Below, piece by piece: positions 1 to 64,000 of a DNA stretch of 64,000 nucleotides (position 1 is the stretch's first letter; each line of letters starts with the position of its first letter). The notes below the pieces were generated by a model. That model made no database searches. It was not told where the DNA came from and saw only the letters and a list, made by a program, of their open reading frames with translations. Source of the stretch: a virus. Location: IMG/VR virus record IMGVR_UViG_3300020411_004289, positions 32,001 through 96,000 of that record, one strand, 5' to 3'. The position numbers and the translations under genes were made by a program.

Positions 1-2
1 AG

Positions 3-530
3 GAGTGGTGTACATGGGCTTCGAATATGTGGGATGATGTTCCTAAATTCTTAGATGAAACTTTTCCTAATTGGGAGCCAGTCTCTGCAGAGGAAGAGCT
101 TTACGAGGATATCGAAAACAAAGATATAAAATTTAAGGGTTTTATTGATGTAATCATAAAAACTCCTCGAAAAAATGGTACTTGGAAGTATTGGATTCTC
201 GACTGGAAAACTGCAAAGTCATATGGTTGGGATAGAAGAAAAAAGCAAGATTTTCTAACACAAGCACAAATTGTACTTTACAAGCATTTTTGGGCAACTA
301 AAAACAATATACCTTTAAAGGATGTAAGTTGTGGCTTTATCCTTTTAAAGCGAGGCGGCAAGCCAGGAAATATGTGCGACTTTTTTCAAATATCATCAGG
401 CCCAAAAGCAATTGAGAAGGCCAGAAAAATGGTCAAAAATATGATAGGCACTGTACAAAGAAAGTTTTTTATGAAAAACAGGGATTCTTGCACATTTTGT
501 GACTTTAAAAATACGCCTCACTGTACATAA
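3..530 (+). CDS. PD-(D/E)XK nuclease, Cas4/RecB-like exonuclease (5'-truncated by the window edge)
   Basis: The frame is open from the window start. Motifs are E..KGFIDV...ILDWKT and Q..LY, plus C-terminal CTFCDFKNTPHC (three of the four Fe-S cysteines of Cas4/AddB-type nucleases). Confidence 0.85.
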   Translation, partial: EWCTWASNMWDDVPKFLDETFPNWEPVSAEEELYEDIENKDIKFKGFIDVIIKTPRKNGTWKYWILDWKTAKSYGWDRRKKQDFLTQAQIVLYKHFWATKNNIPLKDVSCGFILLKRGGKPGNMCDFFQISSGPKAIEKARKMVKNMIGTVQRKFFMKNRDSCTFCDFKNTPHCT

Positions 531-558
531 TTTACTGGGCCTAAAACAAGAGTAGGAT
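531..558 (+). promoter_or_regulatory. Putative sigma70-type promoter (TTTACT-N16-TAGGAT), probably giving a near-leaderless transcript
   Basis: Hexamers at 531-536 and 553-558. The ATG at 567 is 8 nt downstream and there is no clear Shine-Dalgarno. Confidence 0.4.
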
Positions 559-566
559 TATCTTAT

Positions 567-1826
567 ATGAATGAAAAGCTAAAAATATTAATATTGTCTG
601 ATCACGCGCTTTCCACTTCGGGCGTGGGTTGCCAGACTCGATTTTTGGTTAACGGTCTAGTAGAAAAAGGCTGTTGGACTGTTAGGCAATTTGGTGCCGC
701 AATCAAGCATGCCAATTATGATACTGTTGTTGTTAATGACGATTTCATCATCAAGCCGATCGATGGTTTCGGTAATAGAGATATGATTTTACAAACATTA
801 GCAATGGAAAAACCTGACGTAATTCTTCTTTTTACAGACCCTAGATTCTTTATCTGGCTATGGGAAATGGAAGATGAGATTCATGATGTATGCCCAATAG
901 CATACTGGCATGTCTGGGACAACAACCCACCGCCGGAATTTAATAAAGTGTTATATGAGTCAACTGATCTAATCAATTGTCACTCATATTTGACTTATGA
1001 AATTGTTTCAAAAATGTTCCCGAAGAAAACCAACTTTATTCCTCATTCTTTACCTGAAGATATCTTCTATCCACTTCCAAAAAATGAAATAAAGACGCAT
1101 AGAGTCAATCTAATAGGCTCGGAGCGAAAAGATCATTTTGTTGCATTTTGGGTTAATAGAAATGCTAGAAGAAAGAGGCCCAATGATGTTTTGTGGGGAT
1201 GGGCTGAGTTTGTTAAAAATGTAAAAGAAAAGCACGGAAAGTCTGATGTAACTCTTTTAATGCACACTGACCCACAAGATCAGGAAGGTCCAAACCTTTT
1301 AGCGACATGTGATCATTTAGGAATCAGTGACAGCGTAGTATTCTCAAATCAAAGAGTAGACTTTGATCAAATGAATATACTGCACAATATATCAGATGTT
1401 TGTGTAAACATTGCCTATGCCGAAGGATTTGGCTTGGCAACGTTAGAGGCTATGCAAACAGGAAATCCAATTATTGCGCTCAAGACAGGCGGTCTAACTA
1501 GACAGGTTGTTGATCATAGAGACGGCTCAGAAAATGGAATTGCACTTGATGTGTCCTATAGATCTTTAGTAGGTTCACAAAATGTGCCTTACATTTACGA
1601 AGACTATTGTTCACATACAGACACTGCTGATGCATTAATGAAGATGTACGAGATGTCTAGTGAAGAAAGAGAATCGCTAGGGCAAAAAGCTAGAAATTAT
1701 GTACTCTCTGAATTTTCTCATCAAGGGACTATTGATGCTTGGCACGAGACTTTGTTTAACTTGGTTAAAAACTGGAAAGAGAGCAAAACACCCCAGTGGA
1801 CAATTGAAGAGGTGAATACAAAATGA
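567..1826 (+). CDS. Glycosyltransferase, GT-B fold (GT4-like)
   Basis: N-terminal KILILSDH...SGVG, NRNARRKR basic motif, and EGFGLATLEAMQTG signature. Confidence 0.9.
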   Translation: MNEKLKILILSDHALSTSGVGCQTRFLVNGLVEKGCWTVRQFGAAIKHANYDTVVVNDDFIIKPIDGFGNRDMILQTLAMEKPDVILLFTDPRFFIWLWEMEDEIHDVCPIAYWHVWDNNPPPEFNKVLYESTDLINCHSYLTYEIVSKMFPKKTNFIPHSLPEDIFYPLPKNEIKTHRVNLIGSERKDHFVAFWVNRNARRKRPNDVLWGWAEFVKNVKEKHGKSDVTLLMHTDPQDQEGPNLLATCDHLGISDSVVFSNQRVDFDQMNILHNISDVCVNIAYAEGFGLATLEAMQTGNPIIALKTGGLTRQVVDHRDGSENGIALDVSYRSLVGSQNVPYIYEDYCSHTDTADALMKMYEMSSEERESLGQKARNYVLSEFSHQGTIDAWHETLFNLVKNWKESKTPQWTIEEVNTK

Positions 1827-2986
1827 AAAAAGTCGTAATAAGAGCACCGCTTTTAACAAAATCCGGATACGGAGTACACTCCCGTCAGCTATTTCAATAT
1901 CTAGTAGGAAAACCAAACATAGAACTAAAAACTCAGATAGTGCCGTGGGGAATAACACCATGGTATACTAATTTTGATAGTTGCAATGGTTTGATCGGCG
2001 AGGCAATAAAGAGATCGAATACGACACCCGAAGAAAAATTCGACGTATCCTTTCAAGTACAGCTTCCAAATGAGTGGGATGCAGGCGTCGCATCTTACAA
2101 CGTAGGCGTCACGGCCGGAGTCGAAACTGATAAGTGCAACCCGACATGGGGGTCTGTTCACTGTAACAAGATGGATAAAATCATAGTTCCCTCAGCGCAT
2201 ACTGAAAAAAGCTTTAAAAACAGCGCTGTGATTCAAACTCCAATGCATGTAGTGCCAGAGGCATATTTTGAAAACTTGATAAACACACCTGAACATCTAG
2301 ATCTAGATATCAGCACTAATTTTAATTTTTTGACTGTAGGTGTACTAACCGGTTTTACACCAGACACAGATAGAAAGAATTTATTTTACTTGATCAAGTG
2401 GTTTGTTGAAGAGTTTAGAAATGACCCTGATGTTGGACTTATTGTTAAGACAAATAGTGGTAGAGACACAGCTATTGACAAGTCTGCTACACGTCAAATG
2501 CTAAATAAAATTTTAAAAGAAGTTGGACACGAAGGAACACCTAAAGTGCATCTTCTGCATGGGTCAATGACCCGTGATGAAATGAACGCATTGTACAAGA
2601 ATTCAAAGGTAAAAGCACTAATATCAGCAACTAGAGGAGAAGGGTTTGGTCTGCCGCTTCTAGAAGCTTCAGTTGCAGGATTGCCTGTCTTGGCGACCAA
2701 TTGGTCAGCCCATACAGAGTTTCTTAATATGGGAAGATGGGTAAAGTTTGATTATGATCTAATGCCAATTAGCGAGCAAAGATGTGATAACAATATTTTT
2801 ATGCCAGGTGCTAATTGGGCGTATGCTCGAGAAGAATCATTTAAAAAATCGTTAAGAAAATTTTATAAGAACTCAGAGATTCCAACACGATGGGCAGCAG
2901 ATCTATCAGAAAAATTAAAAGATACACATTCAATATCTTCTATCATAAAATGCTATGATAAAGTTCTGAAAGAGGTTCTGGGTTGA
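1823..2986 (+). CDS. Glycosyltransferase, GT-B fold (GT4-like)
   Basis: SGYG N-terminal motif, DRKN, and RGEGFGLPLLEASVAGLPVLATNWSAHTEF signature. ATGA overlap with the upstream GT. Confidence 0.9.
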   Translation: MKKVVIRAPLLTKSGYGVHSRQLFQYLVGKPNIELKTQIVPWGITPWYTNFDSCNGLIGEAIKRSNTTPEEKFDVSFQVQLPNEWDAGVASYNVGVTAGVETDKCNPTWGSVHCNKMDKIIVPSAHTEKSFKNSAVIQTPMHVVPEAYFENLINTPEHLDLDISTNFNFLTVGVLTGFTPDTDRKNLFYLIKWFVEEFRNDPDVGLIVKTNSGRDTAIDKSATRQMLNKILKEVGHEGTPKVHLLHGSMTRDEMNALYKNSKVKALISATRGEGFGLPLLEASVAGLPVLATNWSAHTEFLNMGRWVKFDYDLMPISEQRCDNNIFMPGANWAYAREESFKKSLRKFYKNSEIPTRWAADLSEKLKDTHSISSIIKCYDKVLKEVLG

Positions 2987-3291
2987 TATATCTTGTTGTA
3001 TTTTTAAGCATTCTAAGCATCGTTGCAATTTTTTATTGTGTACGATTCGGTCTGTTAATATTAAAAATACAAGATTCTTTAGAGGAGGCTCTAGATGTTA
3101 TTGATGAAAAGTACTCGTCAATAACTGAGATCTGTGAGCGGCCCCTTTTTTTTGATAGCCCTGAAGTTAGAAAAGTTTTAGAAGACATAAAGGGTACTAG
3201 AAAAGCTTTGCATGAAATAGCTTTCTCTCTTTCTAAGGATTTTGAGCTACTTGACGATGAAGAACAAGAAGGGGAAGAAGCAGTTCAATGA
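2983..3291 (+). CDS. Small membrane-anchored coiled-coil protein, function unknown
   Basis: Hydrophobic N-terminal ~28 aa followed by an amphipathic helix and an acidic tail. Overlaps both neighbours by 4 nt. Confidence 0.65.
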   Translation: MIYLVVFLSILSIVAIFYCVRFGLLILKIQDSLEEALDVIDEKYSSITEICERPLFFDSPEVRKVLEDIKGTRKALHEIAFSLSKDFELLDDEEQEGEEAVQ

Positions 3292-4019
3292 AAGGCCGAA
3301 AAAAGATAAGAAGAAATCCGGGCAAGCCGCGCAACATGTACTTTACAATGGACACACAGGCAGCAATTGTAAAGTATCAAGAGACTGAAAAGCAAGAAGA
3401 TAAATTAAAAATATACGAAAAAGAAATATTACCAGCTTTCTCTAAGCTTTCAGAAAATTTAATTTTTGTCTATAAGTTTAATTCACCTTACTCACTTTTT
3501 GAAGAGTTAAAAGCAGATTGTGTTTCTTTTTTGTACGAATCAATTCATAAATGGGATGAAGCTAGGGGAACCAAGGCATTTTCATACTTTAATGTTGTGG
3601 CAAAAAACTGGTTGATTATTAATTGTCGACAGCATAAAAAAAGAAATAGTCGACACGTGAGTATTGACAATCCGTATGGAATGTCTGCTCAGCAAAAAGC
3701 AGCTTATGAAAACTATGATGTTGTTCCGCCTCCTGATGAAACTCTAATAAAGAAAGCCCAGCGGGATCAAATACTAAAGCTTCTAGAAGATATGCGACCA
3801 AAATTAACAAACGAAAATGAGTTAATTTGTCTTCAGTCTATAGAGACACTTTTCGCAAACATAGATGACTTAGAGCTGCTAAACAAAAGAGCTGTACTAA
3901 TATACATCAGAGAGATATCCGGACTAGACAAAAAAATTATGACAAAGTCTTTATCCGTCATCAGGCGGCACTATCGAGAAATGTCCGGCAAAGAAGATAA
4001 TTACGATATATTTTTTTAG
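3288..4019 (+). CDS. Phage late-transcription sigma factor, T4 gp55-like
   Basis: Region-2-like segment ELKADCVSFLYESIHKWDEARGTKAFSYFNVVAKNWLI resembles the gp55-family F(D/N)PEK...(A/P)FAYF motif. N-terminal YFT..TQAAIVKY. Confidence 0.7.
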   Translation: MKGRKKIRRNPGKPRNMYFTMDTQAAIVKYQETEKQEDKLKIYEKEILPAFSKLSENLIFVYKFNSPYSLFEELKADCVSFLYESIHKWDEARGTKAFSYFNVVAKNWLIINCRQHKKRNSRHVSIDNPYGMSAQQKAAYENYDVVPPPDETLIKKAQRDQILKLLEDMRPKLTNENELICLQSIETLFANIDDLELLNKRAVLIYIREISGLDKKIMTKSLSVIRRHYREMSGKEDNYDIFF

Positions 4020-4027
4020 GCAAGAGT

Positions 4028-4393
4028 ATGAAAAAGTTAGACAGTTTACTTGACAAAAATAGAAAGCTTGAAGATAAAGTCAAGGCATTCAACGAGCTAT
4101 TAGATGGGTTGTCATCGACTGAGGATAAAAAGAAAGCACTGTGGAGAGAAATTTATGAAAACGCAGTGTCCGATAGAGAACGCGCCTCAATTTTATTCAC
4201 AGAAGCATTCAAAGCAATGTCAGGATCACCGACAGATCACACAACAATGGGAACTGTTATGACCAAGTACTTGGAGCGAATGTGTAAGTCAAACGATCAG
4301 ATTCTTCAGCTTTCTGACTTAATTTCGAAAGCCGAGAAAGAAGAGTCACAAGTAAATCCGGACGACATATTTTCAAAAATATCTGAGGGTTAA
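4028..4393 (+). CDS. Hypothetical alpha-helical protein
   Basis: 121-aa ORF tiling between its neighbours, with coiled-coil-like composition. Confidence 0.7.
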   Translation: MKKLDSLLDKNRKLEDKVKAFNELLDGLSSTEDKKKALWREIYENAVSDRERASILFTEAFKAMSGSPTDHTTMGTVMTKYLERMCKSNDQILQLSDLISKAEKEESQVNPDDIFSKISEG

Positions 4394-6208
4394 ATGGTCG
4401 ACAATATCAGAAAAATTTCAGGGGGTGTCTCTAATGACGTAGGCGCTGAAATAACACAGGTCGCCACTACAACTGGAATCTCAATTTTTCAAAGAGCAGT
4501 TGTCTATGAAGTTTTAGACAATTTAACTTTGCGAGACTATACTGATGAAGAATTTTTAGATTCTGCTGAAATTAATTTAACGAACCCAGAAGACTTGCCA
4601 ATAGCACCTAGAAACTCTATAATAGTACAATATGTTTCATCTGGCAAGGGTAGAGCAGATTTATCGCAAACTGTTTGCTTTCCGTTTTTTTCTTCACACT
4701 TGTCTCTTCCTCTTAAGGTTGGAGAACAAGTATGGATAATGGTCGAAACGCCTGATCAGCCCGGCGCTAGAGGTTACTGGTTATCCAGGATTCATGAGCC
4801 TGTTTTTGTAGAAGACGTCAACTATACGCACGGCGACAGAAGATACGATCCTTTGACAAAAGATTCAAATAAGTCAATTGATGCAGATGACAATGAAGTA
4901 GACCTTACAACTTTTCCAACATTTCACAATGGAAAAGATAAGACGATGTTCGACCCGGACCAATTTACAATAGCGGGCTCCGACACTTATGAAGCCGTTT
5001 TTACAGGAAGCCTTGAGGCTAATTCATTTGTCATTGAACCGGTTCCTAGGCTGACGAAAAGACCAGGTGACTTGGTAATTCAAGGATCACATAACTCTGC
5101 AATTATCCTAGGAACAGATAGAGGATATAAGGCAGGAGACAAACTTGAAAGAGAAAAATCTAATGCTGAAATACCAGAACCGTTAACTCCCGGAAAAGGT
5201 GCAATTGATATTGTTGTAGGTCGAGGCAGAATATTTGCTGAGTCTGTTGACAAATTAGACGGTGGTGAAGAAAGAGAAATTGAGCCAACTAGAACAGAAC
5301 CTAGAGTAATTAAAAACGAGCCTGGGCTCCCGGCTCCTGAAGAAGGCGGAGAGCCACCGGAAGGAAGAGGGGAATTCTACGAAGTAGACAAAAATATATC
5401 TGTCGCAAAAAAAGACAAAAGTAATAATCGGACAGACGGGAGTGAAGGCGACCCGGATTTTGTCAATGACGCTGCTAGAATTTACCTAACGATGAATTCA
5501 AATCCGGACGAAGAGTTTAATATAATTCCGGACAACATACCCCAGCCTTTTGCATCCGAGCCGGCTGCAATTGAGGCCGCAGCTGCTACTGTCGTTAAAG
5601 CTGATGAAATAAGAATAATTGCTAGAAAGACCGGCTTAGACAGTCAAAAATCAGATGAAATGTCAGGTGACAACGAAGACAAAAAAGAAACCAATGGCAG
5701 TATTAGGATTATCAAAGAAGGTGTTCGTGATGATGATTCAGCATCAATCTATATTTTACCTGATGGAACAATTCAAATAAGCGGAAAAGTAGTTTATATT
5801 GGAAGGACATCTGACGACGGAGGCAAAGAAGACGGTTCTGGAGAAAAAGGCTCTGAGCCTTATTTGAGAATGTCTGATTTTGAAAAATGGGCAGATGGAT
5901 TAATTGATGCAATTAATACAGCTTTTGAAACAGCAGAAGCCGGGATTAATGCTAATGGAGATGCAATAAATACAATGGCTTCAGCAGGCTCAGGCCCAGG
6001 TGTAGCTGTCGGAGGAGCAACACCAGGATTTGGCGCGCCCAATTCTGCATTAGGTGGTGCTGTCGCAGGTGCCTTTGCCGGAGGAATTGCCCCGGCTGGA
6101 ATGTCGGGAATGCATATGCACGCACCTGACAAATCTGCAATTGAAGAGTTCAAAAGTACAAAAGATGCGATGGAAGCTATAAAGTCAGAAAGGATATTTG
6201 GAGAATAG
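4394..6208 (+). CDS. Baseplate hub/central spike protein (gp5/gpV-like, no lysozyme domain seen)
   Basis: OB-fold-like N-terminus (LPLKVGEQVWI), PGDLVIQGSHNSAIILG beta-repeats, and position immediately before gp25- and gp6-like genes. Confidence 0.65.
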   Translation: MVDNIRKISGGVSNDVGAEITQVATTTGISIFQRAVVYEVLDNLTLRDYTDEEFLDSAEINLTNPEDLPIAPRNSIIVQYVSSGKGRADLSQTVCFPFFSSHLSLPLKVGEQVWIMVETPDQPGARGYWLSRIHEPVFVEDVNYTHGDRRYDPLTKDSNKSIDADDNEVDLTTFPTFHNGKDKTMFDPDQFTIAGSDTYEAVFTGSLEANSFVIEPVPRLTKRPGDLVIQGSHNSAIILGTDRGYKAGDKLEREKSNAEIPEPLTPGKGAIDIVVGRGRIFAESVDKLDGGEEREIEPTRTEPRVIKNEPGLPAPEEGGEPPEGRGEFYEVDKNISVAKKDKSNNRTDGSEGDPDFVNDAARIYLTMNSNPDEEFNIIPDNIPQPFASEPAAIEAAAATVVKADEIRIIARKTGLDSQKSDEMSGDNEDKKETNGSIRIIKEGVRDDDSASIYILPDGTIQISGKVVYIGRTSDDGGKEDGSGEKGSEPYLRMSDFEKWADGLIDAINTAFETAEAGINANGDAINTMASAGSGPGVAVGGATPGFGAPNSALGGAVAGAFAGGIAPAGMSGMHMHAPDKSAIEEFKSTKDAMEAIKSERIFGE

Positions 6209-6209
6209 A

Positions 6210-6470
6210 ATGTCAGTAGGAATAGGAAATCAGAATGAAAAGTTTGAAATTGATAAGTCAAAACTAGCACCTTTAGCTGCAACCCTTTCCACAGAAATAG
6301 TAAATGCTTTTGAAAAATCCAAGTCAGGAGGAGAATGCGGTCAGAAAGTTGCAGTCGCAATTCAAAAGTATCTTGATGGGACAATTGCTTTGATTGAGAC
6401 ATCTGTAGAGTCACAAGGATTCCAAAAAGCCATGCCTCCAGGTTCATCCGGCGGTGTTGGTGGCATCTAA
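6210..6470 (+). CDS. Small spike-associated/baseplate protein (putative)
   Basis: ATG at 6210 with GGAG at 6200-6203, preferred over the TTG at 6198. Lies between the spike and gp25-like genes. Confidence 0.55.
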   Translation: MSVGIGNQNEKFEIDKSKLAPLAATLSTEIVNAFEKSKSGGECGQKVAVAIQKYLDGTIALIETSVESQGFQKAMPPGSSGGVGGI

Positions 6471-6505
6471 TTAAATGTGAAACGTCAACACCTGACATGA
6501 CTACA

Positions 6506-6512
6506 ATAGTTA
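6506..6512 (+). promoter_or_regulatory. Putative late promoter ATAGTTA
   Basis: Instance of the recurrent ATAnnTA motif, upstream of AGGAG and the gp25-like gene. Confidence 0.6.
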
Positions 6513-6534
6513 GTTAACAAAGGAGTGTTGGCTA

Positions 6535-7044
6535 GTGGCAGATCAAACCCAAAATTCAAATAGAAAAAAGTACGATTTTTCGTCTGTTGGACAGACAATT
6601 GTTTCTAGCAAAAACTCTTTCATTGAAGATGAGTCTGCTCTAACCCCAGTAGGCATTCTTACACCTCTTCGTCTAGGAAACGGCAGCGACGGCCTATTTA
6701 AAATGAGCAAAGATATTATCACGCAAGTTCGGGATAATTTTAGAAACATGCTTGCTACTAACTGGGGCGATCGCTTAATGCTACATGATTTTGGCGCAAA
6801 TCTATCTGAACTAGCTTTTGAGCTAGGAACAGAGGTCGCTGATCTTGAAGCTGTAATGAGAATTAAAGCAACTACAGAAAAATATATGCCGTTCGTTACG
6901 CCAATCACATTCGAGTCTTTTAATGAGCCTTCGCCATATGCCGGAGGTGGTCTGGCATTAATAGGTGTCCGAGTGACTTATACAATTGACAGGGTAGGCG
7001 CTGAAGAATACGCAGATGAAGTAGTAATCTACACGGCAGGATAA
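6535..7044 (+). CDS. gp25: Baseplate wedge subunit / sheath initiator, gp25-like
   Basis: QVRDNFRNMLATNWGDRLMLHDFGANL...FE...EKYMPFV matches the gp25/GPW family pattern. Confidence 0.85.
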   Translation: MADQTQNSNRKKYDFSSVGQTIVSSKNSFIEDESALTPVGILTPLRLGNGSDGLFKMSKDIITQVRDNFRNMLATNWGDRLMLHDFGANLSELAFELGTEVADLEAVMRIKATTEKYMPFVTPITFESFNEPSPYAGGGLALIGVRVTYTIDRVGAEEYADEVVIYTAG

Positions 7045-7045
7045 A

Positions 7046-8893
7046 ATGGCAACAAACATAAAAAAGAAAATAAAGAAGCTAAGAAACAGATCATTTCTTG
7101 CAAGAGATTTTGAGGCATTTAGAGCAAAGCTAATAGAAGATGCTAGAATTTATTTTCCAGATAAAATTCAAGACTTCTCAGAGTCGAGTTTGGGTGGCCT
7201 ATTAGTAGACATGGTTGCTTCTGTTGGTGACTCACTGTCATTCTATCTAGACCATGAATTTAGAGAATTAGACCCGCAGTCTGCAGTAGAGCTTGACAAT
7301 ATATTAATGCACCTTAGAAATGCAGGTGTAGATGCTTACGGTGCTTCTCCTGCGTCTGTTGATTTAAGATTTTCAATCGAGGTACCAGCTGAAAAAACAA
7401 GTACAGGCTATGCACCCAAGGTATCTGCTTTACCAGTCCTTTTGCAAGGGACAGTAACTCAGTCATTTGATGGAATAACATTTGTAACATTAGAAGATCT
7501 AAACTTTGCAGAAAAAGACATCAACGGAAATTTTCTAGCATCATATGAAGTAATAGAGACTAGAAATGACGGAACGCCAGTAAAATATGAAGTTTCTAGA
7601 ATAGCAGCAGCTTCTTCAGGCCTAGAACATACAGACACGTTTACAATATCAGACAATCATGTCGCTTTTAGAGAGCTTACTCTTTCTAAAGATAATGTTT
7701 CGACAATCTCTGATGTATTAGACGGAGATGGCAACGAGTATTATGAAGTATCAGCTTTAAGCCAGGACACTATTTTTAAAGCTGTTAACAATACAAACAG
7801 AAACGATGCTCTAGAAGTGCCAAGTAATTTAGAAATAACACCAGCCCCAAGAAGATTTGTGAAAAGATATAATCCCTCAACAAGAGTGACAACCATAAGG
7901 TTCGGGTCAGGTGATGCTGATGTATTAGATGATGATATTGTACCTGATCCTAGCGATCTTTCTTTGAGCTTGTATGGAAGAAAATACACACCAAGATTTT
8001 CAATTGATCCGAACTCGTTGCTAAAAACACAGACGTTAGGAATCTCTCCAAAAAATACAAGCATCAACATAAGATATCGATACGGAGGAGGTCTGTCACA
8101 TAACGTAGGTGCCGGATCAATCTCAGAGATAACTCAGCTAGAGCTTGAATTTAGAAATACACCTATTGCAAATGAAGCTCTAAGTGCGCGACAAAGCATT
8201 AAGGTTAAAAATCCGAGTCCGGCGATAGGTGGTACAAATGCACCGACTGTAGAAGATCTTAAGGCACTAATCACATCTGCAAGAAATAGTCAATCACGAG
8301 TAGTTACAAGAGAAGATTTACTAGCAAGAATATTTACTATGCCTTCAACATTTGGTCGAGTTTTTCGTGCCAGCATAGCAACTAATCCTGTAAACCCTCT
8401 TTCGATTATACTGTATCTAGTTTCTTTAGATAGAAATGGAAATATGACTGTAGCACCTGACCAGTTAAAGAAAAATTTAAGCACGTACTTAAATGAATTT
8501 AGACTAATATCAGATGCAATTGATATCTTGGACGCAAAAATCATAAACTTTGGCGTAAAGTACTCAGTAGTCTTGGCACCAAACGTCTCAAAGGTTCAGA
8601 CGATTCAATCCATTAATCAAAAAATTGCAAATGCAATGCAAAAAAAATATTTCCAAATAGATCAGCCCGTGATAATTGATGACATTACTAACATCATAAT
8701 CAACTCTGATTACGTAATTGCGCTTTCTGATTTAAGAATATTCCCTCGTGTAGGGAATATTGAGAACAGAGAATATTCTTCCGCCACGTTTAAGTTTGAG
8801 CAAAGCACTAAGAACGGCATTATTTTCGGCCCAGCTGGATCGATATTTGAGCTAAGATTTCCTGATGACGATATTATCGGGTCAGCAATGTGA
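7046..8893 (+). CDS. gp6: Baseplate wedge protein, gp6/baseplate-J-like
   Basis: RDFEAFRAKLI...DFSESSLGGLLVDMVASVGDSLSFYLD, IRFGSG, YRYGGG..HNV, NPSPAIGG and QSRVVTRED are T4 gp6-family motifs. Confidence 0.88.
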   Translation: MATNIKKKIKKLRNRSFLARDFEAFRAKLIEDARIYFPDKIQDFSESSLGGLLVDMVASVGDSLSFYLDHEFRELDPQSAVELDNILMHLRNAGVDAYGASPASVDLRFSIEVPAEKTSTGYAPKVSALPVLLQGTVTQSFDGITFVTLEDLNFAEKDINGNFLASYEVIETRNDGTPVKYEVSRIAAASSGLEHTDTFTISDNHVAFRELTLSKDNVSTISDVLDGDGNEYYEVSALSQDTIFKAVNNTNRNDALEVPSNLEITPAPRRFVKRYNPSTRVTTIRFGSGDADVLDDDIVPDPSDLSLSLYGRKYTPRFSIDPNSLLKTQTLGISPKNTSINIRYRYGGGLSHNVGAGSISEITQLELEFRNTPIANEALSARQSIKVKNPSPAIGGTNAPTVEDLKALITSARNSQSRVVTREDLLARIFTMPSTFGRVFRASIATNPVNPLSIILYLVSLDRNGNMTVAPDQLKKNLSTYLNEFRLISDAIDILDAKIINFGVKYSVVLAPNVSKVQTIQSINQKIANAMQKKYFQIDQPVIIDDITNIIINSDYVIALSDLRIFPRVGNIENREYSSATFKFEQSTKNGIIFGPAGSIFELRFPDDDIIGSAM

Positions 8894-8901
8894 GGTAGAC
8901 A

Positions 8902-10461
8902 ATGAAGATTTTTTGTACAGCAAGTAAAGACACTTACATTACTGATAAGATTATTGATAATCGGCTTCGAGCAGAAGATGCAAATGTAGGACGAGCTGGA
9001 ACGTTAGATGTCTTTCGCTTATGGAACGAAACAATAATAAACGGCTCTGGAAGTCAAAATGAGCTTTCAAGAGCACTAATAAAGTTCGACTATCAAAAAA
9101 TTCATGAATTGACGGCATCAAAGCTTGACTTATCAAACTTTACTGCAACGCTACGACTATTTGATATGAAGACAGGTCACGCTGTCCCTGCAAACTTTAA
9201 CCTATCAGTACTACCTCTTTCAAAAGCTTTTGATGAAGGGGCAGGTAGAGATATTGGCTCTTTTGGAGATTTGGACTCTTGCAACTTTATAACTTCTTCA
9301 ATAGATGGTACCGGTGCAGCAGTATTGTGGAACATGTCAGGTGCTAATGCTATAGGAGACCTAGGTGCTGCAGATTTAGATATTTTCGATAGGGCAAATT
9401 TTAATGATGGCGCCGGCTTATCGCTTATTGCTAAGTCACAAAATTTTATAAAAGGGACAGAGGACCTATCTGTCGATGTAACAAAAATAGTTTCAGCATC
9501 AGTAGCAGGACAAATTGAAAATCATGGGTTTAGAATTGCCTTTAGCGGAAGTGAAGAAACAGATTCAAAATCTAGGTTTGTCAAAAGATTTGCGTCTAGG
9601 CATGTTTCAAACTTATCTTTGAGGCCAAAAATAGAAATCGCATTTGATGAAAGTATTCAGGACAATCATAGTAATTTTTACTTTGATCTATCAGGGTCAT
9701 TATTTTTAAACTCATACGAAAGGTCTTCTGCAGCAAATTTAGTGTCTGGCAGCGCGCTGACACCTATTGCAGGAACTAACTCGCTAATGCTCAAGCTAAA
9801 AACAGGAAGCTTTGTTTATGCAACATCAGCTTCTCAATATTCTAGAGGAACGATTGATGCAAATGGAGAGAACTTTTTAACAGGTGTCTATTCTGTATCT
9901 TTTGCAATACCTTCAACAGATACTTCTTTAGTGGCGTCTGCTAGTGATTCAACTTTGGCAAATTGGGTTGCTACTAGTGGTTCTTTGACAATGGAGGAAT
10001 ATTGGTATTCTTTGGACGGCAATGTAGGGTTTCATACAGGAAGCATAAAGATAAACAGAGCTGCTAGGACATCAGGTAATTGGACTTCTAGAGAGCCACT
10101 AATACAAATAACCAATCTGAACCATGAGTACAGTACATCAGACGAAGTATCTTTAAGAATATTTGGTAGAGATCTTGTAAATGAGCAAAACCAGCCGGCA
10201 AAGATACCGATTAATTTAAAACCTGTAATATTTGATGAAGTCTATTATAGGGTACGAAATACCAAAGATGGCAAACTAATAATAGACTTTGGTGAAGACG
10301 ACAATTCAACTAGAGTGTCTACAGATAATGAAGGCATGTTCTTCGATTTTCATATGGATACCCTATATGCTAACAATGCGTATGAATTTGAATTTCTAGT
10401 AATTGACAGAGGTCAGCGTCATGTCGTAGCCAACAGAAGCCTTCAGTTTGTTGTGAGGTAA
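8902..10461 (+). CDS. Baseplate/virion structural protein
   Basis: ASKDTYI...SRALIKFD...NHGF...RPKIEI pattern of DNRLRE-like beta-sandwich virion proteins. Follows the gp6-like gene. Confidence 0.6.
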   Translation: MKIFCTASKDTYITDKIIDNRLRAEDANVGRAGTLDVFRLWNETIINGSGSQNELSRALIKFDYQKIHELTASKLDLSNFTATLRLFDMKTGHAVPANFNLSVLPLSKAFDEGAGRDIGSFGDLDSCNFITSSIDGTGAAVLWNMSGANAIGDLGAADLDIFDRANFNDGAGLSLIAKSQNFIKGTEDLSVDVTKIVSASVAGQIENHGFRIAFSGSEETDSKSRFVKRFASRHVSNLSLRPKIEIAFDESIQDNHSNFYFDLSGSLFLNSYERSSAANLVSGSALTPIAGTNSLMLKLKTGSFVYATSASQYSRGTIDANGENFLTGVYSVSFAIPSTDTSLVASASDSTLANWVATSGSLTMEEYWYSLDGNVGFHTGSIKINRAARTSGNWTSREPLIQITNLNHEYSTSDEVSLRIFGRDLVNEQNQPAKIPINLKPVIFDEVYYRVRNTKDGKLIIDFGEDDNSTRVSTDNEGMFFDFHMDTLYANNAYEFEFLVIDRGQRHVVANRSLQFVVR

Positions 10462-10464
10462 TTT

Positions 10465-13400
10465 GTGGCCAGAGACTCTAATACATTTACCAAAACAATT
10501 CTTTTTAAACCTAGCTCACTAAGGTCGCTTAGGGATGGTTCAACTAGAGTTGAAAACATTACCTTGGGTGGAAATAAAGAAAAAACGCAGGGTGAAGCAA
10601 ACCTCATAAGCACTTCAAGCTTTAGGTATGATCCTGCAGGATTTCCTCTTAAAAGCACTCAGCAGCTAAACGTAGACTGGTCAAAGCTAGAAAACCATAC
10701 ATTCTTTAATTCAGCCCAAGTAAAGGTTCAAACTGCGTTTGACAAGATCATAAATCGATTTCCATTTGACGGAACAAAGTCTGAGTATATAGAGTTTAGA
10801 GATAACTTAACTGGTTTTGACAAGTACATTCTAGATACATTTCCTAAAAACTTAGGAAGTCTTAAATTTGATAGGGCATATAATAATGCGCTTAGAGTAC
10901 AAGACTATCAAGGTGCAGGGTTAATATCTGGCAAAAAAGGCTCGACAGGACAAGCTGTTCTAGACTTTTCATATATGCCATTTAGCATAGAAACCCATAT
11001 TTTTATCCCATCCGGATCAATAAATGACAACGAGGTAGTTTTACAAAAGATATCTGGGTCAAGTAGCGGATTAACCTTAGCAGTAACATCTTCTGCATAT
11101 GAAACTAGTCCGCATGGCGAAGCAACGCTATGGGCGTATTTAAGCTCAGGATCCACAGCAATAAGTGCTAGTCTAGGAATAAAAAAAGGTGTGTTCAATC
11201 ATGTCGCATTAGTGTACGACAGAAATGACACAGGAAAACTATTTATTTATGGAAACGGCAATGTACCTAACGAGTCGTCGAAAGCGGCTGTATTTAATGA
11301 CTATGATTTTATAGAATCTTTAACTACGATTGGTAGTGGGACTGTTCATCAAGTTGAAAATATTAATTTCACACCTGTACAAAATCTTTCAGGCGCTCTT
11401 GATGAATTAAGATGGTTTCATAAAACTAGGAATAGAAATCAAATACTAAGCTTTAAAGATCGAAGTATATTTGCTAACAATCAAGACGATCTTCGACTAT
11501 ACTTTAGGTTTAACGAGCCGTCTGGCAGTTTTGGAACCAGCTCCACTACAGGAAATGAAGATCTTGTCTTAGACTATAGTGGAAACGGTCTTCATACTAA
11601 GATTTCAAATTTTAATATGTCACTAAGAGAGACAGGATCTCTTCCAGTTGCTATGTCTCAAGAAGATCCTGCCCTATCTCCTATTCTTTTTCCGTCGTAT
11701 AGACAGGTCGCAGACTTAGGCGTAAAAATGCTTCTTTCCGGAAGCCAATACGACTATAATAATCCCAATCTGATAACAAAATTAATACCCAAACATTATC
11801 TTCTGGAAGCCTCTGAAAGAGAAGGTATGGAAAATGAGTGGGGTGACATTGGTGAGTCTCCGGGATATTATACAGATCAACCCGGTGGCTCAAAAATGAG
11901 ATCACCTCAAATAATTGCATCTCTTTTATACATGTGGGCAGAGTCATTTGATGAAATGAAAATGTTTATAGATGAATTTGGAAGAGCACTTAATGTAGAT
12001 TATCTCACAGATCAAACAATAAGCGATCAGCTTTTACCCTTTTTAGCAAGATATTACGGTCTAAATTTGCCAAACGCATACGCTGATGCATCAATGGCAC
12101 AGCTTTTGGATAGGCAAGATGTAAGAATGGATAATGTTTTGGCTGTCAAGGGATTACAGGGTGTCCAAAATGTAATTTGGAGGCGTGTACTGTCAGGATT
12201 GCCTGAAGTTATAAAATCAAAAGGCACGCGATACTCAATTGAAGCGCTTTTTAGAAACATGGGAATTAATCCTGACGGATCTTTTAGAATAAGAGAGTAT
12301 GGGGGCTCCAGGACAAAGTCCATAAGTGATACATTTGAAAAAAGAAGTGAGATCGCATCTATCTTAGATTTCTCAGGGTCAAAGTCTTCAGGAGGTGTAA
12401 TCGACGGTTCTGGAAAAAGCAGCAACAGACCTTTGATACAATCTTCTTACCTGTCTTCTTCAAGATTAGAGCCGGGTAAACCTTTATCAAAAATCCGGTA
12501 TGGTGACTATGTTTCTGGAGTATCACCCTATTCTGGAGACGGACTATATACTAGCGGCTCCTGGACTGTAGAGGGGACATTTAAGCTAGAAAATCCACTA
12601 AAAAATCCATTAACGCAAAGCTTAATGAGAATGCAAACAACAGGCTCTAGAGCTTCAGGTGTAGCAAACAATTGGCTGATTTTTAATACTGTAGCAACTG
12701 CTTTACTTACTTCTTCTAATTCTCCGGGAACATTATCTCTGTACGGTAGGGTAGGAAGTGGATCAAGCGAGACTTTAAAACTAACCATGACCGGTGTGAA
12801 TGTTTTCGATGGAAACAAGTGGCATGTATCATTTGGGCGCTTAAGAAATGATGAAATCGGATCATATGTTTCTTCAAGCTATTTTCTTAGAGCCGGTAGG
12901 ATGGGAACAAACTCAGTTTTAGAATTTTATACAACGTCTTCTTACTATAACGATCAAGGCGATACTATTCTAAACAGAGTGTCATCATCGAACAATGCTT
13001 CTGGGTCATTTATTACGATCGGAAGTCAAAGCCTCATGTATGATACATCTACTACCTCCGGAGGCGGTTTTCTAAATGAAGTCTCGGACAGCAAAGTAAA
13101 ATATGTTAACTTCACCGGAAAATGTGCAGGAATAAGATTCTTCTCAAAAGGTTTGAGTGAAAAAGAGACGCTGCAGCACGTAAGAAACTTTAAATCTCTA
13201 GGAGTTGAAAACCCACATGTAAACTTCAACTTCAACACGTCAGATGCAGGTTCTTTTGAAAGACTAAGGTTGAATTTGTCAATTGATCAACCTGTAACAA
13301 AATCAAATGCCGCCGGAAACGTACAGATATTTGACTTTAGTCAAAATAATAATCATGGTCTAGGTACCGGCTTTGAAACAAATGTACAGATAATTCGTCC

Positions 13401-13992
13401 TGAAAGATATGATTATATGATTCTCTCCCCGAGGTTTGAACTAGCGACTGATCCTAATAAGATACGAATACGAAGCTTTATTCAGGCTGAAAATGTTAGA
13501 TCAAACGGAATGAGTGATTCTTCTTACGCACCTCTATATAGAATTCCAGAAAACGAAAAACCAAAAGATGACAGGCGTTTAGCAATTGAAGTGTCGTCTG
13601 TACAAGCACTTAACGAAGACATCATGAATATATTCTCAACTCTAGATTCACTAGACAATGCTATTGGGAATCCTGAACTAGTGTTTTCACAAGAATATAA
13701 AAGCTTGCGCCATCTTAGAAAGATTTACTTCAATAGACTAGATGACAAAATGTCACTTAAGAAATTCTTTGAATTCTTCAAGTGGTTCGATCAAACAATT
13801 GGCGATATCTTAGAAGAAGTAATTCCAAGCACTACAAAATATATGGGAACTAATTTTGTGATAGAAAGTCACGCGCTAGAAAGAGCTAAGTTTCCTTATA
13901 AGTACAGCGACATGTATGTCGGGATTCTAGATAGAAGAGAAGCTTCTGTAATATTTTTACAGCAATTTCTAGGAAGACTAAGGAAGTTTTAA
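10465..13992 (+). CDS. Large baseplate wedge protein (gp7/P2-gpI-like core) with two LamG/ConA-like domains
   Basis: LLPFLARYYG...IWRRVL...KSKGTRYSIEALFRNMGI..IREYGG wedge motif. LamG motifs FNHVALVYD...GALDELRWF and DGNKWHVSF. Confidence 0.7.
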   Translation: MARDSNTFTKTILFKPSSLRSLRDGSTRVENITLGGNKEKTQGEANLISTSSFRYDPAGFPLKSTQQLNVDWSKLENHTFFNSAQVKVQTAFDKIINRFPFDGTKSEYIEFRDNLTGFDKYILDTFPKNLGSLKFDRAYNNALRVQDYQGAGLISGKKGSTGQAVLDFSYMPFSIETHIFIPSGSINDNEVVLQKISGSSSGLTLAVTSSAYETSPHGEATLWAYLSSGSTAISASLGIKKGVFNHVALVYDRNDTGKLFIYGNGNVPNESSKAAVFNDYDFIESLTTIGSGTVHQVENINFTPVQNLSGALDELRWFHKTRNRNQILSFKDRSIFANNQDDLRLYFRFNEPSGSFGTSSTTGNEDLVLDYSGNGLHTKISNFNMSLRETGSLPVAMSQEDPALSPILFPSYRQVADLGVKMLLSGSQYDYNNPNLITKLIPKHYLLEASEREGMENEWGDIGESPGYYTDQPGGSKMRSPQIIASLLYMWAESFDEMKMFIDEFGRALNVDYLTDQTISDQLLPFLARYYGLNLPNAYADASMAQLLDRQDVRMDNVLAVKGLQGVQNVIWRRVLSGLPEVIKSKGTRYSIEALFRNMGINPDGSFRIREYGGSRTKSISDTFEKRSEIASILDFSGSKSSGGVIDGSGKSSNRPLIQSSYLSSSRLEPGKPLSKIRYGDYVSGVSPYSGDGLYTSGSWTVEGTFKLENPLKNPLTQSLMRMQTTGSRASGVANNWLIFNTVATALLTSSNSPGTLSLYGRVGSGSSETLKLTMTGVNVFDGNKWHVSFGRLRNDEIGSYVSSSYFLRAGRMGTNSVLEFYTTSSYYNDQGDTILNRVSSSNNASGSFITIGSQSLMYDTSTTSGGGFLNEVSDSKVKYVNFTGKCAGIRFFSKGLSEKETLQHVRNFKSLGVENPHVNFNFNTSDAGSFERLRLNLSIDQPVTKSNAAGNVQIFDFSQNNNHGLGTGFETNVQIIRPERYDYMILSPRFELATDPNKIRIRSFIQAENVRSNGMSDSSYAPLYRIPENEKPKDDRRLAIEVSSVQALNEDIMNIFSTLDSLDNAIGNPELVFSQEYKSLRHLRKIYFNRLDDKMSLKKFFEFFKWFDQTIGDILEEVIPSTTKYMGTNFVIESHALERAKFPYKYSDMYVGILDRREASVIFLQQFLGRLRKF

Positions 13993-13993
13993 G

Positions 13994-15886
13994 ATGGGAA
14001 AATATCGATATGCAAGATCTAATGGGCAATTTTTAGATTCTCGGCTTAATAATTTTGCAAAAGAAAATACAATACAAAATTTTAGATCTGACCAGTCTTA
14101 TGACTTATCAAAAGATTTTGTAACAGGTACCAACCCTAGCGAAAACAGTTTCATTCTAGACAAAAAAAACTTAAATGGGTATGAATCAAAAGCAAGCCTG
14201 TTAGCTTGGTGGAGGCCAGGAAACAAAGATGACGACACATCAGCAGTCAAGGATAGCTCAGGGAATAATGCTATTCTCACCCCGCCTGCAGTATCAAAAA
14301 CACCTACGCTTGATGTAGGGGACACACCTTCTAAGTTCATCTCTAATAATTCATTTCTTTTTGATGGGTCTGATGATTGTATTGCTTCTTCTGCATCAAG
14401 TCGCCTAGTCTTAAGCGACGGAACCAAGGATGAACCTTTTAGCGTTTCGATGTGGTTAAAAGCTAGTTCTTTCGGCTCAGGTCTCGGAGTCCCCATAGGA
14501 TCGTGTGATGCTGATAACACTTCCAATAGACAGTGGCTTATTCAAGTCAACTCCTCCGGAAACTTGAAAGTGGTACTCTATGACAACTCCGCCGGAGCTT
14601 ATGTGTGGAAAACGACAAATTCAGGTGTCTTAAACATTGACACATGGGAACACGTCGTACTTACATATGATGGTCGCTCCGGTACATCTGCGACAAACGG
14701 TGTAAAAGTATATGTGAATTTAGAGGAGTCCACGTATTACGCTCCCAGCGCAATTGGAACTTATTCTGCGATGGATGGAATAAGTCAAGCAAAAATAACA
14801 GTAGGTGCTCATATCCCGTCTTCTACATGGTGCTTTGCAGGCAGCATAGCAGATGTCGCCATATGGAACAAAGTGCTATCATCTAATGAGATAGAAAACA
14901 TCCATAATGTAAAGAGTGCCGGCGCTTATAGATTGGTAAGAGACTTTAGCAGAGTGTCTCCTGATAACGATACAAGAATTTTAGGTATTGCAACTGAAAG
15001 AAAAGGTTTTAATACAACAGGGTTCAAACCTGACATAATGAATCAGTTCGTACAAGGGATTAACGTAAAAAGCTTTGATCAGCTGTTAAACTACACAGCG
15101 ACCAGAATCAGACCCAATAGTAGCTTTGTCAAGACACTACGTGGCAAGGATATTTCTAGAACAACTTTTGACGAGACAGTCGCAACTACAGCAATCACAT
15201 CTGGGAGTCATACTTCACATGTTTTCCTGGGAGGCGAGGGAAGGCTGTCAGATAGACTTACGAACGAAAGAGAGTGGAGAGATTTAGGGCAGACAGCAAT
15301 TTATGACACCCCGGGTGCATTTGAAGATACACTTGATCTAGATCCAACTGCCATTGTTTCCAGGCAACCAGAAGACTTAATTTTACCATATCAGATGGTC
15401 GCCCAAACAAGTGCAGAACTCTTGGACGGAACCATAGAGCCATTAACCATCAGAAGTATTATCGATCGATCTTCAATAGAGGGCCCATTTTACTCTCATA
15501 CATTTAGAGCAGATCTAGGAGGCCAGACTGACGCGTTCAGGAGATCTTACGTAATTACTGACGGTGTAAGCATGCATGATATTAGAACACCTGAAGGAGC
15601 ATCTCCTTTTTTAGACTCGGTTGAAAATTTAGGTAAAACTGATATGCCCGGAGCGTTCTCTGACTATAAGTCTGTAATTGATCCTTACGTTGATTATGCA
15701 AACGATAGAGATAAAGAGTACACAATTAACAGTGTTTCATCTACAATTTCTGCTGTACTAGTTCATAGCTCTTCTTGGAAAGATAGTGACGATCGAACAC
15801 ATGAAAAAATGGCCGCACACGGATTTCAGTATGACAATAACCCAATTGGAATTGACTCCATTGCATATGGAGGTTTAAAGAAGTAA
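13994..15886 (+). CDS. Virion protein with LamG/ConA-like domain
   Basis: FDGSDD...FSVSMWLK...DTWEHVVLTYDG...FAGSIADVAIWNKVLSSNEI is a canonical LamG-like pattern. Confidence 0.8.
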   Translation: MGKYRYARSNGQFLDSRLNNFAKENTIQNFRSDQSYDLSKDFVTGTNPSENSFILDKKNLNGYESKASLLAWWRPGNKDDDTSAVKDSSGNNAILTPPAVSKTPTLDVGDTPSKFISNNSFLFDGSDDCIASSASSRLVLSDGTKDEPFSVSMWLKASSFGSGLGVPIGSCDADNTSNRQWLIQVNSSGNLKVVLYDNSAGAYVWKTTNSGVLNIDTWEHVVLTYDGRSGTSATNGVKVYVNLEESTYYAPSAIGTYSAMDGISQAKITVGAHIPSSTWCFAGSIADVAIWNKVLSSNEIENIHNVKSAGAYRLVRDFSRVSPDNDTRILGIATERKGFNTTGFKPDIMNQFVQGINVKSFDQLLNYTATRIRPNSSFVKTLRGKDISRTTFDETVATTAITSGSHTSHVFLGGEGRLSDRLTNEREWRDLGQTAIYDTPGAFEDTLDLDPTAIVSRQPEDLILPYQMVAQTSAELLDGTIEPLTIRSIIDRSSIEGPFYSHTFRADLGGQTDAFRRSYVITDGVSMHDIRTPEGASPFLDSVENLGKTDMPGAFSDYKSVIDPYVDYANDRDKEYTINSVSSTISAVLVHSSSWKDSDDRTHEKMAAHGFQYDNNPIGIDSIAYGGLKK

Positions 15887-15887
15887 C

Positions 15888-18800
15888 ATGCCGAGACTAG
15901 GAAAAAAGATCAAAGTATACGATTTAAACCTTCAGGCTCAGCGTAGTCCGATAGGTGTTTCTGCTATTCCTGGAATAACATTTCCAGCAACAACCATGAA
16001 GTGTGGTGTTGACTCTGACCTAAAATCCAATGTTATAGTTTTCTCTTTAGGCTCAAGCTCTCCTGCTTCTCCTGATCGTTGGATTCAGCTAGACGGTCCT
16101 TTCTTAGGTCCGGTAACACTGACATATACAGCAGTGAGAGGCGATTATCCTGGAAAAATAGCTGTAGACGGAGTCCCCGAGGATCTTGCAGCCCCTGAAC
16201 AAGTCGGCGACGACGTTCTTTTAGTTCAAACTTCGAGAGACGGAATTTACTGGAAAACTGTGAGGACAGGAACGGTTGCCGAGTTAAGCAATGAAGTATA
16301 CACGACTATTTCTGTTAATGTTTATGGAGATTCTGGATATAAAATAAGAATAGCTCAGAAAAATCAATTCAATGCTTCAGAGGATGAATATGCCATTTCG
16401 GTGATAACAGTTTCACAAGGAGAGATTTCAGGCTATCTAAATAACCCGCCGCGAATTTTACTACAAGATAACGACAATAGAACTGGAAGCTATCCAACAG
16501 TAGCCCGCACAGGAGATCCCAACTTTACAGGCAGAGCAAATGTGAGGTTTAATGATCAACAAACAGTAGAATACTTTAGCTCATATCCAGAAGCTGAAAT
16601 TACTTTTCTTGATATTCCCCTAGATGCTCATTCTATCTCTTTGACAGGTTCAGCAGAAGATCCATCAGAGAACGTAAAAAAGCTTTTTGAGTTTCAAAAA
16701 GGCGTACTTCAATATTATAACGAATCCATCCTCGTAGACATTAAAGGAAAACAAACACCACGATCAGTGGCATATGCTTTTGCTAAGACAGTCAACAGCG
16801 CTTCTATGGGCATAAAGGCAACCCCAGTTGGAGAAAAAGTAAAACTAAGACAACACAGGCCTTTAATTCCAAGCAACGGGCTAAACATAACAACATCCAG
16901 CTATCCTGCTTTCTTCCTCCCTGCTTCAATAAAACAATTTACACAGCACGGCCCGGAAAATTATGCGTACCCTATGATTTTACCTGTGCCCGGAAGAAAT
17001 GACTATGCCAGTGGATCGACTCATGTAAATGCACTAGTCGCTTCACCTAATATCACTGGATCTTTAACTGCCCCGGCGATTATGGGCACATCAAATAGCG
17101 GCCCGGGAATACATTTTACCCCGGGAGAAAACATAGGACCGTTTGATGAGTCCAGGATTTACATCGACAATGACCTAAGTTTCTATACTGAAGGGACCAC
17201 AGTCAATGGCACAACTTTGCCAGGATTTGGTGAAAGACTAGGTTCTAAGGTAAGTCTATCTTTTGACATATCAACTAATGAACCCTGTTCTGTGTATTTT
17301 TCAACTGGAACAGTTTCACCTGGAGGTACACATGCATCAAGGGCAGATGCTCTAGCCGCAGGGGTTAATTCCGGGATAGCGTATTATAATTTTGCGGAAA
17401 GCAAGTGGGAAATTGTAGGAGATCTACTTACCGGCAGTAATGTAGATATTTTTAATTCAAATCCACAGACAGTTGCAGATTCAATGCTAGCGATAATGCC
17501 CTCTCAGTATGACTATTGGTCCTATCATACAGCACCCTTGACTAATATGCTTAAGCATCAAGGGTCACCCACTGAGTTCGCAGGATTCCCTCTAGCCAGC
17601 AAGTTTGACCCTTCAGAAGCTCAGCTACTTGATATGTCAGACTATATTACAGCTCCATTCTTATTAGAAAAATTAGAGCTGACAGTTTCTGCATCTTATG
17701 CTATGACACAGGTGATGACGGACATAAATGGTGTCCATAATGCTTCGTTTATGCTACTTTTACAAAGAGATGCAGTGCCTTCTGGTTCGTTTACTTCTGA
17801 GCTAACATTGCTAAAAAATAACGGGTCAAACACTCTGACAGATATGACGTGGCTCGCGCCTAAGAAAAAAACATTTGAGACTCATAAAGATAGAAAAATT
17901 ATCTGGTATGGTAGAATAGGAAGATACCTCGAATTCGATCACCCAACCCAGACTTATAGCTCTTTAGAAGAATTTAGAATTAGGGCCCCACATGTTTTTG
18001 CAGCATGCGATTTGTGGATACCACAGCTTAATCCTTACGGCAATAATCAGTATCCTTCCACTGGTTCTTTCACACTAAGAGGTTCTCCTAATACACCTAT
18101 CGGATGTGGTGTGTCAAATAATGTGGTGCGACCTAGAGGTACGCGTACCTCCGCGCACGCGGATATTCCGGAGTATGCAGTCATAGGAAGAAAGACAGGA
18201 GGAAGAGATCTTATAAATATTGCAGACGGACGTTCTTTTATAAGCTCTATTGCAGGCGCTAAAGAGGTCGGCACACATTATGTAGGCTATGAAGCTAATT
18301 CTGCCGGCAGCAGATTTGTACCACTCTATGAAAAGGATTCATCTGAATCTCCTTTTCTTTTGCTCCCAACAGACAAGTTAATGCTTGTGCATGTCAATCA
18401 AAAAATGCCTAATCCCAACGACGACGTACTTACCTGGTCGAAAGGCGAAGACCAAGTAGTTCAGAAAAGATCAACACTTCTCCCGGGCAAATCTAAACTA
18501 ACTCTTTTTGGCTCAATGGTGCGTGAAGGAAAAGCAGCAAATACGACCACACTAAATCAGCCACTCACGTCTGACGCAATACACGAGGATGTTAGAGATG
18601 ATATATCGCCCTTAGGTGAGTCTCTATGCCTAGATCAGTGGCAAGTAGAGCCTGTGTCTACATATTACAAGTCCTATCTAGACAATATTGTCACGGGGTC
18701 AATGTATAATCGAAATAACCCTACTCAGTTTATAAACCCACACACACCGCACGTTAGAAAGTCCCAAGGAACCACCGCAGGAACTGGTATCGTTTCTGGC

Positions 18801-20189
18801 CGTGTAGGGAGCCTCCTTTCTTCCGGAAGCATACAAAGATTTGTAAGGGCTGTAGACACAGAGCAGATATTTTACGACTCCACAGTTCCAAATTTGCAGG
18901 AAGTTGTTGACTTCTATCAAATGATGACACTCAATATCCTCGGTGGGTTTAATTATTTATTAATGTCACTCGATACAGAAGAGTGGTCGCAAGGCTGGTA
19001 CATCCACGAAGCCTCCGCTGGCAGCTTAAGATTTAATAGAAGCGGGATGTTCGAACATATAGGGCATTTAAAAAGATCTTTATCACCATCTACTGCGATA
19101 AAAAGAACTGATGGTGTTTCCGGACAAAACGCAAGGATCGACGGCTTATATCTCTTTTCTTCAGGAACACTACCGATTTACCCGGCCTCCATGTGGACGG
19201 GTCTGATGGAGACAGGGGTCAATTCCCAATTCTTTTTAATCGACTTCAAAGACGGTCAACCATCTACGGCCCTTGCGGGCTCGAGCCCGGGTTACCGGCC
19301 GGTCATGACACCGCAGTCAAAATATGGCTCGTCCTACATGCTTAAAATGCTCTGTGGTATTGGAGATTTTCATGGTATGCCTTTAAATCAAGCCGCTGAA
19401 GCATCACCTCGTCGAGGGCCGGCAGCGGCGACCAGTGTCAATTTTGGGCCCGACCCAGGAGATTGGCCTCTCGACGGCTCCGGAGCCTCAGACGTAACGT
19501 TTTATCTAGGACCCGGGTCAACGAACCCGGAAAAATATATATGTGCAGGATCTAATGAAGGCCCCGGTAGCGGCTATCAAGGTAAATTTGCTTTCGACTC
19601 CGATCCATCTAAAACCGCACGCAATTTTAGAGAAGTTGTTAATACATACTCAGAGCACCTTCGCGTCTTTTACGGCAACGCAGGCGAAGGAATTACAGTA
19701 ACCTTAGCTTCAGGTTCAGTTACAGATTCACTTTCTATGGTTGGGGAGAAGGCATGGGATCAGTCAGGTCCCTCAGGGACCTCTAACTGGGCCGGCACAT
19801 ACGGCGGAGAAACCTTCAGTTTGGCTGCTGACACCCTCCTATTGAGAGGTTTTAAGTACGGCCTATATAACGCTGTTCCTTCATCACCCACTGCTGTCTT
19901 TAGAAGCGATACATACGGACAATTTAGAGACATGTTAGAGCCCAGGCTTTTTAGTGCATTTTTCAATAAGAAGAAGCTAGAGCGTCCTCCAGTAGTGATA
20001 ACTTTTACTAGTAGAGCAGGTGAAAGAGGTGTGGCACCTGAAGAAACAAACTCACAAAATTTATCAAATCATGCAACTTCTTCCGTACCGTTTCGAGATG
20101 GTGTTTCCAGAGACAGAAAAGATATTCAGCCAGATCTATTACCTAGAGTTGAACTCGAGATGTTTGACTTGAAGCTCGGTAGCAGCTAG
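15888..20189 (+). CDS. Very large virion/baseplate-associated adsorption protein
   Basis: 1433 aa, Gly/Ser/Thr-rich, with an N-terminal jelly-roll-like domain containing SRDGIYW. Lies in the baseplate operon. Confidence 0.6.
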   Translation: MPRLGKKIKVYDLNLQAQRSPIGVSAIPGITFPATTMKCGVDSDLKSNVIVFSLGSSSPASPDRWIQLDGPFLGPVTLTYTAVRGDYPGKIAVDGVPEDLAAPEQVGDDVLLVQTSRDGIYWKTVRTGTVAELSNEVYTTISVNVYGDSGYKIRIAQKNQFNASEDEYAISVITVSQGEISGYLNNPPRILLQDNDNRTGSYPTVARTGDPNFTGRANVRFNDQQTVEYFSSYPEAEITFLDIPLDAHSISLTGSAEDPSENVKKLFEFQKGVLQYYNESILVDIKGKQTPRSVAYAFAKTVNSASMGIKATPVGEKVKLRQHRPLIPSNGLNITTSSYPAFFLPASIKQFTQHGPENYAYPMILPVPGRNDYASGSTHVNALVASPNITGSLTAPAIMGTSNSGPGIHFTPGENIGPFDESRIYIDNDLSFYTEGTTVNGTTLPGFGERLGSKVSLSFDISTNEPCSVYFSTGTVSPGGTHASRADALAAGVNSGIAYYNFAESKWEIVGDLLTGSNVDIFNSNPQTVADSMLAIMPSQYDYWSYHTAPLTNMLKHQGSPTEFAGFPLASKFDPSEAQLLDMSDYITAPFLLEKLELTVSASYAMTQVMTDINGVHNASFMLLLQRDAVPSGSFTSELTLLKNNGSNTLTDMTWLAPKKKTFETHKDRKIIWYGRIGRYLEFDHPTQTYSSLEEFRIRAPHVFAACDLWIPQLNPYGNNQYPSTGSFTLRGSPNTPIGCGVSNNVVRPRGTRTSAHADIPEYAVIGRKTGGRDLINIADGRSFISSIAGAKEVGTHYVGYEANSAGSRFVPLYEKDSSESPFLLLPTDKLMLVHVNQKMPNPNDDVLTWSKGEDQVVQKRSTLLPGKSKLTLFGSMVREGKAANTTTLNQPLTSDAIHEDVRDDISPLGESLCLDQWQVEPVSTYYKSYLDNIVTGSMYNRNNPTQFINPHTPHVRKSQGTTAGTGIVSGRVGSLLSSGSIQRFVRAVDTEQIFYDSTVPNLQEVVDFYQMMTLNILGGFNYLLMSLDTEEWSQGWYIHEASAGSLRFNRSGMFEHIGHLKRSLSPSTAIKRTDGVSGQNARIDGLYLFSSGTLPIYPASMWTGLMETGVNSQFFLIDFKDGQPSTALAGSSPGYRPVMTPQSKYGSSYMLKMLCGIGDFHGMPLNQAAEASPRRGPAAATSVNFGPDPGDWPLDGSGASDVTFYLGPGSTNPEKYICAGSNEGPGSGYQGKFAFDSDPSKTARNFREVVNTYSEHLRVFYGNAGEGITVTLASGSVTDSLSMVGEKAWDQSGPSGTSNWAGTYGGETFSLAADTLLLRGFKYGLYNAVPSSPTAVFRSDTYGQFRDMLEPRLFSAFFNKKKLERPPVVITFTSRAGERGVAPEETNSQNLSNHATSSVPFRDGVSRDRKDIQPDLLPRVELEMFDLKLGSS

Positions 20190-20201
20190 CAGGAGGTAGA
20201 T

Positions 20202-20996
20202 GTGTCGTCTAAAAAGGTAAGTGTTAAAGATTTAAAAAGCACGCCATTTATTACTGCGTTCAACAATACCACACAACAAAATGAACCTGTAATATTTCCT
20301 AATGGAATAAAAGTCAATCTAGATTCCAGCCTGTTTAATAGAGGTATAGAAATAACACCTACAACTGCTCCTGATGTTACCACAAATCGGTTGTATAATG
20401 AAAACGGTACATTAAAATTTAATGGAAGCCCAATCGGCTCAGGCGGCGGCGGTGCTTCAGGACCTTCCTTTTTTGACGAGCGTGTAGCAGATAAAATCTA
20501 TACCACTGGATCCGTAACGATCAACAGCAATAGTACTGCAATGACTTCTCTCGATGTAATTCATGACTATACGACTCAGACTTTTGAAAATCAGCTAAGT
20601 AGTGGCGAAGGAGGAGGTACTGTCTTGCAGTATGGCACCGGTACGACTACAGCTGGATATTTGTACTATCTGGAGACGACAAAGGCGTGGACACAAAGTA
20701 CTGCTACAAGTGTAGCATCAGGAGCTAGTCAAATATTAGGCATAGCACTAGGGACTAGTCCAACAAGTACAGGTATGCTGCTAAAAGGATTTATAAGAAT
20801 AAGCTCGAGCAGAATCTCCGGAACGCCTCAAATTGGAAGCCCAGTGTACGTTTCTACAACTGCAGCAGCCTATACATTTACCGCACCTTCAAGTGTGAAT
20901 CAATTTGTTAGAATTGTAGGATATTGTCTGGATACGCATTCTAGCGATATTTTACTCTGGTTCGACCCAGACTCAACTTGGGTGGAAATATCGTAA
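20202..20996 (+). CDS. Fibre/decoration protein with C-terminal DUF2190/cement-like domain
   Basis: RLYNENGTLKFNG fibre motif and Gly linker. C-terminal LGIALG...GMLLKG...GSPVYVSTT...TAPS...VRIVGY. Confidence 0.55.
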   Translation: MSSKKVSVKDLKSTPFITAFNNTTQQNEPVIFPNGIKVNLDSSLFNRGIEITPTTAPDVTTNRLYNENGTLKFNGSPIGSGGGGASGPSFFDERVADKIYTTGSVTINSNSTAMTSLDVIHDYTTQTFENQLSSGEGGGTVLQYGTGTTTAGYLYYLETTKAWTQSTATSVASGASQILGIALGTSPTSTGMLLKGFIRISSSRISGTPQIGSPVYVSTTAAAYTFTAPSSVNQFVRIVGYCLDTHSSDILLWFDPDSTWVEIS

Positions 20997-22009
20997 TGGC
21001 AACAATTACTGTAAAGAAAGATGGCACAGGCGACTATACATCACTAACTTCAGCATTCGCAGCTGCTAATACATACGACGTTATAGAAATACAAGATAGC
21101 GGAACTTATTATGAAGGCAACCTCTCGAGAATTGTTTCTCATCTCACCATACGTGCTGGAACTGATGCTAATGGAAATAAATACACACCTACACTGAACG
21201 GTGGGGGAACAACTGATTGCGCAATAAAGTTTTACAACAACTGGGTTATAGATGGGTTGACGATTACCGATTATGATGGAACAGCAACTTACGGTGCAGG
21301 TCTAGTTTCTGTATCAGGGAATCGGGTTGTCACAATAAAAAACTGTACGATTCACAACTTGGACGATACAGCCATATCAGGCTTGAAAAACTTTAGTACA
21401 GTTGAGAATTGTATTATATACGATATTCGAGGGTCAGCAGCAAGAGGTATAGACTCGGGTACTCAATCTGCGACAATTAACAATTGTTTAGTATACGATG
21501 TCGAGCATGATGGAATTCAGTCGACACCTTCAGCAACAGTTATTGAACACTGTACGCTGCACAACGTCGGGTATGGCGGCGGAACTGGCGGTTATGGAAT
21601 TGCCGCAACATTAGGCTCAGTAAAGTTTTGCATTGTATCTGATCCAAACCATAATATCAACAGCGCCGGTATCAGAGCAGCTATTCATATCTATAATTGT
21701 GTCTCAGGCAGCGAAGGCGCCACCAACGGAAATTATTATGGCGGCGCAGGCACAGGAGATATTGAAGTAAACCCAATGTTAGTCACAGGATCTTTTATGC
21801 CAAGCAGCCTATCCCCGTGTCTAGGCGCCGCAGTTGGTTCAACTAGAACCAGTGATATCACAGGTGATTCAGTTACATGGCAATACACGCATAAAGTAAA
21901 CGGTGTAAGTGCTTCAGCAACGCCGAACGACATGGGTGCATACGAATATTCATATGCATCAGTCGCAGGTATTAATACTAATAAAATTGAAAAGATTTCG
22001 GGTGTTTAA
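20996..22009 (+). CDS. Right-handed beta-helix (pectin-lyase-like) protein, possible depolymerase/adhesin
   Basis: Start moved to the TAATG overlap. ITVKKDGTGDYTSL opening, repeated (I/V)xNCx(I/V)xD/N rungs, and C-terminal SPCLGAA...DMGAYEY. Confidence 0.75.
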   Translation: MATITVKKDGTGDYTSLTSAFAAANTYDVIEIQDSGTYYEGNLSRIVSHLTIRAGTDANGNKYTPTLNGGGTTDCAIKFYNNWVIDGLTITDYDGTATYGAGLVSVSGNRVVTIKNCTIHNLDDTAISGLKNFSTVENCIIYDIRGSAARGIDSGTQSATINNCLVYDVEHDGIQSTPSATVIEHCTLHNVGYGGGTGGYGIAATLGSVKFCIVSDPNHNINSAGIRAAIHIYNCVSGSEGATNGNYYGGAGTGDIEVNPMLVTGSFMPSSLSPCLGAAVGSTRTSDITGDSVTWQYTHKVNGVSASATPNDMGAYEYSYASVAGINTNKIEKISGV

Positions 22010-22087
22010 TGTTTGTCGCTAGAGAGATATATCAAAGCTTCACGAATAAAAGTCAAGAACTATACCATCGTCAGGCAGTAAGGGCAA

Positions 22088-22094
22088 ATAGTTA
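22088..22094 (+). promoter_or_regulatory. Putative late promoter ATAGTTA (near-leaderless)
   Basis: Motif lies 5 nt before the ATG at 22100. Confidence 0.55.
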
Positions 22095-22099
22095 AAACC

Positions 22100-23053
22100 A
22101 TGGCTGGTATTCTAGACAACAAAGAAAGAATGATTGATTTCATAATGACTGAAGAAGGCAAGCGCCAGGCTGCCAGTGGTCAAATGAAAATAGAGTATGC
22201 TGCTTTTACTGACATGCATACTTTTTATGCAGCTTCTGGCACTCTAATGCCCAACATTGCTGAAGATGCCTCTGGTAGAATATTTTTTGAGGCTACAAAT
22301 CGATTTCAAGATGTAATAGTTCCCGAACTGGAAGCAGGCATGTCGCTGCGACCGTTTAGGACAGCAGACTTTGACTTTGACGGAAAAGTAATAGCATCCG
22401 GTACGTTTAGGGTCGGTTATGAGAAAAAGGCAAATATCATAACCGGTTCAAAAATAACAAATATTTCTGACAGAAGCTTAAGTGGCATTACTAGCAATTT
22501 TAATGATCTAAGGGTGTTGGGAACTAAAGATCCTTTTGCTACGACCTCCGGATTTGAAACTTCTATCACAACGGGTAGTTTTTATTTTTGGGACAAGATG
22601 CCGATGGGAAGATCATATGATGGATCACCAACTGCACTAGAAGATTGCGAAAGTCTTTTCGCAGATAGACGATTTTCACATTTTTCTAATTTCTCTTATT
22701 TGCCGCCTGTTAACAAACCATCAGAAGGCGCACCAAATGGAAAACCTTTGGGCATGTATCCAAAACTAAACGAAACTCCGATAATGACATTTCAAGACTT
22801 GGAAAAGTCTTTAAAAGAAAAGCAAAAAGTAGAGATTGATTTTACTGATACATCTAGAGAAAATAATCTAATAGGGCAGATATTCGAATATGATAGTACA
22901 GGAATAGACAAGCTCTCTATTATTGACTTTGGAGAGTTTGATGATGACGATCCTTTTAGTCGCGGCAAAAGAGTCTTTTTTGTTGGAAAAATTCTTAGAG
23001 ATGCCAACGGCGCAGAAACGTTTATGAATATATTCACAGTGGTATTTGACTAA
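22100..23053 (+). CDS. Baseplate/tail-collar-like structural protein (paralog of 31403..32116 N-terminus)
   Basis: MAGILDNKERMIDFIMTEEGKRQAASGQMKIEYAAFTD aligns by eye with MGFLDHSTNNIIIDAVLTDTGRKMLADNRGRFKIAFFSLSD. Confidence 0.6.
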   Translation: MAGILDNKERMIDFIMTEEGKRQAASGQMKIEYAAFTDMHTFYAASGTLMPNIAEDASGRIFFEATNRFQDVIVPELEAGMSLRPFRTADFDFDGKVIASGTFRVGYEKKANIITGSKITNISDRSLSGITSNFNDLRVLGTKDPFATTSGFETSITTGSFYFWDKMPMGRSYDGSPTALEDCESLFADRRFSHFSNFSYLPPVNKPSEGAPNGKPLGMYPKLNETPIMTFQDLEKSLKEKQKVEIDFTDTSRENNLIGQIFEYDSTGIDKLSIIDFGEFDDDDPFSRGKRVFFVGKILRDANGAETFMNIFTVVFD

Positions 23054-25905
23054 TGGCTAGATATGAACCAAGACAAGAACACGCGGTCGCCTTTAAAGAC
23101 ATTGCTGCATTTACAGAAGGCTCGTCTAATTTAGAGCTAATTGACATTATTAATGATGCGTCTAAAGAAAAGATATCTGACAACTATATTAATGCGCCAG
23201 GGGCTTATGTTTATGAGCTTGACATAACAGTTGATCAACAGAAGGTAATTGATCATGAAGTGCTAGGGTTTAAAGTTGAAATATTCTCAAAAAATCCTAA
23301 CATAAGATTTAATGAAGATTACTCAGTATCAAGAGCTACAATGGCTAAAGAGCGAAAAAATAGGCTGAGGGAGTTTATAGAGACTAGACAGCCTGACCCA
23401 GTTTTAGAGTTTGATATTGATCTAAATGTGCCATTGCCTCCACAAAACTTTAATTTTACCACAGCAGCATTAAAAGCTGTGCCAAAAATATTGCCTGTTT
23501 TTCTTAATAGTGAACCTCAAACTAGTGGTAAAATGGTCACAGCCCCTATTGTAGCAATGCCCATAATCACGCCAGCCCTAGGAATTAAAGCAACACCTAA
23601 AAGCTCACCTAGCACAAATCTAATAAAAGGAAATACATTTGCAAATATTGCTAAGCTAAGCATTACACACGACAAAAAAGATCCGATATCATTGATGGCA
23701 ACACCCAAGCCATTTTACCCGACACTTGCAGCTAAAACTAGTTTTGCATCTATCGATGTCTTTTCTCCACCCCCAAAAGATTATAGTCAAATTGAGCGAA
23801 TTTCTTTGGACAATATATACACACGAAGATCGCTTATAGAAGAAAGACAGGCACTAAAACCACAACAAGAAGATGAAAGTAAAGGTGCATACAAACTGGC
23901 AAATATTGTCAGTAACAATACATTCTTAAAGCGTGAAATAACTTTAGGCCACAAAGCAGAGATAAAAACGACAGCGTTTACAGTTAAAAGAGAAATAGAG
24001 ATTCCAAAGTTAGACTTAGGTATGAGATCTAGCTTTTATGTAAGCATTACACCTATCTTAAGAGAGAGTAACGCTATTGTAAGAGTAATTAAGACACCAA
24101 AAAGTCATACTTTTTCTGTTTCTCATAGGCGTCAAGTCGAAGATATAATGCTTCCTGTTTATCCTCCAGAAATAAGTTTGGTAATGAACAAGCGAGGAAT
24201 AGTTGTATTAAAAATAAAACAGGCAGACCCTTCTGCTACATTAATAGATGTTTTTCGAAAAGTAGTGTCACCCAGAAAAGATGGAATATCTTCTTCTAGA
24301 GCCATAGCTTCAATAGAGTCAGAAGCATCGAGTCCTTCTCAAATTGTGTCTGATTTTGATTCAGAGAATATTTTCCCAAACTCAGTAATATATCGAGCAA
24401 CGACTAGGTCTCCTATAGGGTTAGATGGTCCATCTTCTTCTCTAGTTATTGATAGTCATCATAACATAAATGCTCCGACAGCAAAAGAAGACCCAAATGC
24501 ATTATCAATAATTGCTGTTAACGAAAATGAACATATAAAAATAGATGTTGAAAGAATTCCACAAAATATCTTGGGATTAAAGCTTTTAAGAGAAGAAATT
24601 GATGAGAGTGGATCACTTTCTAAAAGAGTAACCACAGTTCCAATGTCAAATGGTAAAACTCTATATGATACTAAAAGAGGCATAAAAAAGCTAACCTATT
24701 TTGACAAAACAACAGATCTCAATAAGCGATATCGATATTTTTGCACGTTTAGGCCGCGCCTTGGAAATGAGTATCTTTCAGAAGAAGATGAGCATATTAT
24801 TAGAAAAATGCCTACCAAACCTCTTCCTGTAGAAGTTTCTATACAAAATCAACAGATTACTACCGACGACTCCGGACAGTTTATTATGTCTATAGATTTG
24901 ATTAGTATTCCTAAGGCAGAAGGGGTTGATTTTCTCTTGACATTACTAGAGCGCGCCGGCGTAAGCCAAGCATTTATATCATCAATTAAAGACCAAAGGG
25001 CAGAACTATCTCAGTTGGCTGCTTTTATTGTCGAAAGAGTTAATAGAAACACAGGGAAAAGAGTTTCTTTTGGTCAGGTAGGTCCTGGAACTTTTTCAGA
25101 CGATCCAGAAACCAGAGAAAGGTTAGGTATCCCGGCGCCGTCCAGCAACAATAGATACACTTACTTTTTTAAGCTCTGCATGCGGCCACCGCAAGCTTTC
25201 CTAAAGTCTTTGCTTACAAGTTTTCCTTCAGGTAAAATACCGGGTGTAGATGACACTACAGCATTGGCAAAAAAATTCCTAGGTGCATTTGCTGCACAAA
25301 CAGGTGCATTATATTCAGACAAGGAAATGTCAGACTTTTCTGTAGGCGATAACTTTAGAGCAGGGGAAACCGGTATAACACTGCATACTGATATTCAAAC
25401 CCCTAAACCTTTACCAAAACCTGTCGGTCTTAGAATTGCTAGAAGGTCTCGAAAGCGTGGCATTTTATTAAAGTGGGAATCTGATACTAATGATATTCGA
25501 CAAGTTGATCATGTTCTTGTGTTTGTTCTGATGCAGGATGGAACTGAGATTTTGTTGGGAACTAGGCCAGGCTCTTATTCCGGCGGCTGGTATTTTAAAG
25601 ATACAAAGTATGCACCCCAAGTAGGAAAAAAGAAATACTATGTAAAGTTTGTATATAACGATCTCACAGTTTCAGCTCCCAGTAATTCAGTCGTTTTTGA
25701 AATATTTGCCTCTCTTCCGCCTGCTTTTTTTAATTTTAAATTTAAGCCAAGTATTTTAGGGGTAGTAAATCCAACCGCTAAAAAACAAGATCAGTTAAAA
25801 ATGCCAGCGACCGGCTTAAAGCTTAAATTGCCTGATTTGTCTAAAAAAGTTAATGCATCCGGCTGGAACATAAACCCAGGCAAGTTTAAAAAGAAGCTTT
25901 ATTAA
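23053..25905 (+). CDS. Large hypothetical protein, probable beta-sandwich (FN3-like) repeats
   Basis: YFDKTTDLNKRYRYF, LLKWES...FKDTKY...YYVKFVY...SAPSN FN3-like endings. TAATG coupling to the upstream gene. Confidence 0.55.
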   Translation: MARYEPRQEHAVAFKDIAAFTEGSSNLELIDIINDASKEKISDNYINAPGAYVYELDITVDQQKVIDHEVLGFKVEIFSKNPNIRFNEDYSVSRATMAKERKNRLREFIETRQPDPVLEFDIDLNVPLPPQNFNFTTAALKAVPKILPVFLNSEPQTSGKMVTAPIVAMPIITPALGIKATPKSSPSTNLIKGNTFANIAKLSITHDKKDPISLMATPKPFYPTLAAKTSFASIDVFSPPPKDYSQIERISLDNIYTRRSLIEERQALKPQQEDESKGAYKLANIVSNNTFLKREITLGHKAEIKTTAFTVKREIEIPKLDLGMRSSFYVSITPILRESNAIVRVIKTPKSHTFSVSHRRQVEDIMLPVYPPEISLVMNKRGIVVLKIKQADPSATLIDVFRKVVSPRKDGISSSRAIASIESEASSPSQIVSDFDSENIFPNSVIYRATTRSPIGLDGPSSSLVIDSHHNINAPTAKEDPNALSIIAVNENEHIKIDVERIPQNILGLKLLREEIDESGSLSKRVTTVPMSNGKTLYDTKRGIKKLTYFDKTTDLNKRYRYFCTFRPRLGNEYLSEEDEHIIRKMPTKPLPVEVSIQNQQITTDDSGQFIMSIDLISIPKAEGVDFLLTLLERAGVSQAFISSIKDQRAELSQLAAFIVERVNRNTGKRVSFGQVGPGTFSDDPETRERLGIPAPSSNNRYTYFFKLCMRPPQAFLKSLLTSFPSGKIPGVDDTTALAKKFLGAFAAQTGALYSDKEMSDFSVGDNFRAGETGITLHTDIQTPKPLPKPVGLRIARRSRKRGILLKWESDTNDIRQVDHVLVFVLMQDGTEILLGTRPGSYSGGWYFKDTKYAPQVGKKKYYVKFVYNDLTVSAPSNSVVFEIFASLPPAFFNFKFKPSILGVVNPTAKKQDQLKMPATGLKLKLPDLSKKVNASGWNINPGKFKKKLY

Positions 25906-25920
25906 AGGTGTAGAACTAAC

Positions 25921-28900
25921 ATGGGAATTAAGACAGCAAAAGAAAAATTATTAACATTTGCAACTCAGTTTGATCCTGATATTGTAGGTGTTGGAAAGAC
26001 ACCACCGGTGGTTGAAGCACCAGAACCAGAAGGCGACCTTCTATTGAGTGCTGTACCTACTAATAAAAATAATGCTGCAGCTCTAACTCTAGAAAAAGGT
26101 ACTTTACAGAATCTAAAAATAGAGAAGAAAAGAGTGGTACCTTTTGTAACTTCACATGTGTTTAATCATGATGTAAGCGGCTTATTAGATATGCTCACCG
26201 CTCGACAACTCGAAAAGCAACTAGACGATATTTTACTGGAGTCGTTGTATGAAGCGGCAAAAATAGATGAAAATGATGCAGCATTTATAGTAGAAACTCT
26301 AGAAAATATCGACAGTGATTTAGAGACGATGGATACACTGCTAGCAGCCTTAAAAAGCATGCAAGATGCAATTAGCGATGCTGACAGTGCATTTGACAAA
26401 GAAGTTCAAGTTGAGAATATTACAGAAGAATTTAATAAAAGTTTACAAGAGGCAAAATTAGATGAAACAACCTACGATGCTGATTCGTCTGAAGGAGACT
26501 TTTTAGCAACGCTCGCCGATTTAACAGCATTATCACCAGAGGCACTATCTGAAATGACATTGACCGGTTGCTTTATACAAGCGCTGGCAGATGCTGAGTG
26601 GTCTCTTCGAGCAGGAGTCAGCCCTACTTTTTTCTTGCAAAAAGGAGAAAGAAACCTGGCAGCCAATGCTAAACCCCCTAGAGGTTTCTCTCGCCCGGGT
26701 CCAGCTGTTAAATCAGGTGTGGGAAAAACTATAAAAACACTGGAAGGGATCGGTATTGGAGATGATTCGACATATGATGGAATCTTTAATACAACTGCTG
26801 TTGCAAAACCACCAAAATATAGCAGCCTAGACCCTTTTAAGAGAGTTGCGTATTTGTGTTCACTTCTCTCTAGGGAGTATTTGCTTTCTGCAGGCCTAGG
26901 CAGTCAAATAGGGACTGAAGCAGGACAGGCATTCGGCGCATCTTCAGATCCAATGGCAAAGATTTTTGGGACTTCTAATATATCACATGTAAAAAATGAT
27001 CAATCAGTCTCAGACTCTTTGTCAGACTTTGCTGTTGTAGGCGAAGATGCCAGCATAAAAAGAAAGTCTTCATCTAAAAGAGTAATGATGCTAGAAGCTT
27101 CATGGAATGAAAATACAAATCCGGATCTCTGGACAACAGCAAAAAAAGAGTGGCTAGACAGTGTTAAAGAAGATCCACTTAAAAATAAGGCAGACTTATT
27201 TGATCAAGTTATAACTCAAGCGACAAATCGGTTTGTAGATGCAGAGGCTTTTCTTAACAGTATTTTAGCAAAAGATAGTGAGCTAAGCTTGCTAACGCCT
27301 ACTGGGCTTTTTTCTAGAGTTATTAAAGATTTTGCGACACTAATGCAAGGGTTGACTGTAGAGGCTGCGGAGGACGTGAGGCTAAAAAATGCATGTGAGC
27401 TAATGCTTCTTTCTGAGTCAGCAGCTTCTGGTACATATGGATTTAAGCTTAAGAGAAGAATGCTGATATTTGCTGCTAGACTAGCTAACCTAAAAAAGAA
27501 AGGTTTAAGTGAGGAAGAACGAGATAATTTTGTACGCCTTACTGCTAGAGAGTTTTCAAATAAGTTTGAATCTGATATAACTGAGCTTAAAACGGATAAG
27601 GATCAAGTAGCATTTAACTTGATGTCAATTTGGGCCGGCCGAACATTCAAAATTCTAGAAAATGATGTGAGGATACAAGGTCAACAGATAATAGATGCTG
27701 TTGTAGATAATGAAGAATCTGACGGACTAAACTCTCTTATTGTCGGGATATATGAAGATCTTCAAAAAGAAGCAATGGTCGTAGCCAAAGCAAATGACGA
27801 GTCCAAGTCATTTATGAGAGAAGGAAATACTACAAGGTATTCAGGTTTTGACGGTGCTATAACATTGTCTTTCATCTATGAATGTTTTGCCTTGCTAGCT
27901 TCAAACTTTACAACAGCTGACATAGAATTACAAGGTATGGCAAAGGTACATCTGATGTCATACGATCCACCACCGACAACTGGAGCTATACGAGGCGAAG
28001 ATAAAGATAAGCTAAAAAAAGCTACGAAAGAATTCATGAGACAAGAACAAAGTGTCAGATTTAATGGAGGGACACCAGACAGTTTAGTAAATAAGACAAG
28101 AAGGTTTTTACTAGAAATTGCTACTGCACTAGATACAGGTGATTTTTCTAATCTTTTAGACTCAAGCGGAGATGTGATTGCTGTTGAAGGCCTAAATGAA
28201 TCTTCTGATTTAGGGAAAAATATATTTGTCTCCCAGGTAATTGATACATGCTTAGATCTTTCAAAAGATGGAGATATACCAACTAAGCTTTTTATTATTG
28301 CCAAGTCCATGATTAGTAACCTAAGAAATACAACAAAAGCATTGTGTCAAAGAGGAGCTGCACTTAAAGGAAATACACAAAACATTCCAGATGATATTGC
28401 CGTTTTAAAAATCTTGGGAGAAACTAAACTAGGAAAAGACTTTATCGAAGGCTTGACGCCCTCTCAGCTGAAGTATGCAAATAAAAGATCTGCTATTCTT
28501 GCTGAATCTAAAGATGCGCCGTATATACTTGATAGCAAGCCGAGCGCACTTTTCAAAGCTATAAAAATGCTTTTTGAAAAAAAGAAAGGCGAGTTCAGCC
28601 ATTCAGCTGTTTTATTTTTAGGCCTTCCGGCTGGTTCTTTGTCTGAAGAGCTCTCTTCTTCTGGCAGAAGCGAGGAAAACGCAAGACTGAGTTTAAAAGT
28701 AGATAAGGTTGACGAATTAATAGGGTTACCTGACTATGAAGAGCAAGATTACAAGTTCTCTTTAAAGTACAGTATTACATCTCAAAGCATTGTTGATGCA
28801 TTTGATGCTGAGGTAGCCCCTACGACTTTTGATGCGCTAATAACACTTTTAAATTATGACGCAGTAGGAGAAGATGAGCCGATCCTGGGAAGTGATATAT

Positions 28901-29562
28901 TGTCTTCTGTGAATAACAAATCCGCGATGTTAAAAATGCTTAGTAACGAAGTTGAGTCTTTTTTACTAAAACAAACATTTGAAATTCTAGAAGGTTTCTC
29001 ACTTTTTGAAGAAAAGATTCAATTCAACAATCTTTCTTCTAGAGGGGTTCCGGCAAAGGCTTTGACAGAAACTTTAGTAAAATCAATGAACCTAGATGAA
29101 AATGTGCCCTTGTTTTTCTTTGAGCCTGTCAAGTCTTCTGATTTAAGTAATTCAAAAAAAGATCCTGTGCAAGGATGGCGTCTGCCAGGTGAAGAAAGAA
29201 TATCAAAAATGATCCAACCTCAAACTCTGATTGTAAGCGGTATTGATGCTTGGAAAAAACCAATATCGACACCAACGCAAATAGATACAATATTTGATCT
29301 GTTTACGACAAAACCATTTTATGTAGACAGAGTCAGAGAAACCATTCTAACTAGATCAATTTTTGACAAAGTATATGCTATCATGATTGATCTAGACAGT
29401 TTTAATTTTGACAAAGACTTTAACAACACACTGCTTAAACAAAATGATCTCGGTATGGGTATCACTTTAAAAGATGCTGATGCATATATAAAAAATTCAC
29501 TGTCTCCCGATCGTTTAAAAATTGAATCACTGTACATAACAGCAGAAATAGAAGGTGACTAA
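25921..29562 (+). CDS. Large acidic, mainly helical hypothetical protein (probable virion component)
   Basis: 1213-aa ORF within the structural operon. No recognisable motif. Confidence 0.55.
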   Translation: MGIKTAKEKLLTFATQFDPDIVGVGKTPPVVEAPEPEGDLLLSAVPTNKNNAAALTLEKGTLQNLKIEKKRVVPFVTSHVFNHDVSGLLDMLTARQLEKQLDDILLESLYEAAKIDENDAAFIVETLENIDSDLETMDTLLAALKSMQDAISDADSAFDKEVQVENITEEFNKSLQEAKLDETTYDADSSEGDFLATLADLTALSPEALSEMTLTGCFIQALADAEWSLRAGVSPTFFLQKGERNLAANAKPPRGFSRPGPAVKSGVGKTIKTLEGIGIGDDSTYDGIFNTTAVAKPPKYSSLDPFKRVAYLCSLLSREYLLSAGLGSQIGTEAGQAFGASSDPMAKIFGTSNISHVKNDQSVSDSLSDFAVVGEDASIKRKSSSKRVMMLEASWNENTNPDLWTTAKKEWLDSVKEDPLKNKADLFDQVITQATNRFVDAEAFLNSILAKDSELSLLTPTGLFSRVIKDFATLMQGLTVEAAEDVRLKNACELMLLSESAASGTYGFKLKRRMLIFAARLANLKKKGLSEEERDNFVRLTAREFSNKFESDITELKTDKDQVAFNLMSIWAGRTFKILENDVRIQGQQIIDAVVDNEESDGLNSLIVGIYEDLQKEAMVVAKANDESKSFMREGNTTRYSGFDGAITLSFIYECFALLASNFTTADIELQGMAKVHLMSYDPPPTTGAIRGEDKDKLKKATKEFMRQEQSVRFNGGTPDSLVNKTRRFLLEIATALDTGDFSNLLDSSGDVIAVEGLNESSDLGKNIFVSQVIDTCLDLSKDGDIPTKLFIIAKSMISNLRNTTKALCQRGAALKGNTQNIPDDIAVLKILGETKLGKDFIEGLTPSQLKYANKRSAILAESKDAPYILDSKPSALFKAIKMLFEKKKGEFSHSAVLFLGLPAGSLSEELSSSGRSEENARLSLKVDKVDELIGLPDYEEQDYKFSLKYSITSQSIVDAFDAEVAPTTFDALITLLNYDAVGEDEPILGSDILSSVNNKSAMLKMLSNEVESFLLKQTFEILEGFSLFEEKIQFNNLSSRGVPAKALTETLVKSMNLDENVPLFFFEPVKSSDLSNSKKDPVQGWRLPGEERISKMIQPQTLIVSGIDAWKKPISTPTQIDTIFDLFTTKPFYVDRVRETILTRSIFDKVYAIMIDLDSFNFDKDFNNTLLKQNDLGMGITLKDADAYIKNSLSPDRLKIESLYITAEIEGD

Positions 29563-31349
29563 TGGCGTTATTAGATAGCAGATATATTGGAATGGTAGAC
29601 ATTCCTGAGTCTAGAGAAATAACTGCACGTTTTGTATATAACTTTTTTGAACCTGACGAAAGAACCGATCGTTCCGGAAAACCCAGGTTTCATGGAATAA
29701 AAAATAATCAAACACAAAAACTAATAGACACTAGAATCATGGAGACTCGTTTACCAAGATTCATAGAGATTAACTTTGATCCTGTGGACTGTGGCAGTGC
29801 AAACATAAATGATCTAGGCGATCAGCCGTCAGTATTGACAGACCCGGCTGTAAAAGGAAAAACATGTAATGAGGAAAGCCTTACGACGTCAAGAGATACT
29901 TTGTACAGATATACAGACGGTTCTTTAAGAAAAAGACTGACTGACAAGGCGCGACAGGTTGCAAATATGCTAGGCGCAGAAAGCAGCAATGTTCGAGAGC
30001 AAATAAATGTGATTAAAGAAAAGAACGATGAAATTTCTGCAAACCACTTAGAGTCTATTTTAAGTCCTGAAAATACCCCGGGTGTGGAGTATGTAAATGA
30101 TGTGGGAGATATCTCAGAACCGAAAGTATTTGAGCTAGCCTCGTCCTTAAAATTAGACTCTTTTTTGGATAGGCGACTGCTGAGATCTTCCTTGGCGGGA
30201 AACTTTACACATGAAAGCGTTCTCAAGACACACAATGCAAAAATTGCTGAAAAAGATGCGATTAGTTTTTTACCAAACTGCCCAAATGATTCGGGCAAAG
30301 ATTCGTTTGAACCTACCTTTGAAGTAATAAGAATGAAAAAAGTAGGAAAACCATCTGATCTCATAAAGACAGTTACTGTAGGTTATATCATTGAAAGACA
30401 TGAAGTAGATGCATTTGGTAACTTTATTGATACAAAAAAGTTTCTACTTGACGGTGCTGGTTCTACAAGCTTTATAGATACACAAATAGTATACGGAAGT
30501 TCTTATACATACACAGTTAGGACTGTTGCTTTGATAGAGAGCACTATTGAAAAAAGAACAAAAACGTCATCGGGATATAAAAATGCATACTATGAAGCAT
30601 GGAGCTTAGTTTCGTCTAGGCCGTCTAAAAAAGCATTCGTCAAATCAATTGAACATCGCCCACCTCTAGAGCCCGACGGTGTGTTTTATCGATACAATTA
30701 TGATGACGGTAGAGGCTTGGTTATTAGATGGCAAATTCCAGTAGGGAAACAAAGAGACGTAAAATATTTTCAAATATTTCGGAGAAAAACTATATACGAT
30801 CCATTTCAGTGCATAGCTGAGATTGACTTTGACGACTCTACAATAAAAACCACTAGAAGAGAAATGGTTGATAGTAGCAATATTTTTAAGTTCAAGGCTC
30901 CTACTACCACATGGATCGACCATGAGTTCAATAGAGACAGTTCTTATATCTATGCAGTCGTAGCTTTGGATGCCCATGGTCTAACTTCAGGATATAGCGC
31001 ACAGACACTAGTAACTTTTAACGGACCCAAAAACACGATAGACTTAAAAAATATCTCTAGGCCTGGCGCGCCAAAACAATATCCTAACTTTTATATAGAC
31101 CCAGACTTAGATGATAATATATTTGTCGACAGCCTTACACAGGATGCAATGCTATCCAGTCATAAAAGAAAAATTAAAATTTACTTCGATCCAGACACAG
31201 TAGAATATACTAGTAGCAATGGAAATACCGGAAAAATAGTTAAGACAAAAAATAACGACAAAGGACTATATAAGATACACTTACTAAACATCGACAGACA
31301 AAAGTCGTCCGTCGTTGAACTAGAGATAGAGAATCTAGGCTCTGCTTAA
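29562..31349 (+). CDS. Fibronectin type III-like domain protein
   Basis: GYIIER...FIDTQIVYGSSYTYTVRTV and IRWQIP...YFQIFRR...WIDHEF...YIYAVVALDAHGLTSGYS are FN3-type strands. Confidence 0.7.
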   Translation: MALLDSRYIGMVDIPESREITARFVYNFFEPDERTDRSGKPRFHGIKNNQTQKLIDTRIMETRLPRFIEINFDPVDCGSANINDLGDQPSVLTDPAVKGKTCNEESLTTSRDTLYRYTDGSLRKRLTDKARQVANMLGAESSNVREQINVIKEKNDEISANHLESILSPENTPGVEYVNDVGDISEPKVFELASSLKLDSFLDRRLLRSSLAGNFTHESVLKTHNAKIAEKDAISFLPNCPNDSGKDSFEPTFEVIRMKKVGKPSDLIKTVTVGYIIERHEVDAFGNFIDTKKFLLDGAGSTSFIDTQIVYGSSYTYTVRTVALIESTIEKRTKTSSGYKNAYYEAWSLVSSRPSKKAFVKSIEHRPPLEPDGVFYRYNYDDGRGLVIRWQIPVGKQRDVKYFQIFRRKTIYDPFQCIAEIDFDDSTIKTTRREMVDSSNIFKFKAPTTTWIDHEFNRDSSYIYAVVALDAHGLTSGYSAQTLVTFNGPKNTIDLKNISRPGAPKQYPNFYIDPDLDDNIFVDSLTQDAMLSSHKRKIKIYFDPDTVEYTSSNGNTGKIVKTKNNDKGLYKIHLLNIDRQKSSVVELEIENLGSA

Positions 31350-31379
31350 AATGCAATTTACGGCGAGCGATGTAAGCGT

Positions 31380-31386
31380 ATATTTA
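31380..31386 (+). promoter_or_regulatory. Putative late promoter ATATTTA
   Basis: Motif upstream of the GAGG RBS and ATG 31403. Confidence 0.6.
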
Positions 31387-31402
31387 ACAGCAGAGGTGAG
31401 CT

Positions 31403-32116
31403 ATGGGATTTTTAGACCATTCAACAAATAATATAATAATCGACGCAGTCCTGACAGATACAGGGCGAAAAATGTTAGCTGATAACAGAGGAAGATTTAA
31501 AATCGCATTCTTTTCTCTTTCAGACGATGAAGTAGACTATCAAATCATTGAAAAGTTTGGTAGAGCTGTGGGTAAAGAAAAGATATCTAAAAACACACCT
31601 ATCTTTGAAGCACAGACAAAAGCTAGTTTGGCATTGAAACACAGACTTCTTACTCTACCAGACCCAACTGTAATTAGGCTTCCTAGTTTGTCACTGTCAT
31701 CGACTAACCTTTCTAGTAATTTGTTGACGTTTAATACGTCAACATCATCCACAAATACTGTAAGTGTAGAACAGGTAATTGAAGGCGAGACTATGATACC
31801 TGACGGTGTTTCAGATACGACATTTACAATTTTGGTACCAGATAGATTTCTATCTGTGCAAGGAAGATCAGAAATATCAGTTGAATCAACTACAAGAATT
31901 GCATCTTATAGCATTACAAGATCTGATACTAATAGTAAAAACGGCGCAAAGGCAGATTTTACATTGATAATTCAGCCAGGCCTGGACGATACGATGTTCA
32001 ATATTTACGGTGATTCCGACAATAAAAACAATATTTCAAGTGTAGTATCGATTGTTGGTGATCAGTCGGGAATTAGAAAAGACTTTGCAATTGCGATAAG
32101 TCGCCCGGCAGCATAA
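31403..32116 (+). CDS. Baseplate/tail-collar-like structural protein
   Basis: DAVLTDTGRKMLA...FKIAFFSLSDDEVDY resembles the N-terminal half of the P2 gpH-type tail-collar domain. Confidence 0.6.
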   Translation: MGFLDHSTNNIIIDAVLTDTGRKMLADNRGRFKIAFFSLSDDEVDYQIIEKFGRAVGKEKISKNTPIFEAQTKASLALKHRLLTLPDPTVIRLPSLSLSSTNLSSNLLTFNTSTSSTNTVSVEQVIEGETMIPDGVSDTTFTILVPDRFLSVQGRSEISVESTTRIASYSITRSDTNSKNGAKADFTLIIQPGLDDTMFNIYGDSDNKNNISSVVSIVGDQSGIRKDFAIAISRPAA

Positions 32117-32130
32117 TAAAAGAGGAATAA

Positions 32131-33414
32131 ATGGCACAGTTAACAGGTGGAAGTTTTAAAAGAATTAGTCCAGAAGATATTAAGGTTCGCAGATCGACCC
32201 TTAATCAGTTAGTTGACGTAATTCAAGAAGATGTTTCCGGATCAGCAACTAGAAGAAAATATCAAGTTTTTGTAACAGGTGGCGTCGGCCCTGGGATTAC
32301 GTCTTCGTTGTTCCAGACAGTTTATGACCAAGACTTTAGCTTACAGACAGCTAATGCAATGTGTGATATGACTGTAGGTCTGTATTCCAGCGGATCAACA
32401 GTAACTAATGCCAGTACAGGTGAAGATTCTGCTGGTAAGCTTTTGTTTCCGTCACAGTCTCTAATGATGAGAGAAAAAGTTGATGTTTACAAGCAGTATG
32501 CTGCAAATCTTTTAGGTGATGCTGACGCTGCTTTCTTTTCACCTTTTGGAAGTACAAGAACTAGCTCAACAGATCGTCACTCTAACGACAGGATCGAAGA
32601 GGCTCTTTTTATCTCTTATAAACGTCTTTTTGCGAGAGACAAAATAAAAAGAGAAACTTTTGCTACAAGATTTTATAGAAGCGGCGCGCTGGATGGATCC
32701 GATGGTTCATCATATCCAAACAGCATGACAGGATCAAACATTGCTGTGACTTCAACATCCGGAAGTGCAATCTTTAGTGATATAGGTGCAGCTTCTAATA
32801 TTAGAAGAACATTCGGTGGTGAGGTAGGTAATATTGTAAATGCAGCCAATACAGCTGAAAATGTAGGGCTTATTTTCTATGATCAAGGAACAGTTGTTTT
32901 GGACTTGGGCAAAGCCACCTTCGCCGACCAGCATATGAGCGGCGCGATCCAAGCAATGGCTAGAGCAACTACTATTGATGGAGCAGTAATTCCGTCAGGA
33001 TTAACAGTTCTAGGGTCTTCAGGTGGAAATCCACATGCTAAATTTGTTCCTGACTTTATGGTATCCGGATCAATTGATCAAATCGTTGATCATGTTGCCA
33101 GCACCCGATTTCAATCGGGCTCTCTGACTTCAGCAACATTTCAAAATGTTACAAATATTAATTCGACCCTGATATTTTGTAGAGCTACAGCAGATGAGTT
33201 TAACTACTCTACAAACCCAACATTCACAGATTCAGCTGGTCGAATTCGTGTGGTAGACCAAGGACAAGAAGACACACAGCGGACATTTGCTTTTCCTACA
33301 ACTGTAGGGCTTCATGATGAGTTCGGTAATCTGCTAGCTGTCGCAAAAATGTCACGTCCAATTGAAAAGAACGACGAAAAGGATATCACATTTAGGATTC
33401 GACTGGACTTCTAA
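32131..33414 (+). CDS. Baseplate/tail-collar-like structural protein
   Basis: VGLIFYDQG, FCRATADEFNYSTNPTF, and C-terminal TTVGLHDEFGNLLAVAKMSRPIEK...IRLDF. Confidence 0.65.
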   Translation: MAQLTGGSFKRISPEDIKVRRSTLNQLVDVIQEDVSGSATRRKYQVFVTGGVGPGITSSLFQTVYDQDFSLQTANAMCDMTVGLYSSGSTVTNASTGEDSAGKLLFPSQSLMMREKVDVYKQYAANLLGDADAAFFSPFGSTRTSSTDRHSNDRIEEALFISYKRLFARDKIKRETFATRFYRSGALDGSDGSSYPNSMTGSNIAVTSTSGSAIFSDIGAASNIRRTFGGEVGNIVNAANTAENVGLIFYDQGTVVLDLGKATFADQHMSGAIQAMARATTIDGAVIPSGLTVLGSSGGNPHAKFVPDFMVSGSIDQIVDHVASTRFQSGSLTSATFQNVTNINSTLIFCRATADEFNYSTNPTFTDSAGRIRVVDQGQEDTQRTFAFPTTVGLHDEFGNLLAVAKMSRPIEKNDEKDITFRIRLDF

Positions 33415-33426
33415 AGAGGCCCAGGT

Positions 33427-35898
33427 ATGTCCATATTCAGGCTCAATAAAGAAAATTTTGAGAATTTTGAGCTAATAGCCAATCCGCGAAGACAATTTAT
33501 TTCTTCGTCCGCAGAAGGTATTACAGGATCCGTTGCTCTTTTTGCAGATGCATCAACTTCTTTAAAAGAGTTAGCGTCAACATTTGGAGATGCATCAGGT
33601 AGTGTCAAGGACAATTCTCTAGACCTACACAGAGAAAGCCTTTCCGACACAATAGCTAATGCAATCACAAACGGAAATTCAATTAATGCATATGAATCTG
33701 CTAATGAGTACCTAAACCTGGTTAATAATCAAAAATCTTCGCCTATGATGAATAAGCGTCAGGAGGTTTTAAGATATACACCAGGAGTAAGATTTGAGAA
33801 AAACTATCTTACAAAAAAGACAATACAGAATTCTGTTTTTCCTTTCTATAGAAATGAAGTGCCGACTGCACAGTGGTCTTATACAAACTATCATAGTTTA
33901 AACTTTGTAACAGGCGGGCTTCCAGGGTATGATTTGCCGCGACAGTCCGTGTTAATATATCCAGCGGGGACAGGATCAGTAACCTCAGAAAACTGGAATC
34001 CTTTAGCACCAAAAAACAGATTTACATTTGACTTCTGGATTAATCCACGCTATACAACAGATCGGCCTGGAGACGAGTTTCACGCCGGGACAGTCTTGCA
34101 TATGTCTTCGTGCTATGCTGTGAGCCTGGTATCAGGAAGCAGAGTAGGCATAGATGGTCGTCCGTCAGGCTATCGAATGATGTTGCAGCTAAGTCATAGT
34201 GCAGACGTTAGCCCATCTAGTGTTAATCTAGATATTGCAAACAACTCAAGGTCACACCCAAAAGATTTAATTTTTCTATCTAGCGACAACGCGCTGACTA
34301 GAAATACATGGCATCATGTAGCTATTAGGTGGGACCCGTCAATTAATAACGGGTATGGTACGTTTCACATAGACGGAAAAGACCAAGGCGCTTTTATTAT
34401 AAACTCATCTTCAGTAATGCAAGTTACTTCTGCAAACACAAACCTGCTAGATCCCGACGCCTTGTTTGTAGGCAACTATTATTCCGGAGACAATAATGGC
34501 GGCAATGCCATTGCGAAATTTTTTAATGTAAATGCGCATAGACAAGAAGGCGTGGCGCTTTTTAGTCATCATCTTGAGTCAGACCCGTTAGTATTTAATT
34601 TTTCAAATCCACTAAACGCTGAAGTCCATGACTTGAAAATATTTGATCGCTACAGAAACGATCAAAAGACAATCACAGGGTCGATGGTAGGTGTAGGCTT
34701 AGACGAGCCAGGCCTATTATTTTACGTACCGCCATTTTTTACCAAAGACTCTAGAACCCGGTTGGTTCTACAGACACCATTTTTTGATGCTGCCGGCTCT
34801 ACAGAAGATCCTTTTAATGTAGCAATGTCATTCGGACTAGGTGCCTTAGATATAAATTTAGAAAACTTTACAAAAGACTTTGTAACAAACCAGTTTCCAA
34901 GACTTTTAAACTTGACAGCTTCAAGAATTGACACGCAGATAAATGTACCGAAAACAGCGAATTATTTGCTTTATGAGTCTGGATCGTCTAGAAAAAGAAA
35001 CTTGACTATTTTGCCGTGTGATAATGGCAAGTTTTTTCCTAACTTTAATATGCTCAAGGCAAAACCAGTACATGGCATCACAGACATTCAAAGTGGCACT
35101 TACGATTCTGCATATTATTCTGGCTCATTTAACGATAGGTTTGTTGATGATTTTGGAAACAAGAATTATTCTTTTATAAGCCTAAGAAACCTGGTAGATA
35201 CAGGATCAGCCGGGAGCTACAATGTAATGCCAGGTAGAATTCCTGACACACAAGAATCCTCAGGGTCTCTTTTGGCTCCTTTACTTGGGCCCTCTCCTGA
35301 AGATCCAGGAGTGTCGCCTGGAAATATCTTGACAGTTTTACAGAGATTTCAAGATTCTTCGTCTAACGAAGTTGTATTTTTTGATATATCAAATATGTTT
35401 TATGGAGATGAAATTAAGCGAGGTACGTTTGTCCTAGAAGATTTAAACGTATCTGGTTCTGGTGGAAGAATGAGCTTTAAGCTTAAGGATAACGGATACG
35501 GAAATCTCTATAGAGCAGACTGTTCGGGATCACATGCCAGCTGGGCTAGTGTTGGAAATGTTTTCTATGAAGAGGGTTTAGCTGTAATTAAAACTCCGCA
35601 TATGCCACACTTTGGTAGAGACTCTTTTAAGGTGTCCTTTGAGGGTACTAGAAGTGTCTATGTCTTAGAAGTATTAGTGCCAGCTAACCAGTCTTTACAT
35701 AACTCTTCTAGTAATCCTGCATACAAAGCCTTAGCCCCAACAGATTATCCTAACGAGTTGGCAAATGATTTCTCTTATATCACCGGGATCACGTTGCATG
35801 ACAACAACATGAATGTAATTGGAAGAGCGAACTTGGCACAACCGGTTGTTAAAAGAGAAGCTGATAAATTTGTATTCAAGCTAAGAATGGATTACTAA
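33427..35898 (+). CDS. Baseplate structural protein with LamG domain and tail-collar-like C-terminus
   Basis: FTFDFWINPR...NTWHHVAIRWD LamG motif. The C-terminus VGNVFYEEG...NSSSNP...YITGITLHD...ANLAQPVVK...LRMDY is paralogous to the 32131 ORF. Confidence 0.7.
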   Translation: MSIFRLNKENFENFELIANPRRQFISSSAEGITGSVALFADASTSLKELASTFGDASGSVKDNSLDLHRESLSDTIANAITNGNSINAYESANEYLNLVNNQKSSPMMNKRQEVLRYTPGVRFEKNYLTKKTIQNSVFPFYRNEVPTAQWSYTNYHSLNFVTGGLPGYDLPRQSVLIYPAGTGSVTSENWNPLAPKNRFTFDFWINPRYTTDRPGDEFHAGTVLHMSSCYAVSLVSGSRVGIDGRPSGYRMMLQLSHSADVSPSSVNLDIANNSRSHPKDLIFLSSDNALTRNTWHHVAIRWDPSINNGYGTFHIDGKDQGAFIINSSSVMQVTSANTNLLDPDALFVGNYYSGDNNGGNAIAKFFNVNAHRQEGVALFSHHLESDPLVFNFSNPLNAEVHDLKIFDRYRNDQKTITGSMVGVGLDEPGLLFYVPPFFTKDSRTRLVLQTPFFDAAGSTEDPFNVAMSFGLGALDINLENFTKDFVTNQFPRLLNLTASRIDTQINVPKTANYLLYESGSSRKRNLTILPCDNGKFFPNFNMLKAKPVHGITDIQSGTYDSAYYSGSFNDRFVDDFGNKNYSFISLRNLVDTGSAGSYNVMPGRIPDTQESSGSLLAPLLGPSPEDPGVSPGNILTVLQRFQDSSSNEVVFFDISNMFYGDEIKRGTFVLEDLNVSGSGGRMSFKLKDNGYGNLYRADCSGSHASWASVGNVFYEEGLAVIKTPHMPHFGRDSFKVSFEGTRSVYVLEVLVPANQSLHNSSSNPAYKALAPTDYPNELANDFSYITGITLHDNNMNVIGRANLAQPVVKREADKFVFKLRMDY

Positions 35899-36449
35899 TG
35901 TTAGTTTTAGGTCTAGACATATCAACATCAATCACAGGATACTGTCTAATAAACACAGAGGTACCTCAGAGACATCGTTTAGTCAAAGCTGATGGAATAA
36001 TCATATCACATATAAAAGACACATACACTAAATCTCTGGCCATTAGAAATGAATTTAATAATATAGCTAATGAGTTCAAGCCAGACAAAATAGTAATAGA
36101 AGAAAACTTACAAGCATTTCGTAGAGGCCTATCTTCAGCAAAAACACTGTCAACTTTAGCAAGATTTAACGGTATTGTTTCTTTTTTGGCTCAGGATATA
36201 TTTCAAATTCCAGTAGAGATGGTTAATGTCAATAGCGCCAGGGCCAAAGTAGGTCTTAAAATAGATAGAAAAAGTGAAGAGCCTATCAAAGAACAGATTT
36301 TAGAGTGGGTCAAAAGTCAAGAAGAATTTTCGCAATTTGTGTGGCCTACTAAGACTTTAAAGTCCGGCCCAAGAAAAGGCTTGACAATACCTGCACCACA
36401 ATGTTTTGACATAGCAGATGCTGCAGTAGTTTGCCTTTCAGGAATGTAA
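35898..36449 (+). CDS. ruvC: RuvC-like Holliday junction resolvase
   Basis: VLGLDISTSITG, IVIEE and DIADA carry the RuvC/RNase H catalytic acids. Confidence 0.82.
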   Translation: MLVLGLDISTSITGYCLINTEVPQRHRLVKADGIIISHIKDTYTKSLAIRNEFNNIANEFKPDKIVIEENLQAFRRGLSSAKTLSTLARFNGIVSFLAQDIFQIPVEMVNVNSARAKVGLKIDRKSEEPIKEQILEWVKSQEEFSQFVWPTKTLKSGPRKGLTIPAPQCFDIADAAVVCLSGM

Positions 36450-36456
36450 ACGTAGC

Positions 36457-36485
36457 TTGAACATTAGGCAGTAAATTTCTACACT
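36457..36485 (+). promoter_or_regulatory. Putative sigma70-type promoter TTGAAC-N17-TACACT, leaderless
   Basis: -35 at 36457-36462 and -10 at 36480-36485. The ATG at 36492 is 6 nt after the -10 and there is no Shine-Dalgarno. Confidence 0.55.
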
Positions 36486-36491
36486 TGTTTT

Positions 36492-37445
36492 ATGAGTGTA
36501 CACAGGAACATCAAAGATATTCTTACACGTGCGTTTGGGCAAGGATCAATGTCTAGAGACGGCATCAACTATGCTGTGTGTTGTCCTGCATGTGACTCTA
36601 ATAAACGAAATAAGCGAAAATTAGAAGTAAGATTAGACGATGCCAGATATCACTGTTGGGTCTGTGGAATTAAAGGGTCAGATGTACGCTATCTTATAAG
36701 AAAATATAGACCTGACTTAGCTGATAAAGTATCAACACTTAAAACATCCAAGACTTTAGAAGACCCTACTTCGGAAGAAATTAAAATTTCTCTACCGAAA
36801 AGAGCATCGCTATTAGGGTGTTCCAATTCTAAAGACCCAGATATAATTGCAACTAAAAAATATCTTCTCCGACGCGGCGTTTCTCTTGTAGATATGATGA
36901 GGTGGCGGATCTTAGCTAGTCCTACCGGTGACTTTAGAAGAAAAGCAATTATACCTTCTTTTGATTCATCTGGAAATCTAAATTATTATGTAGCAAGATC
37001 TATAGATGATTTAGGTGGCTTTAGATACAAAAATGCGAAAGTACCTAAAGAAAATGTTATCTTTAACGAAATTGATATTGATTGGAAACGACCACTAATA
37101 CTAGTAGAGGGTGTTTTTGATGCCATCAAGTGTCCAGAAAATACTATACCAATATTAGGATCAAGCATTTCTACAAGGTCTCTGATTTACAGAGAAATTG
37201 CTAAAAATCAGACAAAGTGCATTGTAGCACTAGATCCTGACTTAAAAACAAAGGCTTATAAGTTGGCAAAAATGATTAAAAAAATAGGGTGTGAAGTAGA
37301 TATCGCTTTCGCCCCTGAAGGGAAAGATATGGGCGACTTAAGCAAACTTCAAGCAAGGCAAGTAATAGACTCAGCCGCTCCGTATACAGACATTATGCAT
37401 TTATCTTACAAGATAAATGAGATTCAAAGCGGATCTATTATATAG
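36492..37445 (+). CDS. DNA primase (Zn-finger + TOPRIM; gp61/DnaG-like)
   Basis: CPAC...HCWVC zinc ribbon, IIPSFD..GNLNYYVAR, and TOPRIM motifs LVEGVFDA and LDPD...KDMGD. Confidence 0.85.
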   Translation: MSVHRNIKDILTRAFGQGSMSRDGINYAVCCPACDSNKRNKRKLEVRLDDARYHCWVCGIKGSDVRYLIRKYRPDLADKVSTLKTSKTLEDPTSEEIKISLPKRASLLGCSNSKDPDIIATKKYLLRRGVSLVDMMRWRILASPTGDFRRKAIIPSFDSSGNLNYYVARSIDDLGGFRYKNAKVPKENVIFNEIDIDWKRPLILVEGVFDAIKCPENTIPILGSSISTRSLIYREIAKNQTKCIVALDPDLKTKAYKLAKMIKKIGCEVDIAFAPEGKDMGDLSKLQARQVIDSAAPYTDIMHLSYKINEIQSGSII

Positions 37446-37450
37446 GGAAA

Positions 37451-40400
37451 ATGATGTATAAATTTGCACACTTTGCTGATGTACACTGGCGAGGCCTTAG
37501 TCGACATGATGAGTACAAAAGAGCATTTACAAAAGCGTTTCAAACACTTAAGGAACAAAATGTAGACGCAATTTTTATAGCCGGCGACATTGTCCACTCA
37601 AAAACACAGGGAATCTCTCCTGAGCTAATAGACAGTCTTTGCTGGTGGTTTAGAGAATTCTCCGAAATTGCGCCCACATATGTGACCTTAGGAAATCATG
37701 ATGGTCTGATCTTGAACAAAGATAGAGAAGATGCAATTAGTCCAATTATTAGAGCACTTAACTTGCCTAATCTTCACCTGATTAAAATGACTGAAAAATT
37801 ATCATTTGATGATAATGTTGACATTGTTAATTTTTCATGTTTTGATGAAGAGTCGTGGGATGAGATGACTCCTACACCTGAAAAAATAAATATTGCTGTT
37901 TTTCACGGTGCAGTTAGAGGGAGCAAAACTGATATTGACTGGGAAATGGAAGGCGAAGTAGAGTCAAGCATGTTCGCTGGTTATGACTTTGTATTTCTAG
38001 GCGATATTCACAAGCATCAATATCTTGAGCCCACTAAGAGAATTGCATATTGCGGAAGTACAATACAACAAAATTTTGGAGAAACTCCGGGCAAAGGCTA
38101 TTTGTTGTGGGAAATTGAAAGCAAAGATAAATTTAAGTCAACACATATACAGGTCCCGCACGACAGGCCTTTCATTACAATCGAGTGGAAAGGCACAGTT
38201 TCCGAGACATTAGATGAGGCAGAACAGTACCCAGATTTCTCCAGATTTAGAATTAAAACAACCATTGCAATAAGTCAAGGAGAAATAAAACAGCTGTATT
38301 CTTCGCTAAAGGAATTTAAAAATGCTTCAGAAATTGTAATGAAGCACGATATACCGAAGTCTGACTTAATATTAGAGAACATAGAAGGTTCGGGTGCACT
38401 TAACCTCCATGACACTAAAACAGTTGCTGATATGATTGTCAACTATTACTCTCGTGCAGGCCTGAGTGATAGGATGAACTCTCGATTAGAAGAGTTAGTT
38501 TACAGACTGTGGAAAAGTGCAGTCAAGGCAGACTATGGATCTGGTGGAAAATGGTCTCTAAAGCGCCTTGAGTTTGATAATACATTCGGATACGGAAAAG
38601 ATAACATTGTAAACTTTGAAAAATGTGAAGGAATCACAGGTATATTTGGAAAAAATAGGTCTGGAAAGTCTTCTATTTGCGGAAGTATTATGTACAATCT
38701 TTTTAATGCTACTGATCGAGGAGCAATATCTAACCTTCACGTCATCAATTCTAGAAAAGGGCATTGCAAAGCTAAGGCTCTCATAAGCAAGAGGGGTAAA
38801 AACTACGTAGTAGAAAGACAGACGATCAAGAAGCAGGCAAGATCGGGAAAGCTTAGTGCAACTACACACCTAAATCTTTTAGAAGTTGATGATAACGAAA
38901 ATGTAATTAGGGATTTGTGCGGAGAGCAAAGAAGAGAAACAGAGAAATCTCTCAAACAAATTGTAGGTACATCTGAAGATTTTTTGTTGACATCATTAGC
39001 ATCTCAAGGAGAGATGAACTCCTTTCTAAAACAGAAGGCATCTGCTAGAAAGTCTGTATTGTCAAAGTTTTTGGAGCTTGATGTTTTTGATAGGCTACAC
39101 GAATCAGCAAGAGAAGAATCTGCAGGTGTAAAGCACTTGTTAAAGGCAGCTCCTGAAAGAGACTTTGATATTTCTATCTTAGATGCTAGAAGTAAATTGC
39201 GCGCAAGAGAAATCGACAGAGAGTCCTTATGGGATGACCTAGAGGCCTTAAGGGTAAAGTCCAGAGAGTTAGAACTAACTTTGGCCACTAGAAGTGACAA
39301 TAATCTAGTAACTCAACAAGACATAACTGAGCAAAACGAAAAGATAGAAAATCTACAGAACCAGATTCTAACTAGAGAAGAAAAAATAGAAGAGTTAAAT
39401 CAGACTTTTGACAGCTTGCTAACTAAAACTTCAAAACTAGAAGATTTTAAATCCGAGTTTCCAATAGACAACCTTAAGTCTTCTATAGAAGAGCAGCGAG
39501 CGCTAGAGAATACTGTGTCTACACTAAAGCATTCTGTAGATAAGGAAAAACAAAAAACCAAGTCATATGAAAAAGAAGTCGCAAAACTAGATGAAGTACC
39601 GTGCGGAGACAGTTTTCCAACATGTCAGTATATAGTAAGTGCGCACAAAGCAAAAAAAGAAGTACAAAAACAAAGTATAAAAATTGAAGAGTTAAAAGAT
39701 GATCTCAAGATAACTCGGCAAAGTCTTAGGAAGCTATTAAATCTAGGTCTAGAAGAAAAACTAGAAAAATACAACGATCTACTGACTAAACATAACGATT
39801 ATTCGGTCCAAAAAAGCAGAGTGGAGCTAGACTTAGTAGCAGAAAAAAATAAGCTACAAAAGGTAAAAGATCAGCTTCGAATTGAAGAGCAGATGCTAGA
39901 TGAGATGAAAGCAAATCTTTCTACAGATGATGCTGCATCTCAAATAAGATCGCTTAGAAACAAGCTAAGAGCATATAAGATCGGCATTGCAGATAAGGAA
40001 ACAAAGCACGCAGCACTTTCAGAGTCAATAGGACTGCTGCAGTCAGAAATAAAAAAGCTCATGAAGGAAAAAGATGAGTTCGAGAGCTTGAACGAGCAGT
40101 GGCGTGTTTTTGAACTCTTTCTGCAAGCAACGTCGAAAAATGGTGTACCGCTAGAAGTCATTAGGTCCAGGCTTCCAGAGATCAATGCAGAAATTGCCAG
40201 TATTTTGCAAGGCGTTACCGGTTTTACTGTAGAGCTTGAGTCTGATGAAGGCTCTAATGAGATGTCTGTTTATATAAATTATGGTGACTCTAGAAGAATA
40301 ATAGAGTGCTGCAGCGGCATGGAAAAAATGATGTCTGCACTTGCCATAAGAGTAGCCTTAATTAATGTTTCAGCTTTACCAAAGTCTGACATTCTTATTA

Positions 40401-40585
40401 TTGATGAAGGTTTTGGTGCGCTAGATAGTGGAAATGTGGAGGCATGCGGTAGATTCTTAGAGTCACTTAAAAAGTGGTTTAAGACGATATTGGTAATTTC
40501 TCACGTCGATGCAGTCAAAGACGGTGTTGATAGCATACTTGAGATTAGGAGAAAAGGCACAGATGCGAAAATTCAATTTACATAG
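37451..40585 (+). CDS. Fused Mre11/SbcD nuclease - Rad50/SbcC ATPase (gp47-gp46 fusion)
   Basis: Phosphoesterase motifs DVH, GD, GNHD and GDIH, followed in the same ORF by Walker A GKNRSGKS, coiled coil, CGDSFPTC, signature SGMEK, Walker B IIDEGFGALD and ISH. Confidence 0.92.
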   Translation: MMYKFAHFADVHWRGLSRHDEYKRAFTKAFQTLKEQNVDAIFIAGDIVHSKTQGISPELIDSLCWWFREFSEIAPTYVTLGNHDGLILNKDREDAISPIIRALNLPNLHLIKMTEKLSFDDNVDIVNFSCFDEESWDEMTPTPEKINIAVFHGAVRGSKTDIDWEMEGEVESSMFAGYDFVFLGDIHKHQYLEPTKRIAYCGSTIQQNFGETPGKGYLLWEIESKDKFKSTHIQVPHDRPFITIEWKGTVSETLDEAEQYPDFSRFRIKTTIAISQGEIKQLYSSLKEFKNASEIVMKHDIPKSDLILENIEGSGALNLHDTKTVADMIVNYYSRAGLSDRMNSRLEELVYRLWKSAVKADYGSGGKWSLKRLEFDNTFGYGKDNIVNFEKCEGITGIFGKNRSGKSSICGSIMYNLFNATDRGAISNLHVINSRKGHCKAKALISKRGKNYVVERQTIKKQARSGKLSATTHLNLLEVDDNENVIRDLCGEQRRETEKSLKQIVGTSEDFLLTSLASQGEMNSFLKQKASARKSVLSKFLELDVFDRLHESAREESAGVKHLLKAAPERDFDISILDARSKLRAREIDRESLWDDLEALRVKSRELELTLATRSDNNLVTQQDITEQNEKIENLQNQILTREEKIEELNQTFDSLLTKTSKLEDFKSEFPIDNLKSSIEEQRALENTVSTLKHSVDKEKQKTKSYEKEVAKLDEVPCGDSFPTCQYIVSAHKAKKEVQKQSIKIEELKDDLKITRQSLRKLLNLGLEEKLEKYNDLLTKHNDYSVQKSRVELDLVAEKNKLQKVKDQLRIEEQMLDEMKANLSTDDAASQIRSLRNKLRAYKIGIADKETKHAALSESIGLLQSEIKKLMKEKDEFESLNEQWRVFELFLQATSKNGVPLEVIRSRLPEINAEIASILQGVTGFTVELESDEGSNEMSVYINYGDSRRIIECCSGMEKMMSALAIRVALINVSALPKSDILIIDEGFGALDSGNVEACGRFLESLKKWFKTILVISHVDAVKDGVDSILEIRRKGTDAKIQFT

Positions 40586-40793
40586 TACACAAATTATAGT
40601 AAAAGGAAGTCAGGCTCCTCTAGAGTGCCCTGTATGCAAATTTGTCTTGAGAGACTCTAAAGATGTAGAGTCTGTAAAAAAAGAAAGAGCATGTACGGAG
40701 TGCACGCTTAATTTCAAACACGTAAATTTAGAGCAATGGCAAGATGGATGGCGACCTTCAATTGATGAAGCTAGATCGAAAATGCATATTTAA
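40563..40793 (+). CDS. Small zinc-finger protein
   Basis: CPVC...CTEC. The ATG at 40563, preceded by AGGAG, is preferred to 40509. Confidence 0.65.
   Translation: MRKFNLHSTQIIVKGSQAPLECPVCKFVLRDSKDVESVKKERACTECTLNFKHVNLEQWQDGWRPSIDEARSKMHI
40786..40792 (+). promoter_or_regulatory. Putative late promoter ATATTTA
   Basis: Motif upstream of the GAGG RBS and ATG 40809, at the start of the packaging/head module. Confidence 0.55.
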
Positions 40794-40808
40794 CACAGAG
40801 GTGATGCA

Positions 40809-41180
40809 ATGAATACAAATACTGCAAGAATTATTGGACAAGTCTTAGAGAATTATTGGGGTACCCAATCAAGTTCTGACGGAACTTTCTCCTTGACTTA
40901 TGACCTATCAGGTGATCAACTTACGCTTAAGTACAAGGCTGTTGTACACTTTGCTTCAGAAAGATCTCTACAGCCGCAAATATCTGAAGCAAATCGAAGA
41001 GCAGTGACAATGGTGAATGAAAAACTTAAAGAACTAAAGTCAGCTTATAAGTCTACTGCAGAAGAATCTCTTAAGACAGAAGATTTAGGCGGCGGCGACG
41101 ATATAGAGCTTTTGCAGCCAAACGGACCTAGAAAAGTCGCATATTATAGATACAACCATAAGTTTAAAATTCAAGACTAG
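40809..41180 (+). CDS. Hypothetical protein upstream of terminase
   Basis: 123-aa ORF with RBS GAGG. Confidence 0.7.
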   Translation: MNTNTARIIGQVLENYWGTQSSSDGTFSLTYDLSGDQLTLKYKAVVHFASERSLQPQISEANRRAVTMVNEKLKELKSAYKSTAEESLKTEDLGGGDDIELLQPNGPRKVAYYRYNHKFKIQD

Positions 41181-41185
41181 ATCAA

Positions 41186-42775
41186 GTGGCCAAGACTTCG
41201 AAACAGAGACAAGTCAAAGAGATAATAAAGTGCGGAAAGGATCCGTCATACTTCATAAACAAGTATGTTAAGATACAGCATCCGACTCGCGGCTTAGTAC
41301 CTTTTGACACATACCCATTTCAAGATGATTGTGTCAAAGATTTTGTAGACCATAGATTTAATATTATTCTAAAGTCTAGACAGCTAGGAATATCTACACT
41401 TTCTGCTTGTTATGCTGTGTGGCTAGCAACTTTCTACAAAGACAAAAACATATTGGTTATTGCAACCAAGCTAGCAGTTGCTCAAAACTTTATCAAAAAA
41501 GTAAAAACAGCTTTGCGGAGTATGCCGGCATGGCTAATGCTACCTGAAATTACATCTGCAAATAAGCAAGGTGTTGAGTTTAGTAATGGATCTGCAATAA
41601 AGGCAGTGCCAACTTCTGATGACGCCGGTAGATCAGAAGCACTTTCTTTGCTTATTGTTGATGAGGCTGCATTTATTAGAAACTTTGATGAATTGTGGAT
41701 GGGGCTTTATTCTACACTTTCAACAGGTGGTCGTGCTATCGTCTTATCAACACCAAACGGTGTAGGAGACAAGTACCATGAGTTGTGCATGGGTGCAGAG
41801 AACGGCGAAAATGTCTTTAATTTTATAAAGCTAATGTGGGATGTCCACCCTGAAAGAGATGATGAATGGTTTGAAACAGAAACCAAGAACATGAGCCGAA
41901 AACAAATTGCACAAGAGTTAATGTGCGATTTTGCAGCATCAGGTGACACCTTTTTAACTGCAGCAGACTTAGAAAAAGTATCAATGCAAATTCAGCAGCC
42001 TCTAGAAAAATGGGGGCCCGACATGGGTGTGTGGGTCTGGAAATACAGGTTGTCTGAGCACAAATATGTAATATCAGCTGATGTTTCTAGAGGCGACGCA
42101 GCAGACTACTCTGCTTTTCATGTTTTTGACATAACCACTTCAGAACAAGTTGCAGAATACAAAGGAAAACTTCCACCAGATCAGTTTGCAGTACTTTTGG
42201 CTGAAGCTGGAAATAGATACGGCGAAGCATTAATATGTCCAGAAAATAACACATATGGCTACGCAACAATAATGAAACTAGTTGATATCGGCTATAAGAA
42301 CCTTTACTTTAAAAATGAAAAAGACAAGTACGCTGCACTGTATGGCATGGGCACACCTGAAACAGCTAAAATAGGTTTTCAGACAAACTCACAATCTAGA
42401 GGTCAGATCTTGACAAAACTAGAAGAAACAGTCAGAACTGGAGCAGTAAGGTTTTATTCTTCTAGATTTTATGATGAGCTTAAAACTTTTATCTGGAAAG
42501 GTAATAAGGCACAAGCTCAAAAAGGTAAAAATGATGACCTGGTGATAGCATCAGCGATTGGAGTCTGGCTTTTTGACACTGATCCAAACAATCACAAGCA
42601 AACACATGATCTCAACAAGGCGATGTTAGCCGGGTTTAATGTAAACTCAAACAAAGCAGACAAGATTTCAAACCCATGGAACAAAGTGGCGTACAATCCG
42701 TTTAAGGCGTATGCAATGCCAAATATGCCACAATCAGGTTCAATGGACGGAATCGATTACAGTTGGCTTTTATAG
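41186..42775 (+). CDS. terL: Terminase large subunit (T4 gp17-like)
   Basis: YPFQ Q-motif, KSRQLGIST Walker A, LIVDEAAF Walker B, STPNG, and nuclease motifs ADVSRG..DYS and DDLVIA. Confidence 0.95.
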   Translation: MAKTSKQRQVKEIIKCGKDPSYFINKYVKIQHPTRGLVPFDTYPFQDDCVKDFVDHRFNIILKSRQLGISTLSACYAVWLATFYKDKNILVIATKLAVAQNFIKKVKTALRSMPAWLMLPEITSANKQGVEFSNGSAIKAVPTSDDAGRSEALSLLIVDEAAFIRNFDELWMGLYSTLSTGGRAIVLSTPNGVGDKYHELCMGAENGENVFNFIKLMWDVHPERDDEWFETETKNMSRKQIAQELMCDFAASGDTFLTAADLEKVSMQIQQPLEKWGPDMGVWVWKYRLSEHKYVISADVSRGDAADYSAFHVFDITTSEQVAEYKGKLPPDQFAVLLAEAGNRYGEALICPENNTYGYATIMKLVDIGYKNLYFKNEKDKYAALYGMGTPETAKIGFQTNSQSRGQILTKLEETVRTGAVRFYSSRFYDELKTFIWKGNKAQAQKGKNDDLVIASAIGVWLFDTDPNNHKQTHDLNKAMLAGFNVNSNKADKISNPWNKVAYNPFKAYAMPNMPQSGSMDGIDYSWLL

Positions 42776-42829
42776 TATAAGGTTAGAATAACAAACGATG
42801 TTAGTTTACCTACATAGTAGAGAGGTGTA

Positions 42830-44779
42830 TTGATGGCTGAAGGATCAAGTCTTTTTAGCAGACTTACAAAACTTTTTAGATCAGGCCCAGTTGTCAAAAG
42901 AAGGGTAAAAAACTTTAGACAGCCTGGTGCGAGTTCTGCTGTTGAAGTATTCAAGAGGGCACACAGTGATGTTTATAGCAACACACTCAGTGCATATGGC
43001 TCCTATGATAGAATGTCTAGATACAGTGACTTCTCAGAAATGGAAGCAACACCTGAAATCGCCGCCGCACTAGATATCTACTCTGAAGAAACAGTCTCTC
43101 CCGATGAGCATCACAGAGTATTACACATTTATTCAGACAACAGAAAAATTCAAGAACACCTAGAACATTTGTTTTATGACATCTTAAATGTAGAATTTAA
43201 CCTTGTCATGTGGGTCCGAAATCTTTGTAAGTACGGTGACTTTTTTCTTTTTAATGATGTCAACCCTGAGTATGGGATTGTTGCTGCATACCCAATTGCA
43301 ATTTCTGAAATGGAACGAGAAGAAGGTTTTGACCCTGACGATCCTTTGGCTGCAAGATTTAGATGGGTAACGCAAGGAAACCAAATGTTAGAGAATTGGC
43401 AGGTTTCTCATTTTCGCTTGCTAGGAAATGATGCTTTCTTACCGTATGGCTCGTCTGTTTTAGAGTCAGCGCGCAGAATTTGGAGGCAGCTCATTCTTAT
43501 GGAAGACGCGATGCTTGTCTATAGAGTGATTCGTGCGCCTGAGCGAAGAGTATTCTACATAGATGTGGGTAATGTGCCTCCTGAAGATGTTTCAAACTAT
43601 CTGGAACAAGCCCAGTCTTCACTAAAAAGAAGTCAAGTAGTCAATAAAGATACAGGACAGGTCGACCTAAGATATAATCCACTTTCTGTGGATGAAGATT
43701 ATTTCTTACCTGTTCGAGGCGGGGAATCAGGCACTAAGATTGATACTCTCGCCGGAGGTCAAAATACAGCTGCAATTGAAGATGTTGAGTACATTCAAAA
43801 GAAATTATTTGCAGCACTTAAAATACCGAGAGCATATCTTGGATATGACGAAGAAGTTGGTGCCAAGGCAACGTTAGCACAGGAAGATATCAGATTTTCT
43901 AGGACAATTCAAAGAATTCAAAAGACTGTAATTTCTGAAATGAACAAGTTAGCTATGATCCATCTTTACTGTCATGGGTATGACGGTGAAGAGTTAGCTG
44001 ATTTTGAACTAAGACTATCTAATCCATCAACAATAGCACAGCAGCAAAAATTAGAATTAATTAGGGCCCGATTTGAAATTGCAGGAACAGTACCTGAAGG
44101 AGCAGTAAATAGAGCCTGGGTGCAAAAGCATGTACTGGGACTTTCTGATGAAGAGGTTCTCGGTGTCAAAGAAGGAAGAATTCAAGATAAAATAGACGAC
44201 GCAGAAGTAGAGGCTGCCCAGCCGCCTGGAGCTGAAGATGAAGGAGGCGGTGATGCAGGAGGCGGCGACGACGCCGGAGCAGGAGGAGATGAAGGCGGCG
44301 GAGGACTTTTCTCAGGTGATAAGCCAGAGGGAGATCTTTTGACAGCTTACCCTGCAGATGATGATGAAGAAGAAGAGCAGTACGAAGAAGATGAGTTTGT
44401 GCTAAATCTTTCTATTGAAGACGAAGATGCACCCATCAAAGCGCAAAATAAAATTATGAATGCTTTTGGCGAGCCAGTCAAGACACGAAGAGTTACAAGA
44501 GGCGGCCCATCAGATACACACGCTCCTGATTTTGCAAAAATGGTTTCAGTTGGAAAGCGCGGTCGAGGTCAAGATTCTCTAAACAAGCCTTTTGATGAGG
44601 ACTTTTTAAATAATCCAGTTGGAGAATCCCTAGATAGTATTACGACCGCCGCACCGCCAAGATTGACATTTGACTTAGTTAAAACTCTCGATAAGATGTC
44701 CAGCAGGATAGGTATATCTAAGGTAGGCTTGCTATCTGAATCTGATGTAAGCGAAGATGAGAGTATAGATGAAGAATAA
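42830..44779 (+). CDS. gp20: Portal protein (T4 gp20-like) with acidic C-terminal extension
   Basis: EDAMLVYRVIRAPERRVFYIDVGNVP and EDYFLPVRGGESGTKIDTLAGG...DVEYIQKKLFAALKIP are gp20 signatures. Confidence 0.95.
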   Translation: MMAEGSSLFSRLTKLFRSGPVVKRRVKNFRQPGASSAVEVFKRAHSDVYSNTLSAYGSYDRMSRYSDFSEMEATPEIAAALDIYSEETVSPDEHHRVLHIYSDNRKIQEHLEHLFYDILNVEFNLVMWVRNLCKYGDFFLFNDVNPEYGIVAAYPIAISEMEREEGFDPDDPLAARFRWVTQGNQMLENWQVSHFRLLGNDAFLPYGSSVLESARRIWRQLILMEDAMLVYRVIRAPERRVFYIDVGNVPPEDVSNYLEQAQSSLKRSQVVNKDTGQVDLRYNPLSVDEDYFLPVRGGESGTKIDTLAGGQNTAAIEDVEYIQKKLFAALKIPRAYLGYDEEVGAKATLAQEDIRFSRTIQRIQKTVISEMNKLAMIHLYCHGYDGEELADFELRLSNPSTIAQQQKLELIRARFEIAGTVPEGAVNRAWVQKHVLGLSDEEVLGVKEGRIQDKIDDAEVEAAQPPGAEDEGGGDAGGGDDAGAGGDEGGGGLFSGDKPEGDLLTAYPADDDEEEEQYEEDEFVLNLSIEDEDAPIKAQNKIMNAFGEPVKTRRVTRGGPSDTHAPDFAKMVSVGKRGRGQDSLNKPFDEDFLNNPVGESLDSITTAAPPRLTFDLVKTLDKMSSRIGISKVGLLSESDVSEDESIDEE

Positions 44780-44793
44780 TAAGAGGGGCCAAA

Positions 44794-45618
44794 ATGGCGA
44801 AGCATAATAAAAAGCGCAACGTCGGTCTCATTCACGAGCAATTAGTAAGATATGCAAGTGAAAAGATCGTCGAAGGAAAAGAAGAGGCTGCTGAGCACGC
44901 AATAGAAATTTTAAATGAACATTTTAAAGAAGGTACACAGCTTTGCAGAGAATTTCTGTTATTTAACGCACTTGTTCATACAAAAGTTCAAAGTAGAGAT
45001 ATTGCTAGAAGAATAATTGAAGAGAGTAAACATGCATGCAAAAATCATGATGATGGTTTATTAAGAACAGAAAAGTCTAGACTTATAAAATCAATCAACC
45101 ATGATATCGATAATGCAGGTTTTTACGCTAGAAGAATTCCGGAATACAAAGTATTTGCTACTGTTCAAACACTCTTAAATGAGTGGCGCGGCGATAATCG
45201 ACTTTCACCGGTTGAAAGAGTAAAATACGAAGATCTCTTAGAAGAGTGGCTTACTAGAGAAAGCAAAGGGAATAACCTAGAGAAAAACCCTGATGCAAAT
45301 CCGTTAACACTTAAAATAATGATGAAAAAGTTCAATAAAAAATATTCTTCATTTAATAGTGAGCAGACACAGCTCTTAGAGTATAAGCTTTTAGGAAACG
45401 ATTCTGCAGTAAAGAGTCATGTAGCAAAAATAAAACAAAAAGCACATGAAGCTCTAAATGAATTTTACAGCACATGTGACAATAAAATTCTTTTAGAAAA
45501 AAGAGAAACAGTTAAAAATAGAATAGACGCTGTGTCTATTGATGCAAATGATAGGTCAATAGCACAAGCTTTGATGCTATCTGCATTAGTTCACGAAATG
45601 GAGGAAGGAAATGAGTAA
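44794..45618 (+). CDS. Head-module hypothetical protein between portal and protease
   Basis: 274-aa helical ORF starting KHNKKRNVGLIHEQLVR. Assigned by position in the head module. Confidence 0.65.
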   Translation: MAKHNKKRNVGLIHEQLVRYASEKIVEGKEEAAEHAIEILNEHFKEGTQLCREFLLFNALVHTKVQSRDIARRIIEESKHACKNHDDGLLRTEKSRLIKSINHDIDNAGFYARRIPEYKVFATVQTLLNEWRGDNRLSPVERVKYEDLLEEWLTRESKGNNLEKNPDANPLTLKIMMKKFNKKYSSFNSEQTQLLEYKLLGNDSAVKSHVAKIKQKAHEALNEFYSTCDNKILLEKRETVKNRIDAVSIDANDRSIAQALMLSALVHEMEEGNE

Positions 45619-46222
45619 ACGCACATTGTTAACTGAGTGGTTAGCATTTGATTATTCTCCTGAGCTTATTAAAGAGTCACGTGAGAACAATAATGGTAAA
45701 GTTATAATGAAGGGGATTCTTCAAAAAGCTGATACACTAAATCAAAACGGAAGAATCTATCCAGAGCCAATTTTGTCTCGTGAAGTAAGAAATTATCAAA
45801 AGTTTATTCAAGAAAACAGAGCTTTAGGCGAGTGCGATCACCCAGATAGCTCAGTTGTTGAATTAAAAAACGCATCTCACATTGTAAGAGAAGCGTATAT
45901 GGAAGGTGATGTTTGTTATGGCACTGTCGAGTTATTAGACACACCATCAGGCAAGATTCTACAGAGCTTAGTTGAGTCTGGAGTAACACTGGGTATATCA
46001 TCTAGAGGTGTAGGTTCTACAACTAGACAAGGCGATCATGATATAGTGCAAGATGATTTTCAACTCATCTGTTGGGACTTCGTTTCTGAGCCTTCTACTC
46101 CTGGTGCTTTTGTTATGAGAGAAGGGAGAGACTTTAGTGATAGCGATCTAAGAAGACATTTCACAAAGTCAGATAGAATTGATAGAATAATGAATGACAT
46201 CATTGATTGGGAGAATGAATAA
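45611..46222 (+). CDS. gp21: Prohead protease (T4 gp21-like)
   Basis: NQNGRIYP, ALGECDHP, SH, LDTPSG, GISSRGVGS (catalytic Ser) and DFVSEPSTPGA. Confidence 0.95.
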   Translation: MSKRTLLTEWLAFDYSPELIKESRENNNGKVIMKGILQKADTLNQNGRIYPEPILSREVRNYQKFIQENRALGECDHPDSSVVELKNASHIVREAYMEGDVCYGTVELLDTPSGKILQSLVESGVTLGISSRGVGSTTRQGDHDIVQDDFQLICWDFVSEPSTPGAFVMREGRDFSDSDLRRHFTKSDRIDRIMNDIIDWENE

Positions 46223-46620
46223 TGGGACATTGGGTTGGAGATAACTGGAATTCAGTTGATGCCTATGGCACTTCCGGAACTCCGTGGACAGAAACAGTGA
46301 CTTTAGCAGCCGGTTCAGTGACAACAATTTCATTTCCAGCGGTCACTCGATGGATTCAGATAATCAATACAGATGCCACTGCTGCGAATAGTGCAAAGGT
46401 AGGCTTTACAGTAAACGGTGTCAATGGTAACCCGGATGACAATTTTTTCCTAGTGCCAGGCGGTACAAATTCGGGAAGACTAGAGGTTAGGTGCATAAAG
46501 ATTTACTTAAAAGCAAGCCAGAATACACCGACTGTAAGCATTGTGGCAGGTATAACTCAAATTCCTACCAATCGTATGTTTGATGTAACAGGATCGAATG
46601 GAGTAGAGGGCGTAGGTTAA
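46222..46620 (+). CDS. Small beta-rich head-associated protein (possible decoration)
   Basis: Thr/Gly/Val-rich 132 aa with TAATG coupling to the protease gene. Confidence 0.55.
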   Translation: MGHWVGDNWNSVDAYGTSGTPWTETVTLAAGSVTTISFPAVTRWIQIINTDATAANSAKVGFTVNGVNGNPDDNFFLVPGGTNSGRLEVRCIKIYLKASQNTPTVSIVAGITQIPTNRMFDVTGSNGVEGVG

Positions 46621-46621
46621 A

Positions 46622-47050
46622 ATGGCAAAGATAACGAGAGCAACTTTAAAAGGCATAGTCAAAGAATGTTTAGTAGAATTACTAGCAGAAGGCCTGGATT
46701 CTTCTCCTGAGCGCACTCAGATTTCAGAAAGCAAAAGAAAAGAAAAAAGAAAGCAAGCACTCTTAAAAGAAGAGGCAAGGTTAGCTGCAAATAGAAAAAA
46801 ATTGGAAAATCGAGTGACTGATACTGTCGCGACAGTAACAGATGATCCTATAATGCAGAGCATTCTTTCACACACAGCAACAACAACACTGCAGGAGCAG
46901 CTAAATAATGAACCAGCTTCAAATGCGGGAAATATGAATTTTTCTGATATTAGTTCAGATGCTGCTGGCATTAATCTAGATTCAATATTTAGTTCGCCAC
47001 AAGAGAATTGGTCGGCTTTAGCATTTGCGGACAAGAAAACAGGCCAGTAA
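46622..47050 (+). CDS. Hypothetical head-module (probable internal/core) protein
   Basis: LKGIVKECLVELLAEG N-terminus typical of T4-like core proteins, with xxE protease-type sites. Confidence 0.6.
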   Translation: MAKITRATLKGIVKECLVELLAEGLDSSPERTQISESKRKEKRKQALLKEEARLAANRKKLENRVTDTVATVTDDPIMQSILSHTATTTLQEQLNNEPASNAGNMNFSDISSDAAGINLDSIFSSPQENWSALAFADKKTGQ

Positions 47051-47067
47051 TAAAGTCGCGGAACGAC

Positions 47068-47074
47068 ATAAGTA
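47068..47074 (+). promoter_or_regulatory. Putative late promoter ATAAGTA
   Basis: Motif upstream of AGGAG/GGAGG and ATG 47102. Confidence 0.55.
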
Positions 47075-47101
47075 GATTAGTAGGAGACGGAGGTTTTTAC
47101 A

Positions 47102-47386
47102 ATGTCAAGACGAGTCAAAAAAATGACACCTAACATGCTTAAGAGAATGATTGTACAAGAAGCAAGAAAGCTTCGAATGGAAGTTTTGGAAACAGGCGAA
47201 GAAAGTTCTGAAAAAGTTGCTGACAAGGCACCTGAAGTTGACGCCGATGAATATGCTGACTCAATTGAGCAGGATATTGATTGGATGAAGGCACTAAAGA
47301 TTCATGAACGACGCCTCGCAAGAAAACTACAGGAAGTACGATCTGCTAAGCGTCGCATCGGTCGTCGTTTATCTAAAAAGATATAG
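47102..47386 (+). CDS. Small charged head-module protein
   Basis: Strong RBS. LKRMIVQE motif, acidic middle and basic ends. Confidence 0.65.
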   Translation: MSRRVKKMTPNMLKRMIVQEARKLRMEVLETGEESSEKVADKAPEVDADEYADSIEQDIDWMKALKIHERRLARKLQEVRSAKRRIGRRLSKKI

Positions 47387-47395
47387 GAGAGTAAG

Positions 47396-47872
47396 ATGCC
47401 AACACATACACAGGGAACAGTTGACGCACCAGTAACAAAGAGATCTGCTGGAAAAACTGACACGAATGATCTAAAGGCAATTTATAGCCAGAGCCCAATG
47501 TACAAAGGTGAAGTAACGCCGGAGTCAATTAAAGCACAGTTTCAGAATGAAGTAATCGACGCTGTTATTAATGATCAAGGTCATACTTTCGGTACATTTG
47601 ACACAAATTATGTAGATGCGCCTAACTTAGAAGATGTCGAGACAGGCGGTGGCGGCCTCCCGGCTTCGCCATACGTACCAAACCCATCTTCTCCAGGGCC
47701 TGGAAGTATTAATCCAACAGATCAGCCTGAGGCACCAGACGGATATGGTCAAAATGCACCGACCCAATGGGGTTCGGGTGTAGGCCATGCTTTACAGCCT
47801 GCTGATTCTTCTGCCAAGATTTCAGGGCAGAAGCTCGGTGATTATGTAATGGGCAAGTCATCTAAGGAGTAA
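47396..47872 (+). CDS. Pro/Gly-rich hypothetical protein (paralog of next ORF)
   Basis: AGGAG RBS. Shares SP(M/I) and APN...ASPYxPN...NPT with 47879..48508. Confidence 0.7.
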   Translation: MPTHTQGTVDAPVTKRSAGKTDTNDLKAIYSQSPMYKGEVTPESIKAQFQNEVIDAVINDQGHTFGTFDTNYVDAPNLEDVETGGGGLPASPYVPNPSSPGPGSINPTDQPEAPDGYGQNAPTQWGSGVGHALQPADSSAKISGQKLGDYVMGKSSKE

Positions 47873-47878
47873 ATCTAA

Positions 47879-48508
47879 ATGGCTGTTACACAAGACGGCG
47901 GTCATCTGCATACTAGTACAGTTGAGAACATAGGTCCTCAACCTTCCGAAGCCTTAACTAGAACAGGCGGAGAGTTAGCAAAGTCAGATCCTGCAAGATT
48001 GCAAGCAGCCTATCCAAGCTCTCCAATATGGTCAACTGACCCGGGCTTAGGTGGTTATACTGCATCAGCTGTGGCCGGCCTAAAAGGTAACTTGGTAAGA
48101 AATACAGTGAGACCTGGCGACATTTCAGCTGCACAATCTTACTATGGTTTTCCTGCTGCAGTGTCTGAAGATGAAAATACACCATCTACAGGTGATTTGT
48201 CGTATAACGGAGCACCAAACGTAACAGCAGTTACGGTTGACACAAACGGCAAGCCTATTGCTAGTCCTTATATGCCTAACTTATTACCTCCAAACTCTTT
48301 CAATCCTACAGCAGATAACCCGACGCCTGTTGTTCTTACTCCAGAACAGTCACACTCTGCAACAACTCCGTTTCACGGCGACGGGTTAATGAGTCCGCAT
48401 GGAGGAAGTGCAAAAGTTCAAGAAAGCCTCAAACCGGAAGAAGGCGCCGGATCTGATGCTGGTGCAAATCCGCCCCCTGTTGATGGCGGCTCAGGCGGCG
48501 GCGCTTAA
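47879..48508 (+). CDS. Pro/Gly-rich hypothetical protein (paralog of previous ORF)
   Basis: AAGGAG RBS and the shared motifs noted for 47396..47872. Confidence 0.7.
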   Translation: MAVTQDGGHLHTSTVENIGPQPSEALTRTGGELAKSDPARLQAAYPSSPIWSTDPGLGGYTASAVAGLKGNLVRNTVRPGDISAAQSYYGFPAAVSEDENTPSTGDLSYNGAPNVTAVTVDTNGKPIASPYMPNLLPPNSFNPTADNPTPVVLTPEQSHSATTPFHGDGLMSPHGGSAKVQESLKPEEGAGSDAGANPPPVDGGSGGGA

Positions 48509-49092
48509 TGCAATCAAATACACAGATTCCGAAAAATGTAGGCGCTTCGATATCTTCAAGGTATGATGATAGAAAAGGTTTGGGCTACGGCCAGCTAGAT
48601 CAAAAATTTCAAAAATCTCGCCCTGCTGGAAACTCCTTTCCATACAAAGACTTAGACAATTATGAAGAGTCTGATGATGTAAATGATGAGTCCCACGATG
48701 CAGTAAGTAGCAAGGTTTATGACTACCCTAAAACAGATGCTGCTGGTGATGCTAAGGCAACAGATCCACTTTATTTTGTAGGTGCAGCAACAAAGTTGCA
48801 CGCGTGCTTTGAAAAATCAGACGAAATATTATGTGAGATAGAAAAAGCCTCCAAAATGATACCAGTTTTCGATATCATAGAAACAATTGGAGGTTATGAT
48901 ACCTCTAAGGCATTCGACATACGTTCTTATAGAAGGACAGGAACTAAAAAAGGTTGGTCAGAAAGACCTCCGGTAGGAAAAGATGAGTACGAAAAAGAAA
49001 TAGAAGAGGATGAATTTTACAATTTGAAAGATTTGTCTGCAATTCAAAGGCCAACTTTGGGTGAATGTTTCGATTTTCTTAGACATACTTAA
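48508..49092 (+). CDS. Hypothetical protein
   Basis: 194-aa ORF with TAATG overlap. Confidence 0.65.
   Translation: MQSNTQIPKNVGASISSRYDDRKGLGYGQLDQKFQKSRPAGNSFPYKDLDNYEESDDVNDESHDAVSSKVYDYPKTDAAGDAKATDPLYFVGAATKLHACFEKSDEILCEIEKASKMIPVFDIIETIGGYDTSKAFDIRSYRRTGTKKGWSERPPVGKDEYEKEIEEDEFYNLKDLSAIQRPTLGECFDFLRHT
49085..49091 (+). promoter_or_regulatory. Putative late promoter ATACTTA
   Basis: Motif upstream of the scaffold gene start. Confidence 0.55.
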
Positions 49093-49101
49093 TCAGGAAA
49101 C

Positions 49102-50703
49102 ATGGTGGGTGGAATGAGTAAAACACTTTATGAAGAAGCCATTGCTGATGCTAAGCAACTTAGGGAGCTAGCAGAAGATTCTGCAAAAAATCGAGTTATT
49201 GAGGCAGTCATGCCTCAAATTAGAGACTTGGTCAATAGAAGAATCTTAGGCGAGCAAATCGAAGATGGAGCTGCAGCTCTAGGTCTAGAAGACGAAACAG
49301 AATTAAACAGCACTGAAGAAGATCTACCAGGAATCGACGCCGGCGACGAATCTTCTTCTAGTGGGTCAGTTATTAATGTAACAGCCCAGGGCGATGTCAA
49401 TATCGAGGTCGAATCGGAAGAGCCAGAAGGCGATGAAGAAGACGTCGTTTTGACAGATACAATGGCCGAAGCGTTAGGTCGACTAATTCGAGGAGACGTA
49501 GTCGTTGAAAATTCAATTGAGGAAAAGCTAGCTCTATTAGAATCTAGAGTTACCAAACTTAAGATGATTAACGACTATGTTTTTGAGGGTGATTTATCGA
49601 CCTCGCAAAAGTCTAGATTAAACCTTTCTTTCATTCATTGTTTAAGAGAGGCATTAAATTTACGTGGTAAAGTAATACTTAACGAACATGACACTCAAGA
49701 TAAGCTTGAGCGGAGACTATCAGCAATAATCAAGGAGATGAAACAGATGTCAAAGTCAAACCGTCGTAATATCTTCGATTTCCTTTTCGAGGAAGAGGAT
49801 AAGGAGAAAATGAGCGAGCTCGAGGAGGCTGAACTCTCGCTTGAGCTTGAGGATGAAGAGCTTGATTCGCTCGCAGGTGCCGAAGATGTAGATGCAGTAG
49901 ATGCAGCATTAGCGGACATCCTCGGAGACGTCGAGGTAGCCCTCGGCGATGGAGGCGGCGAAGAAGCCGCTGAAGAGGAAGAAGGCGAAGAGCTCGAAAT
50001 GGGAGCAGAAGAAGAAGAATTGGCCGCAGATGAAGAAGCAGGCGAAGATGAGGTTCTCGAAATTGATGAGGGAATGCTTCGCCGAGAGATTCACCGCATG
50101 CGTCGACTTCGTGAGCAAGAGGAAGGACGAGCTGCAGAAGCAGATCCTTATCTAGCACATGACGGAGAAGAAGTAGGCGATGTGGTTCTGGACGTCGATG
50201 AGGACGATCTGATTAACGCACTGGCAGATGAGCTAGGCGATTCAGAGCATACACCTCCCGCGCCAGGCGCTTCCGGAACAGTTGCAGAGATGCGTAGACG
50301 TAGAGCGCGCCGCTCAAGATCACAACGTGTTAATGAGACACGTCAAGTAAAGCAGTATCGTACTGCAGTTGCTGGTCTTAAGAAGCAGCTTGTTGAGATG
50401 AATCTCTTCAATGCAAAACTTCTTTATGCTAACAAGCTAATGCAAAACAAGAATTTAACAACTAAGCAGCAGAGAGCAATTGTTGAGGCCCTTGATAATG
50501 CCAAGACGCTCCGCGAGGCGAAGTTGCTTTACAAGAGCTTGTCGGAGTCCCTCACCCGACGCGCTCGTGGTAAGAAGCTAAATGAGGGATCTTTACGGAC
50601 GCTCGGATCGTCTTCCAGATCAACCCGGTCAGGTCAGCCTGCCAAGAATGGTGTTGAGGCGGATCGATGGGCAGTCCTCGCCGGCATTAACGGCAATGAC
50701 TAA
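49102..50703 (+). CDS. Prohead core/scaffold protein (gp22-like role; start may be 49114)
   Basis: Immediately upstream of the MCP gene and extremely acidic. N-terminal LYEEAIADAKQLRELA, C-terminal coiled coil EMNLFNAKLLYANKL and RWAVLAGI end. Confidence 0.8.
   Translation: MVGGMSKTLYEEAIADAKQLRELAEDSAKNRVIEAVMPQIRDLVNRRILGEQIEDGAAALGLEDETELNSTEEDLPGIDAGDESSSSGSVINVTAQGDVNIEVESEEPEGDEEDVVLTDTMAEALGRLIRGDVVVENSIEEKLALLESRVTKLKMINDYVFEGDLSTSQKSRLNLSFIHCLREALNLRGKVILNEHDTQDKLERRLSAIIKEMKQMSKSNRRNIFDFLFEEEDKEKMSELEEAELSLELEDEELDSLAGAEDVDAVDAALADILGDVEVALGDGGGEEAAEEEEGEELEMGAEEEELAADEEAGEDEVLEIDEGMLRREIHRMRRLREQEEGRAAEADPYLAHDGEEVGDVVLDVDEDDLINALADELGDSEHTPPAPGASGTVAEMRRRRARRSRSQRVNETRQVKQYRTAVAGLKKQLVEMNLFNAKLLYANKLMQNKNLTTKQQRAIVEALDNAKTLREAKLLYKSLSESLTRRARGKKLNEGSLRTLGSSSRSTRSGQPAKNGVEADRWAVLAGINGND
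49675..49749 (+). promoter_or_regulatory. Intragenic late-promoter motif, RBS and in-frame ATG (nested start)
   Basis: ATACTTA at 49675-49681, AAGGAG at 49732-49737, in-frame ATG at 49747. Confidence 0.5.
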
Positions 50704-50731
50704 CCATCTTTTAACCTAAGGAGAAATTAAA

Positions 50732-52636
50732 ATGTCTAAGTCATTTTCATTGAACCAGCTGACCGAAGGTATTCGCCAGAGAAATCTGGGAGGCCAGAAC
50801 AAGCAGTTGGTAGAGAAGTGGTCCCGAACAGGACTTCTTCGTGGTTTGAACGGTGTTCACCGTGAGAACATGGCACGTCTCCTGGAAAACCAGGCAGGCC
50901 AGGTTCTTAAGGAGGCATCTTCAGTTTCAACCGGTGGCGGAAACCTGGCATCGTCAGGCGACCTTCGCGGTTTTACTAATATTGCTTTCCCAATCGTTCG
51001 CCGAGTTTTCGGTGGATTGATTGCAAACGAGCTTGTATCGATCCAGCCGATGAGCCTTCCTTCCGGACTGCTCTTCTACTTGGATTACACATACGGATCA
51101 CAGGTGGGTGGAGTAAATGATTCACGTCCATACACCACCGGATCATCAATTTATAATGCACCTACTGGTAAGGGTGTACGCTCTGGTTCACTAGCAGTTG
51201 GCGGTCAGTATGACCTAGCTGGTACGGGCTATACACGTGTACACGACTCAGTTGCATTCACTGCAACCTCACAGCTACTTCTTTCTGGTGCGGTTCGTGG
51301 AACGAACAACGCAATGACAGCCGGTTCGGTCGCTGAAGCAACAGGATCTGATGGTAAACTTCTACAGTTCGACCCACAGATTGCAGGCGCGATTGAAGGG
51401 AATACAACCCCGGGTGGCAACGCCGGCCCTGGAGTTTACTCTTTTGTTGTTATCGAGACTGACTCTCTTACTAACATCGACAAGACGATGATTAAGGAAG
51501 TTGCTCTTGTTCCAGACGTAGCAGGAACTCTTCCTTCTGGATTGGCCGTTATCGGAGACGATACCAATGGAAACAAGATCCAGGATGGAGACAACCTTCT
51601 TAACGTGCGACGCCTTAACAGACTAGGTACTGTTTCAGGTAACTCATGGACGTCAGCTCCGCTTGCAGACATCAGCGATGCCAATACAGGAATTCTGATG
51701 GTTGTTTCAGGTGCAATCGAAGGCTCGACTGCTGAAGTAGCGAAATTAACAGTTTCGTTCCCAGTAGAGGCTAGCCTCAACAGTGGAACTGGAGATACTC
51801 TTGTAATTCCGGCTTTCGAATCGGATTTTGCAACGTCACCATCGCCGAATATTCCAGAAATCGACATCAAGATCGAGGCCATTGCGGTCGTAGCCAATAC
51901 TCGTAAGCTACGTGCCAAGTGGTCACCAGAACTCGCTCAGGATCTTAACGCTTATCACAGCTTGGACGCTGAGGTGGAGCTCACACAGATCCTCTCCGAG
52001 CAGATTGCTCTAGAGATTGACCGCGAGATTCTTAACGATCTTCTCATGCAGGGTAACGCTGCTAACTACTTCTGGTCACGTGCACCTGGTAAGTTCGTCA
52101 ACAAGGAGACGGGATCTGAGGTTCTAGCTTCGGGTACCAACGCTCCTGGACCTGCTTTCCGTGGAACAGTTCGTGAGTGGTATGAGACTCTTGTTGAGAC
52201 TTGCATCGATGTGGGTAACCAGATCCATCGCAAGACGCTGAGAGGATCAGCTAACTTCGTCGTGGTAGGACCTGACGTTGCTACGATTCTTGAAGCTTCA
52301 GTCTTCTACAAGCCTTCCTACACTCTCGATGGTGATGGACAGGTTGGCGCTCCGATGGTTATCGGTGCCGAGAAGGTTGGAACTCTCAGCAACCGCTTTA
52401 CGGTTTACAAGGATCCTTACTTCCCAAGAAATAAGGTTCTTGTTGGCTACAAGGGCGGAAGCTACCTTGAGACAGGATACGTCTACGCACCTTACGTGCC
52501 GCTGATCGTAACACCTACTATCTTCGCTCCTGAGGACTTCACCCCGAGAAAGGGTGTCATGACTCGCTACGGAAAGAAGATGGTTCGTTCCGACTTCTAC
52601 GGTACAGTTACATGCTTGGACATGAACGTCATCTAA
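50732..52636 (+). CDS. gp23: Major capsid protein (T4 gp23-like)
   Basis: LLENQ, PIVRRVF, VSIQPMSLPSGLLFYL, TRKLRAKWSPELAQDLNAYHSLDAEVEL..EIDREI, GYKG, YAPYVPL and FTPRKGVMTRYG. Strong AAGGAG RBS. Confidence 0.97.
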   Translation: MSKSFSLNQLTEGIRQRNLGGQNKQLVEKWSRTGLLRGLNGVHRENMARLLENQAGQVLKEASSVSTGGGNLASSGDLRGFTNIAFPIVRRVFGGLIANELVSIQPMSLPSGLLFYLDYTYGSQVGGVNDSRPYTTGSSIYNAPTGKGVRSGSLAVGGQYDLAGTGYTRVHDSVAFTATSQLLLSGAVRGTNNAMTAGSVAEATGSDGKLLQFDPQIAGAIEGNTTPGGNAGPGVYSFVVIETDSLTNIDKTMIKEVALVPDVAGTLPSGLAVIGDDTNGNKIQDGDNLLNVRRLNRLGTVSGNSWTSAPLADISDANTGILMVVSGAIEGSTAEVAKLTVSFPVEASLNSGTGDTLVIPAFESDFATSPSPNIPEIDIKIEAIAVVANTRKLRAKWSPELAQDLNAYHSLDAEVELTQILSEQIALEIDREILNDLLMQGNAANYFWSRAPGKFVNKETGSEVLASGTNAPGPAFRGTVREWYETLVETCIDVGNQIHRKTLRGSANFVVVGPDVATILEASVFYKPSYTLDGDGQVGAPMVIGAEKVGTLSNRFTVYKDPYFPRNKVLVGYKGGSYLETGYVYAPYVPLIVTPTIFAPEDFTPRKGVMTRYGKKMVRSDFYGTVTCLDMNVI

Positions 52637-52667
52637 TCACTTGATTAGCCGATCTTAGGATCAAACT

Positions 52668-52705
52668 AAGGCGCCTTGGATTTTCCAAGGCGCCTTTTTT
52701 ATTTT
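52668..52705 (+). terminator. Rho-independent terminator after major capsid gene
   Basis: Perfect 13-bp stem AAGGCGCCTTGGA / TCCAAGGCGCCTT (52668-52680 / 52684-52696) followed by a T-run. Confidence 0.9.
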
Positions 52706-52850
52706 CAAATAACTTTTTTTTGTGTCTTTGAATCAATCTGTGTATTCATCTGTGGACTTGTGCATACATCTTTAAGGGATTGCCTAAGCAAACAACTTAA
52801 ATGCTTTAGAAGTTATGTAGATAATCTCTTCGATTATATACTTGTGAGAC

Positions 52851-52857
52851 ATATTTA
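52851..52857 (+). promoter_or_regulatory. Putative late promoter ATATTTA (near-leaderless)
   Basis: Motif lies 6 nt before ATG 52864, directly after the MCP terminator gap. Confidence 0.55.
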
Positions 52858-52863
52858 TAGATC

Positions 52864-53415
52864 ATGAGTAATAGAAGTTCCCGAGAAAGTATGACTAGAC
52901 TCAAAGCTTTAGTTAATGAACTAAGCGATCGAGATGTGCAGCTCAAAAAAGATTTTGAGTTATTCGAAGAGTTTTTTGAAAACTTTCCAATTCCTGTTAC
53001 CATGTGGTCAATCACAAAGGAAAAGACGGTTTTATCTCAAAGAGGGAATGGTTTTGCATGTCACAAGGCCAAAGACCTAGAATCCTTGTTTTTGTGCCCT
53101 ACAGTTAAGTCTCTCTCCATGGAAAACCATGAAAAAGCTCTTATGGGTGAAAAAGTAGACTACTTCATCAAAACAGATAAAAATGTATACTTTGCGAAAC
53201 TAGTCCCAAGGCTAGATGATAAGGGCGAGATATCAGGAGTATCGGGAATTGCGTGGGATGTAACAAGCAATGCAATCATGTTGGCATGTATTGAAAGCAT
53301 TCATGAATCTACAGTTGGACGAAGAGGTCAGTATAAAGAAATCCATCAGGCTGCAGATAAAGCTCTAGAAGCAAGTCGTCTCCGACGATTGCTTGATGAG
53401 CACGGAGAAGACTAA
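52864..53415 (+). CDS. Stand-alone PAS/PAC-domain protein
   Basis: A coiled coil is followed by FFENFPIPVTMW (PAS entry), HEKALMGE, and AKLVPRLDDKGEISGVSGIAWDVT (PAC hairpin ending in D-V-T). Confidence 0.75.
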   Translation: MSNRSSRESMTRLKALVNELSDRDVQLKKDFELFEEFFENFPIPVTMWSITKEKTVLSQRGNGFACHKAKDLESLFLCPTVKSLSMENHEKALMGEKVDYFIKTDKNVYFAKLVPRLDDKGEISGVSGIAWDVTSNAIMLACIESIHESTVGRRGQYKEIHQAADKALEASRLRRLLDEHGED

Positions 53416-53744
53416 TGTCAAATGATGGCCAAAATGGCTGGAATGAATATTCTAGGTTGGTTCTCAAAGAGCTAGAGTCACTCAACGACAGCATTGAAGG
53501 ACTCAAGTCAGAGCTTCAAGATGTTAAGCAAGAATTAACAAAGCTTCAAGCTAAAGAAGACAAAGTTGATGAACTGCGGCAATGGAAAGAAAGAATAGAT
53601 GATGTTGCTTCACCAACACAAATGCGCGACTTAATAGTTAGTGTAGAAGAGCTTAAAGTTTTTAAAACAAAAGCAATTACGATCTTTGCAGTTGTTCAAT
53701 TTGGAATGGCTGCGGCGATGTGGTTGATGAAAATAATGGAGTAA
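53415..53744 (+). CDS. Coiled-coil protein with single C-terminal TM helix (holin/XhlA-like architecture)
   Basis: Heptad region ELESLNDSIEGLKSELQDVKQEL and hydrophobic AITIFAVVQFGMAAAMWLM. TAATG coupling to the PAS gene. Confidence 0.55.
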   Translation: MSNDGQNGWNEYSRLVLKELESLNDSIEGLKSELQDVKQELTKLQAKEDKVDELRQWKERIDDVASPTQMRDLIVSVEELKVFKTKAITIFAVVQFGMAAAMWLMKIME

Positions 53745-53748
53745 AAAA

Positions 53749-53952
53749 ATGCCAGAAGAAAAAAAGACAACAACAAAAAAGACAACTAAGACATCTGCAG
53801 CAAAAAAAGCCACGCCGAAGTCAACTAAGACAGCTGCTTCTGCTCCTAAGGCTGCAGCACCGGCGCAACCACCTGCTGCTGAGGCAGTGCCTGTGGCAAA
53901 AGCACCGGCCCCTGCTAAAGAAACTCGAGTGCGCAGCCGACGCCGATCTTAG
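53749..53952 (+). CDS. Small Lys/Ala/Pro/Thr-rich basic low-complexity protein
   Basis: GGAG RBS, KKTTTKK..AAKKATPK repeats and an Arg-rich end. Confidence 0.55.
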   Translation: MPEEKKTTTKKTTKTSAAKKATPKSTKTAASAPKAAAPAQPPAAEAVPVAKAPAPAKETRVRSRRRS

Positions 53953-53990
53953 TCAAGCATCATATGATGTTTATGACAAGATCTAAGTCG

Positions 53991-53997
53991 ATATTTA
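53991..53997 (+). promoter_or_regulatory. Putative late promoter ATATTTA
   Basis: Motif upstream of GGAG and ATG 54017. Confidence 0.6.
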
Positions 53998-54016
53998 GTC
54001 ATGTTGGAGATTAAGC

Positions 54017-55192
54017 ATGGCTACATTTGCAAATACAACGAGTCCTACACCATTCGGGTTTTTTGACTCTGACGCAGACTTTCAAACTGAAGCTGACTCA
54101 TTAGTCACGTTTGTAAAGAGAAAGTTGGGTGATGATATCCTGAGTGTCGAGTTGACAAAAAAACAGGTCTGGGCATCTTTTGAAGAAGCATTCTGTGAGT
54201 ATGGTTCGATAATAAATCAATATCAAGCAAAGTCACAGTTAGCAAATCTTCTAGGTGCAGCAACTGGTTCATTGACCGGAAGTGAACAAAGATTTCCTAG
54301 AGAGAATTTTGAGTTCATGCTCCGCAGAGCAGAGCCGTATGCAATGGATGCAGGATTAGGAGGGTCATACAATACATTGTCAGGATCAATTACTGTAAGT
54401 AAAAATGTCCAAGACTATGATTTGTATACTGACTTAAAAGATTCCGACGGCAACGCTTTGTTTGATAACGCGGCAAATTCACCAAAGTCTAGGATGAAAA
54501 TTTTAGAAGTATTTCACTTTACTCCTTCTAATTCATATAGATTTTTTGATACGTCGAGTGCTATAAACTATCTTGCAAATGAGTTTGCTTTTGAGTCATA
54601 CACACCCGAGACTATATTTTATGTTCTTCCTGTATTTGAAGACGTTTTAAGGGGTGGGATGCTAGACATGTCCTCTCGGGTAAGAAGAAGTAACTATTCG
54701 TACAAGATATCTGGCACAAAAATCAGATTCTTTCCAAAACCGACAGGAGATCCAGTTCGCCCAAAAGAGATATGGATACGGGTGGGATTCTCACCTGACC
54801 CAATGAACCCTGCATATAAAGATGAGTCAATCTACGGTGTGAGTAATCTTTCAAATATCCCGTACGGGAGGCTAACTTATGCCAAGATAAACTCTATAGG
54901 CCGACAGTGGATTCGACAATATGCACTAGCACTTTCTAAAGAGCTTTTAGGGCAGATTAGGTCAAAATTTAGCAGTGTACCTATCCCAGGTGCTGATTTG
55001 ACTCTTAACGGTGCTGACCTAATATCACAAGGCAGAGAAGATCAAACTTCTTTAAAAGAAAAACTAACTACAATGTTAGAAGAGCTAACTTACAGCAAAA
55101 TGTTAGAAGACGAAGCTTCAGCCAGTGAAAATTTAACACGTATTCTCAAGAATATTCCTGTGCCTAACGGCAAAGCGATTGTGATGGGCTAA
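54017..55192 (+). CDS. Neck/head-tail adaptor protein (T4 gp13-like)
   Basis: KRKLGDDILSVELTKKQV and WIRQYALALSKELLGQIRSKFSSVPIPGADLTLNGADL are gp13-family motifs. Confidence 0.85.
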   Translation: MATFANTTSPTPFGFFDSDADFQTEADSLVTFVKRKLGDDILSVELTKKQVWASFEEAFCEYGSIINQYQAKSQLANLLGAATGSLTGSEQRFPRENFEFMLRRAEPYAMDAGLGGSYNTLSGSITVSKNVQDYDLYTDLKDSDGNALFDNAANSPKSRMKILEVFHFTPSNSYRFFDTSSAINYLANEFAFESYTPETIFYVLPVFEDVLRGGMLDMSSRVRRSNYSYKISGTKIRFFPKPTGDPVRPKEIWIRVGFSPDPMNPAYKDESIYGVSNLSNIPYGRLTYAKINSIGRQWIRQYALALSKELLGQIRSKFSSVPIPGADLTLNGADLISQGREDQTSLKEKLTTMLEELTYSKMLEDEASASENLTRILKNIPVPNGKAIVMG

Positions 55193-55193
55193 A

Positions 55194-55877
55194 ATGGCAA
55201 GACTATTTATAACCCCTAGAGAGATAGACTTTATTTCAGACATCACTAAAGAAGTGATAAAAGATGTTGTAGGACAAAAGATCTTTTATTATCGTGTTAG
55301 AGAAGACTTGACAGATATTCATGACGTCTATGAAGAAGCAGAAAACAAAGTTTTTGATCCTCCTGTAGAGATAGAAGCCCGAATCGAATGGGAACCTGAA
55401 GTAATCACTACTAACAGGTTCGGTGGTGATGAAGCATATACTGTAAATGTTTTTCTCCATGAAAGAGACTTGCTAGATAGAGATATTAATCCACAAGATG
55501 GTGACTTTTTTAGCTATGGCGATACGTTTTTTGAAATAACTAGTGCAGTAATTGAAAGCACTGTGTACGGTCAAATAGAGCACAGTGTAGGTTTAAAATT
55601 AGTAGGAAAGCAGGCAAGAATGGGTCTTATTGATCGCACACCGAACGGACCTACTAGTGAGTCTTATTCTGATCCAGACGCTGTGCAAGATACTTTTGTA
55701 CAACAGCGAGGGTTTGAGAGCAATAGATTGGGCGAAACAGGAGATACACGATCTCTGCAAGAAAAGGGAGTACTGACTGAGCCTATATCAGGGCCTGCAG
55801 AAGTATCTCCAAAGGACGGCTCCGGTCAAAAAAATGAAGTAGGAATTATTGATTCTTCATTCTACGGCGATTCTTAG
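55194..55877 (+). CDS. Head closure/neck protein (T4 gp14-like)
   Basis: EVIKDVVGQKIFYY...DVYEEA..KVF...PQDGDF...FFEI, and synteny after the gp13-like gene. Confidence 0.7.
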   Translation: MARLFITPREIDFISDITKEVIKDVVGQKIFYYRVREDLTDIHDVYEEAENKVFDPPVEIEARIEWEPEVITTNRFGGDEAYTVNVFLHERDLLDRDINPQDGDFFSYGDTFFEITSAVIESTVYGQIEHSVGLKLVGKQARMGLIDRTPNGPTSESYSDPDAVQDTFVQQRGFESNRLGETGDTRSLQEKGVLTEPISGPAEVSPKDGSGQKNEVGIIDSSFYGDS

Positions 55878-55889
55878 AAGGGAAACTAA

Positions 55890-57080
55890 ATGTCTATAAG
55901 AGAAAACAAAGGAAACGCGCCTGAGAATTTTGAAATTCCCAACTGCACCATTGAGGATGTTGACAGGTCTGTGTTTACTTTGTTTGATAAACAATTGCCT
56001 TTCAATTATAAACACAAAGAGGGTATTAAAAAAGCCCCTGTAATATTTGCAACAGGTGAAAGATTTGCTGTTCTGAGAAGAAAAGAGCCGTTAAGAGATA
56101 AGTCCGGTGCCCTAGTATTACCCTTGATATCAATAATGAGGACAGGCATTAGTCAAGCACCAACAATGGGCGCCGGCACTTCTCAAAATGTGCCAATGAC
56201 AATTAGAAAAAGGCTTTCACCAGAAGATCCAGTCTATCAGAGATTAATCAATAAGTCAGGTATAAAAAACTCTGATGATTTGGTTTCTAATCTTGCTAAA
56301 ACAACAGACATAACAGGAAGTATGCCGGGCCGCGTCGCTACCCGACGTGCTAGTCCACCAACCCCTTTATCTACTAGAGAAGGAGAAGTACTTAATACAA
56401 CTCTAGGAAATAATATATTTGAAGTTATTACGATGCCTCCTCCAAAGTATTACACAGCAACATATGAGGTTACTTTTTGGGCGCAGTATACAACACAAAT
56501 GAACGATATGATCATGGCAATGATGTCTCTATATCAATCATACTCACAACGATCTTTTAAACTAGAGACACCTAAAGGGTATTGGTTTGTAGGATATGTT
56601 GCCGAGGCACTAACGCCTGGAAATAACTTCGATGACTTTACTGACAGTGAAAGGCTAGTTAGATACTCTTTTGAACTAACAGTACCAGCCTATATTGTTG
56701 GTTCTGCGTATAGAGGTGCAGAAAATAGATTAAGAAAATTTATCTCTGCACCACAGATATCTTTTGATTCTGATGTTTTTACAGATAGTTATGTACAACA
56801 GGCGCCGGCAAACATAGCCTCAGGCGACCCAAAAAGCTATATTTTAGATGATATGAGAACAATAGATAGAAACCTCCCAGGACAAGCAATCGCAAACACA
56901 CAAGGAAAAATTGGTGGTATGTCAATTGCAAATGTTGGAGGTACGACAACTGATTCCGACACGGAAGTTTTTGAAATTACAAAAGATCCGTTTACGGGAA
57001 AGACTATTAGAAAGAAGGTTTTGGTTAAAACAAGACTCCGCCGAAGTGGTGAAACTGTTTTGAAAGAAACCATTGGCTAA
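55890..57080 (+). CDS. Tail terminator/sheath stabiliser (T4 gp15-like)
   Basis: PVIFATGER...LPLISIMRT...PKYYTATYEVTFWAQYTTQMN...RLVRYSFELTV, and synteny before the sheath genes. Confidence 0.7.
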   Translation: MSIRENKGNAPENFEIPNCTIEDVDRSVFTLFDKQLPFNYKHKEGIKKAPVIFATGERFAVLRRKEPLRDKSGALVLPLISIMRTGISQAPTMGAGTSQNVPMTIRKRLSPEDPVYQRLINKSGIKNSDDLVSNLAKTTDITGSMPGRVATRRASPPTPLSTREGEVLNTTLGNNIFEVITMPPPKYYTATYEVTFWAQYTTQMNDMIMAMMSLYQSYSQRSFKLETPKGYWFVGYVAEALTPGNNFDDFTDSERLVRYSFELTVPAYIVGSAYRGAENRLRKFISAPQISFDSDVFTDSYVQQAPANIASGDPKSYILDDMRTIDRNLPGQAIANTQGKIGGMSIANVGGTTTDSDTEVFEITKDPFTGKTIRKKVLVKTRLRRSGETVLKETIG

Positions 57081-57098
57081 CTTTTGACTTTGAACTGG

Positions 57099-57105
57099 AT
57101 ACTTA
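57099..57105 (+). promoter_or_regulatory. Putative late promoter ATACTTA
   Basis: Motif upstream of AGGAG and sheath gene 1. Confidence 0.6.
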
Positions 57106-57132
57106 AACAAGGGATAAATCGCTCTAGGAGAT

Positions 57133-60100
57133 ATGATGGCTGAGCAAACATTTAGATCACCTGGCTTTTTTGAGCAGGAAATTGACTTATCGGCCCGCAA
57201 GGTGTCACCGTCCGGAACTCCGGCAGGTGTCATTGGAACAGCGGAAAGGGGACCAGCGTTTGTCCCTGTAACTGTCGGATCATTTGCCGACTTTGAAACA
57301 AAATTTGGATCACTAGATACAAATAGATTCGGACCTTATGCGGTTCGAGAATTCTTAAAACATAGAACGTCGCTAACGTACATGCGTGTTTTGGGTGCTG
57401 GATCAAATGAGACAGCAGCCGAGATTTCAACTACGAATACAGAAGGTACTGTTAAAAATGCAGGCTTTGTTGTAACGGGCTCTGTCAAGACAGCAGGGAC
57501 CGACTTAAGAGGACAGGGATGTGTGCAAATACTTGTTGCAGCACATAAGCCGCCGGCTCGCGAAGCTTCAGGTTTCCCATCCTTTACAGACAATGATAGC
57601 TTCTTTTCTAATAGAGACGCAACATCTGATCAAGTCAATGTGGTCCGGGCCGTCATTCTTACAGCATCTGGAACACAGGTTCAGCTTCTAGAGCCTAACA
57701 AGGCATATAGCTACGACAATACTGTGCTGGATACTGTTGGTGTTGATAGCATTGGAAGGTCACCTCTAACTAGCGCAAAATACTTCAAGTTATGCATAAG
57801 TTCTTCCGCCGGCGCGGCTTTCGGCAACGATGATAACAGCCCGGGCATTAGAATTCTTTCTGCTTCTCTAGATCCTGAAGATGGCAACTACATCTCAAAG
57901 GTTCTAAACACAGACCCACTCAAGTTTCAGAAAGAGGAGCATCTTCTCTATCTTGACTACGCAGTTGAGCATGACTTAGCACCTGTCGTTTCTAGTAGTG
58001 TGGGTGGATGCGTTGCTTTGCTTTCAGGGTCAGCTAACACTAGCGCAGGCACAAACTCGACGCAAAACTTCAATGCATTGTTCGGAAGATTTGACACAAG
58101 ATACACTACGCCTAGAACAACCAGCTTTATCTCGCAGCCATATGGTTTCAAAGAGTTTGATCTATTCCACTTTGAGTCTCTTTCCGATGGATCATATGCG
58201 AACGATAAGTTTAAGGTTTCAATTGCAAACTTGCGTGCATCAACAGATCCAAACAACAAGTATGGAACTTTTGAAGTACAGATCAGATCGTTCTCTGACA
58301 CAGACACTAATACACAGATTTTAGAGAGGTATCCAGAATGCTCCCTAGATCCTAAGTCTGATCGATACATTGCACGTCAGATTGGTGATAAAAAAGTATC
58401 ATATGATTTCGATCAGGAGGATCCGGACGAGAGACGATTGGTCATTCAGGGCAAGTACCCGAATGTTTCACAGCGTGTTAGAATTAGAATGAATTCTGCT
58501 GTTGAAGATAGAGATATTCCTCAAGATGCGCTTCCGTTTGGTTTCCGGGGTATACCGGTCTTGAAGACATCTGATACATTAACAGATAAGACAACGTCAG
58601 CACTGGTTGCTGCAAATGGAACCACACTAGGTACAGGCGCAGAACGACGACTCGGCGGTGGCCTAGGCACAGCTCCTGCTGCAGCTCTTGGAGCGCTCTC
58701 TGGTTCTATTGTGCCTCCTCTTCCCTTTAGATTTAAGGTTACACGAGGTGCCATAAGTACTTCTACTGCTCCTTCATTTGTAGGAGAAGTAGGTACGAAC
58801 GAAAGAGTAGATGGACGTTTTTACTGGGGTGTTAAGGGAACGAGGGTTCCTCTTACTGGATCACTTTCTAAATCGATTCTGAATACCAATGTAAGCTCTG
58901 TTGCCAATCCTTTGGTAGCTGCTTATACAAAATTCCAAGGAATCGAAAAACTAGACATGCTGGTTTCCGGCTCTGCGCAAGATGAGTTCAACAATAATAA
59001 GTTTACACTAGCTCGCGTAGCTTTCTACAACAAAGACCAAGGAAACGGCCTCTCAGATGTCTTCACAGAGTTTACAGGAAGCTCGCGTGAGCATATGAAG
59101 GAAGCATCTTATATCCGCAACGGAGACCCAGATAAGACGACATACACAGTCGATGACGGGACTTCGTACGGAGATACCAGATTTACACTAGCTTCCCTGA
59201 TCCAGACAAGTTCTGTAATATTCAACAGATTTACAGACTTCGCCAAGTTTACAAACATATTCTATGGCGGTTTCGACGGTGTCAATATTCTTGATGAAAA
59301 TGCTAACTTCTTCAAGGACAAAGCATTGTCAGCTGATGTCGGCGGAGGTGCTCTTGAAGGTGACCCGGATTTAGGACTATCACAGATCGGGAGCAAGAAT
59401 CAGCAGGGTGAAGGAAGAAGAAATAATGCAGTTGCTTCTGTAAGAAGAGCAGCAGAAATTATGACTGATCCAATGTCAGTTAATATTAATATCCTTGCGA
59501 TCCCAGGAATCAGAGATACATTCGTATCAGATCATGCGATTGATTTAACAAAAAAATACTCGCAAGCGATCTATCTAATGGATCTCATCAAATATGATGA
59601 AGACGGAAATCGACTATACGATGACTCTACAGCTCGAGTCGACGTAAGAGAGACTTCTGAAAACTTTGAAGGACGAGCAATTGACAATAACTACGGTGCA
59701 ACGTTCTTCCCAGATGTTTTCATCAATGATCAGGTAAATAATCAAATCGTAAAGGTCCCAGCATCAGTCGCCGCACTAGCTACTCTGGCGTTTAATGATA
59801 AGGTTGCATTCCCATGGTTTGCACCCGCCGGATTTAATCGAGGCGCGCTGGACTTTGTTGTCAATGTTGAAAATAGACTTACGTCAGGCGACAGAGACAC
59901 ACTTTATGATGCACGAATTAATCCAATTGCTGTTTTCCCACGTGCAGGATTTGTGATCTTCGGACAGAAGACACTACAGATGGCAAAATCAGCCCTTGAT
60001 AGAGTTAATGTTCGCCGCTTGCTTCTAGAAGTAAAGAGGCAGGTTGTTAGAGTAGCGGACAAGATTTTATTTGAACCTAATACATCTCAAACACGAGCTC

Positions 60101-60312
60101 GTTTCGTGTCTCAGGTGACACCTCTCTTAGCTTTGATTCAAGCCCAGGCCGGAATCGAACAATTTAAGGTGGTATGTGACGATACAAACAATTCAGTTCG
60201 GGATGTTGAAGAAAATAAACTAAACGGACGTATCGTTGTGGTCCCAACAAGGGCTGTTGAATTCATCGCTGTAGATTTTATTATCACAAACAGTGGTGTG
60301 AGCTTTGAATAA
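57133..60312 (+). CDS. gp18: Tail sheath protein 1 (gp18-like; start may be 57136)
   Basis: SPGFFEQEIDLS...GPAFVP and C-terminal PWFAPAGFNRG, INPI, FGQKTL, DRVNVRRLL, FEPN and PTRAVEFI. Confidence 0.93.
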   Translation: MMAEQTFRSPGFFEQEIDLSARKVSPSGTPAGVIGTAERGPAFVPVTVGSFADFETKFGSLDTNRFGPYAVREFLKHRTSLTYMRVLGAGSNETAAEISTTNTEGTVKNAGFVVTGSVKTAGTDLRGQGCVQILVAAHKPPAREASGFPSFTDNDSFFSNRDATSDQVNVVRAVILTASGTQVQLLEPNKAYSYDNTVLDTVGVDSIGRSPLTSAKYFKLCISSSAGAAFGNDDNSPGIRILSASLDPEDGNYISKVLNTDPLKFQKEEHLLYLDYAVEHDLAPVVSSSVGGCVALLSGSANTSAGTNSTQNFNALFGRFDTRYTTPRTTSFISQPYGFKEFDLFHFESLSDGSYANDKFKVSIANLRASTDPNNKYGTFEVQIRSFSDTDTNTQILERYPECSLDPKSDRYIARQIGDKKVSYDFDQEDPDERRLVIQGKYPNVSQRVRIRMNSAVEDRDIPQDALPFGFRGIPVLKTSDTLTDKTTSALVAANGTTLGTGAERRLGGGLGTAPAAALGALSGSIVPPLPFRFKVTRGAISTSTAPSFVGEVGTNERVDGRFYWGVKGTRVPLTGSLSKSILNTNVSSVANPLVAAYTKFQGIEKLDMLVSGSAQDEFNNNKFTLARVAFYNKDQGNGLSDVFTEFTGSSREHMKEASYIRNGDPDKTTYTVDDGTSYGDTRFTLASLIQTSSVIFNRFTDFAKFTNIFYGGFDGVNILDENANFFKDKALSADVGGGALEGDPDLGLSQIGSKNQQGEGRRNNAVASVRRAAEIMTDPMSVNINILAIPGIRDTFVSDHAIDLTKKYSQAIYLMDLIKYDEDGNRLYDDSTARVDVRETSENFEGRAIDNNYGATFFPDVFINDQVNNQIVKVPASVAALATLAFNDKVAFPWFAPAGFNRGALDFVVNVENRLTSGDRDTLYDARINPIAVFPRAGFVIFGQKTLQMAKSALDRVNVRRLLLEVKRQVVRVADKILFEPNTSQTRARFVSQVTPLLALIQAQAGIEQFKVVCDDTNNSVRDVEENKLNGRIVVVPTRAVEFIAVDFIITNSGVSFE

Positions 60313-60315
60313 ATG

Positions 60316-60322
60316 ATAAGTA
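60316..60322 (+). promoter_or_regulatory. Putative late promoter ATAAGTA
   Basis: Motif upstream of AGGAG and sheath gene 2. Confidence 0.6.
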
Positions 60323-60353
60323 GTATTAGAGGAAAAATCCAGGAGATGACTCA

Positions 60354-63300
60354 ATGGCAGAGCTAACTTTTAAGAGCCCAGGTGTTAGCACACGGGAAAT
60401 TGATTTAAGCGGACCAACTGCAATACAGCCCAGAGGAATTCCAGCGGGCATCGTTGGAACATCAATAAGAGGGCCGGCATTTGTCCCTATTACATTCGCA
60501 ACTTTTCAAGATTTTGTCTCGACGTTTGGTAACACAGACGGCGACAAATTTGGACCGTTAGCAGTACATGAATGGATGCGAAACGCAGGTGCAGGAACTT
60601 ATGTAAGAGTCCTAGGCATCGGAGACGGCAAAGCTAGAAATACAGGAGGTTCCAACCCAGGTAACGTAACTAACGCTGGATACGTTGTTGGTGATCGCCT
60701 TCCGAAAGCAAACGGCATGGTGGGTGATAATCCTTACACTCACACCGCCGGCCGCGGCCCTCTAGGAAGAACCTATGCACTAGGTTGTTTTATGTCTCAG
60801 GCTAATGGAAGCACAGTCTTTACAGATGCAGGATTAGGCCAGCTAGCTGCTGGTTCTGATAGAGCTAGGCCTATTCTTCGCGGTGTGGTCATGGCACCTT
60901 CTGGGGTTGTAATCTCCCTAAGTTCTTCAAACGCAAATACTACAAACAACGTACCCTCAACTACGAACAGAGCATTTGGTAATTTCGCTGCAGCAGCCGA
61001 CGCCGGAAATCCATTCGGCGATGTTGTTACGAGTAGCGGTAAATCACAGTTTGTGATGCTACTAAACGGTCACAAAGTTTCTGATTCGTACGGCAATATC
61101 GTAACAGCATCTTTTGATCCGAAATCACCTTCTTATTTCGCAAACGTCTTTAATACAGACCCAACTAAGATTCAAGAAGCTGGTCATTATCTTTATGCAC
61201 ACTGGGACATAGATCCAGTTTTGGCAGTACCTTCTGCTGCAGGGATGGGTCTCTCAGAGCGTTACAGCGATAGAACAACAATCGGCTTTATGCTCTCAGG
61301 GTCAAAAGGAAGAAATACTGGCGAAGCTTCTTCAGCTACTAACGCCGGCGCTCCAAACTGGGAAAGTTGGGAAGATAGGTACAGCGCTGCTTTCTCTCCT
61401 GCAGTTATTTCTCAAAAGTTTGGAGGTTCAAACCTCAATCTGTTTAAGGTGCACTCCAGAGACGATGGAGTAGTAGGTTCCCGAGCATTTAAGATTACAA
61501 TTGAAAATGTTCAAGCTTCAACTAATGAAAATAATAAGTTTGGAACATTTGACTTGTTGGTAAGAAGACTGGACGACAACGATATGAATCCTGTCGTTCT
61601 TGAGAGTTTTCGAGGCCTGGATTTAAATCCTGGATCTGATCGATATGTTGCTAGAGTGATTGGTGATACAAACACATTCTATGACTTTGACAAAAAAGCC
61701 GGCGGACAAAAGCTGGTAATCGAAGGAAAATATCCAAACAGTTCACAGTTTATTAGAATTGAAGCAGATAATGATCTAGACCTAGGCAGATTGGACGACA
61801 CAGCATTGCCTTGTGGTTTCCGTGGATTACATCACTTAGTAACTTCCGGATCAACCGTGGGCGATCTGGCAGCATTCACAGGATCTATCGACGGTAGCTC
61901 AGAATTCGATTCTTTGCTAACTTGTAAGAACATAACTCAGTTACCTGTTCCGATGAGAGAAACTGTTGCTGTAGGGGTTGCGCCAAAGAAAACACCTGAA
62001 GCTGCACTTACTTGGGGCGTTCAGTTTGAGCTAAAAGACAGCACAACTCAACCTAACCAGAATCAAAAGCTAGATCCTTCTATATACGGATTTACAAAGT
62101 GGTTCCCAAATTTTCACACTTCATTCCAGAACCCATGGGTTGGTGATAATGAAGGAACAGTTGATCTAAATGGGTGTGTCTTAGATGCAGACAGATATCT
62201 TAACAATCTATTCTCTTTAGAGCAGGTTGAGGTGATCACGTCTTCAAACAATAAGCCAGATGCACAGCAATGGTCAGCTGCAACCTATAGAAGAAATGGA
62301 ACATCAGTAGGATCACTTACAGATCGAGACGGCAACACGGGTATTGGCTCTAGATTCCTAGATGCTTCGATTGACTTTAGTCACTTACCAACACGAAAAT
62401 ATCTTAAGTTTTCATTCCCTCTACAGGGAGGCTTTGATGGCGTAAATATTTTCGACAAAGACAAGTCCAAGCTAACAGACAATGCAGCTCGTCGAGAAAT
62501 GGACGATTCATCAGCACAGGGAGGGACTTCAGGACCGACGGTTGCTGCATACAGAAAAGCAATTGACGTAATGGAAGAGAAATCAGACGTCGATATTCAG
62601 CTGTTAGCAATCCCAGGACTTCGTCATGAATCCGTGACTGACTATGCTGTCGAATCAACAGAAAGAAGATTCGACGCGCTCTTTATTATGGACATTGAAG
62701 AGAAAGATACAGTTGATGCTTACGTCACTGCTTCACTTGATCAAAATGTCAACGTAACAAACACAGTAAATAGATTCGGTGGGCGCTCGATGGATTCTTC
62801 GTTTGCGGCTGCGTACTTCCCAGACGTTGTAATAACAGATCCTTCGACTGCTACAAACGTACAATGCCCACCATCAGTTGCTGTTTTAGGTGCATTTTCA
62901 CTAAATGACGCTGTTGCTCACCCATGGTTTGCACCAGCTGGATTTACACGCGGTGCACTATCATCTGTTGTAGAGTCACAAGTAAAATTCAATAGAACAA
63001 ACTTAGATGAACTATACACAGTTGATGTGAACCCGCTAACTTCTTTCCCACACACTCCGGGTGTAGTGGTCTTCGGCCAGAAAACACTTTTGGCTGCACA
63101 AAGTGCCCTTGATAGAGTCAACGTAAGAAGACTTTTGATTGATGTGAGGAGAAAAGTTAAGAGAGTTGCTAATTCTCTCTTGTTCGAGCCAAACAGAACA
63201 GAGACGTTAGCTAGATTTAGTGCTGCTGTGACACCAATTTTAACACAAATTCAGCAGCAGCAAGGACTAGATCGATTTAAGGTACAGATTGATACTACTA

Positions 63301-63422
63301 CGACTACGCAGGCAGATGTTGAAAACAACACAATACGAGGCAAGATTTTCTTGCAGCCTACACGCTCCGTCGAATTCATCAGTCTAGATTTCGTGGTGAC
63401 AAATGCTGGCGCCGACGTATAA
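60354..63422 (+). CDS. gp18: Tail sheath protein 2 (gp18-like)
   Basis: SPGVSTREIDLS...GPAFVP, PWFAPAGFTRG, FGQKTL, DRVNVRRLL, FEPN and PTRSVEFI. Confidence 0.93.
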   Translation: MAELTFKSPGVSTREIDLSGPTAIQPRGIPAGIVGTSIRGPAFVPITFATFQDFVSTFGNTDGDKFGPLAVHEWMRNAGAGTYVRVLGIGDGKARNTGGSNPGNVTNAGYVVGDRLPKANGMVGDNPYTHTAGRGPLGRTYALGCFMSQANGSTVFTDAGLGQLAAGSDRARPILRGVVMAPSGVVISLSSSNANTTNNVPSTTNRAFGNFAAAADAGNPFGDVVTSSGKSQFVMLLNGHKVSDSYGNIVTASFDPKSPSYFANVFNTDPTKIQEAGHYLYAHWDIDPVLAVPSAAGMGLSERYSDRTTIGFMLSGSKGRNTGEASSATNAGAPNWESWEDRYSAAFSPAVISQKFGGSNLNLFKVHSRDDGVVGSRAFKITIENVQASTNENNKFGTFDLLVRRLDDNDMNPVVLESFRGLDLNPGSDRYVARVIGDTNTFYDFDKKAGGQKLVIEGKYPNSSQFIRIEADNDLDLGRLDDTALPCGFRGLHHLVTSGSTVGDLAAFTGSIDGSSEFDSLLTCKNITQLPVPMRETVAVGVAPKKTPEAALTWGVQFELKDSTTQPNQNQKLDPSIYGFTKWFPNFHTSFQNPWVGDNEGTVDLNGCVLDADRYLNNLFSLEQVEVITSSNNKPDAQQWSAATYRRNGTSVGSLTDRDGNTGIGSRFLDASIDFSHLPTRKYLKFSFPLQGGFDGVNIFDKDKSKLTDNAARREMDDSSAQGGTSGPTVAAYRKAIDVMEEKSDVDIQLLAIPGLRHESVTDYAVESTERRFDALFIMDIEEKDTVDAYVTASLDQNVNVTNTVNRFGGRSMDSSFAAAYFPDVVITDPSTATNVQCPPSVAVLGAFSLNDAVAHPWFAPAGFTRGALSSVVESQVKFNRTNLDELYTVDVNPLTSFPHTPGVVVFGQKTLLAAQSALDRVNVRRLLIDVRRKVKRVANSLLFEPNRTETLARFSAAVTPILTQIQQQQGLDRFKVQIDTTTTTQADVENNTIRGKIFLQPTRSVEFISLDFVVTNAGADV

Positions 63423-63438
63423 GTACTAATTGAATGAC

Positions 63439-63445
63439 ATATTTA
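63439..63445 (+). promoter_or_regulatory. Putative late promoter ATATTTA
   Basis: Motif upstream of AAGGAG and the tube gene. A second copy, ATAAGTA, spans the sheath-2 stop (63419-63425). Confidence 0.6.
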
Positions 63446-63474
63446 ATAAGGACCCATTAAGGAGATAACAGAAA

Positions 63475-63963
63475 ATGGCAGAAACACTTCCAGTCACAGA
63501 TATGCTACCCAATAAGTTTGAACCCAAACGAAAATTTAGATGGGTATTTGCAATTGAAGGGATTGATGCTTTTTTGATGAAGACGGCGGCCCGGCCTAAC
63601 GTCACAATTGAGGAGACAGAAGTATCCTTCATTAACTCTACGCGTTACCTTGCCGGTAAGTCAAAATTCGAGGCAATTACTGTCACGCTACATGATCCAA
63701 TTGCACCTTCGGGAGCACAGCAGGTAATGGAGTGGTGCAGAACACACTTTGAATCAGTTTCAGGTCGTGCAGGATATGCCGACTTCTACAAGAGAGACTG
63801 CCAGCTCAAGCTTCTTGATCCAGTTGGAACAGTAGTTGAGCTTTGGGATATCAAAGGAGCGTTCCTCACTAACGCCACATTTGGTGATCTAGACTACGGC
63901 GGCTCTGACCCAGCAGAAATTTCTCTGACAATCAGATTTGATAATTGCGTACTGCAATACTAA
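63475..63963 (+). CDS. gp19: Tail tube protein (gp19-like)
   Basis: FEPKRKFRW, YLAGK..F..ITVTLHD, VMEW, YKRDCQLKLLDPVG.VVE.W.IKGAF and GDLDY. Follows the sheath genes. Confidence 0.92.
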   Translation: MAETLPVTDMLPNKFEPKRKFRWVFAIEGIDAFLMKTAARPNVTIEETEVSFINSTRYLAGKSKFEAITVTLHDPIAPSGAQQVMEWCRTHFESVSGRAGYADFYKRDCQLKLLDPVGTVVELWDIKGAFLTNATFGDLDYGGSDPAEISLTIRFDNCVLQY

Positions 63964-64000
63964 ACTCTAGAGTCAAAATACTAAAGATCAGTAGTTTTTA

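Follow-up and report, generated by a model that had tools for sequence, protein, structure and literature searches.

Why should a phage genome that encodes two adjacent glycosyltransferases also carry, in its particle proteins, a tripeptide repeated far beyond chance? The window analysed here is a stretch of 64,000 nucleotides (positions 32,001 to 96,000 of IMG/VR record IMGVR_UViG_3300020411_004289) from an uncultured marine T4-like phage. In its outward-facing particle proteins the ordered tripeptide Ser/Thr-Gly-Ser ([ST]GS) occurs about five times more often than expected. The reading favoured below, with a probability of about 0.5, is that [ST]GS is a putative O-glycosylation sequon on exposed virion proteins, read by the phage-encoded glycosyltransferases GT1 and GT2. 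Coordinates are those of the window and all genes discussed lie on the plus strand.

Over-representation and retention of the tripeptide

Pooled over the motif-bearing proteins, [ST]GS was observed 61 times, while 12.7 +/- 3.5 occurrences (maximum 28) were expected from shuffles in blocks of 15 or 25 residues. In six proteins the observed count was reached in 0 of 2000 global composition shuffles. The enrichment, for which a preliminary description of this DNA had proposed a composition-preserving check, therefore survives it. When the 8000 possible tripeptides were ranked across the contig in an unbiased scan, SGS came first (44 vs 12.4 expected, p 3e-12) and TGS second (31 vs 9.5, p 2e-8), with the third-ranked tripeptide at only p 3e-5. 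The same two tripeptides were at the top when 471 proteins from relatives were pooled (TGS 351 vs 93, SGS 338 vs 106).

The excess is specific for each position and for the order of the residues. Observed/expected ratios (O/E) of near-variants were 1.2 for [ST]GT, 1.0 for [ST]GA, 0.6 for [ST]GN and 1.0 for [ST]NS, and permutations of the same composition reached 1.1-1.9. SAS, TAS and SSS, which had been described as common in the same proteins, are not enriched beyond composition (11 vs 11.7, 7 vs 8.8 and 22 vs 16.2, respectively). The motif occurs as isolated tripeptides, and the permuted S/G triplets that mark low-complexity regions show no enrichment. It is encoded by diverse codons and is therefore a protein-level signal, not a DNA site.

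[ST]GS was kept in 46% of ortholog comparisons, compared with 16-26% for matched tripeptides (about twofold better retention). Motif columns were conserved in 12-13 of 13 cases while overall identity was 36-44%, and Ser/Thr swaps were seen at position 1 only. No domain common to all motif-bearing proteins was detected, in agreement with the earlier remark that the motif recurs in unrelated folds. Being short, ordered, over-represented and selectively retained in a class of targets, [ST]GS has the properties of a sequon, and its pattern of retention suggests that it behaves as a selected functional unit.

Distribution of the motif among phage proteins

The motif is biased to surface proteins. 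Its excess is found in orphans of the baseplate/fibre region and in lineage-specific parts of the capsid, neck and sheath proteins. Directly downstream of a baseplate wedge gene lies an orphan (8902..10461) with 7 motifs vs 0.7 expected; its orthologs have 3 (0.5 expected) in Flavobacterium phage immuto and 4 (0.4 expected) in Microcystis phage Mel-JY01. A large LamG-bearing protein (10465..13992) has 11 motifs vs 2.0 expected, and 11 are also present in its Mel-JY01 homolog (1.4 expected). Further motif-rich orphans are a 1433-aa protein (15888..20189; 10 vs 2.3) and the product of 32131..33414 (6 vs 0.8, family-wide O/E 7.7). The richest protein, also LamG-bearing, is encoded at 33427..35898 (11 vs 1.0, family-wide O/E 8.0) and has conserved motif columns.

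Among the virion proteins with recognisable families, the major capsid protein (MCP; 50732..52636, phrog_138) has 4 motifs, 3 of which lie N-terminally, outside the region that best matches the PHROG core (in close relatives the family O/E is 4.1). The neck protein (54017..55192, phrog_211) has 3 (family O/E 6.3). The first tail sheath paralog (57133..60312, phrog_23) contains 6, all within an insertion region (115-648), and the second (60354..63422) contains 3. The preliminary description had counted the motif by hand in all of these proteins except the second sheath, and its counts were exact. The extent that it gave for the feature (567-35898) holds as a part only: the feature also takes in both sheaths, the neck and the MCP (50732-63422) and, at lower strength, fibre genes upstream of the window.

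Zero or chance levels were found in the tail tube, portal, terminase, protease, the proteins encoded at 55194 and 64107, and the replication enzymes. The glycan island is also at chance (3 observed vs 4.2 expected), and not one motif was present across 56 sequences of the tail tube family. The previously drawn contrast with non-structural proteins was right in number (1 motif in GT1, GT2, the 3288 product, RuvC, primase and SbcCD together), but such proteins are at chance and not depleted.

Both sheath families and a distant single-sheath group each have about 4.5 motifs vs 1.2 expected, mostly at different columns. By their alignment columns, the paralogs gained the motif convergently at separate positions. 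The AF2 model of the first sheath (pLDDT 84) matches the fold of T4 gp18, and all six sites are placed at strand edges beside floppy loops, in coil, or at pre-helix caps. Surface loops had been anticipated for the motif; in the sheath the sites are irregular or edge positions of the outward-facing insertion region, with solvent exposure itself deduced from secondary structure and the known sheath architecture.

The GT1-GT2 pair

GT1 (567..1826; PF00534 47.3 bits, phrog_2170) and GT2 (1823..2986; PF00534 42.0 bits) overlap at an ATGA start. Both exceed the curated cut-off of 26.4 bits for PF00534 (Glycos_transf_1, retaining GT-B), so that the two coupled GT4 genes reported at the head of the region were correctly recognised. 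Among 21 homologs of each, the EX7E glutamates E286/E294 and the R198/R202/K203 cluster of GT1 are invariant or nearly so; in GT2, E273/E281 are invariant and R184/K185 invariant or nearly so. Judged by these residues, both are catalytically intact GT4 enzymes. GT1 orthologs with 54-68% identity are present in four of five large related contigs, and GT1 is represented in more than 5700 metagenomic clusters. Its sequence matches in the PDB include the chlorovirus GT4-like protein B736L (3oy2, E 1.3e-5). Sequence does not, to our knowledge, reveal which acceptor a GT4 enzyme uses.

GT1 and GT2 are predicted to form a heterodimer. The ipSAE of the modelled pair was 0.90 and that of the best control 0.00; the ipSAE mark applied is attained by 58 of 80 solved complexes and by 2 of 110 mismatched pairs. 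Contacts agreed between runs to at least 92%, with partner pLDDT of at least 91.

Gene neighbourhood

The window opens with the C-terminal part of a PD-(D/E)XK nuclease-family gene (1..530; PF12705, E 7e-21), which begins 294 nt ahead of it. In immuto, Mel-JY01 and LR756508, too, an ortholog of this gene precedes GT1. In four relatives a conserved block is headed by GT1-GT2 and continues into baseplate genes, and variable glycan genes adjoin it. The content of this glycan island varies among relatives. In the window phage it includes a sulfatase-superfamily protein beside a PEP-mutase/cytidylyltransferase phosphonate branch, which is not conserved in relatives that keep the motif. A Pfam scan of the island proteins detected no priming phosphoglycosyltransferase, flippase, polymerase or ABC exporter, and an island lacking lipid-carrier and export genes fits a soluble acceptor. 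The scan also detected no hydroxymethylase-like (ThyS), 5mYOX or C5-methyltransferase gene. A small motif-free orphan (31403..32116) always adjoins the gene of the 32131 type and has no Pfam, PHROG or Atlas annotation.

Co-distribution of motif and enzymes

Nine genomes were compared: the window contig, immuto, Mel-JY01, RM378, LR756508, T4, Syn1, P-HM1 and Che8. The motif excess was present in all four genomes with the GT1-GT2 pair and in none of the five without it, a comparison with few phylogenetically independent contrasts (essentially LR756508 as an absence within the lineage and RM378 as a presence far from it). Co-occurrence of this kind had been put forward as a check, and it was borne out. 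GT1 and GT2 are adjacent in the window contig, immuto, Mel-JY01 and Rhodothermus phage RM378, where SGS ranks 1, 1, 4 and 2 of 8000, respectively. LR756508, a lineage member whose MCP is 52% identical, encodes GT1, but the GT2 profile found no match across its 484 kb; its O/E is 1.38, SGS ranks 203 and its sheath and neck have 0 motifs. Neither the enzymes nor a motif excess were found in T4, Syn1 and P-HM1. Che8 has no match to the GT1 profile (its glycosyltransferases differ) and no genome-wide enrichment (O/E 1.58, TGS rank 4766).

The RM378 result had been predicted ahead of inspection. In RM378 neither the sheath nor the MCP is enriched, GT2 is matched only in part (120 residues, E 7e-10) and the pair is located among replication genes. 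As the hosts (Flavobacterium, Rhodothermus, Microcystis) come from different phyla, the motif tracks the phage rather than the host. Of the genes on the contig, which is 38% of the genome, only GT2 and the orphan 31403 match the presence and absence of the motif across the test genomes; other candidate readers could lie elsewhere.

Proposed mechanism and alternatives

We infer from the motif and its distribution that the pair reads [ST]GS and that the modification is a sugar. The tag would be recognised in the cytoplasm of the infected cell by the GT1-GT2 complex, whose members, as active retaining-type GT4 enzymes, would consume nucleotide sugars and O-glycosylate a hydroxyl of the tag. The likeliest acceptor would be the invariant Ser at position 3. 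The island would contribute a phosphonate head group, methyl groups and activated sugars, together with additional transferases that build on this conserved core, giving capsid, neck, sheath, baseplate and fibres a coat specific to the strain. Of the O-glycosylation sequon first suggested for this phage, the parts that sequence can test hold and a DNA acceptor is weakened by the immuto nucleosides discussed below; the SAS/TAS/SSS component was lost and the phylogenetic contrasts are few.

The tripeptide could instead be an unmodified structural or physico-chemical preference (a turn, helix cap or flexible hinge) of the exposed domains of this lineage, with its GT co-distribution a phylogenetic coincidence. 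Hydrophobic residues are usual on both sides of the motif and charge is excluded at position -1, as at a strand-turn-strand junction, and two of the sites in the sheath model are helix-cap-like. In a giant protein of a relative (L045) the motif stands at three fixed places in each tandem beta-sandwich-like repeat of about 105 aa, and from this repeat it has a structural role in at least some contexts. GT1, GT2 and the motif-bearing sheath lineage are, moreover, largely co-inherited. However, turns should also favour GT, GN and GA without needing Ser/Thr at position 1, and such variants are found at 0.6-1.2 times expectation. Three different local structures hold the motif within one protein, and it was gained independently at different positions in unrelated folds and in paralogs. 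The beta-rich fibres of T4 and cyanophages have no such excess, and LR756508 has the same folds without the motif. A purely structural origin is considered unlikely.

A somewhat remoter alternative is that another trans-acting factor reads the tag, for a different modification or as a binding site, and that the GT pair acts later or elsewhere. Some sulfatase-superfamily enzymes, PptA and EptC among them, directly modify pilin and flagellar proteins with phospho-forms at Ser/Thr, and the island protein of this superfamily, beside the phosphonate branch, might move a phosphonate or phospho-form head group onto Ser. An assembly factor could also be the reader, either an off-contig gene, given the 38% coverage, or 31403, which has the exact phyletic pattern of the motif and always adjoins a motif-rich gene. 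Against this, relatives that retain the motif have not conserved the genes of the island, its phosphonate branch among them; 31403 matches no enzyme-like family; and GT2, itself the kind of enzyme required, follows the pattern no less closely. Finally, GT1-GT2 might act on phage DNA or a host envelope glycan, in the manner of T4 glucosyltransferases or serotype-converting phage GTs, and be unconnected with the tripeptide. Characterised phage GTs mostly use DNA or host polysaccharide (PMC12619734), the conserved PD-(D/E)XK neighbour of GT1 would suit a DNA-related module, and the RM378 pair lies among replication genes. But DNA-modifying GTs usually cluster with ThyS-like, 5mYOX or C5-MT genes and are GT-A or beta-GT-like (bioRxiv 10.1101/2023.12.21.572611); the island scan detected none of these partner genes and no lipid-carrier or export genes. 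By published LC-MS, the DNA of immuto, which has the pair, contains dA, dC, dT and fdPreQ1 only, with no glycosylated base (PMC10516641), so DNA is not the evident acceptor there. This explanation also leaves the motif itself unaccounted for, and we regard it as improbable.

Relation to known systems

The proposed GT1-GT2 sequon system resembles several known ones in part. GtfA-GtfB is the O-GlcNAc transferase complex for streptococcal serine-rich repeat adhesins and performs cytoplasmic O-glycosylation of Ser. Like GT1 and GT2, for which binding is predicted by modelling, its members are two adjacent GT-B/GT4-type proteins in a heterocomplex. However, GtfB is a non-catalytic partner while GT1 and GT2 both keep EX7E, and its substrates are long low-complexity Ser-rich repeats instead of isolated tripeptides in folded domains. 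The general O-glycosylation sequon of Bacteroidota, D-(S/T)-(A/I/L/V/M/T), also has three residues and marks many unrelated proteins, and some hosts of the phage lineage are Bacteroidota. That system uses another motif and is periplasmic, host-encoded and en bloc from a lipid carrier, whereas [ST]GS is also found in Rhodothermus and Microcystis phages.

The major capsid protein of chlorovirus PBCV-1 is glycosylated by virus-encoded enzymes (PMC9614988, PMC5408694). The likeness lies in a soluble machinery of its own and in non-canonical attachment sites on surface proteins; the differences are a eukaryotic virus, N-linkage on Asn, another site motif and essentially one target protein. The T4 alpha- and beta-glucosyltransferases are likewise phage-encoded soluble GT-B enzymes using nucleotide sugars (bioRxiv 10.1101/2023.12.21.572611), but DNA GTs of the T4 type belong to other families and are partnered with hydroxymethylase or 5mYOX/C5-MT genes, none of which the Pfam scan detected in the island.

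If the favoured reading is true, a simple sequon would make glycosylated virion proteins predictable from sequence in thousands of uncultured phages, and the sizeable, variable islands with which marine phages build sugars would have a purpose. It would also suggest that particle surfaces are shaped by selection, for example for shielding, adhesion, stability or decoy functions. A broader version is possible but rather doubtful: that this is the first O-glycosylation sequon to be defined in a phage; that it is read by a heterodimer of two active GT4 enzymes, whose two active sites may each serve one of its two hydroxyls; that a conserved priming step feeds hypervariable, export-free glycan islands, here with a phosphonate branch; that virions with a sugar coat and variable antigens are accordingly usual among the abundant 'Far-T4' phages of lakes and oceans; and that the Gly-Ser ends of the glycosylated mycobacteriophage subunits point to a shared or convergent acceptor rule. 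Three cultured phages (immuto, RM378 and Mel-JY01) carry both pair and motif, so the idea is directly testable.

Phage particle glycosylation has so far been shown for a few mycobacteriophages, and no sequon or other attachment rule for them was found defined in the literature. Freeman et al. (2023, Cell Host Microbe) reportedly described virion O-glycosylation in mycobacteriophages Che8 and Corndog. In PMC12619734, which cites this work, glycans are reported at the C-termini of capsid and tail tube subunits. As described in PMC12619734 and PMC13445384, phage-encoded cytoplasmic GTs decorate particle proteins in both phages, and the Corndog GT genes gp36-38 lie in or beside the structural module. 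A similar linkage is seen here, where the GT1-GT2 block runs into baseplate genes. The enzymes differ, Che8 having no GT1-profile match, and so do the sites: the mycobacteriophage ones are at the C-termini of two proteins only, whereas the window phage has dozens of internal candidate sites in capsid, neck, sheath, baseplate and fibres, and none in the tail tube. The Che8 capsid protein ends in TGS, the Che8 tail tube in DGS and the Corndog capsid in VGS; by chance, an ORF would end in GS with a probability of about 0.007. By analogy, these Gly-Ser ends of glycosylated subunits resemble the tag, which is taken as a lead only.

Lineage and gene content

The window (bases 32001-96000) comes from a 106-kb viral contig, which by CheckV-type estimates from close relatives represents roughly 40% of the genome. 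All long ORFs of the window lie on the + strand and are named here by their start coordinates. Judging by PHROG and Pfam matches, which identify a T4-like myovirus, the predicted products include a baseplate wedge protein (7046), a RuvC-like resolvase (35898), a primase (36492), a fused SbcCD (37451), a large terminase (41186), a portal (42830), a prohead protease (45611), a major capsid protein (MCP, 50732), a neck protein (54017), and two 1000-aa sheath paralogs in tandem (57133 and 60354), all on the + strand. The phage has no close cultured relative, and a blastn search with the capsid region found no match among cultured phages. The top sheath matches (~35% identity) are in Microcystis phage Mel-JY01, the uncultured 484-kb LR756508, and Flavobacterium phage immuto. 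A smaller set of genes is common to the window phage and the cultured 'Far-T4' reference, Rhodothermus phage RM378 (PMC4360716). The large aquatic T4-like 'moraphages' described in 2025 have a core genome with four glycosyltransferase orthogroups, and no protein motif is mentioned for them (PMC12619734).

The sheath paralogs (57133-63422, about 1000 aa, 33% identical) are kept as a tandem pair throughout the close clade. Some relatives (L002 and L003) carry a third sheath-like ORF, and a single sheath is present in the distant group and in the cultured relatives.

Overrepresentation of the [ST]GS motif

The preliminary description reported an abundance of the tripeptide [ST]GS in virion proteins, and this observation is confirmed and extended here. 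A recount gave identical numbers. The enrichment also holds after correction for composition: none of 2000 composition-preserving shuffles matched the observed count in 8902, 10465, 15888, 32131, 33427, or the first sheath paralog (sheath 1), and p was about 0.01 each for MCP and neck. In a scan of all 8000 tripeptides on the contig, with expectations derived from the composition of each protein, SGS ranked first (44 vs 12.4 expected, p 3e-12) and TGS second (31 vs 9.5 expected, p 2e-8); the third-ranked tripeptide had a p of 3e-5. Only S or T is found at position 1, only G at position 2, and only S at position 3; the same residues in other orders are at no more than 1.1-1.9x. SAS, TAS, and SSS, which had been named as a related signal, all occur as often as expected, and the description fails on this point. 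Hydrophobic residues flank the motif (V/L/I at -1 and -2; L/F/I/V/A at +1), with near-exclusion of charged residues at -1 and of Pro, Lys, and Arg at +1. No description of an [ST]GS motif was found in the literature searched.

Two other sources of the excess were rejected. Local S/T/G-rich composition does not account for it: with shuffles in 15- or 25-residue blocks, 61 observed motifs still compare with 12.7 ± 3.5. A signal in the DNA itself, for example a restriction or methylation site, was also discarded (the commonest 9-mer occurs 4 times among 75 instances, and off-frame counts are at background); the diverse codons beneath the motif therefore indicate a protein-level signal.

Distribution among proteins

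Contig-wide, the excess is restricted to some of the virion-region proteins. The stretch that begins with the upstream glycan island and ends with GT2 has 28 ORFs, which contain 3 motifs vs 4.2 expected. When homolog families were pooled across 92 related IMG/VR loci, the observed/expected ratio (O/E) was 8.0x for 33427, 7.7x for 32131, 6.3x for neck, 4.1x for MCP, and about 4x for both sheaths. In the same loci the tail tube family has no motif in 56 sequences, families 55194 and 64107 have none (3.8 and 6.7 expected), and the portal, terminase, protease, RuvC, and SbcCD families carry the motif at chance level. The sheath and MCP motifs lie outside the conserved core covered by PHROG profiles.

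As proposed earlier, the motif recurs in unrelated proteins. A domain common to the motif-rich proteins was rejected at sequence level, where the sheath paralogs resemble each other and 32131 and 33427 have similar C-terminal tails, with no further similarity among the proteins. This 42-aa tail (33295-33414; 35773-35898; 29% identity, E 1e-4) is the only likeness between 32131 and 33427 and may serve both for attachment or trimerisation.

Three large orphans between motif-rich genes (23053-31349; 950, 1213, and 595 aa) match no family, have 1 motif in total vs about 1.9 expected, and may be internal baseplate components. Pfam and PHROG searches were nearly empty for the motif-free large proteins 23053, 25921, 29562, and 31403, as well as for the enriched proteins of RM378, immuto, and Mel-JY01; gene position is thus the sole basis for assigning them to parts of the virion.

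One related locus encodes a giant protein (L045:1-4830, - strand; over 1610 aa, open at the contig end) made of tandem repeats of ~105 aa. Each repeat has three [ST]GS at fixed places (41 motifs vs 5.7 expected), and the layout may resemble a Calx-beta-like beta-sandwich.

Conservation and structural placement

As a sign of selection, the window motif sites were retained in 46% of comparisons across orthologs of six families. Retention of the controls ([ST]Gx, xGS, [ST]xS, xGx, and all other tripeptides) was 16-26%. Among 13 orthologs of 33427 (36-71% identity), several motif columns are retained in 12-13 of 13 with S/T swaps at position 1 only, and the remaining sites are gained and lost. The 76 sheath homologs analysed carry about 4.3-4.6 motifs vs 1.1-1.4 expected, whether they belong to paralog 1, to paralog 2, or to the distant single-sheath group. 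Nearly all of these are within the insertion region and mostly in different alignment columns in the three groups, which amounts to convergent gain rather than inheritance. The 'far' sheath relatives (L050-L079) were dropped as a negative control, their sheath and neck being enriched too.

The AlphaFold model of 33427 (12 orthologs) had a pLDDT of 41 and was set aside. The sheath 1 model (59 homologs; pLDDT 84, pTM 0.85) matches the fold of T4 gp18 and other sheaths. Because the part that aligns with minimal sheaths spans no more than about 300 columns, the remainder consists of added domains. In T4 gp18, such domains decorate the tail exterior. In the model, two motifs (115 and 298) lie at strand edges beside low-confidence loops, two (523 and 575) in coil, and two (612 and 648) in short linkers immediately before helices. 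This irregular or edge placement fits accessibility of the predicted sites.

The GT1-GT2 pair and the glycan island

The coupling of two GT4 enzymes noted in the preliminary description stands: GT1 (567-1826) and GT2 (1823-2986) overlap by ATGA, and both have Glycos_transf_1 matches above threshold. The EX7E motif and basic donor-binding residues are conserved in both families, so both enzymes are probably active; with EX7E intact in both, a GtfB-like inactive chaperone partner was rejected. Binding between GT1 and GT2 is supported by a heterodimer prediction with an ipSAE of 0.90 (best control: 0.00). Of 80 solved complexes 58 attain this mark, as do 2 of 110 mismatched pairs; these counts apply roughly here, where the alignments were self-built. 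Contact agreement between model runs was at least 92% and partner pLDDT at least 91.

The order GT1-GT2-2983-3288-4028-4394-6535-wedge-8902-10465 is kept in four divergent relatives, and the ORFs upstream of the pair in these relatives mostly have no counterpart on the window contig. The island upstream of the pair encodes GT2-family and GT4-family enzymes, methyltransferases, nucleotidyltransferases, a UDP-glucose dehydrogenase, two epimerase/dehydratases, a B12 radical SAM enzyme, a sulfatase-superfamily protein, and a PEP-mutase-cytidylyltransferase fusion accompanied by a split decarboxylase and an Fe-ADH. Pfam searches of the island found no priming phosphoglycosyltransferase, flippase, polymerase, or ABC exporter. 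The sulfatase/alkaline-phosphatase-superfamily protein (21548-24294 of the full contig, G000; L195:1548-4291), upstream of the window, immediately precedes the PEP-mutase-cytidylyltransferase fusion and is a candidate phosphonate head-group transferase.

Co-distribution of motif and glycosyltransferases

Homologs of GT1 were detected in 7 of 50,697 cultured-phage records, which correspond to four phages (immuto, Mel-JY01, LR756508, and RM378). A GT2 ortholog directly follows GT1 in immuto (profile E 2e-76), Mel-JY01 (1e-73), and RM378 (7e-10, partial). In LR756508, a profile search of the entire genome found no GT2. The Mel-JY01 GT1 homolog (PP395634 83444-84932) consists of two ORFs, the N- and C-terminal halves; either a frameshift introduced in sequencing or a GT-B enzyme that is truly split could explain this.

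The motif excess co-occurs with the pair, with the limit that there are few contrasts and that shared ancestry confounds them in part. In whole-contig or whole-genome scans, the O/E was 2.63 for the window contig (SGS rank 1, TGS rank 2), 2.52 for immuto (ranks 1 and 3), 2.41 for Mel-JY01 (4 and 29), and 2.67 for RM378 (2 and 6). LR756508 had 1.38 (ranks 203 and 595) with no enriched proteins, and T4, P-HM1, Syn1, and Che8 had 0.67, 1.39, 1.43, and 1.58. LR756508 clearly belongs to the lineage (MCP 52%, sheath 37%, wedge 30% identity), yet its sheath and neck have no motif, whereas the equally distant sheaths of immuto and Mel-JY01 have 7 and 4. Two fibre-block proteins of Mel-JY01 have 11 vs 1.4 and 9 vs 0.6 expected. 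A host-phylum effect was rejected, as the hosts of the positive phages cover three phyla. Contig G003 lacks both a GT1 match and a wedge gene; the block is thus not covered and the missing GT1 is uninformative.

Across seven comparison genomes, the presence/absence pattern of the motif is matched by 2 of 83 contig proteins, GT2 and the orphan 31403, which are both present in immuto, Mel-JY01, and RM378 and absent from LR756508, T4, and cyanophages. The orphan (31403-32116, 237 aa, no family match) invariably adjoins a 32131-type gene. In immuto (MW353176), GSF is the second-ranked tripeptide genome-wide (35 vs 10.4), between SGS and TGS, which suggests an extended [ST]-G-S-F tag there.

Possible functions of the motif

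The best explanation, with a probability of about 0.5, is that the GT1-GT2 pair reads [ST]GS as a sequon for O-glycosylation. A purely structural role is unlikely: the sheath 1 sites occupy three kinds of local context in the model, which argues against one fold-intrinsic element, such as a single hairpin-type one. Another reader or another modification of the motif is viewed as a little more doubtful still.

That the glycosyltransferases are unrelated to the motif seems improbable. DNA as their acceptor is disfavoured by LC-UV-MS/MS of immuto DNA, which gave dA, dC, dT, and fdPreQ1 (replacing dG) with no glycosylated base reported (PMC10516641). Moreover, DNA-modifying phage glycosyltransferases are GT-A or beta-GT-like and usually lie beside 5mYOX/C5-MT or thymidylate-synthase-like genes, none of which Pfam detects in the island. 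The sequon reading does not account for a conserved PD-(D/E)XK nuclease-family gene on the upstream side of GT1 (window 1-530, start 294 nt upstream), which adjoins GT1 in the window contig, immuto, Mel-JY01, and LR756508 and would also suit a module acting on DNA.

Comparison with mycobacteriophages

Che8 has no GT1-type gene and no genome-wide [ST]GS enrichment. The capsid proteins of cluster F mycobacteriophages are at least 97% identical, so a contrast within the cluster is uninformative. In Che8 and Corndog (loci L203-L208), two mutually unrelated, glycosyltransferase-bearing phages, subunits end in Gly-Ser or nearly so: the Che8 capsid (NC_004680 5051-5872) in TGS and tail tube (7613-8422) in DGS, the Corndog capsid (NC_004685 20547-21779) in VGS and gp49 (24316-25131) in GDS. 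By chance, about 0.7% of ORFs would end in GS. As glycans are reported at the C-termini of mycobacteriophage capsid and tail tube subunits (PMC12619734), the terminal x-G-S may, as a lead only, be the acceptor in these subunits.

Follow-up and report, generated by a model that had tools for sequence, protein, structure and literature searches.

A divergent PAS-fold protein paired with a tail-anchored membrane protein in the head gene cluster of aquatic T4-like phages: a possible sensor of a late membrane event

Why should a phage carry, among the genes that build its head, a sensor-type protein translationally coupled to a membrane protein? The question is raised by a small cassette in a 64,000-nucleotide stretch of viral DNA (positions 32,001 to 96,000 of record IMGVR_UViG_3300020411_004289; hereafter, the window), in which the gene of a PAS-like protein, PASl, is followed by that of a protein with a coiled coil and one C-terminal transmembrane (TM) helix, ccTM. 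A preliminary description of the locus had proposed a signal-responsive lysis or membrane module, and the sequence features that it recorded were all located in the window at their coordinates (Table 1).

Table 1. Features of the PASl-ccTM cassette and its borders (window positions).
Feature	Position	Strand	Remarks
Intrinsic terminator-like hairpin and T-run	52668..52696	+	Ends the capsid-gene transcript; 13 pairs, 8 GC, loop of 3, then TTTTATTTTC
Late-promoter-like motif GACATATTTA	52848..52857	+	Just upstream of the PAS gene
PASl gene	52864..53415	+	183 aa; cytoplasmic helix-PAS-helix protein without output domain
PASl N-terminal helices, residues 4-39	52873..52980	+	Best-conserved PASl segment; common to PAS-less short partners and PAS_3-type partners
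PAS core, residues 45-132	52996..53259	+	Holds the conserved F76-x-C78-P79-x9-H89 motif
PASl C-terminal helices 134-150, 157-170 and 172-179, then acidic tail	53263..53400	+	AF2 model
ccTM gene	53415..53744	+	109 aa; tail-anchored, two long helices; start overlaps the PASl stop as TAATG
ccTM C-terminal hydrophobic (TM) helix, residues 87-106	53673..53732	+	Invariant A87, F91 and Q95; clearly hydrophobic in distant members
67-aa low-complexity basic protein	53749..53952	+	A/K/T/P-rich; in the variable slot after ccTM, outside the conserved pair

The terminator-like hairpin lies directly 3′ of a Gp23-type capsid gene (Pfam Gp23, E 4e-74). The late motif reported ahead of the cassette is present, and GACATAYTTA has three matches in the window (49082, 52848 and 63436), each directly upstream of a plus-strand gene; its enrichment, however, is weak, with 9 of 100 shuffles also giving three matches. 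The cassette had been described as an insulated unit of three genes, but evolution keeps only the PASl and ccTM pair: the slot after ccTM varies from 10 to 2287 nt and, because of this variability, the 67-aa basic protein was rejected as a member of the module. In close relatives this slot holds A/K/T/P-rich proteins, whose sequences differ and which share a conserved R-x-R-[SC]-R-R-R tail.

PASl has an alternative start at 52891, which yields a 174-aa version and is the one picked by gene callers. Its AF2 model (pLDDT 83.6) comprises two N-terminal helices, a β-β-α-α-β-β-β core and three C-terminal helices. The PAS fold is defined by a five-stranded antiparallel sheet of order B-A-I-H-G with flanking helices C to F (β-β-α-α-α-β-β-β topology); the model has five strands (residues 45-51, 55-61, 98-103, 108-117 and 123-132) and, between them, the helices 72-75 and 79-93. 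Foldseek, a check proposed in the preliminary description, returned 54 PDB matches at E<=1e-3, nearly all of them PAS domains, and VIA-align gave 168 chains at Z>=8, the matches listed being PAS domains almost throughout, among them TodS PAS1 (5hwv_B; Z 11.1, rmsd 3.1 Å over 104 residues) and the ThkA PAS domain (Z 10.7, rmsd 2.0 Å over 86 residues). Thus, the PAS assignment made earlier from the letters is borne out: PASl has a real PAS fold, divergent in sequence. At the sequence level, it does not reach the gathering threshold of the Pfam PAS clan (PAS_4, 14.9 bits; cut-off 23.1), weak PAS_4 matches occur in 11 of 42 homologues (best E 0.0019), a search of the PASl profile against PDB sequences gave a single marginal match (E 0.71), and no LOV or PYP signature was seen by eye. 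The Pfam search found no output domain in PASl, in agreement with the preliminary description.

Conservation in PASl is concentrated in a few positions. In the N-terminal helices L13, L16, L20, R23, D24, K28, D30, F34, F37 and F38 are at least 90% conserved, while S171 and R172 in the C-terminal part are nearly invariant. The motif of the PAS core lies at the start of and inside the long helix 79-93, in which H89 is located. Several Cys and His residues (FACHK, FLCP and NHE) had been put forward as potential cofactor ligands: the motifs are all present, but conservation extends only to C78 (115 of 121 homologues) and H89 (118 of 121), and not to C66 and H67. The F-x-C-P-x9-H spacing is retained even in the most divergent member, and C78-Pro and H89 are candidate cofactor ligands; the cofactors bound by other PAS sensors, through conserved residues of the pocket, include heme, flavin and 4-hydroxycinnamate. 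The cofactor idea depends on these two residues, which are missing in a few PASl members.

The second gene product has a simple build: about 85 residues form two long helices (7-64 and 67-108 in the AF2 model), ending in one C-terminal hydrophobic helix with few residues beyond it (median of 4 across the family). The most hydrophobic 19-mer, residues 87-105, has a Kyte-Doolittle value of 1.89, compared with a family median of 2.11 and a maximum of 3.17. This layout is that predicted for a tail-anchored inner-membrane protein, whose coiled coil would reside in the cytoplasm. The family is large (540 representative clusters, and several hundred IMG/VR loci, roughly 700 in all), and ccTM is present as a single copy in each of four genomes and is conserved at 58-93% identity, on par with structural genes. 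Cultured phages appear to lack both families: in 50,697 phage records, tblastn searches with PASl and with three variants of ccTM gave no match, or coiled-coil noise at E 0.4. The nearest cultured relatives, picked by their capsid and neck genes (Microcystis phage Mel-JY01 and Flavobacterium phage immuto), have neither family in the capsid-neck slot, which contains PhoH and unrelated genes instead. Foldseek of the ccTM model against BFVD gave nothing below E 8, and no known family was matched by the module proteins in Pfam, PHROGs or BFVD.

The two genes belong together. The TAATG coupling at 53415, already noted in the preliminary description, is conserved in relatives, and the neighbourhood survey proposed there confirmed the linkage: all 44 loci retrieved with the PAS protein contain the intact pair, the junctions there measuring -11 to +4 nt, and it occurs also in 52 of 77 new loci retrieved with ccTM, stop/start distances ranging overall from -11 to +18 nt. 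The gene pair is conserved more than chance would allow. Given this tight and persistent linkage, a regulatory relation between the PAS protein and ccTM is therefore the natural reading. A prediction of the PASl-ccTM complex scored 0.00 and, having been run without controls, counts neither way.

A coupled small partner of ccTM is always present; however, the part common to all partners is the N-terminal helix only. Many relatives have a PAS-less partner of 72-93 aa, whose N-terminal helix matches that of PASl (hhalign probability 83.6%, E 8e-6). Beyond the shared helix the partner may fold into a short hairpin of helices, carry a canonical PAS_3 domain or, as in the window, have a divergent PAS domain with C-terminal helices; partners carry acidic tails at their C-terminus, and those of the PAS_3 type stop directly after the PAS core. 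In other lineages a Pfam-valid PAS_3 or PAS_4 protein is joined to the ccTM module, either upstream or downstream; those located 0-6 nt downstream of ccTM score 36-65 bits for PAS_3 (cut-off 25.6) and 38.8 bits for PAS_4 (cut-off 23.1). Starting from PAS_3, ccTM was adjacent in 32 of 33 loci, in either gene order. The PAS cores of the window type and of the PAS_3 type are not alignable (hhalign probability 1.4%). These matches indicate that related phages have joined at least two further PAS types to the same module, and the device seems to have arisen on more than one occasion, out of different PAS domains. For the clade of the window, one common origin of the PAS form was rejected, as the neck-protein tree, an unrooted sample, requires at least three changes between the PAS and the short form, be they losses, gains or exchanges.

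The same partner variants bear on the proposal that the PAS protein acts alone, either as a decoy jamming host PAS-containing two-component systems, as the preliminary description had suggested, or as a small transcription regulator resembling VqmA, its linkage to ccTM being merely positional. A stand-alone PAS domain with flanking helices would suit such a role, and VqmA, phage VqmA included, is among the Foldseek and VIA-align matches (structural neighbour 7dwm_A; VqmA chains, Z 9.8-9.9). Phage VqmA, a PAS-HTH receptor for quorum sensing and a trigger of lysis, is also a phage-borne PAS sensor tied to a lysis decision, as is proposed here for PASl; unlike PASl, however, it has a DNA-binding domain, acts on transcription and belongs to temperate phages, whereas PASl is part of a late operon, in a T4-like genome that is large and of the lytic type. 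The alignment with VqmA is poor over the C-terminal helices (rmsd 6.1 Å), PAS_3 variants end after the PAS core, PAS-less partners occur, and the coupling to ccTM is seen in retrievals from both the PAS side and the ccTM side. What all partners share is the N-terminal helix, neither the PAS core nor the C-terminal helices being common to them, so that the jamming of host systems is unsupported, and we consider an independent action of the PAS protein extremely unlikely. Short stand-alone PAS/LOV proteins offer another parallel: they too have a PAS core, an N-terminal cap helix and C-terminal helices, without enzymatic or DNA-binding output, and pass on their signal through contacts with other proteins; the likely target of PASl would be a phage membrane protein.

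The usual home of the module is inside the head-morphogenesis cluster, a setting absent from the considerations of the preliminary description. It occupies there two different slots: one between the capsid and the neck gene, the other in the order portal, 272-aa ORF, module, 147-aa ORF, protease, scaffold and capsid gene. This position, together with the single copy of ccTM and its conservation at the level of structural proteins, would fit a membrane-linked role in head assembly, in which ccTM tethers or organises prohead initiation at the inner membrane and the partner, with or without PAS, regulates or chaperones it, in functional analogy to the T4 gp20-gp40-YidC step. Indeed, T4 prohead initiation is membrane-bound, gp40 assisting the start of proheads at the inner membrane (PMC9958956). 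The small T4 proteins gp40 (a membrane-associated head-vertex chaperone), gp67 and gp68 are, like the ccTM module, encoded near the portal, protease and scaffold or act with them; unlike ccTM, they have no TM helix, and hhalign detected no similarity to gp40 (probability 0.5%), to gp67 and gp68 (0.1% each) or to the protein in the gp20-gp21 spacer of cyanophage P-SSM4. Moreover, 21 of 142 non-redundant loci have no head gene in the retrieved flanks, and no reason is apparent for a sensor on an assembly factor, although the module acquired PAS domains more than once. We regard a function in head assembly, the main rival of the reading preferred below, as rather unlikely, well below an even chance.

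In a second ccTM clade the pair takes the position of T4 gp67/gp68 between portal and protease, with similar protein sizes; the window is not so arranged. This placement, the acidic partner tails and an L-x-E motif near the conserved N-terminus of ccTM are what would be expected if ccTM and its partner were prohead-core or capsid-targeted proteins, packaged like gp67/gp68 or internal proteins, with ccTM entering the membrane of the next host on ejection. However, L-x-E motifs are frequent in coiled coils, sequence similarity to gp67 and gp68 is absent, and the role of a PAS sensor inside a capsid is not obvious; this possibility appears very unlikely.

The alternative that we prefer, although tentatively and at somewhat less than an even chance, is that a signal-gated partner controls a membrane effector of lysis timing. 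Pointing in this direction, XhlA is the nearest Pfam-named cluster to ccTM in the ESM Atlas (0.92; 170 of 256 features), two of 30 ccTM members match weakly the PHROG holin family 689 (E 2e-4), and weak PHROG hemolysin matches also occur among ccTM members. In about eight loci ccTM is directly followed by a 90-133-aa holin-like small membrane protein, which has hydrophobic segments, a charged C-terminus and, in one type of locus, two TM helices; neither these proteins nor the other ccTM neighbours matched a Pfam or PHROG family. Reading of the ccTM-neck slot or of the ORF downstream showed no endolysin gene next to ccTM in any of the loci so covered. Phage_lysozyme and SLT had no match in four genomes, among which G003 alone has an Amidase_2 domain, the nearest endolysin-like match, about 38 kb from the module, and M15_4 gave only a sub-threshold match, in G001; in a 100%-complete relative of 284 kb there is a sub-threshold M15 match alone, far from the module. 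The lack of an adjacent endolysin speaks against a role in lysis, and the head-cluster position and structural-gene-level conservation fit assembly at least equally well.

The preliminary description had compared ccTM with XhlA-type lysis proteins, and the likeness in layout holds. XhlA of PBSX and SPP1 gp24.1 are, like ccTM, small phage proteins with an N-terminal cytoplasmic coiled coil and one C-terminal TM helix, and ccTM, at 109 aa, shows this arrangement within the usual size range of about 80-110 aa; XhlA and gp24.1 kill only jointly with a two-TM holin (PMC6316719; PMC5589764). The XhlA HMM (PF10779), however, had no match at E<=10 in the phage record and none among 16, and then 30, diverse ccTM members, and a profile of 30 ccTM sequences gave an hhalign probability of 1.0% against SPP1 gp24.1, a single-sequence target of limited sensitivity. 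In phages of Gram-positive bacteria, XhlA genes have holin and endolysin genes as neighbours, whereas in marine T4-like phages ccTM lies in the head-gene cluster, together with a coupled cytoplasmic partner, often PAS-bearing. Membership of ccTM in the XhlA family was thus rejected, as HMM, hhalign and holin/endolysin neighbourhood all gave negative results and the architecture alone is alike. That the resemblance to XhlA and gp24.1 consists of architecture and language-model features only is a point against lysis. Canonical holins (classes I-III) have at least one TM helix and a charged hydrophilic C-terminal tail, and are lethal on expression; ccTM has one TM helix, but a median of only four residues after it, and a tail-anchored protein nearly devoid of a periplasmic part is not a canonical holin, which again weighs against lysis.

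A second comparison concerns the partner. T4 RIII, like RI an antiholin of the T4 holin T, is a small helical cytoplasmic protein of 82 aa. It binds the cytoplasmic part of the late single-TM protein T and tunes lysis time by a signal, and the short ccTM partners are similar to it in size. T has a large periplasmic domain, whereas ccTM has almost none; in T4 the signal of lysis inhibition is superinfection, sensed in the periplasm, while here the PAS domain is cytoplasmic.

The control of lysis timing can be envisaged as follows. The cassette would represent a late-expressed module of a partner plus a membrane anchor, in which the conserved N-terminal helix of the partner may contact the coiled coil that ccTM exposes in the cytoplasm. 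The PAS core would pack on this helix as an N-cap, and gain or loss of a ligand or cofactor could alter the contact with ccTM, the partner thereby restraining or freeing ccTM oligomerisation in the membrane. The most speculative step is the nature of the controlled event, which would be the timing of lysis, with ccTM as a holin accessory like XhlA or SPP1 gp24.1 and the cytoplasmic partner in a role resembling that of RIII. The tail-anchored topology, the conserved polar Gln in the TM helix and the cytoplasmic location of the sensor would also suit another late membrane function, such as superinfection exclusion, control of host membrane energetics or a non-canonical release gate, with PAS sensing the redox or energy state of the host. 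The absence of a known family in Pfam, PHROGs and BFVD agrees with this; however, exclusion genes are usually early and outside late structural operons, and no specific pointer to such functions was found, so that we judge them distinctly unlikely.

To our knowledge, little of the machinery by which marine T4-like phages lyse their hosts has been identified, and we know of no settled answer as to what sets burst timing in the ocean (day and night, oxygen or host energy state), a question with consequences for biogeochemistry. The scheme of PAS-bearing and PAS-less partners, the further PAS types on the module and its position in two slots of the head cluster are new, and the attachment of multiple sensor kinds to one membrane protein is strong comparative evidence that its action merits regulation by a signal. 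The module parts are all of 70-190 aa, small enough for study without a cultured host. Should ccTM act in head assembly, this too would be a novelty among tailed phages: an assembly factor anchored in the membrane and controlled by a sensor. On the reading centred on lysis timing, a late membrane event in these phages, probably the timing of lysis, seems to be tuned by a sensed signal. The more specific proposal, which we consider doubtful in its full form, is that aquatic, largely marine T4-like phages, a large uncultured group with some jumbo members, time a late membrane event, notably lysis, by a cytoplasmic PAS sensor acting directly on a tail-anchored effector via the shared helix, in response to an intracellular cue, for example oxygen, light, a metabolite or the redox state; if true, it would provide these phages with a protein-level, signal-gated lysis clock that requires no transcription step.

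The window, which covers bases 32001-96000 of an IMG/VR virus record 106 kb long, carries the pair of genes within a T4-type morphogenesis block. The nearest cultured relatives, Microcystis phage Mel-JY01, Flavobacterium phage immuto and Rhodothermus phage RM378, are distant, with capsid identities of 33-48%; a related 284-kb contig has a CheckV completeness of 100%, and therefore the lineage is a large, uncultured, T4-like one. The preliminary description had read the cassette as an insulated unit of TAATG-coupled genes with its own late motif, and all the features it named are present in the window sequence. The motif, GACATAYTTA, stands immediately ahead of the PAS gene and of two other + strand genes, but these three matches are not clearly beyond chance, since 9 of 100 shuffles equal them.

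Features of the window and of the loci (L-numbers) of relatives
Feature	Location	Remark
Large terminase	41186	
Portal	42830	
Prohead protease	45611	
Scaffold-like protein	49102	
Gp23-family capsid protein	50732-52636	Pfam E 4e-74
Strong terminator-like hairpin	52668-52696	directly after capsid gene
PASl ORF, 183 aa	52864-53415	its end, TAATG, is the start of the ccTM ORF
ccTM ORF, 109 aa	53415-53744	starts within TAATG at PASl stop
A/K/T/P-rich ORF, 67 aa, basic tail	53749-53952	after ccTM
Neck or head-completion protein	54017	
Sheath gene	57133	
Second sheath gene	60354	putative
Small A/K/T/P-rich proteins with basic tail	L002 5886-6059; L003 3565-3717; L004 1264-1473; L011 5888-6046; L019 1307-1522; L044 636-860	
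Small hydrophobic-segment proteins	L131 5347-5619; L206 3268-3576; L199 5246-5647; L129 5355-5660	after ccTM
MPKV-start proteins	L009 6099-6611; L024 5982-6374 and 6394-6774; L025 5107-5697 and 5749-6333; L028 3489-4076; L108/L116	L108/L116 downstream of ccTM
FtsZ/tubulin-like ORF, 388 aa	L024 6919-8085	between ccTM and neck gene
Auxiliary-like ORFs	L073, L077, L100, L114; L131 5718-6854; L149, L193	first four upstream of module
Portal gene of a distant relative, 1101 aa	L148 605-3910	HNH match

PASl, the first protein of the pair, had been described as a PAS sensor devoid of an output domain, and both points are borne out. The AlphaFold2 model, built with a 42-sequence alignment (pLDDT 83.6), displays a b-b-a-a-b-b-b core (45-132) with two helices N-terminal and three C-terminal to it. 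With Foldseek, it matches 54 PDB chains at E<=1e-3, nearly all PAS domains, while its BFVD matches are PAS proteins of phages and giant viruses. VIA-align gave Z>=8 for 168 chains, all PAS or PAS-like among the matches listed, including TodS PAS1 (Z 11.1, rmsd 3.1 A, 104 residues) and ThkA PAS (Z 10.7, rmsd 2.0 A, 86 residues). On the model, the domain thus belongs to the PAS fold; its sequence stays below Pfam thresholds (PAS_4, 14.9 bits), with weak PAS_4 matches in 11 of 42 members. Among the Cys and His residues flagged as possible cofactor ligands, C78 and H89 are kept (115/121 and 118/121), whereas C66 and H67 vary. The F-x-C-P-x9-H spacing is intact even in the most divergent member, and H89 is located in the long helix 79-93, a position which we take to be that of the proximal histidine in heme-PAS sensors. 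One more weak match to PAS_4 (E 0.0026, 234-aa frame) occurs in a relative's genome, far from the module (G003:C1:199448-199627).

The second protein, ccTM, is modelled by AF2 (pLDDT 88) as helices 7-64 and 67-108, with a break at a conserved Ser-Pro. The most hydrophobic stretch is formed by the C-terminal 19-20 residues (Kyte-Doolittle 1.89; family median 2.11, up to 3.17), with basic residues ahead of them and about four residues beyond, and the protein is accordingly predicted to be tail-anchored with a cytoplasmic coiled coil. The family comprises 2027 clusters at 90% identity and 540 representatives at 50% identity (E<=1e-3), and two subgroups account for 335 and 363 IMG/VR loci; members are about 100-120 aa long throughout, are single-copy in the four genomes examined, and share the motifs NGW-x-E-Y...LVL-x-EL (N-terminal), W-K...S-P-x-Q and a Gln within the TM helix. 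It fits no Pfam or PHROGs family, and was not found in 50,697 phage records nor in PHROGs.

Linkage of the two genes persists in relatives: the order capsid gene, PASl, ccTM, neck gene is found in 44/44 loci fetched from the PAS side, with PASl/ccTM junctions of -11 to +4 nt and identity higher for ccTM (58-93%) than for PASl (29-78%). From the ccTM side, PASl is present in 52 of 77 loci. In about 20 loci with full flanks its place is taken by a coupled, all-helical protein of 72-93 aa, whose N-terminal helix can be aligned to the PASl one (hhalign probability 83.6%, E 8e-6, 28 columns), some of these short partners retaining the L-x-D-R-D-x-Q-L-K-K signature. In a second ccTM subgroup (capsid identity about 42-44%), short partner and ccTM are separated by 1-6 nt and have the portal gene and a 272-aa ORF on one side, the protease, scaffold and capsid genes on the other. 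Ten of these loci encode, 0-6 nt downstream of ccTM, a stand-alone PAS protein of 141-154 aa, made of an N-terminal helix plus the core, which exceeds Pfam thresholds (PAS_3, 36-65 bits); in L139 a short partner, ccTM and PAS_3 follow one another, while L135 has instead a PAS_4/PAS_9 protein (38.8 bits) and then a PAS_3 protein.

A search with the PAS_3 protein found ccTM adjoining in 32 of 33 loci, the contig of the remaining one stopping there, and in both orders. Upstream PAS_3 proteins have an N-terminal helix that matches the window-type profile over positions 2-40 (E 4e-5 to 6e-3), and the PAS cores of the two types do not align (hhalign probability 1.4%). Among 142 distinct, non-redundant ccTM genes, in counts biased by the queries used to fetch loci, 41 have a window-type PAS upstream, 18 a PAS_3 upstream and 8 downstream, 71 are without PAS and 4 are on truncated contigs; on an unrooted tree, PAS and short forms require at least three changes. 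Comparison of partner variants across loci thus indicates that ccTM and a helix-bearing partner are the constant features of the module, the PAS types being variable, and that PAS domains of at least two, and probably three, sequence types are joined to it at differing positions. The shared N-terminal helix of the partner would be the putative contact to the cytoplasmic coiled coil of ccTM; the PAS core would pack on this helix in the manner of other PAS proteins and would tune that contact, the proposed output being the oligomeric state or activity of ccTM within the membrane.

Control of lysis timing is the likeliest of the roles weighed for the module, though still a tentative one. The ccTM layout agrees with those of XhlA and SPP1 gp24.1, which have a C-terminal TM helix and are harmless alone and lethal with a 2-TM holin (PMC6316719, PMC5589764). 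XhlA is also the closest named cluster by language-model features (0.92, 170/256; a lead only), and weak PHROG matches to holin and hemolysin were obtained. The likeness to XhlA suggested earlier is confined to this layout: no homology was found, and ccTM is not an XhlA member. A precedent is T4 RIII, a small cytoplasmic protein tuning a single-TM lysis protein, and in about eight loci ccTM is immediately followed by a small protein that has hydrophobic segments and ends in a charged tail. Against this role, no endolysin gene was found near the module in the loci examined, and the module is sited in the head cluster. In one subclade, the proteins directly 3' of ccTM (90-133 aa, one or two hydrophobic segments, charged C-terminus) have a holin-like architecture and no Pfam or PHROG family.

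The location, in two different head-cluster slots, would suit a role in head assembly, as would a ccTM conservation equal to that of structural genes and the fact that gp40 takes part in the start of T4 proheads at the inner membrane (PMC9958956). This role is rather unlikely; against it, no similarity to gp40, gp67 or gp68 was found and a sensor attached to an assembly factor is hard to account for. Another membrane role is less likely still, packaging of the module proteins as cargo is improbable, and a role of PAS only is the most improbable.

The neighbouring genes vary among relatives. The small protein 3' of ccTM has a low-complexity, variable body and a C-terminus that is nearly always R-x-R-[SC]-R-R-R-[SGN], a combination that could fit a DNA-binding protein or one internal to the head. 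Proteins of 126-196 aa starting with MPKV-x-[IY]T-x-x-KGLVQ are found in the variable stretch that separates ccTM from the neck gene, often as tandem duplicates, and may decorate the capsid or be surface proteins of another sort; the ORF of L024 with a GIGGGGG motif may be a phage tubulin/FtsZ homologue. Apparent auxiliary genes often lie beside the module (ThyX-like, thioesterase-like and glutamine-synthetase-like, named by eye from N-terminal sequences and one match to the uncharacterised family phrog_21628). The window capsid protein has 634 aa, of which the Gp23 model covers residues 365-625 only; its BLAST alignments to relatives split in two pieces, and a large N-terminal or inserted region lies outside the Gp23 match. 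In L148 an HNH endonuclease match (residues 233-345) ahead of the portal domain resembles an intein- or homing-endonuclease-type insertion.

A literature search, of incomplete coverage, found no phage module pairing an output-less PAS protein with a tail-anchored membrane protein. The module would belong with the known cytoplasmic regulators that act on late membrane proteins of phages, here with a sensor domain on the regulator; the chance that it is of a new kind altogether is a real one.
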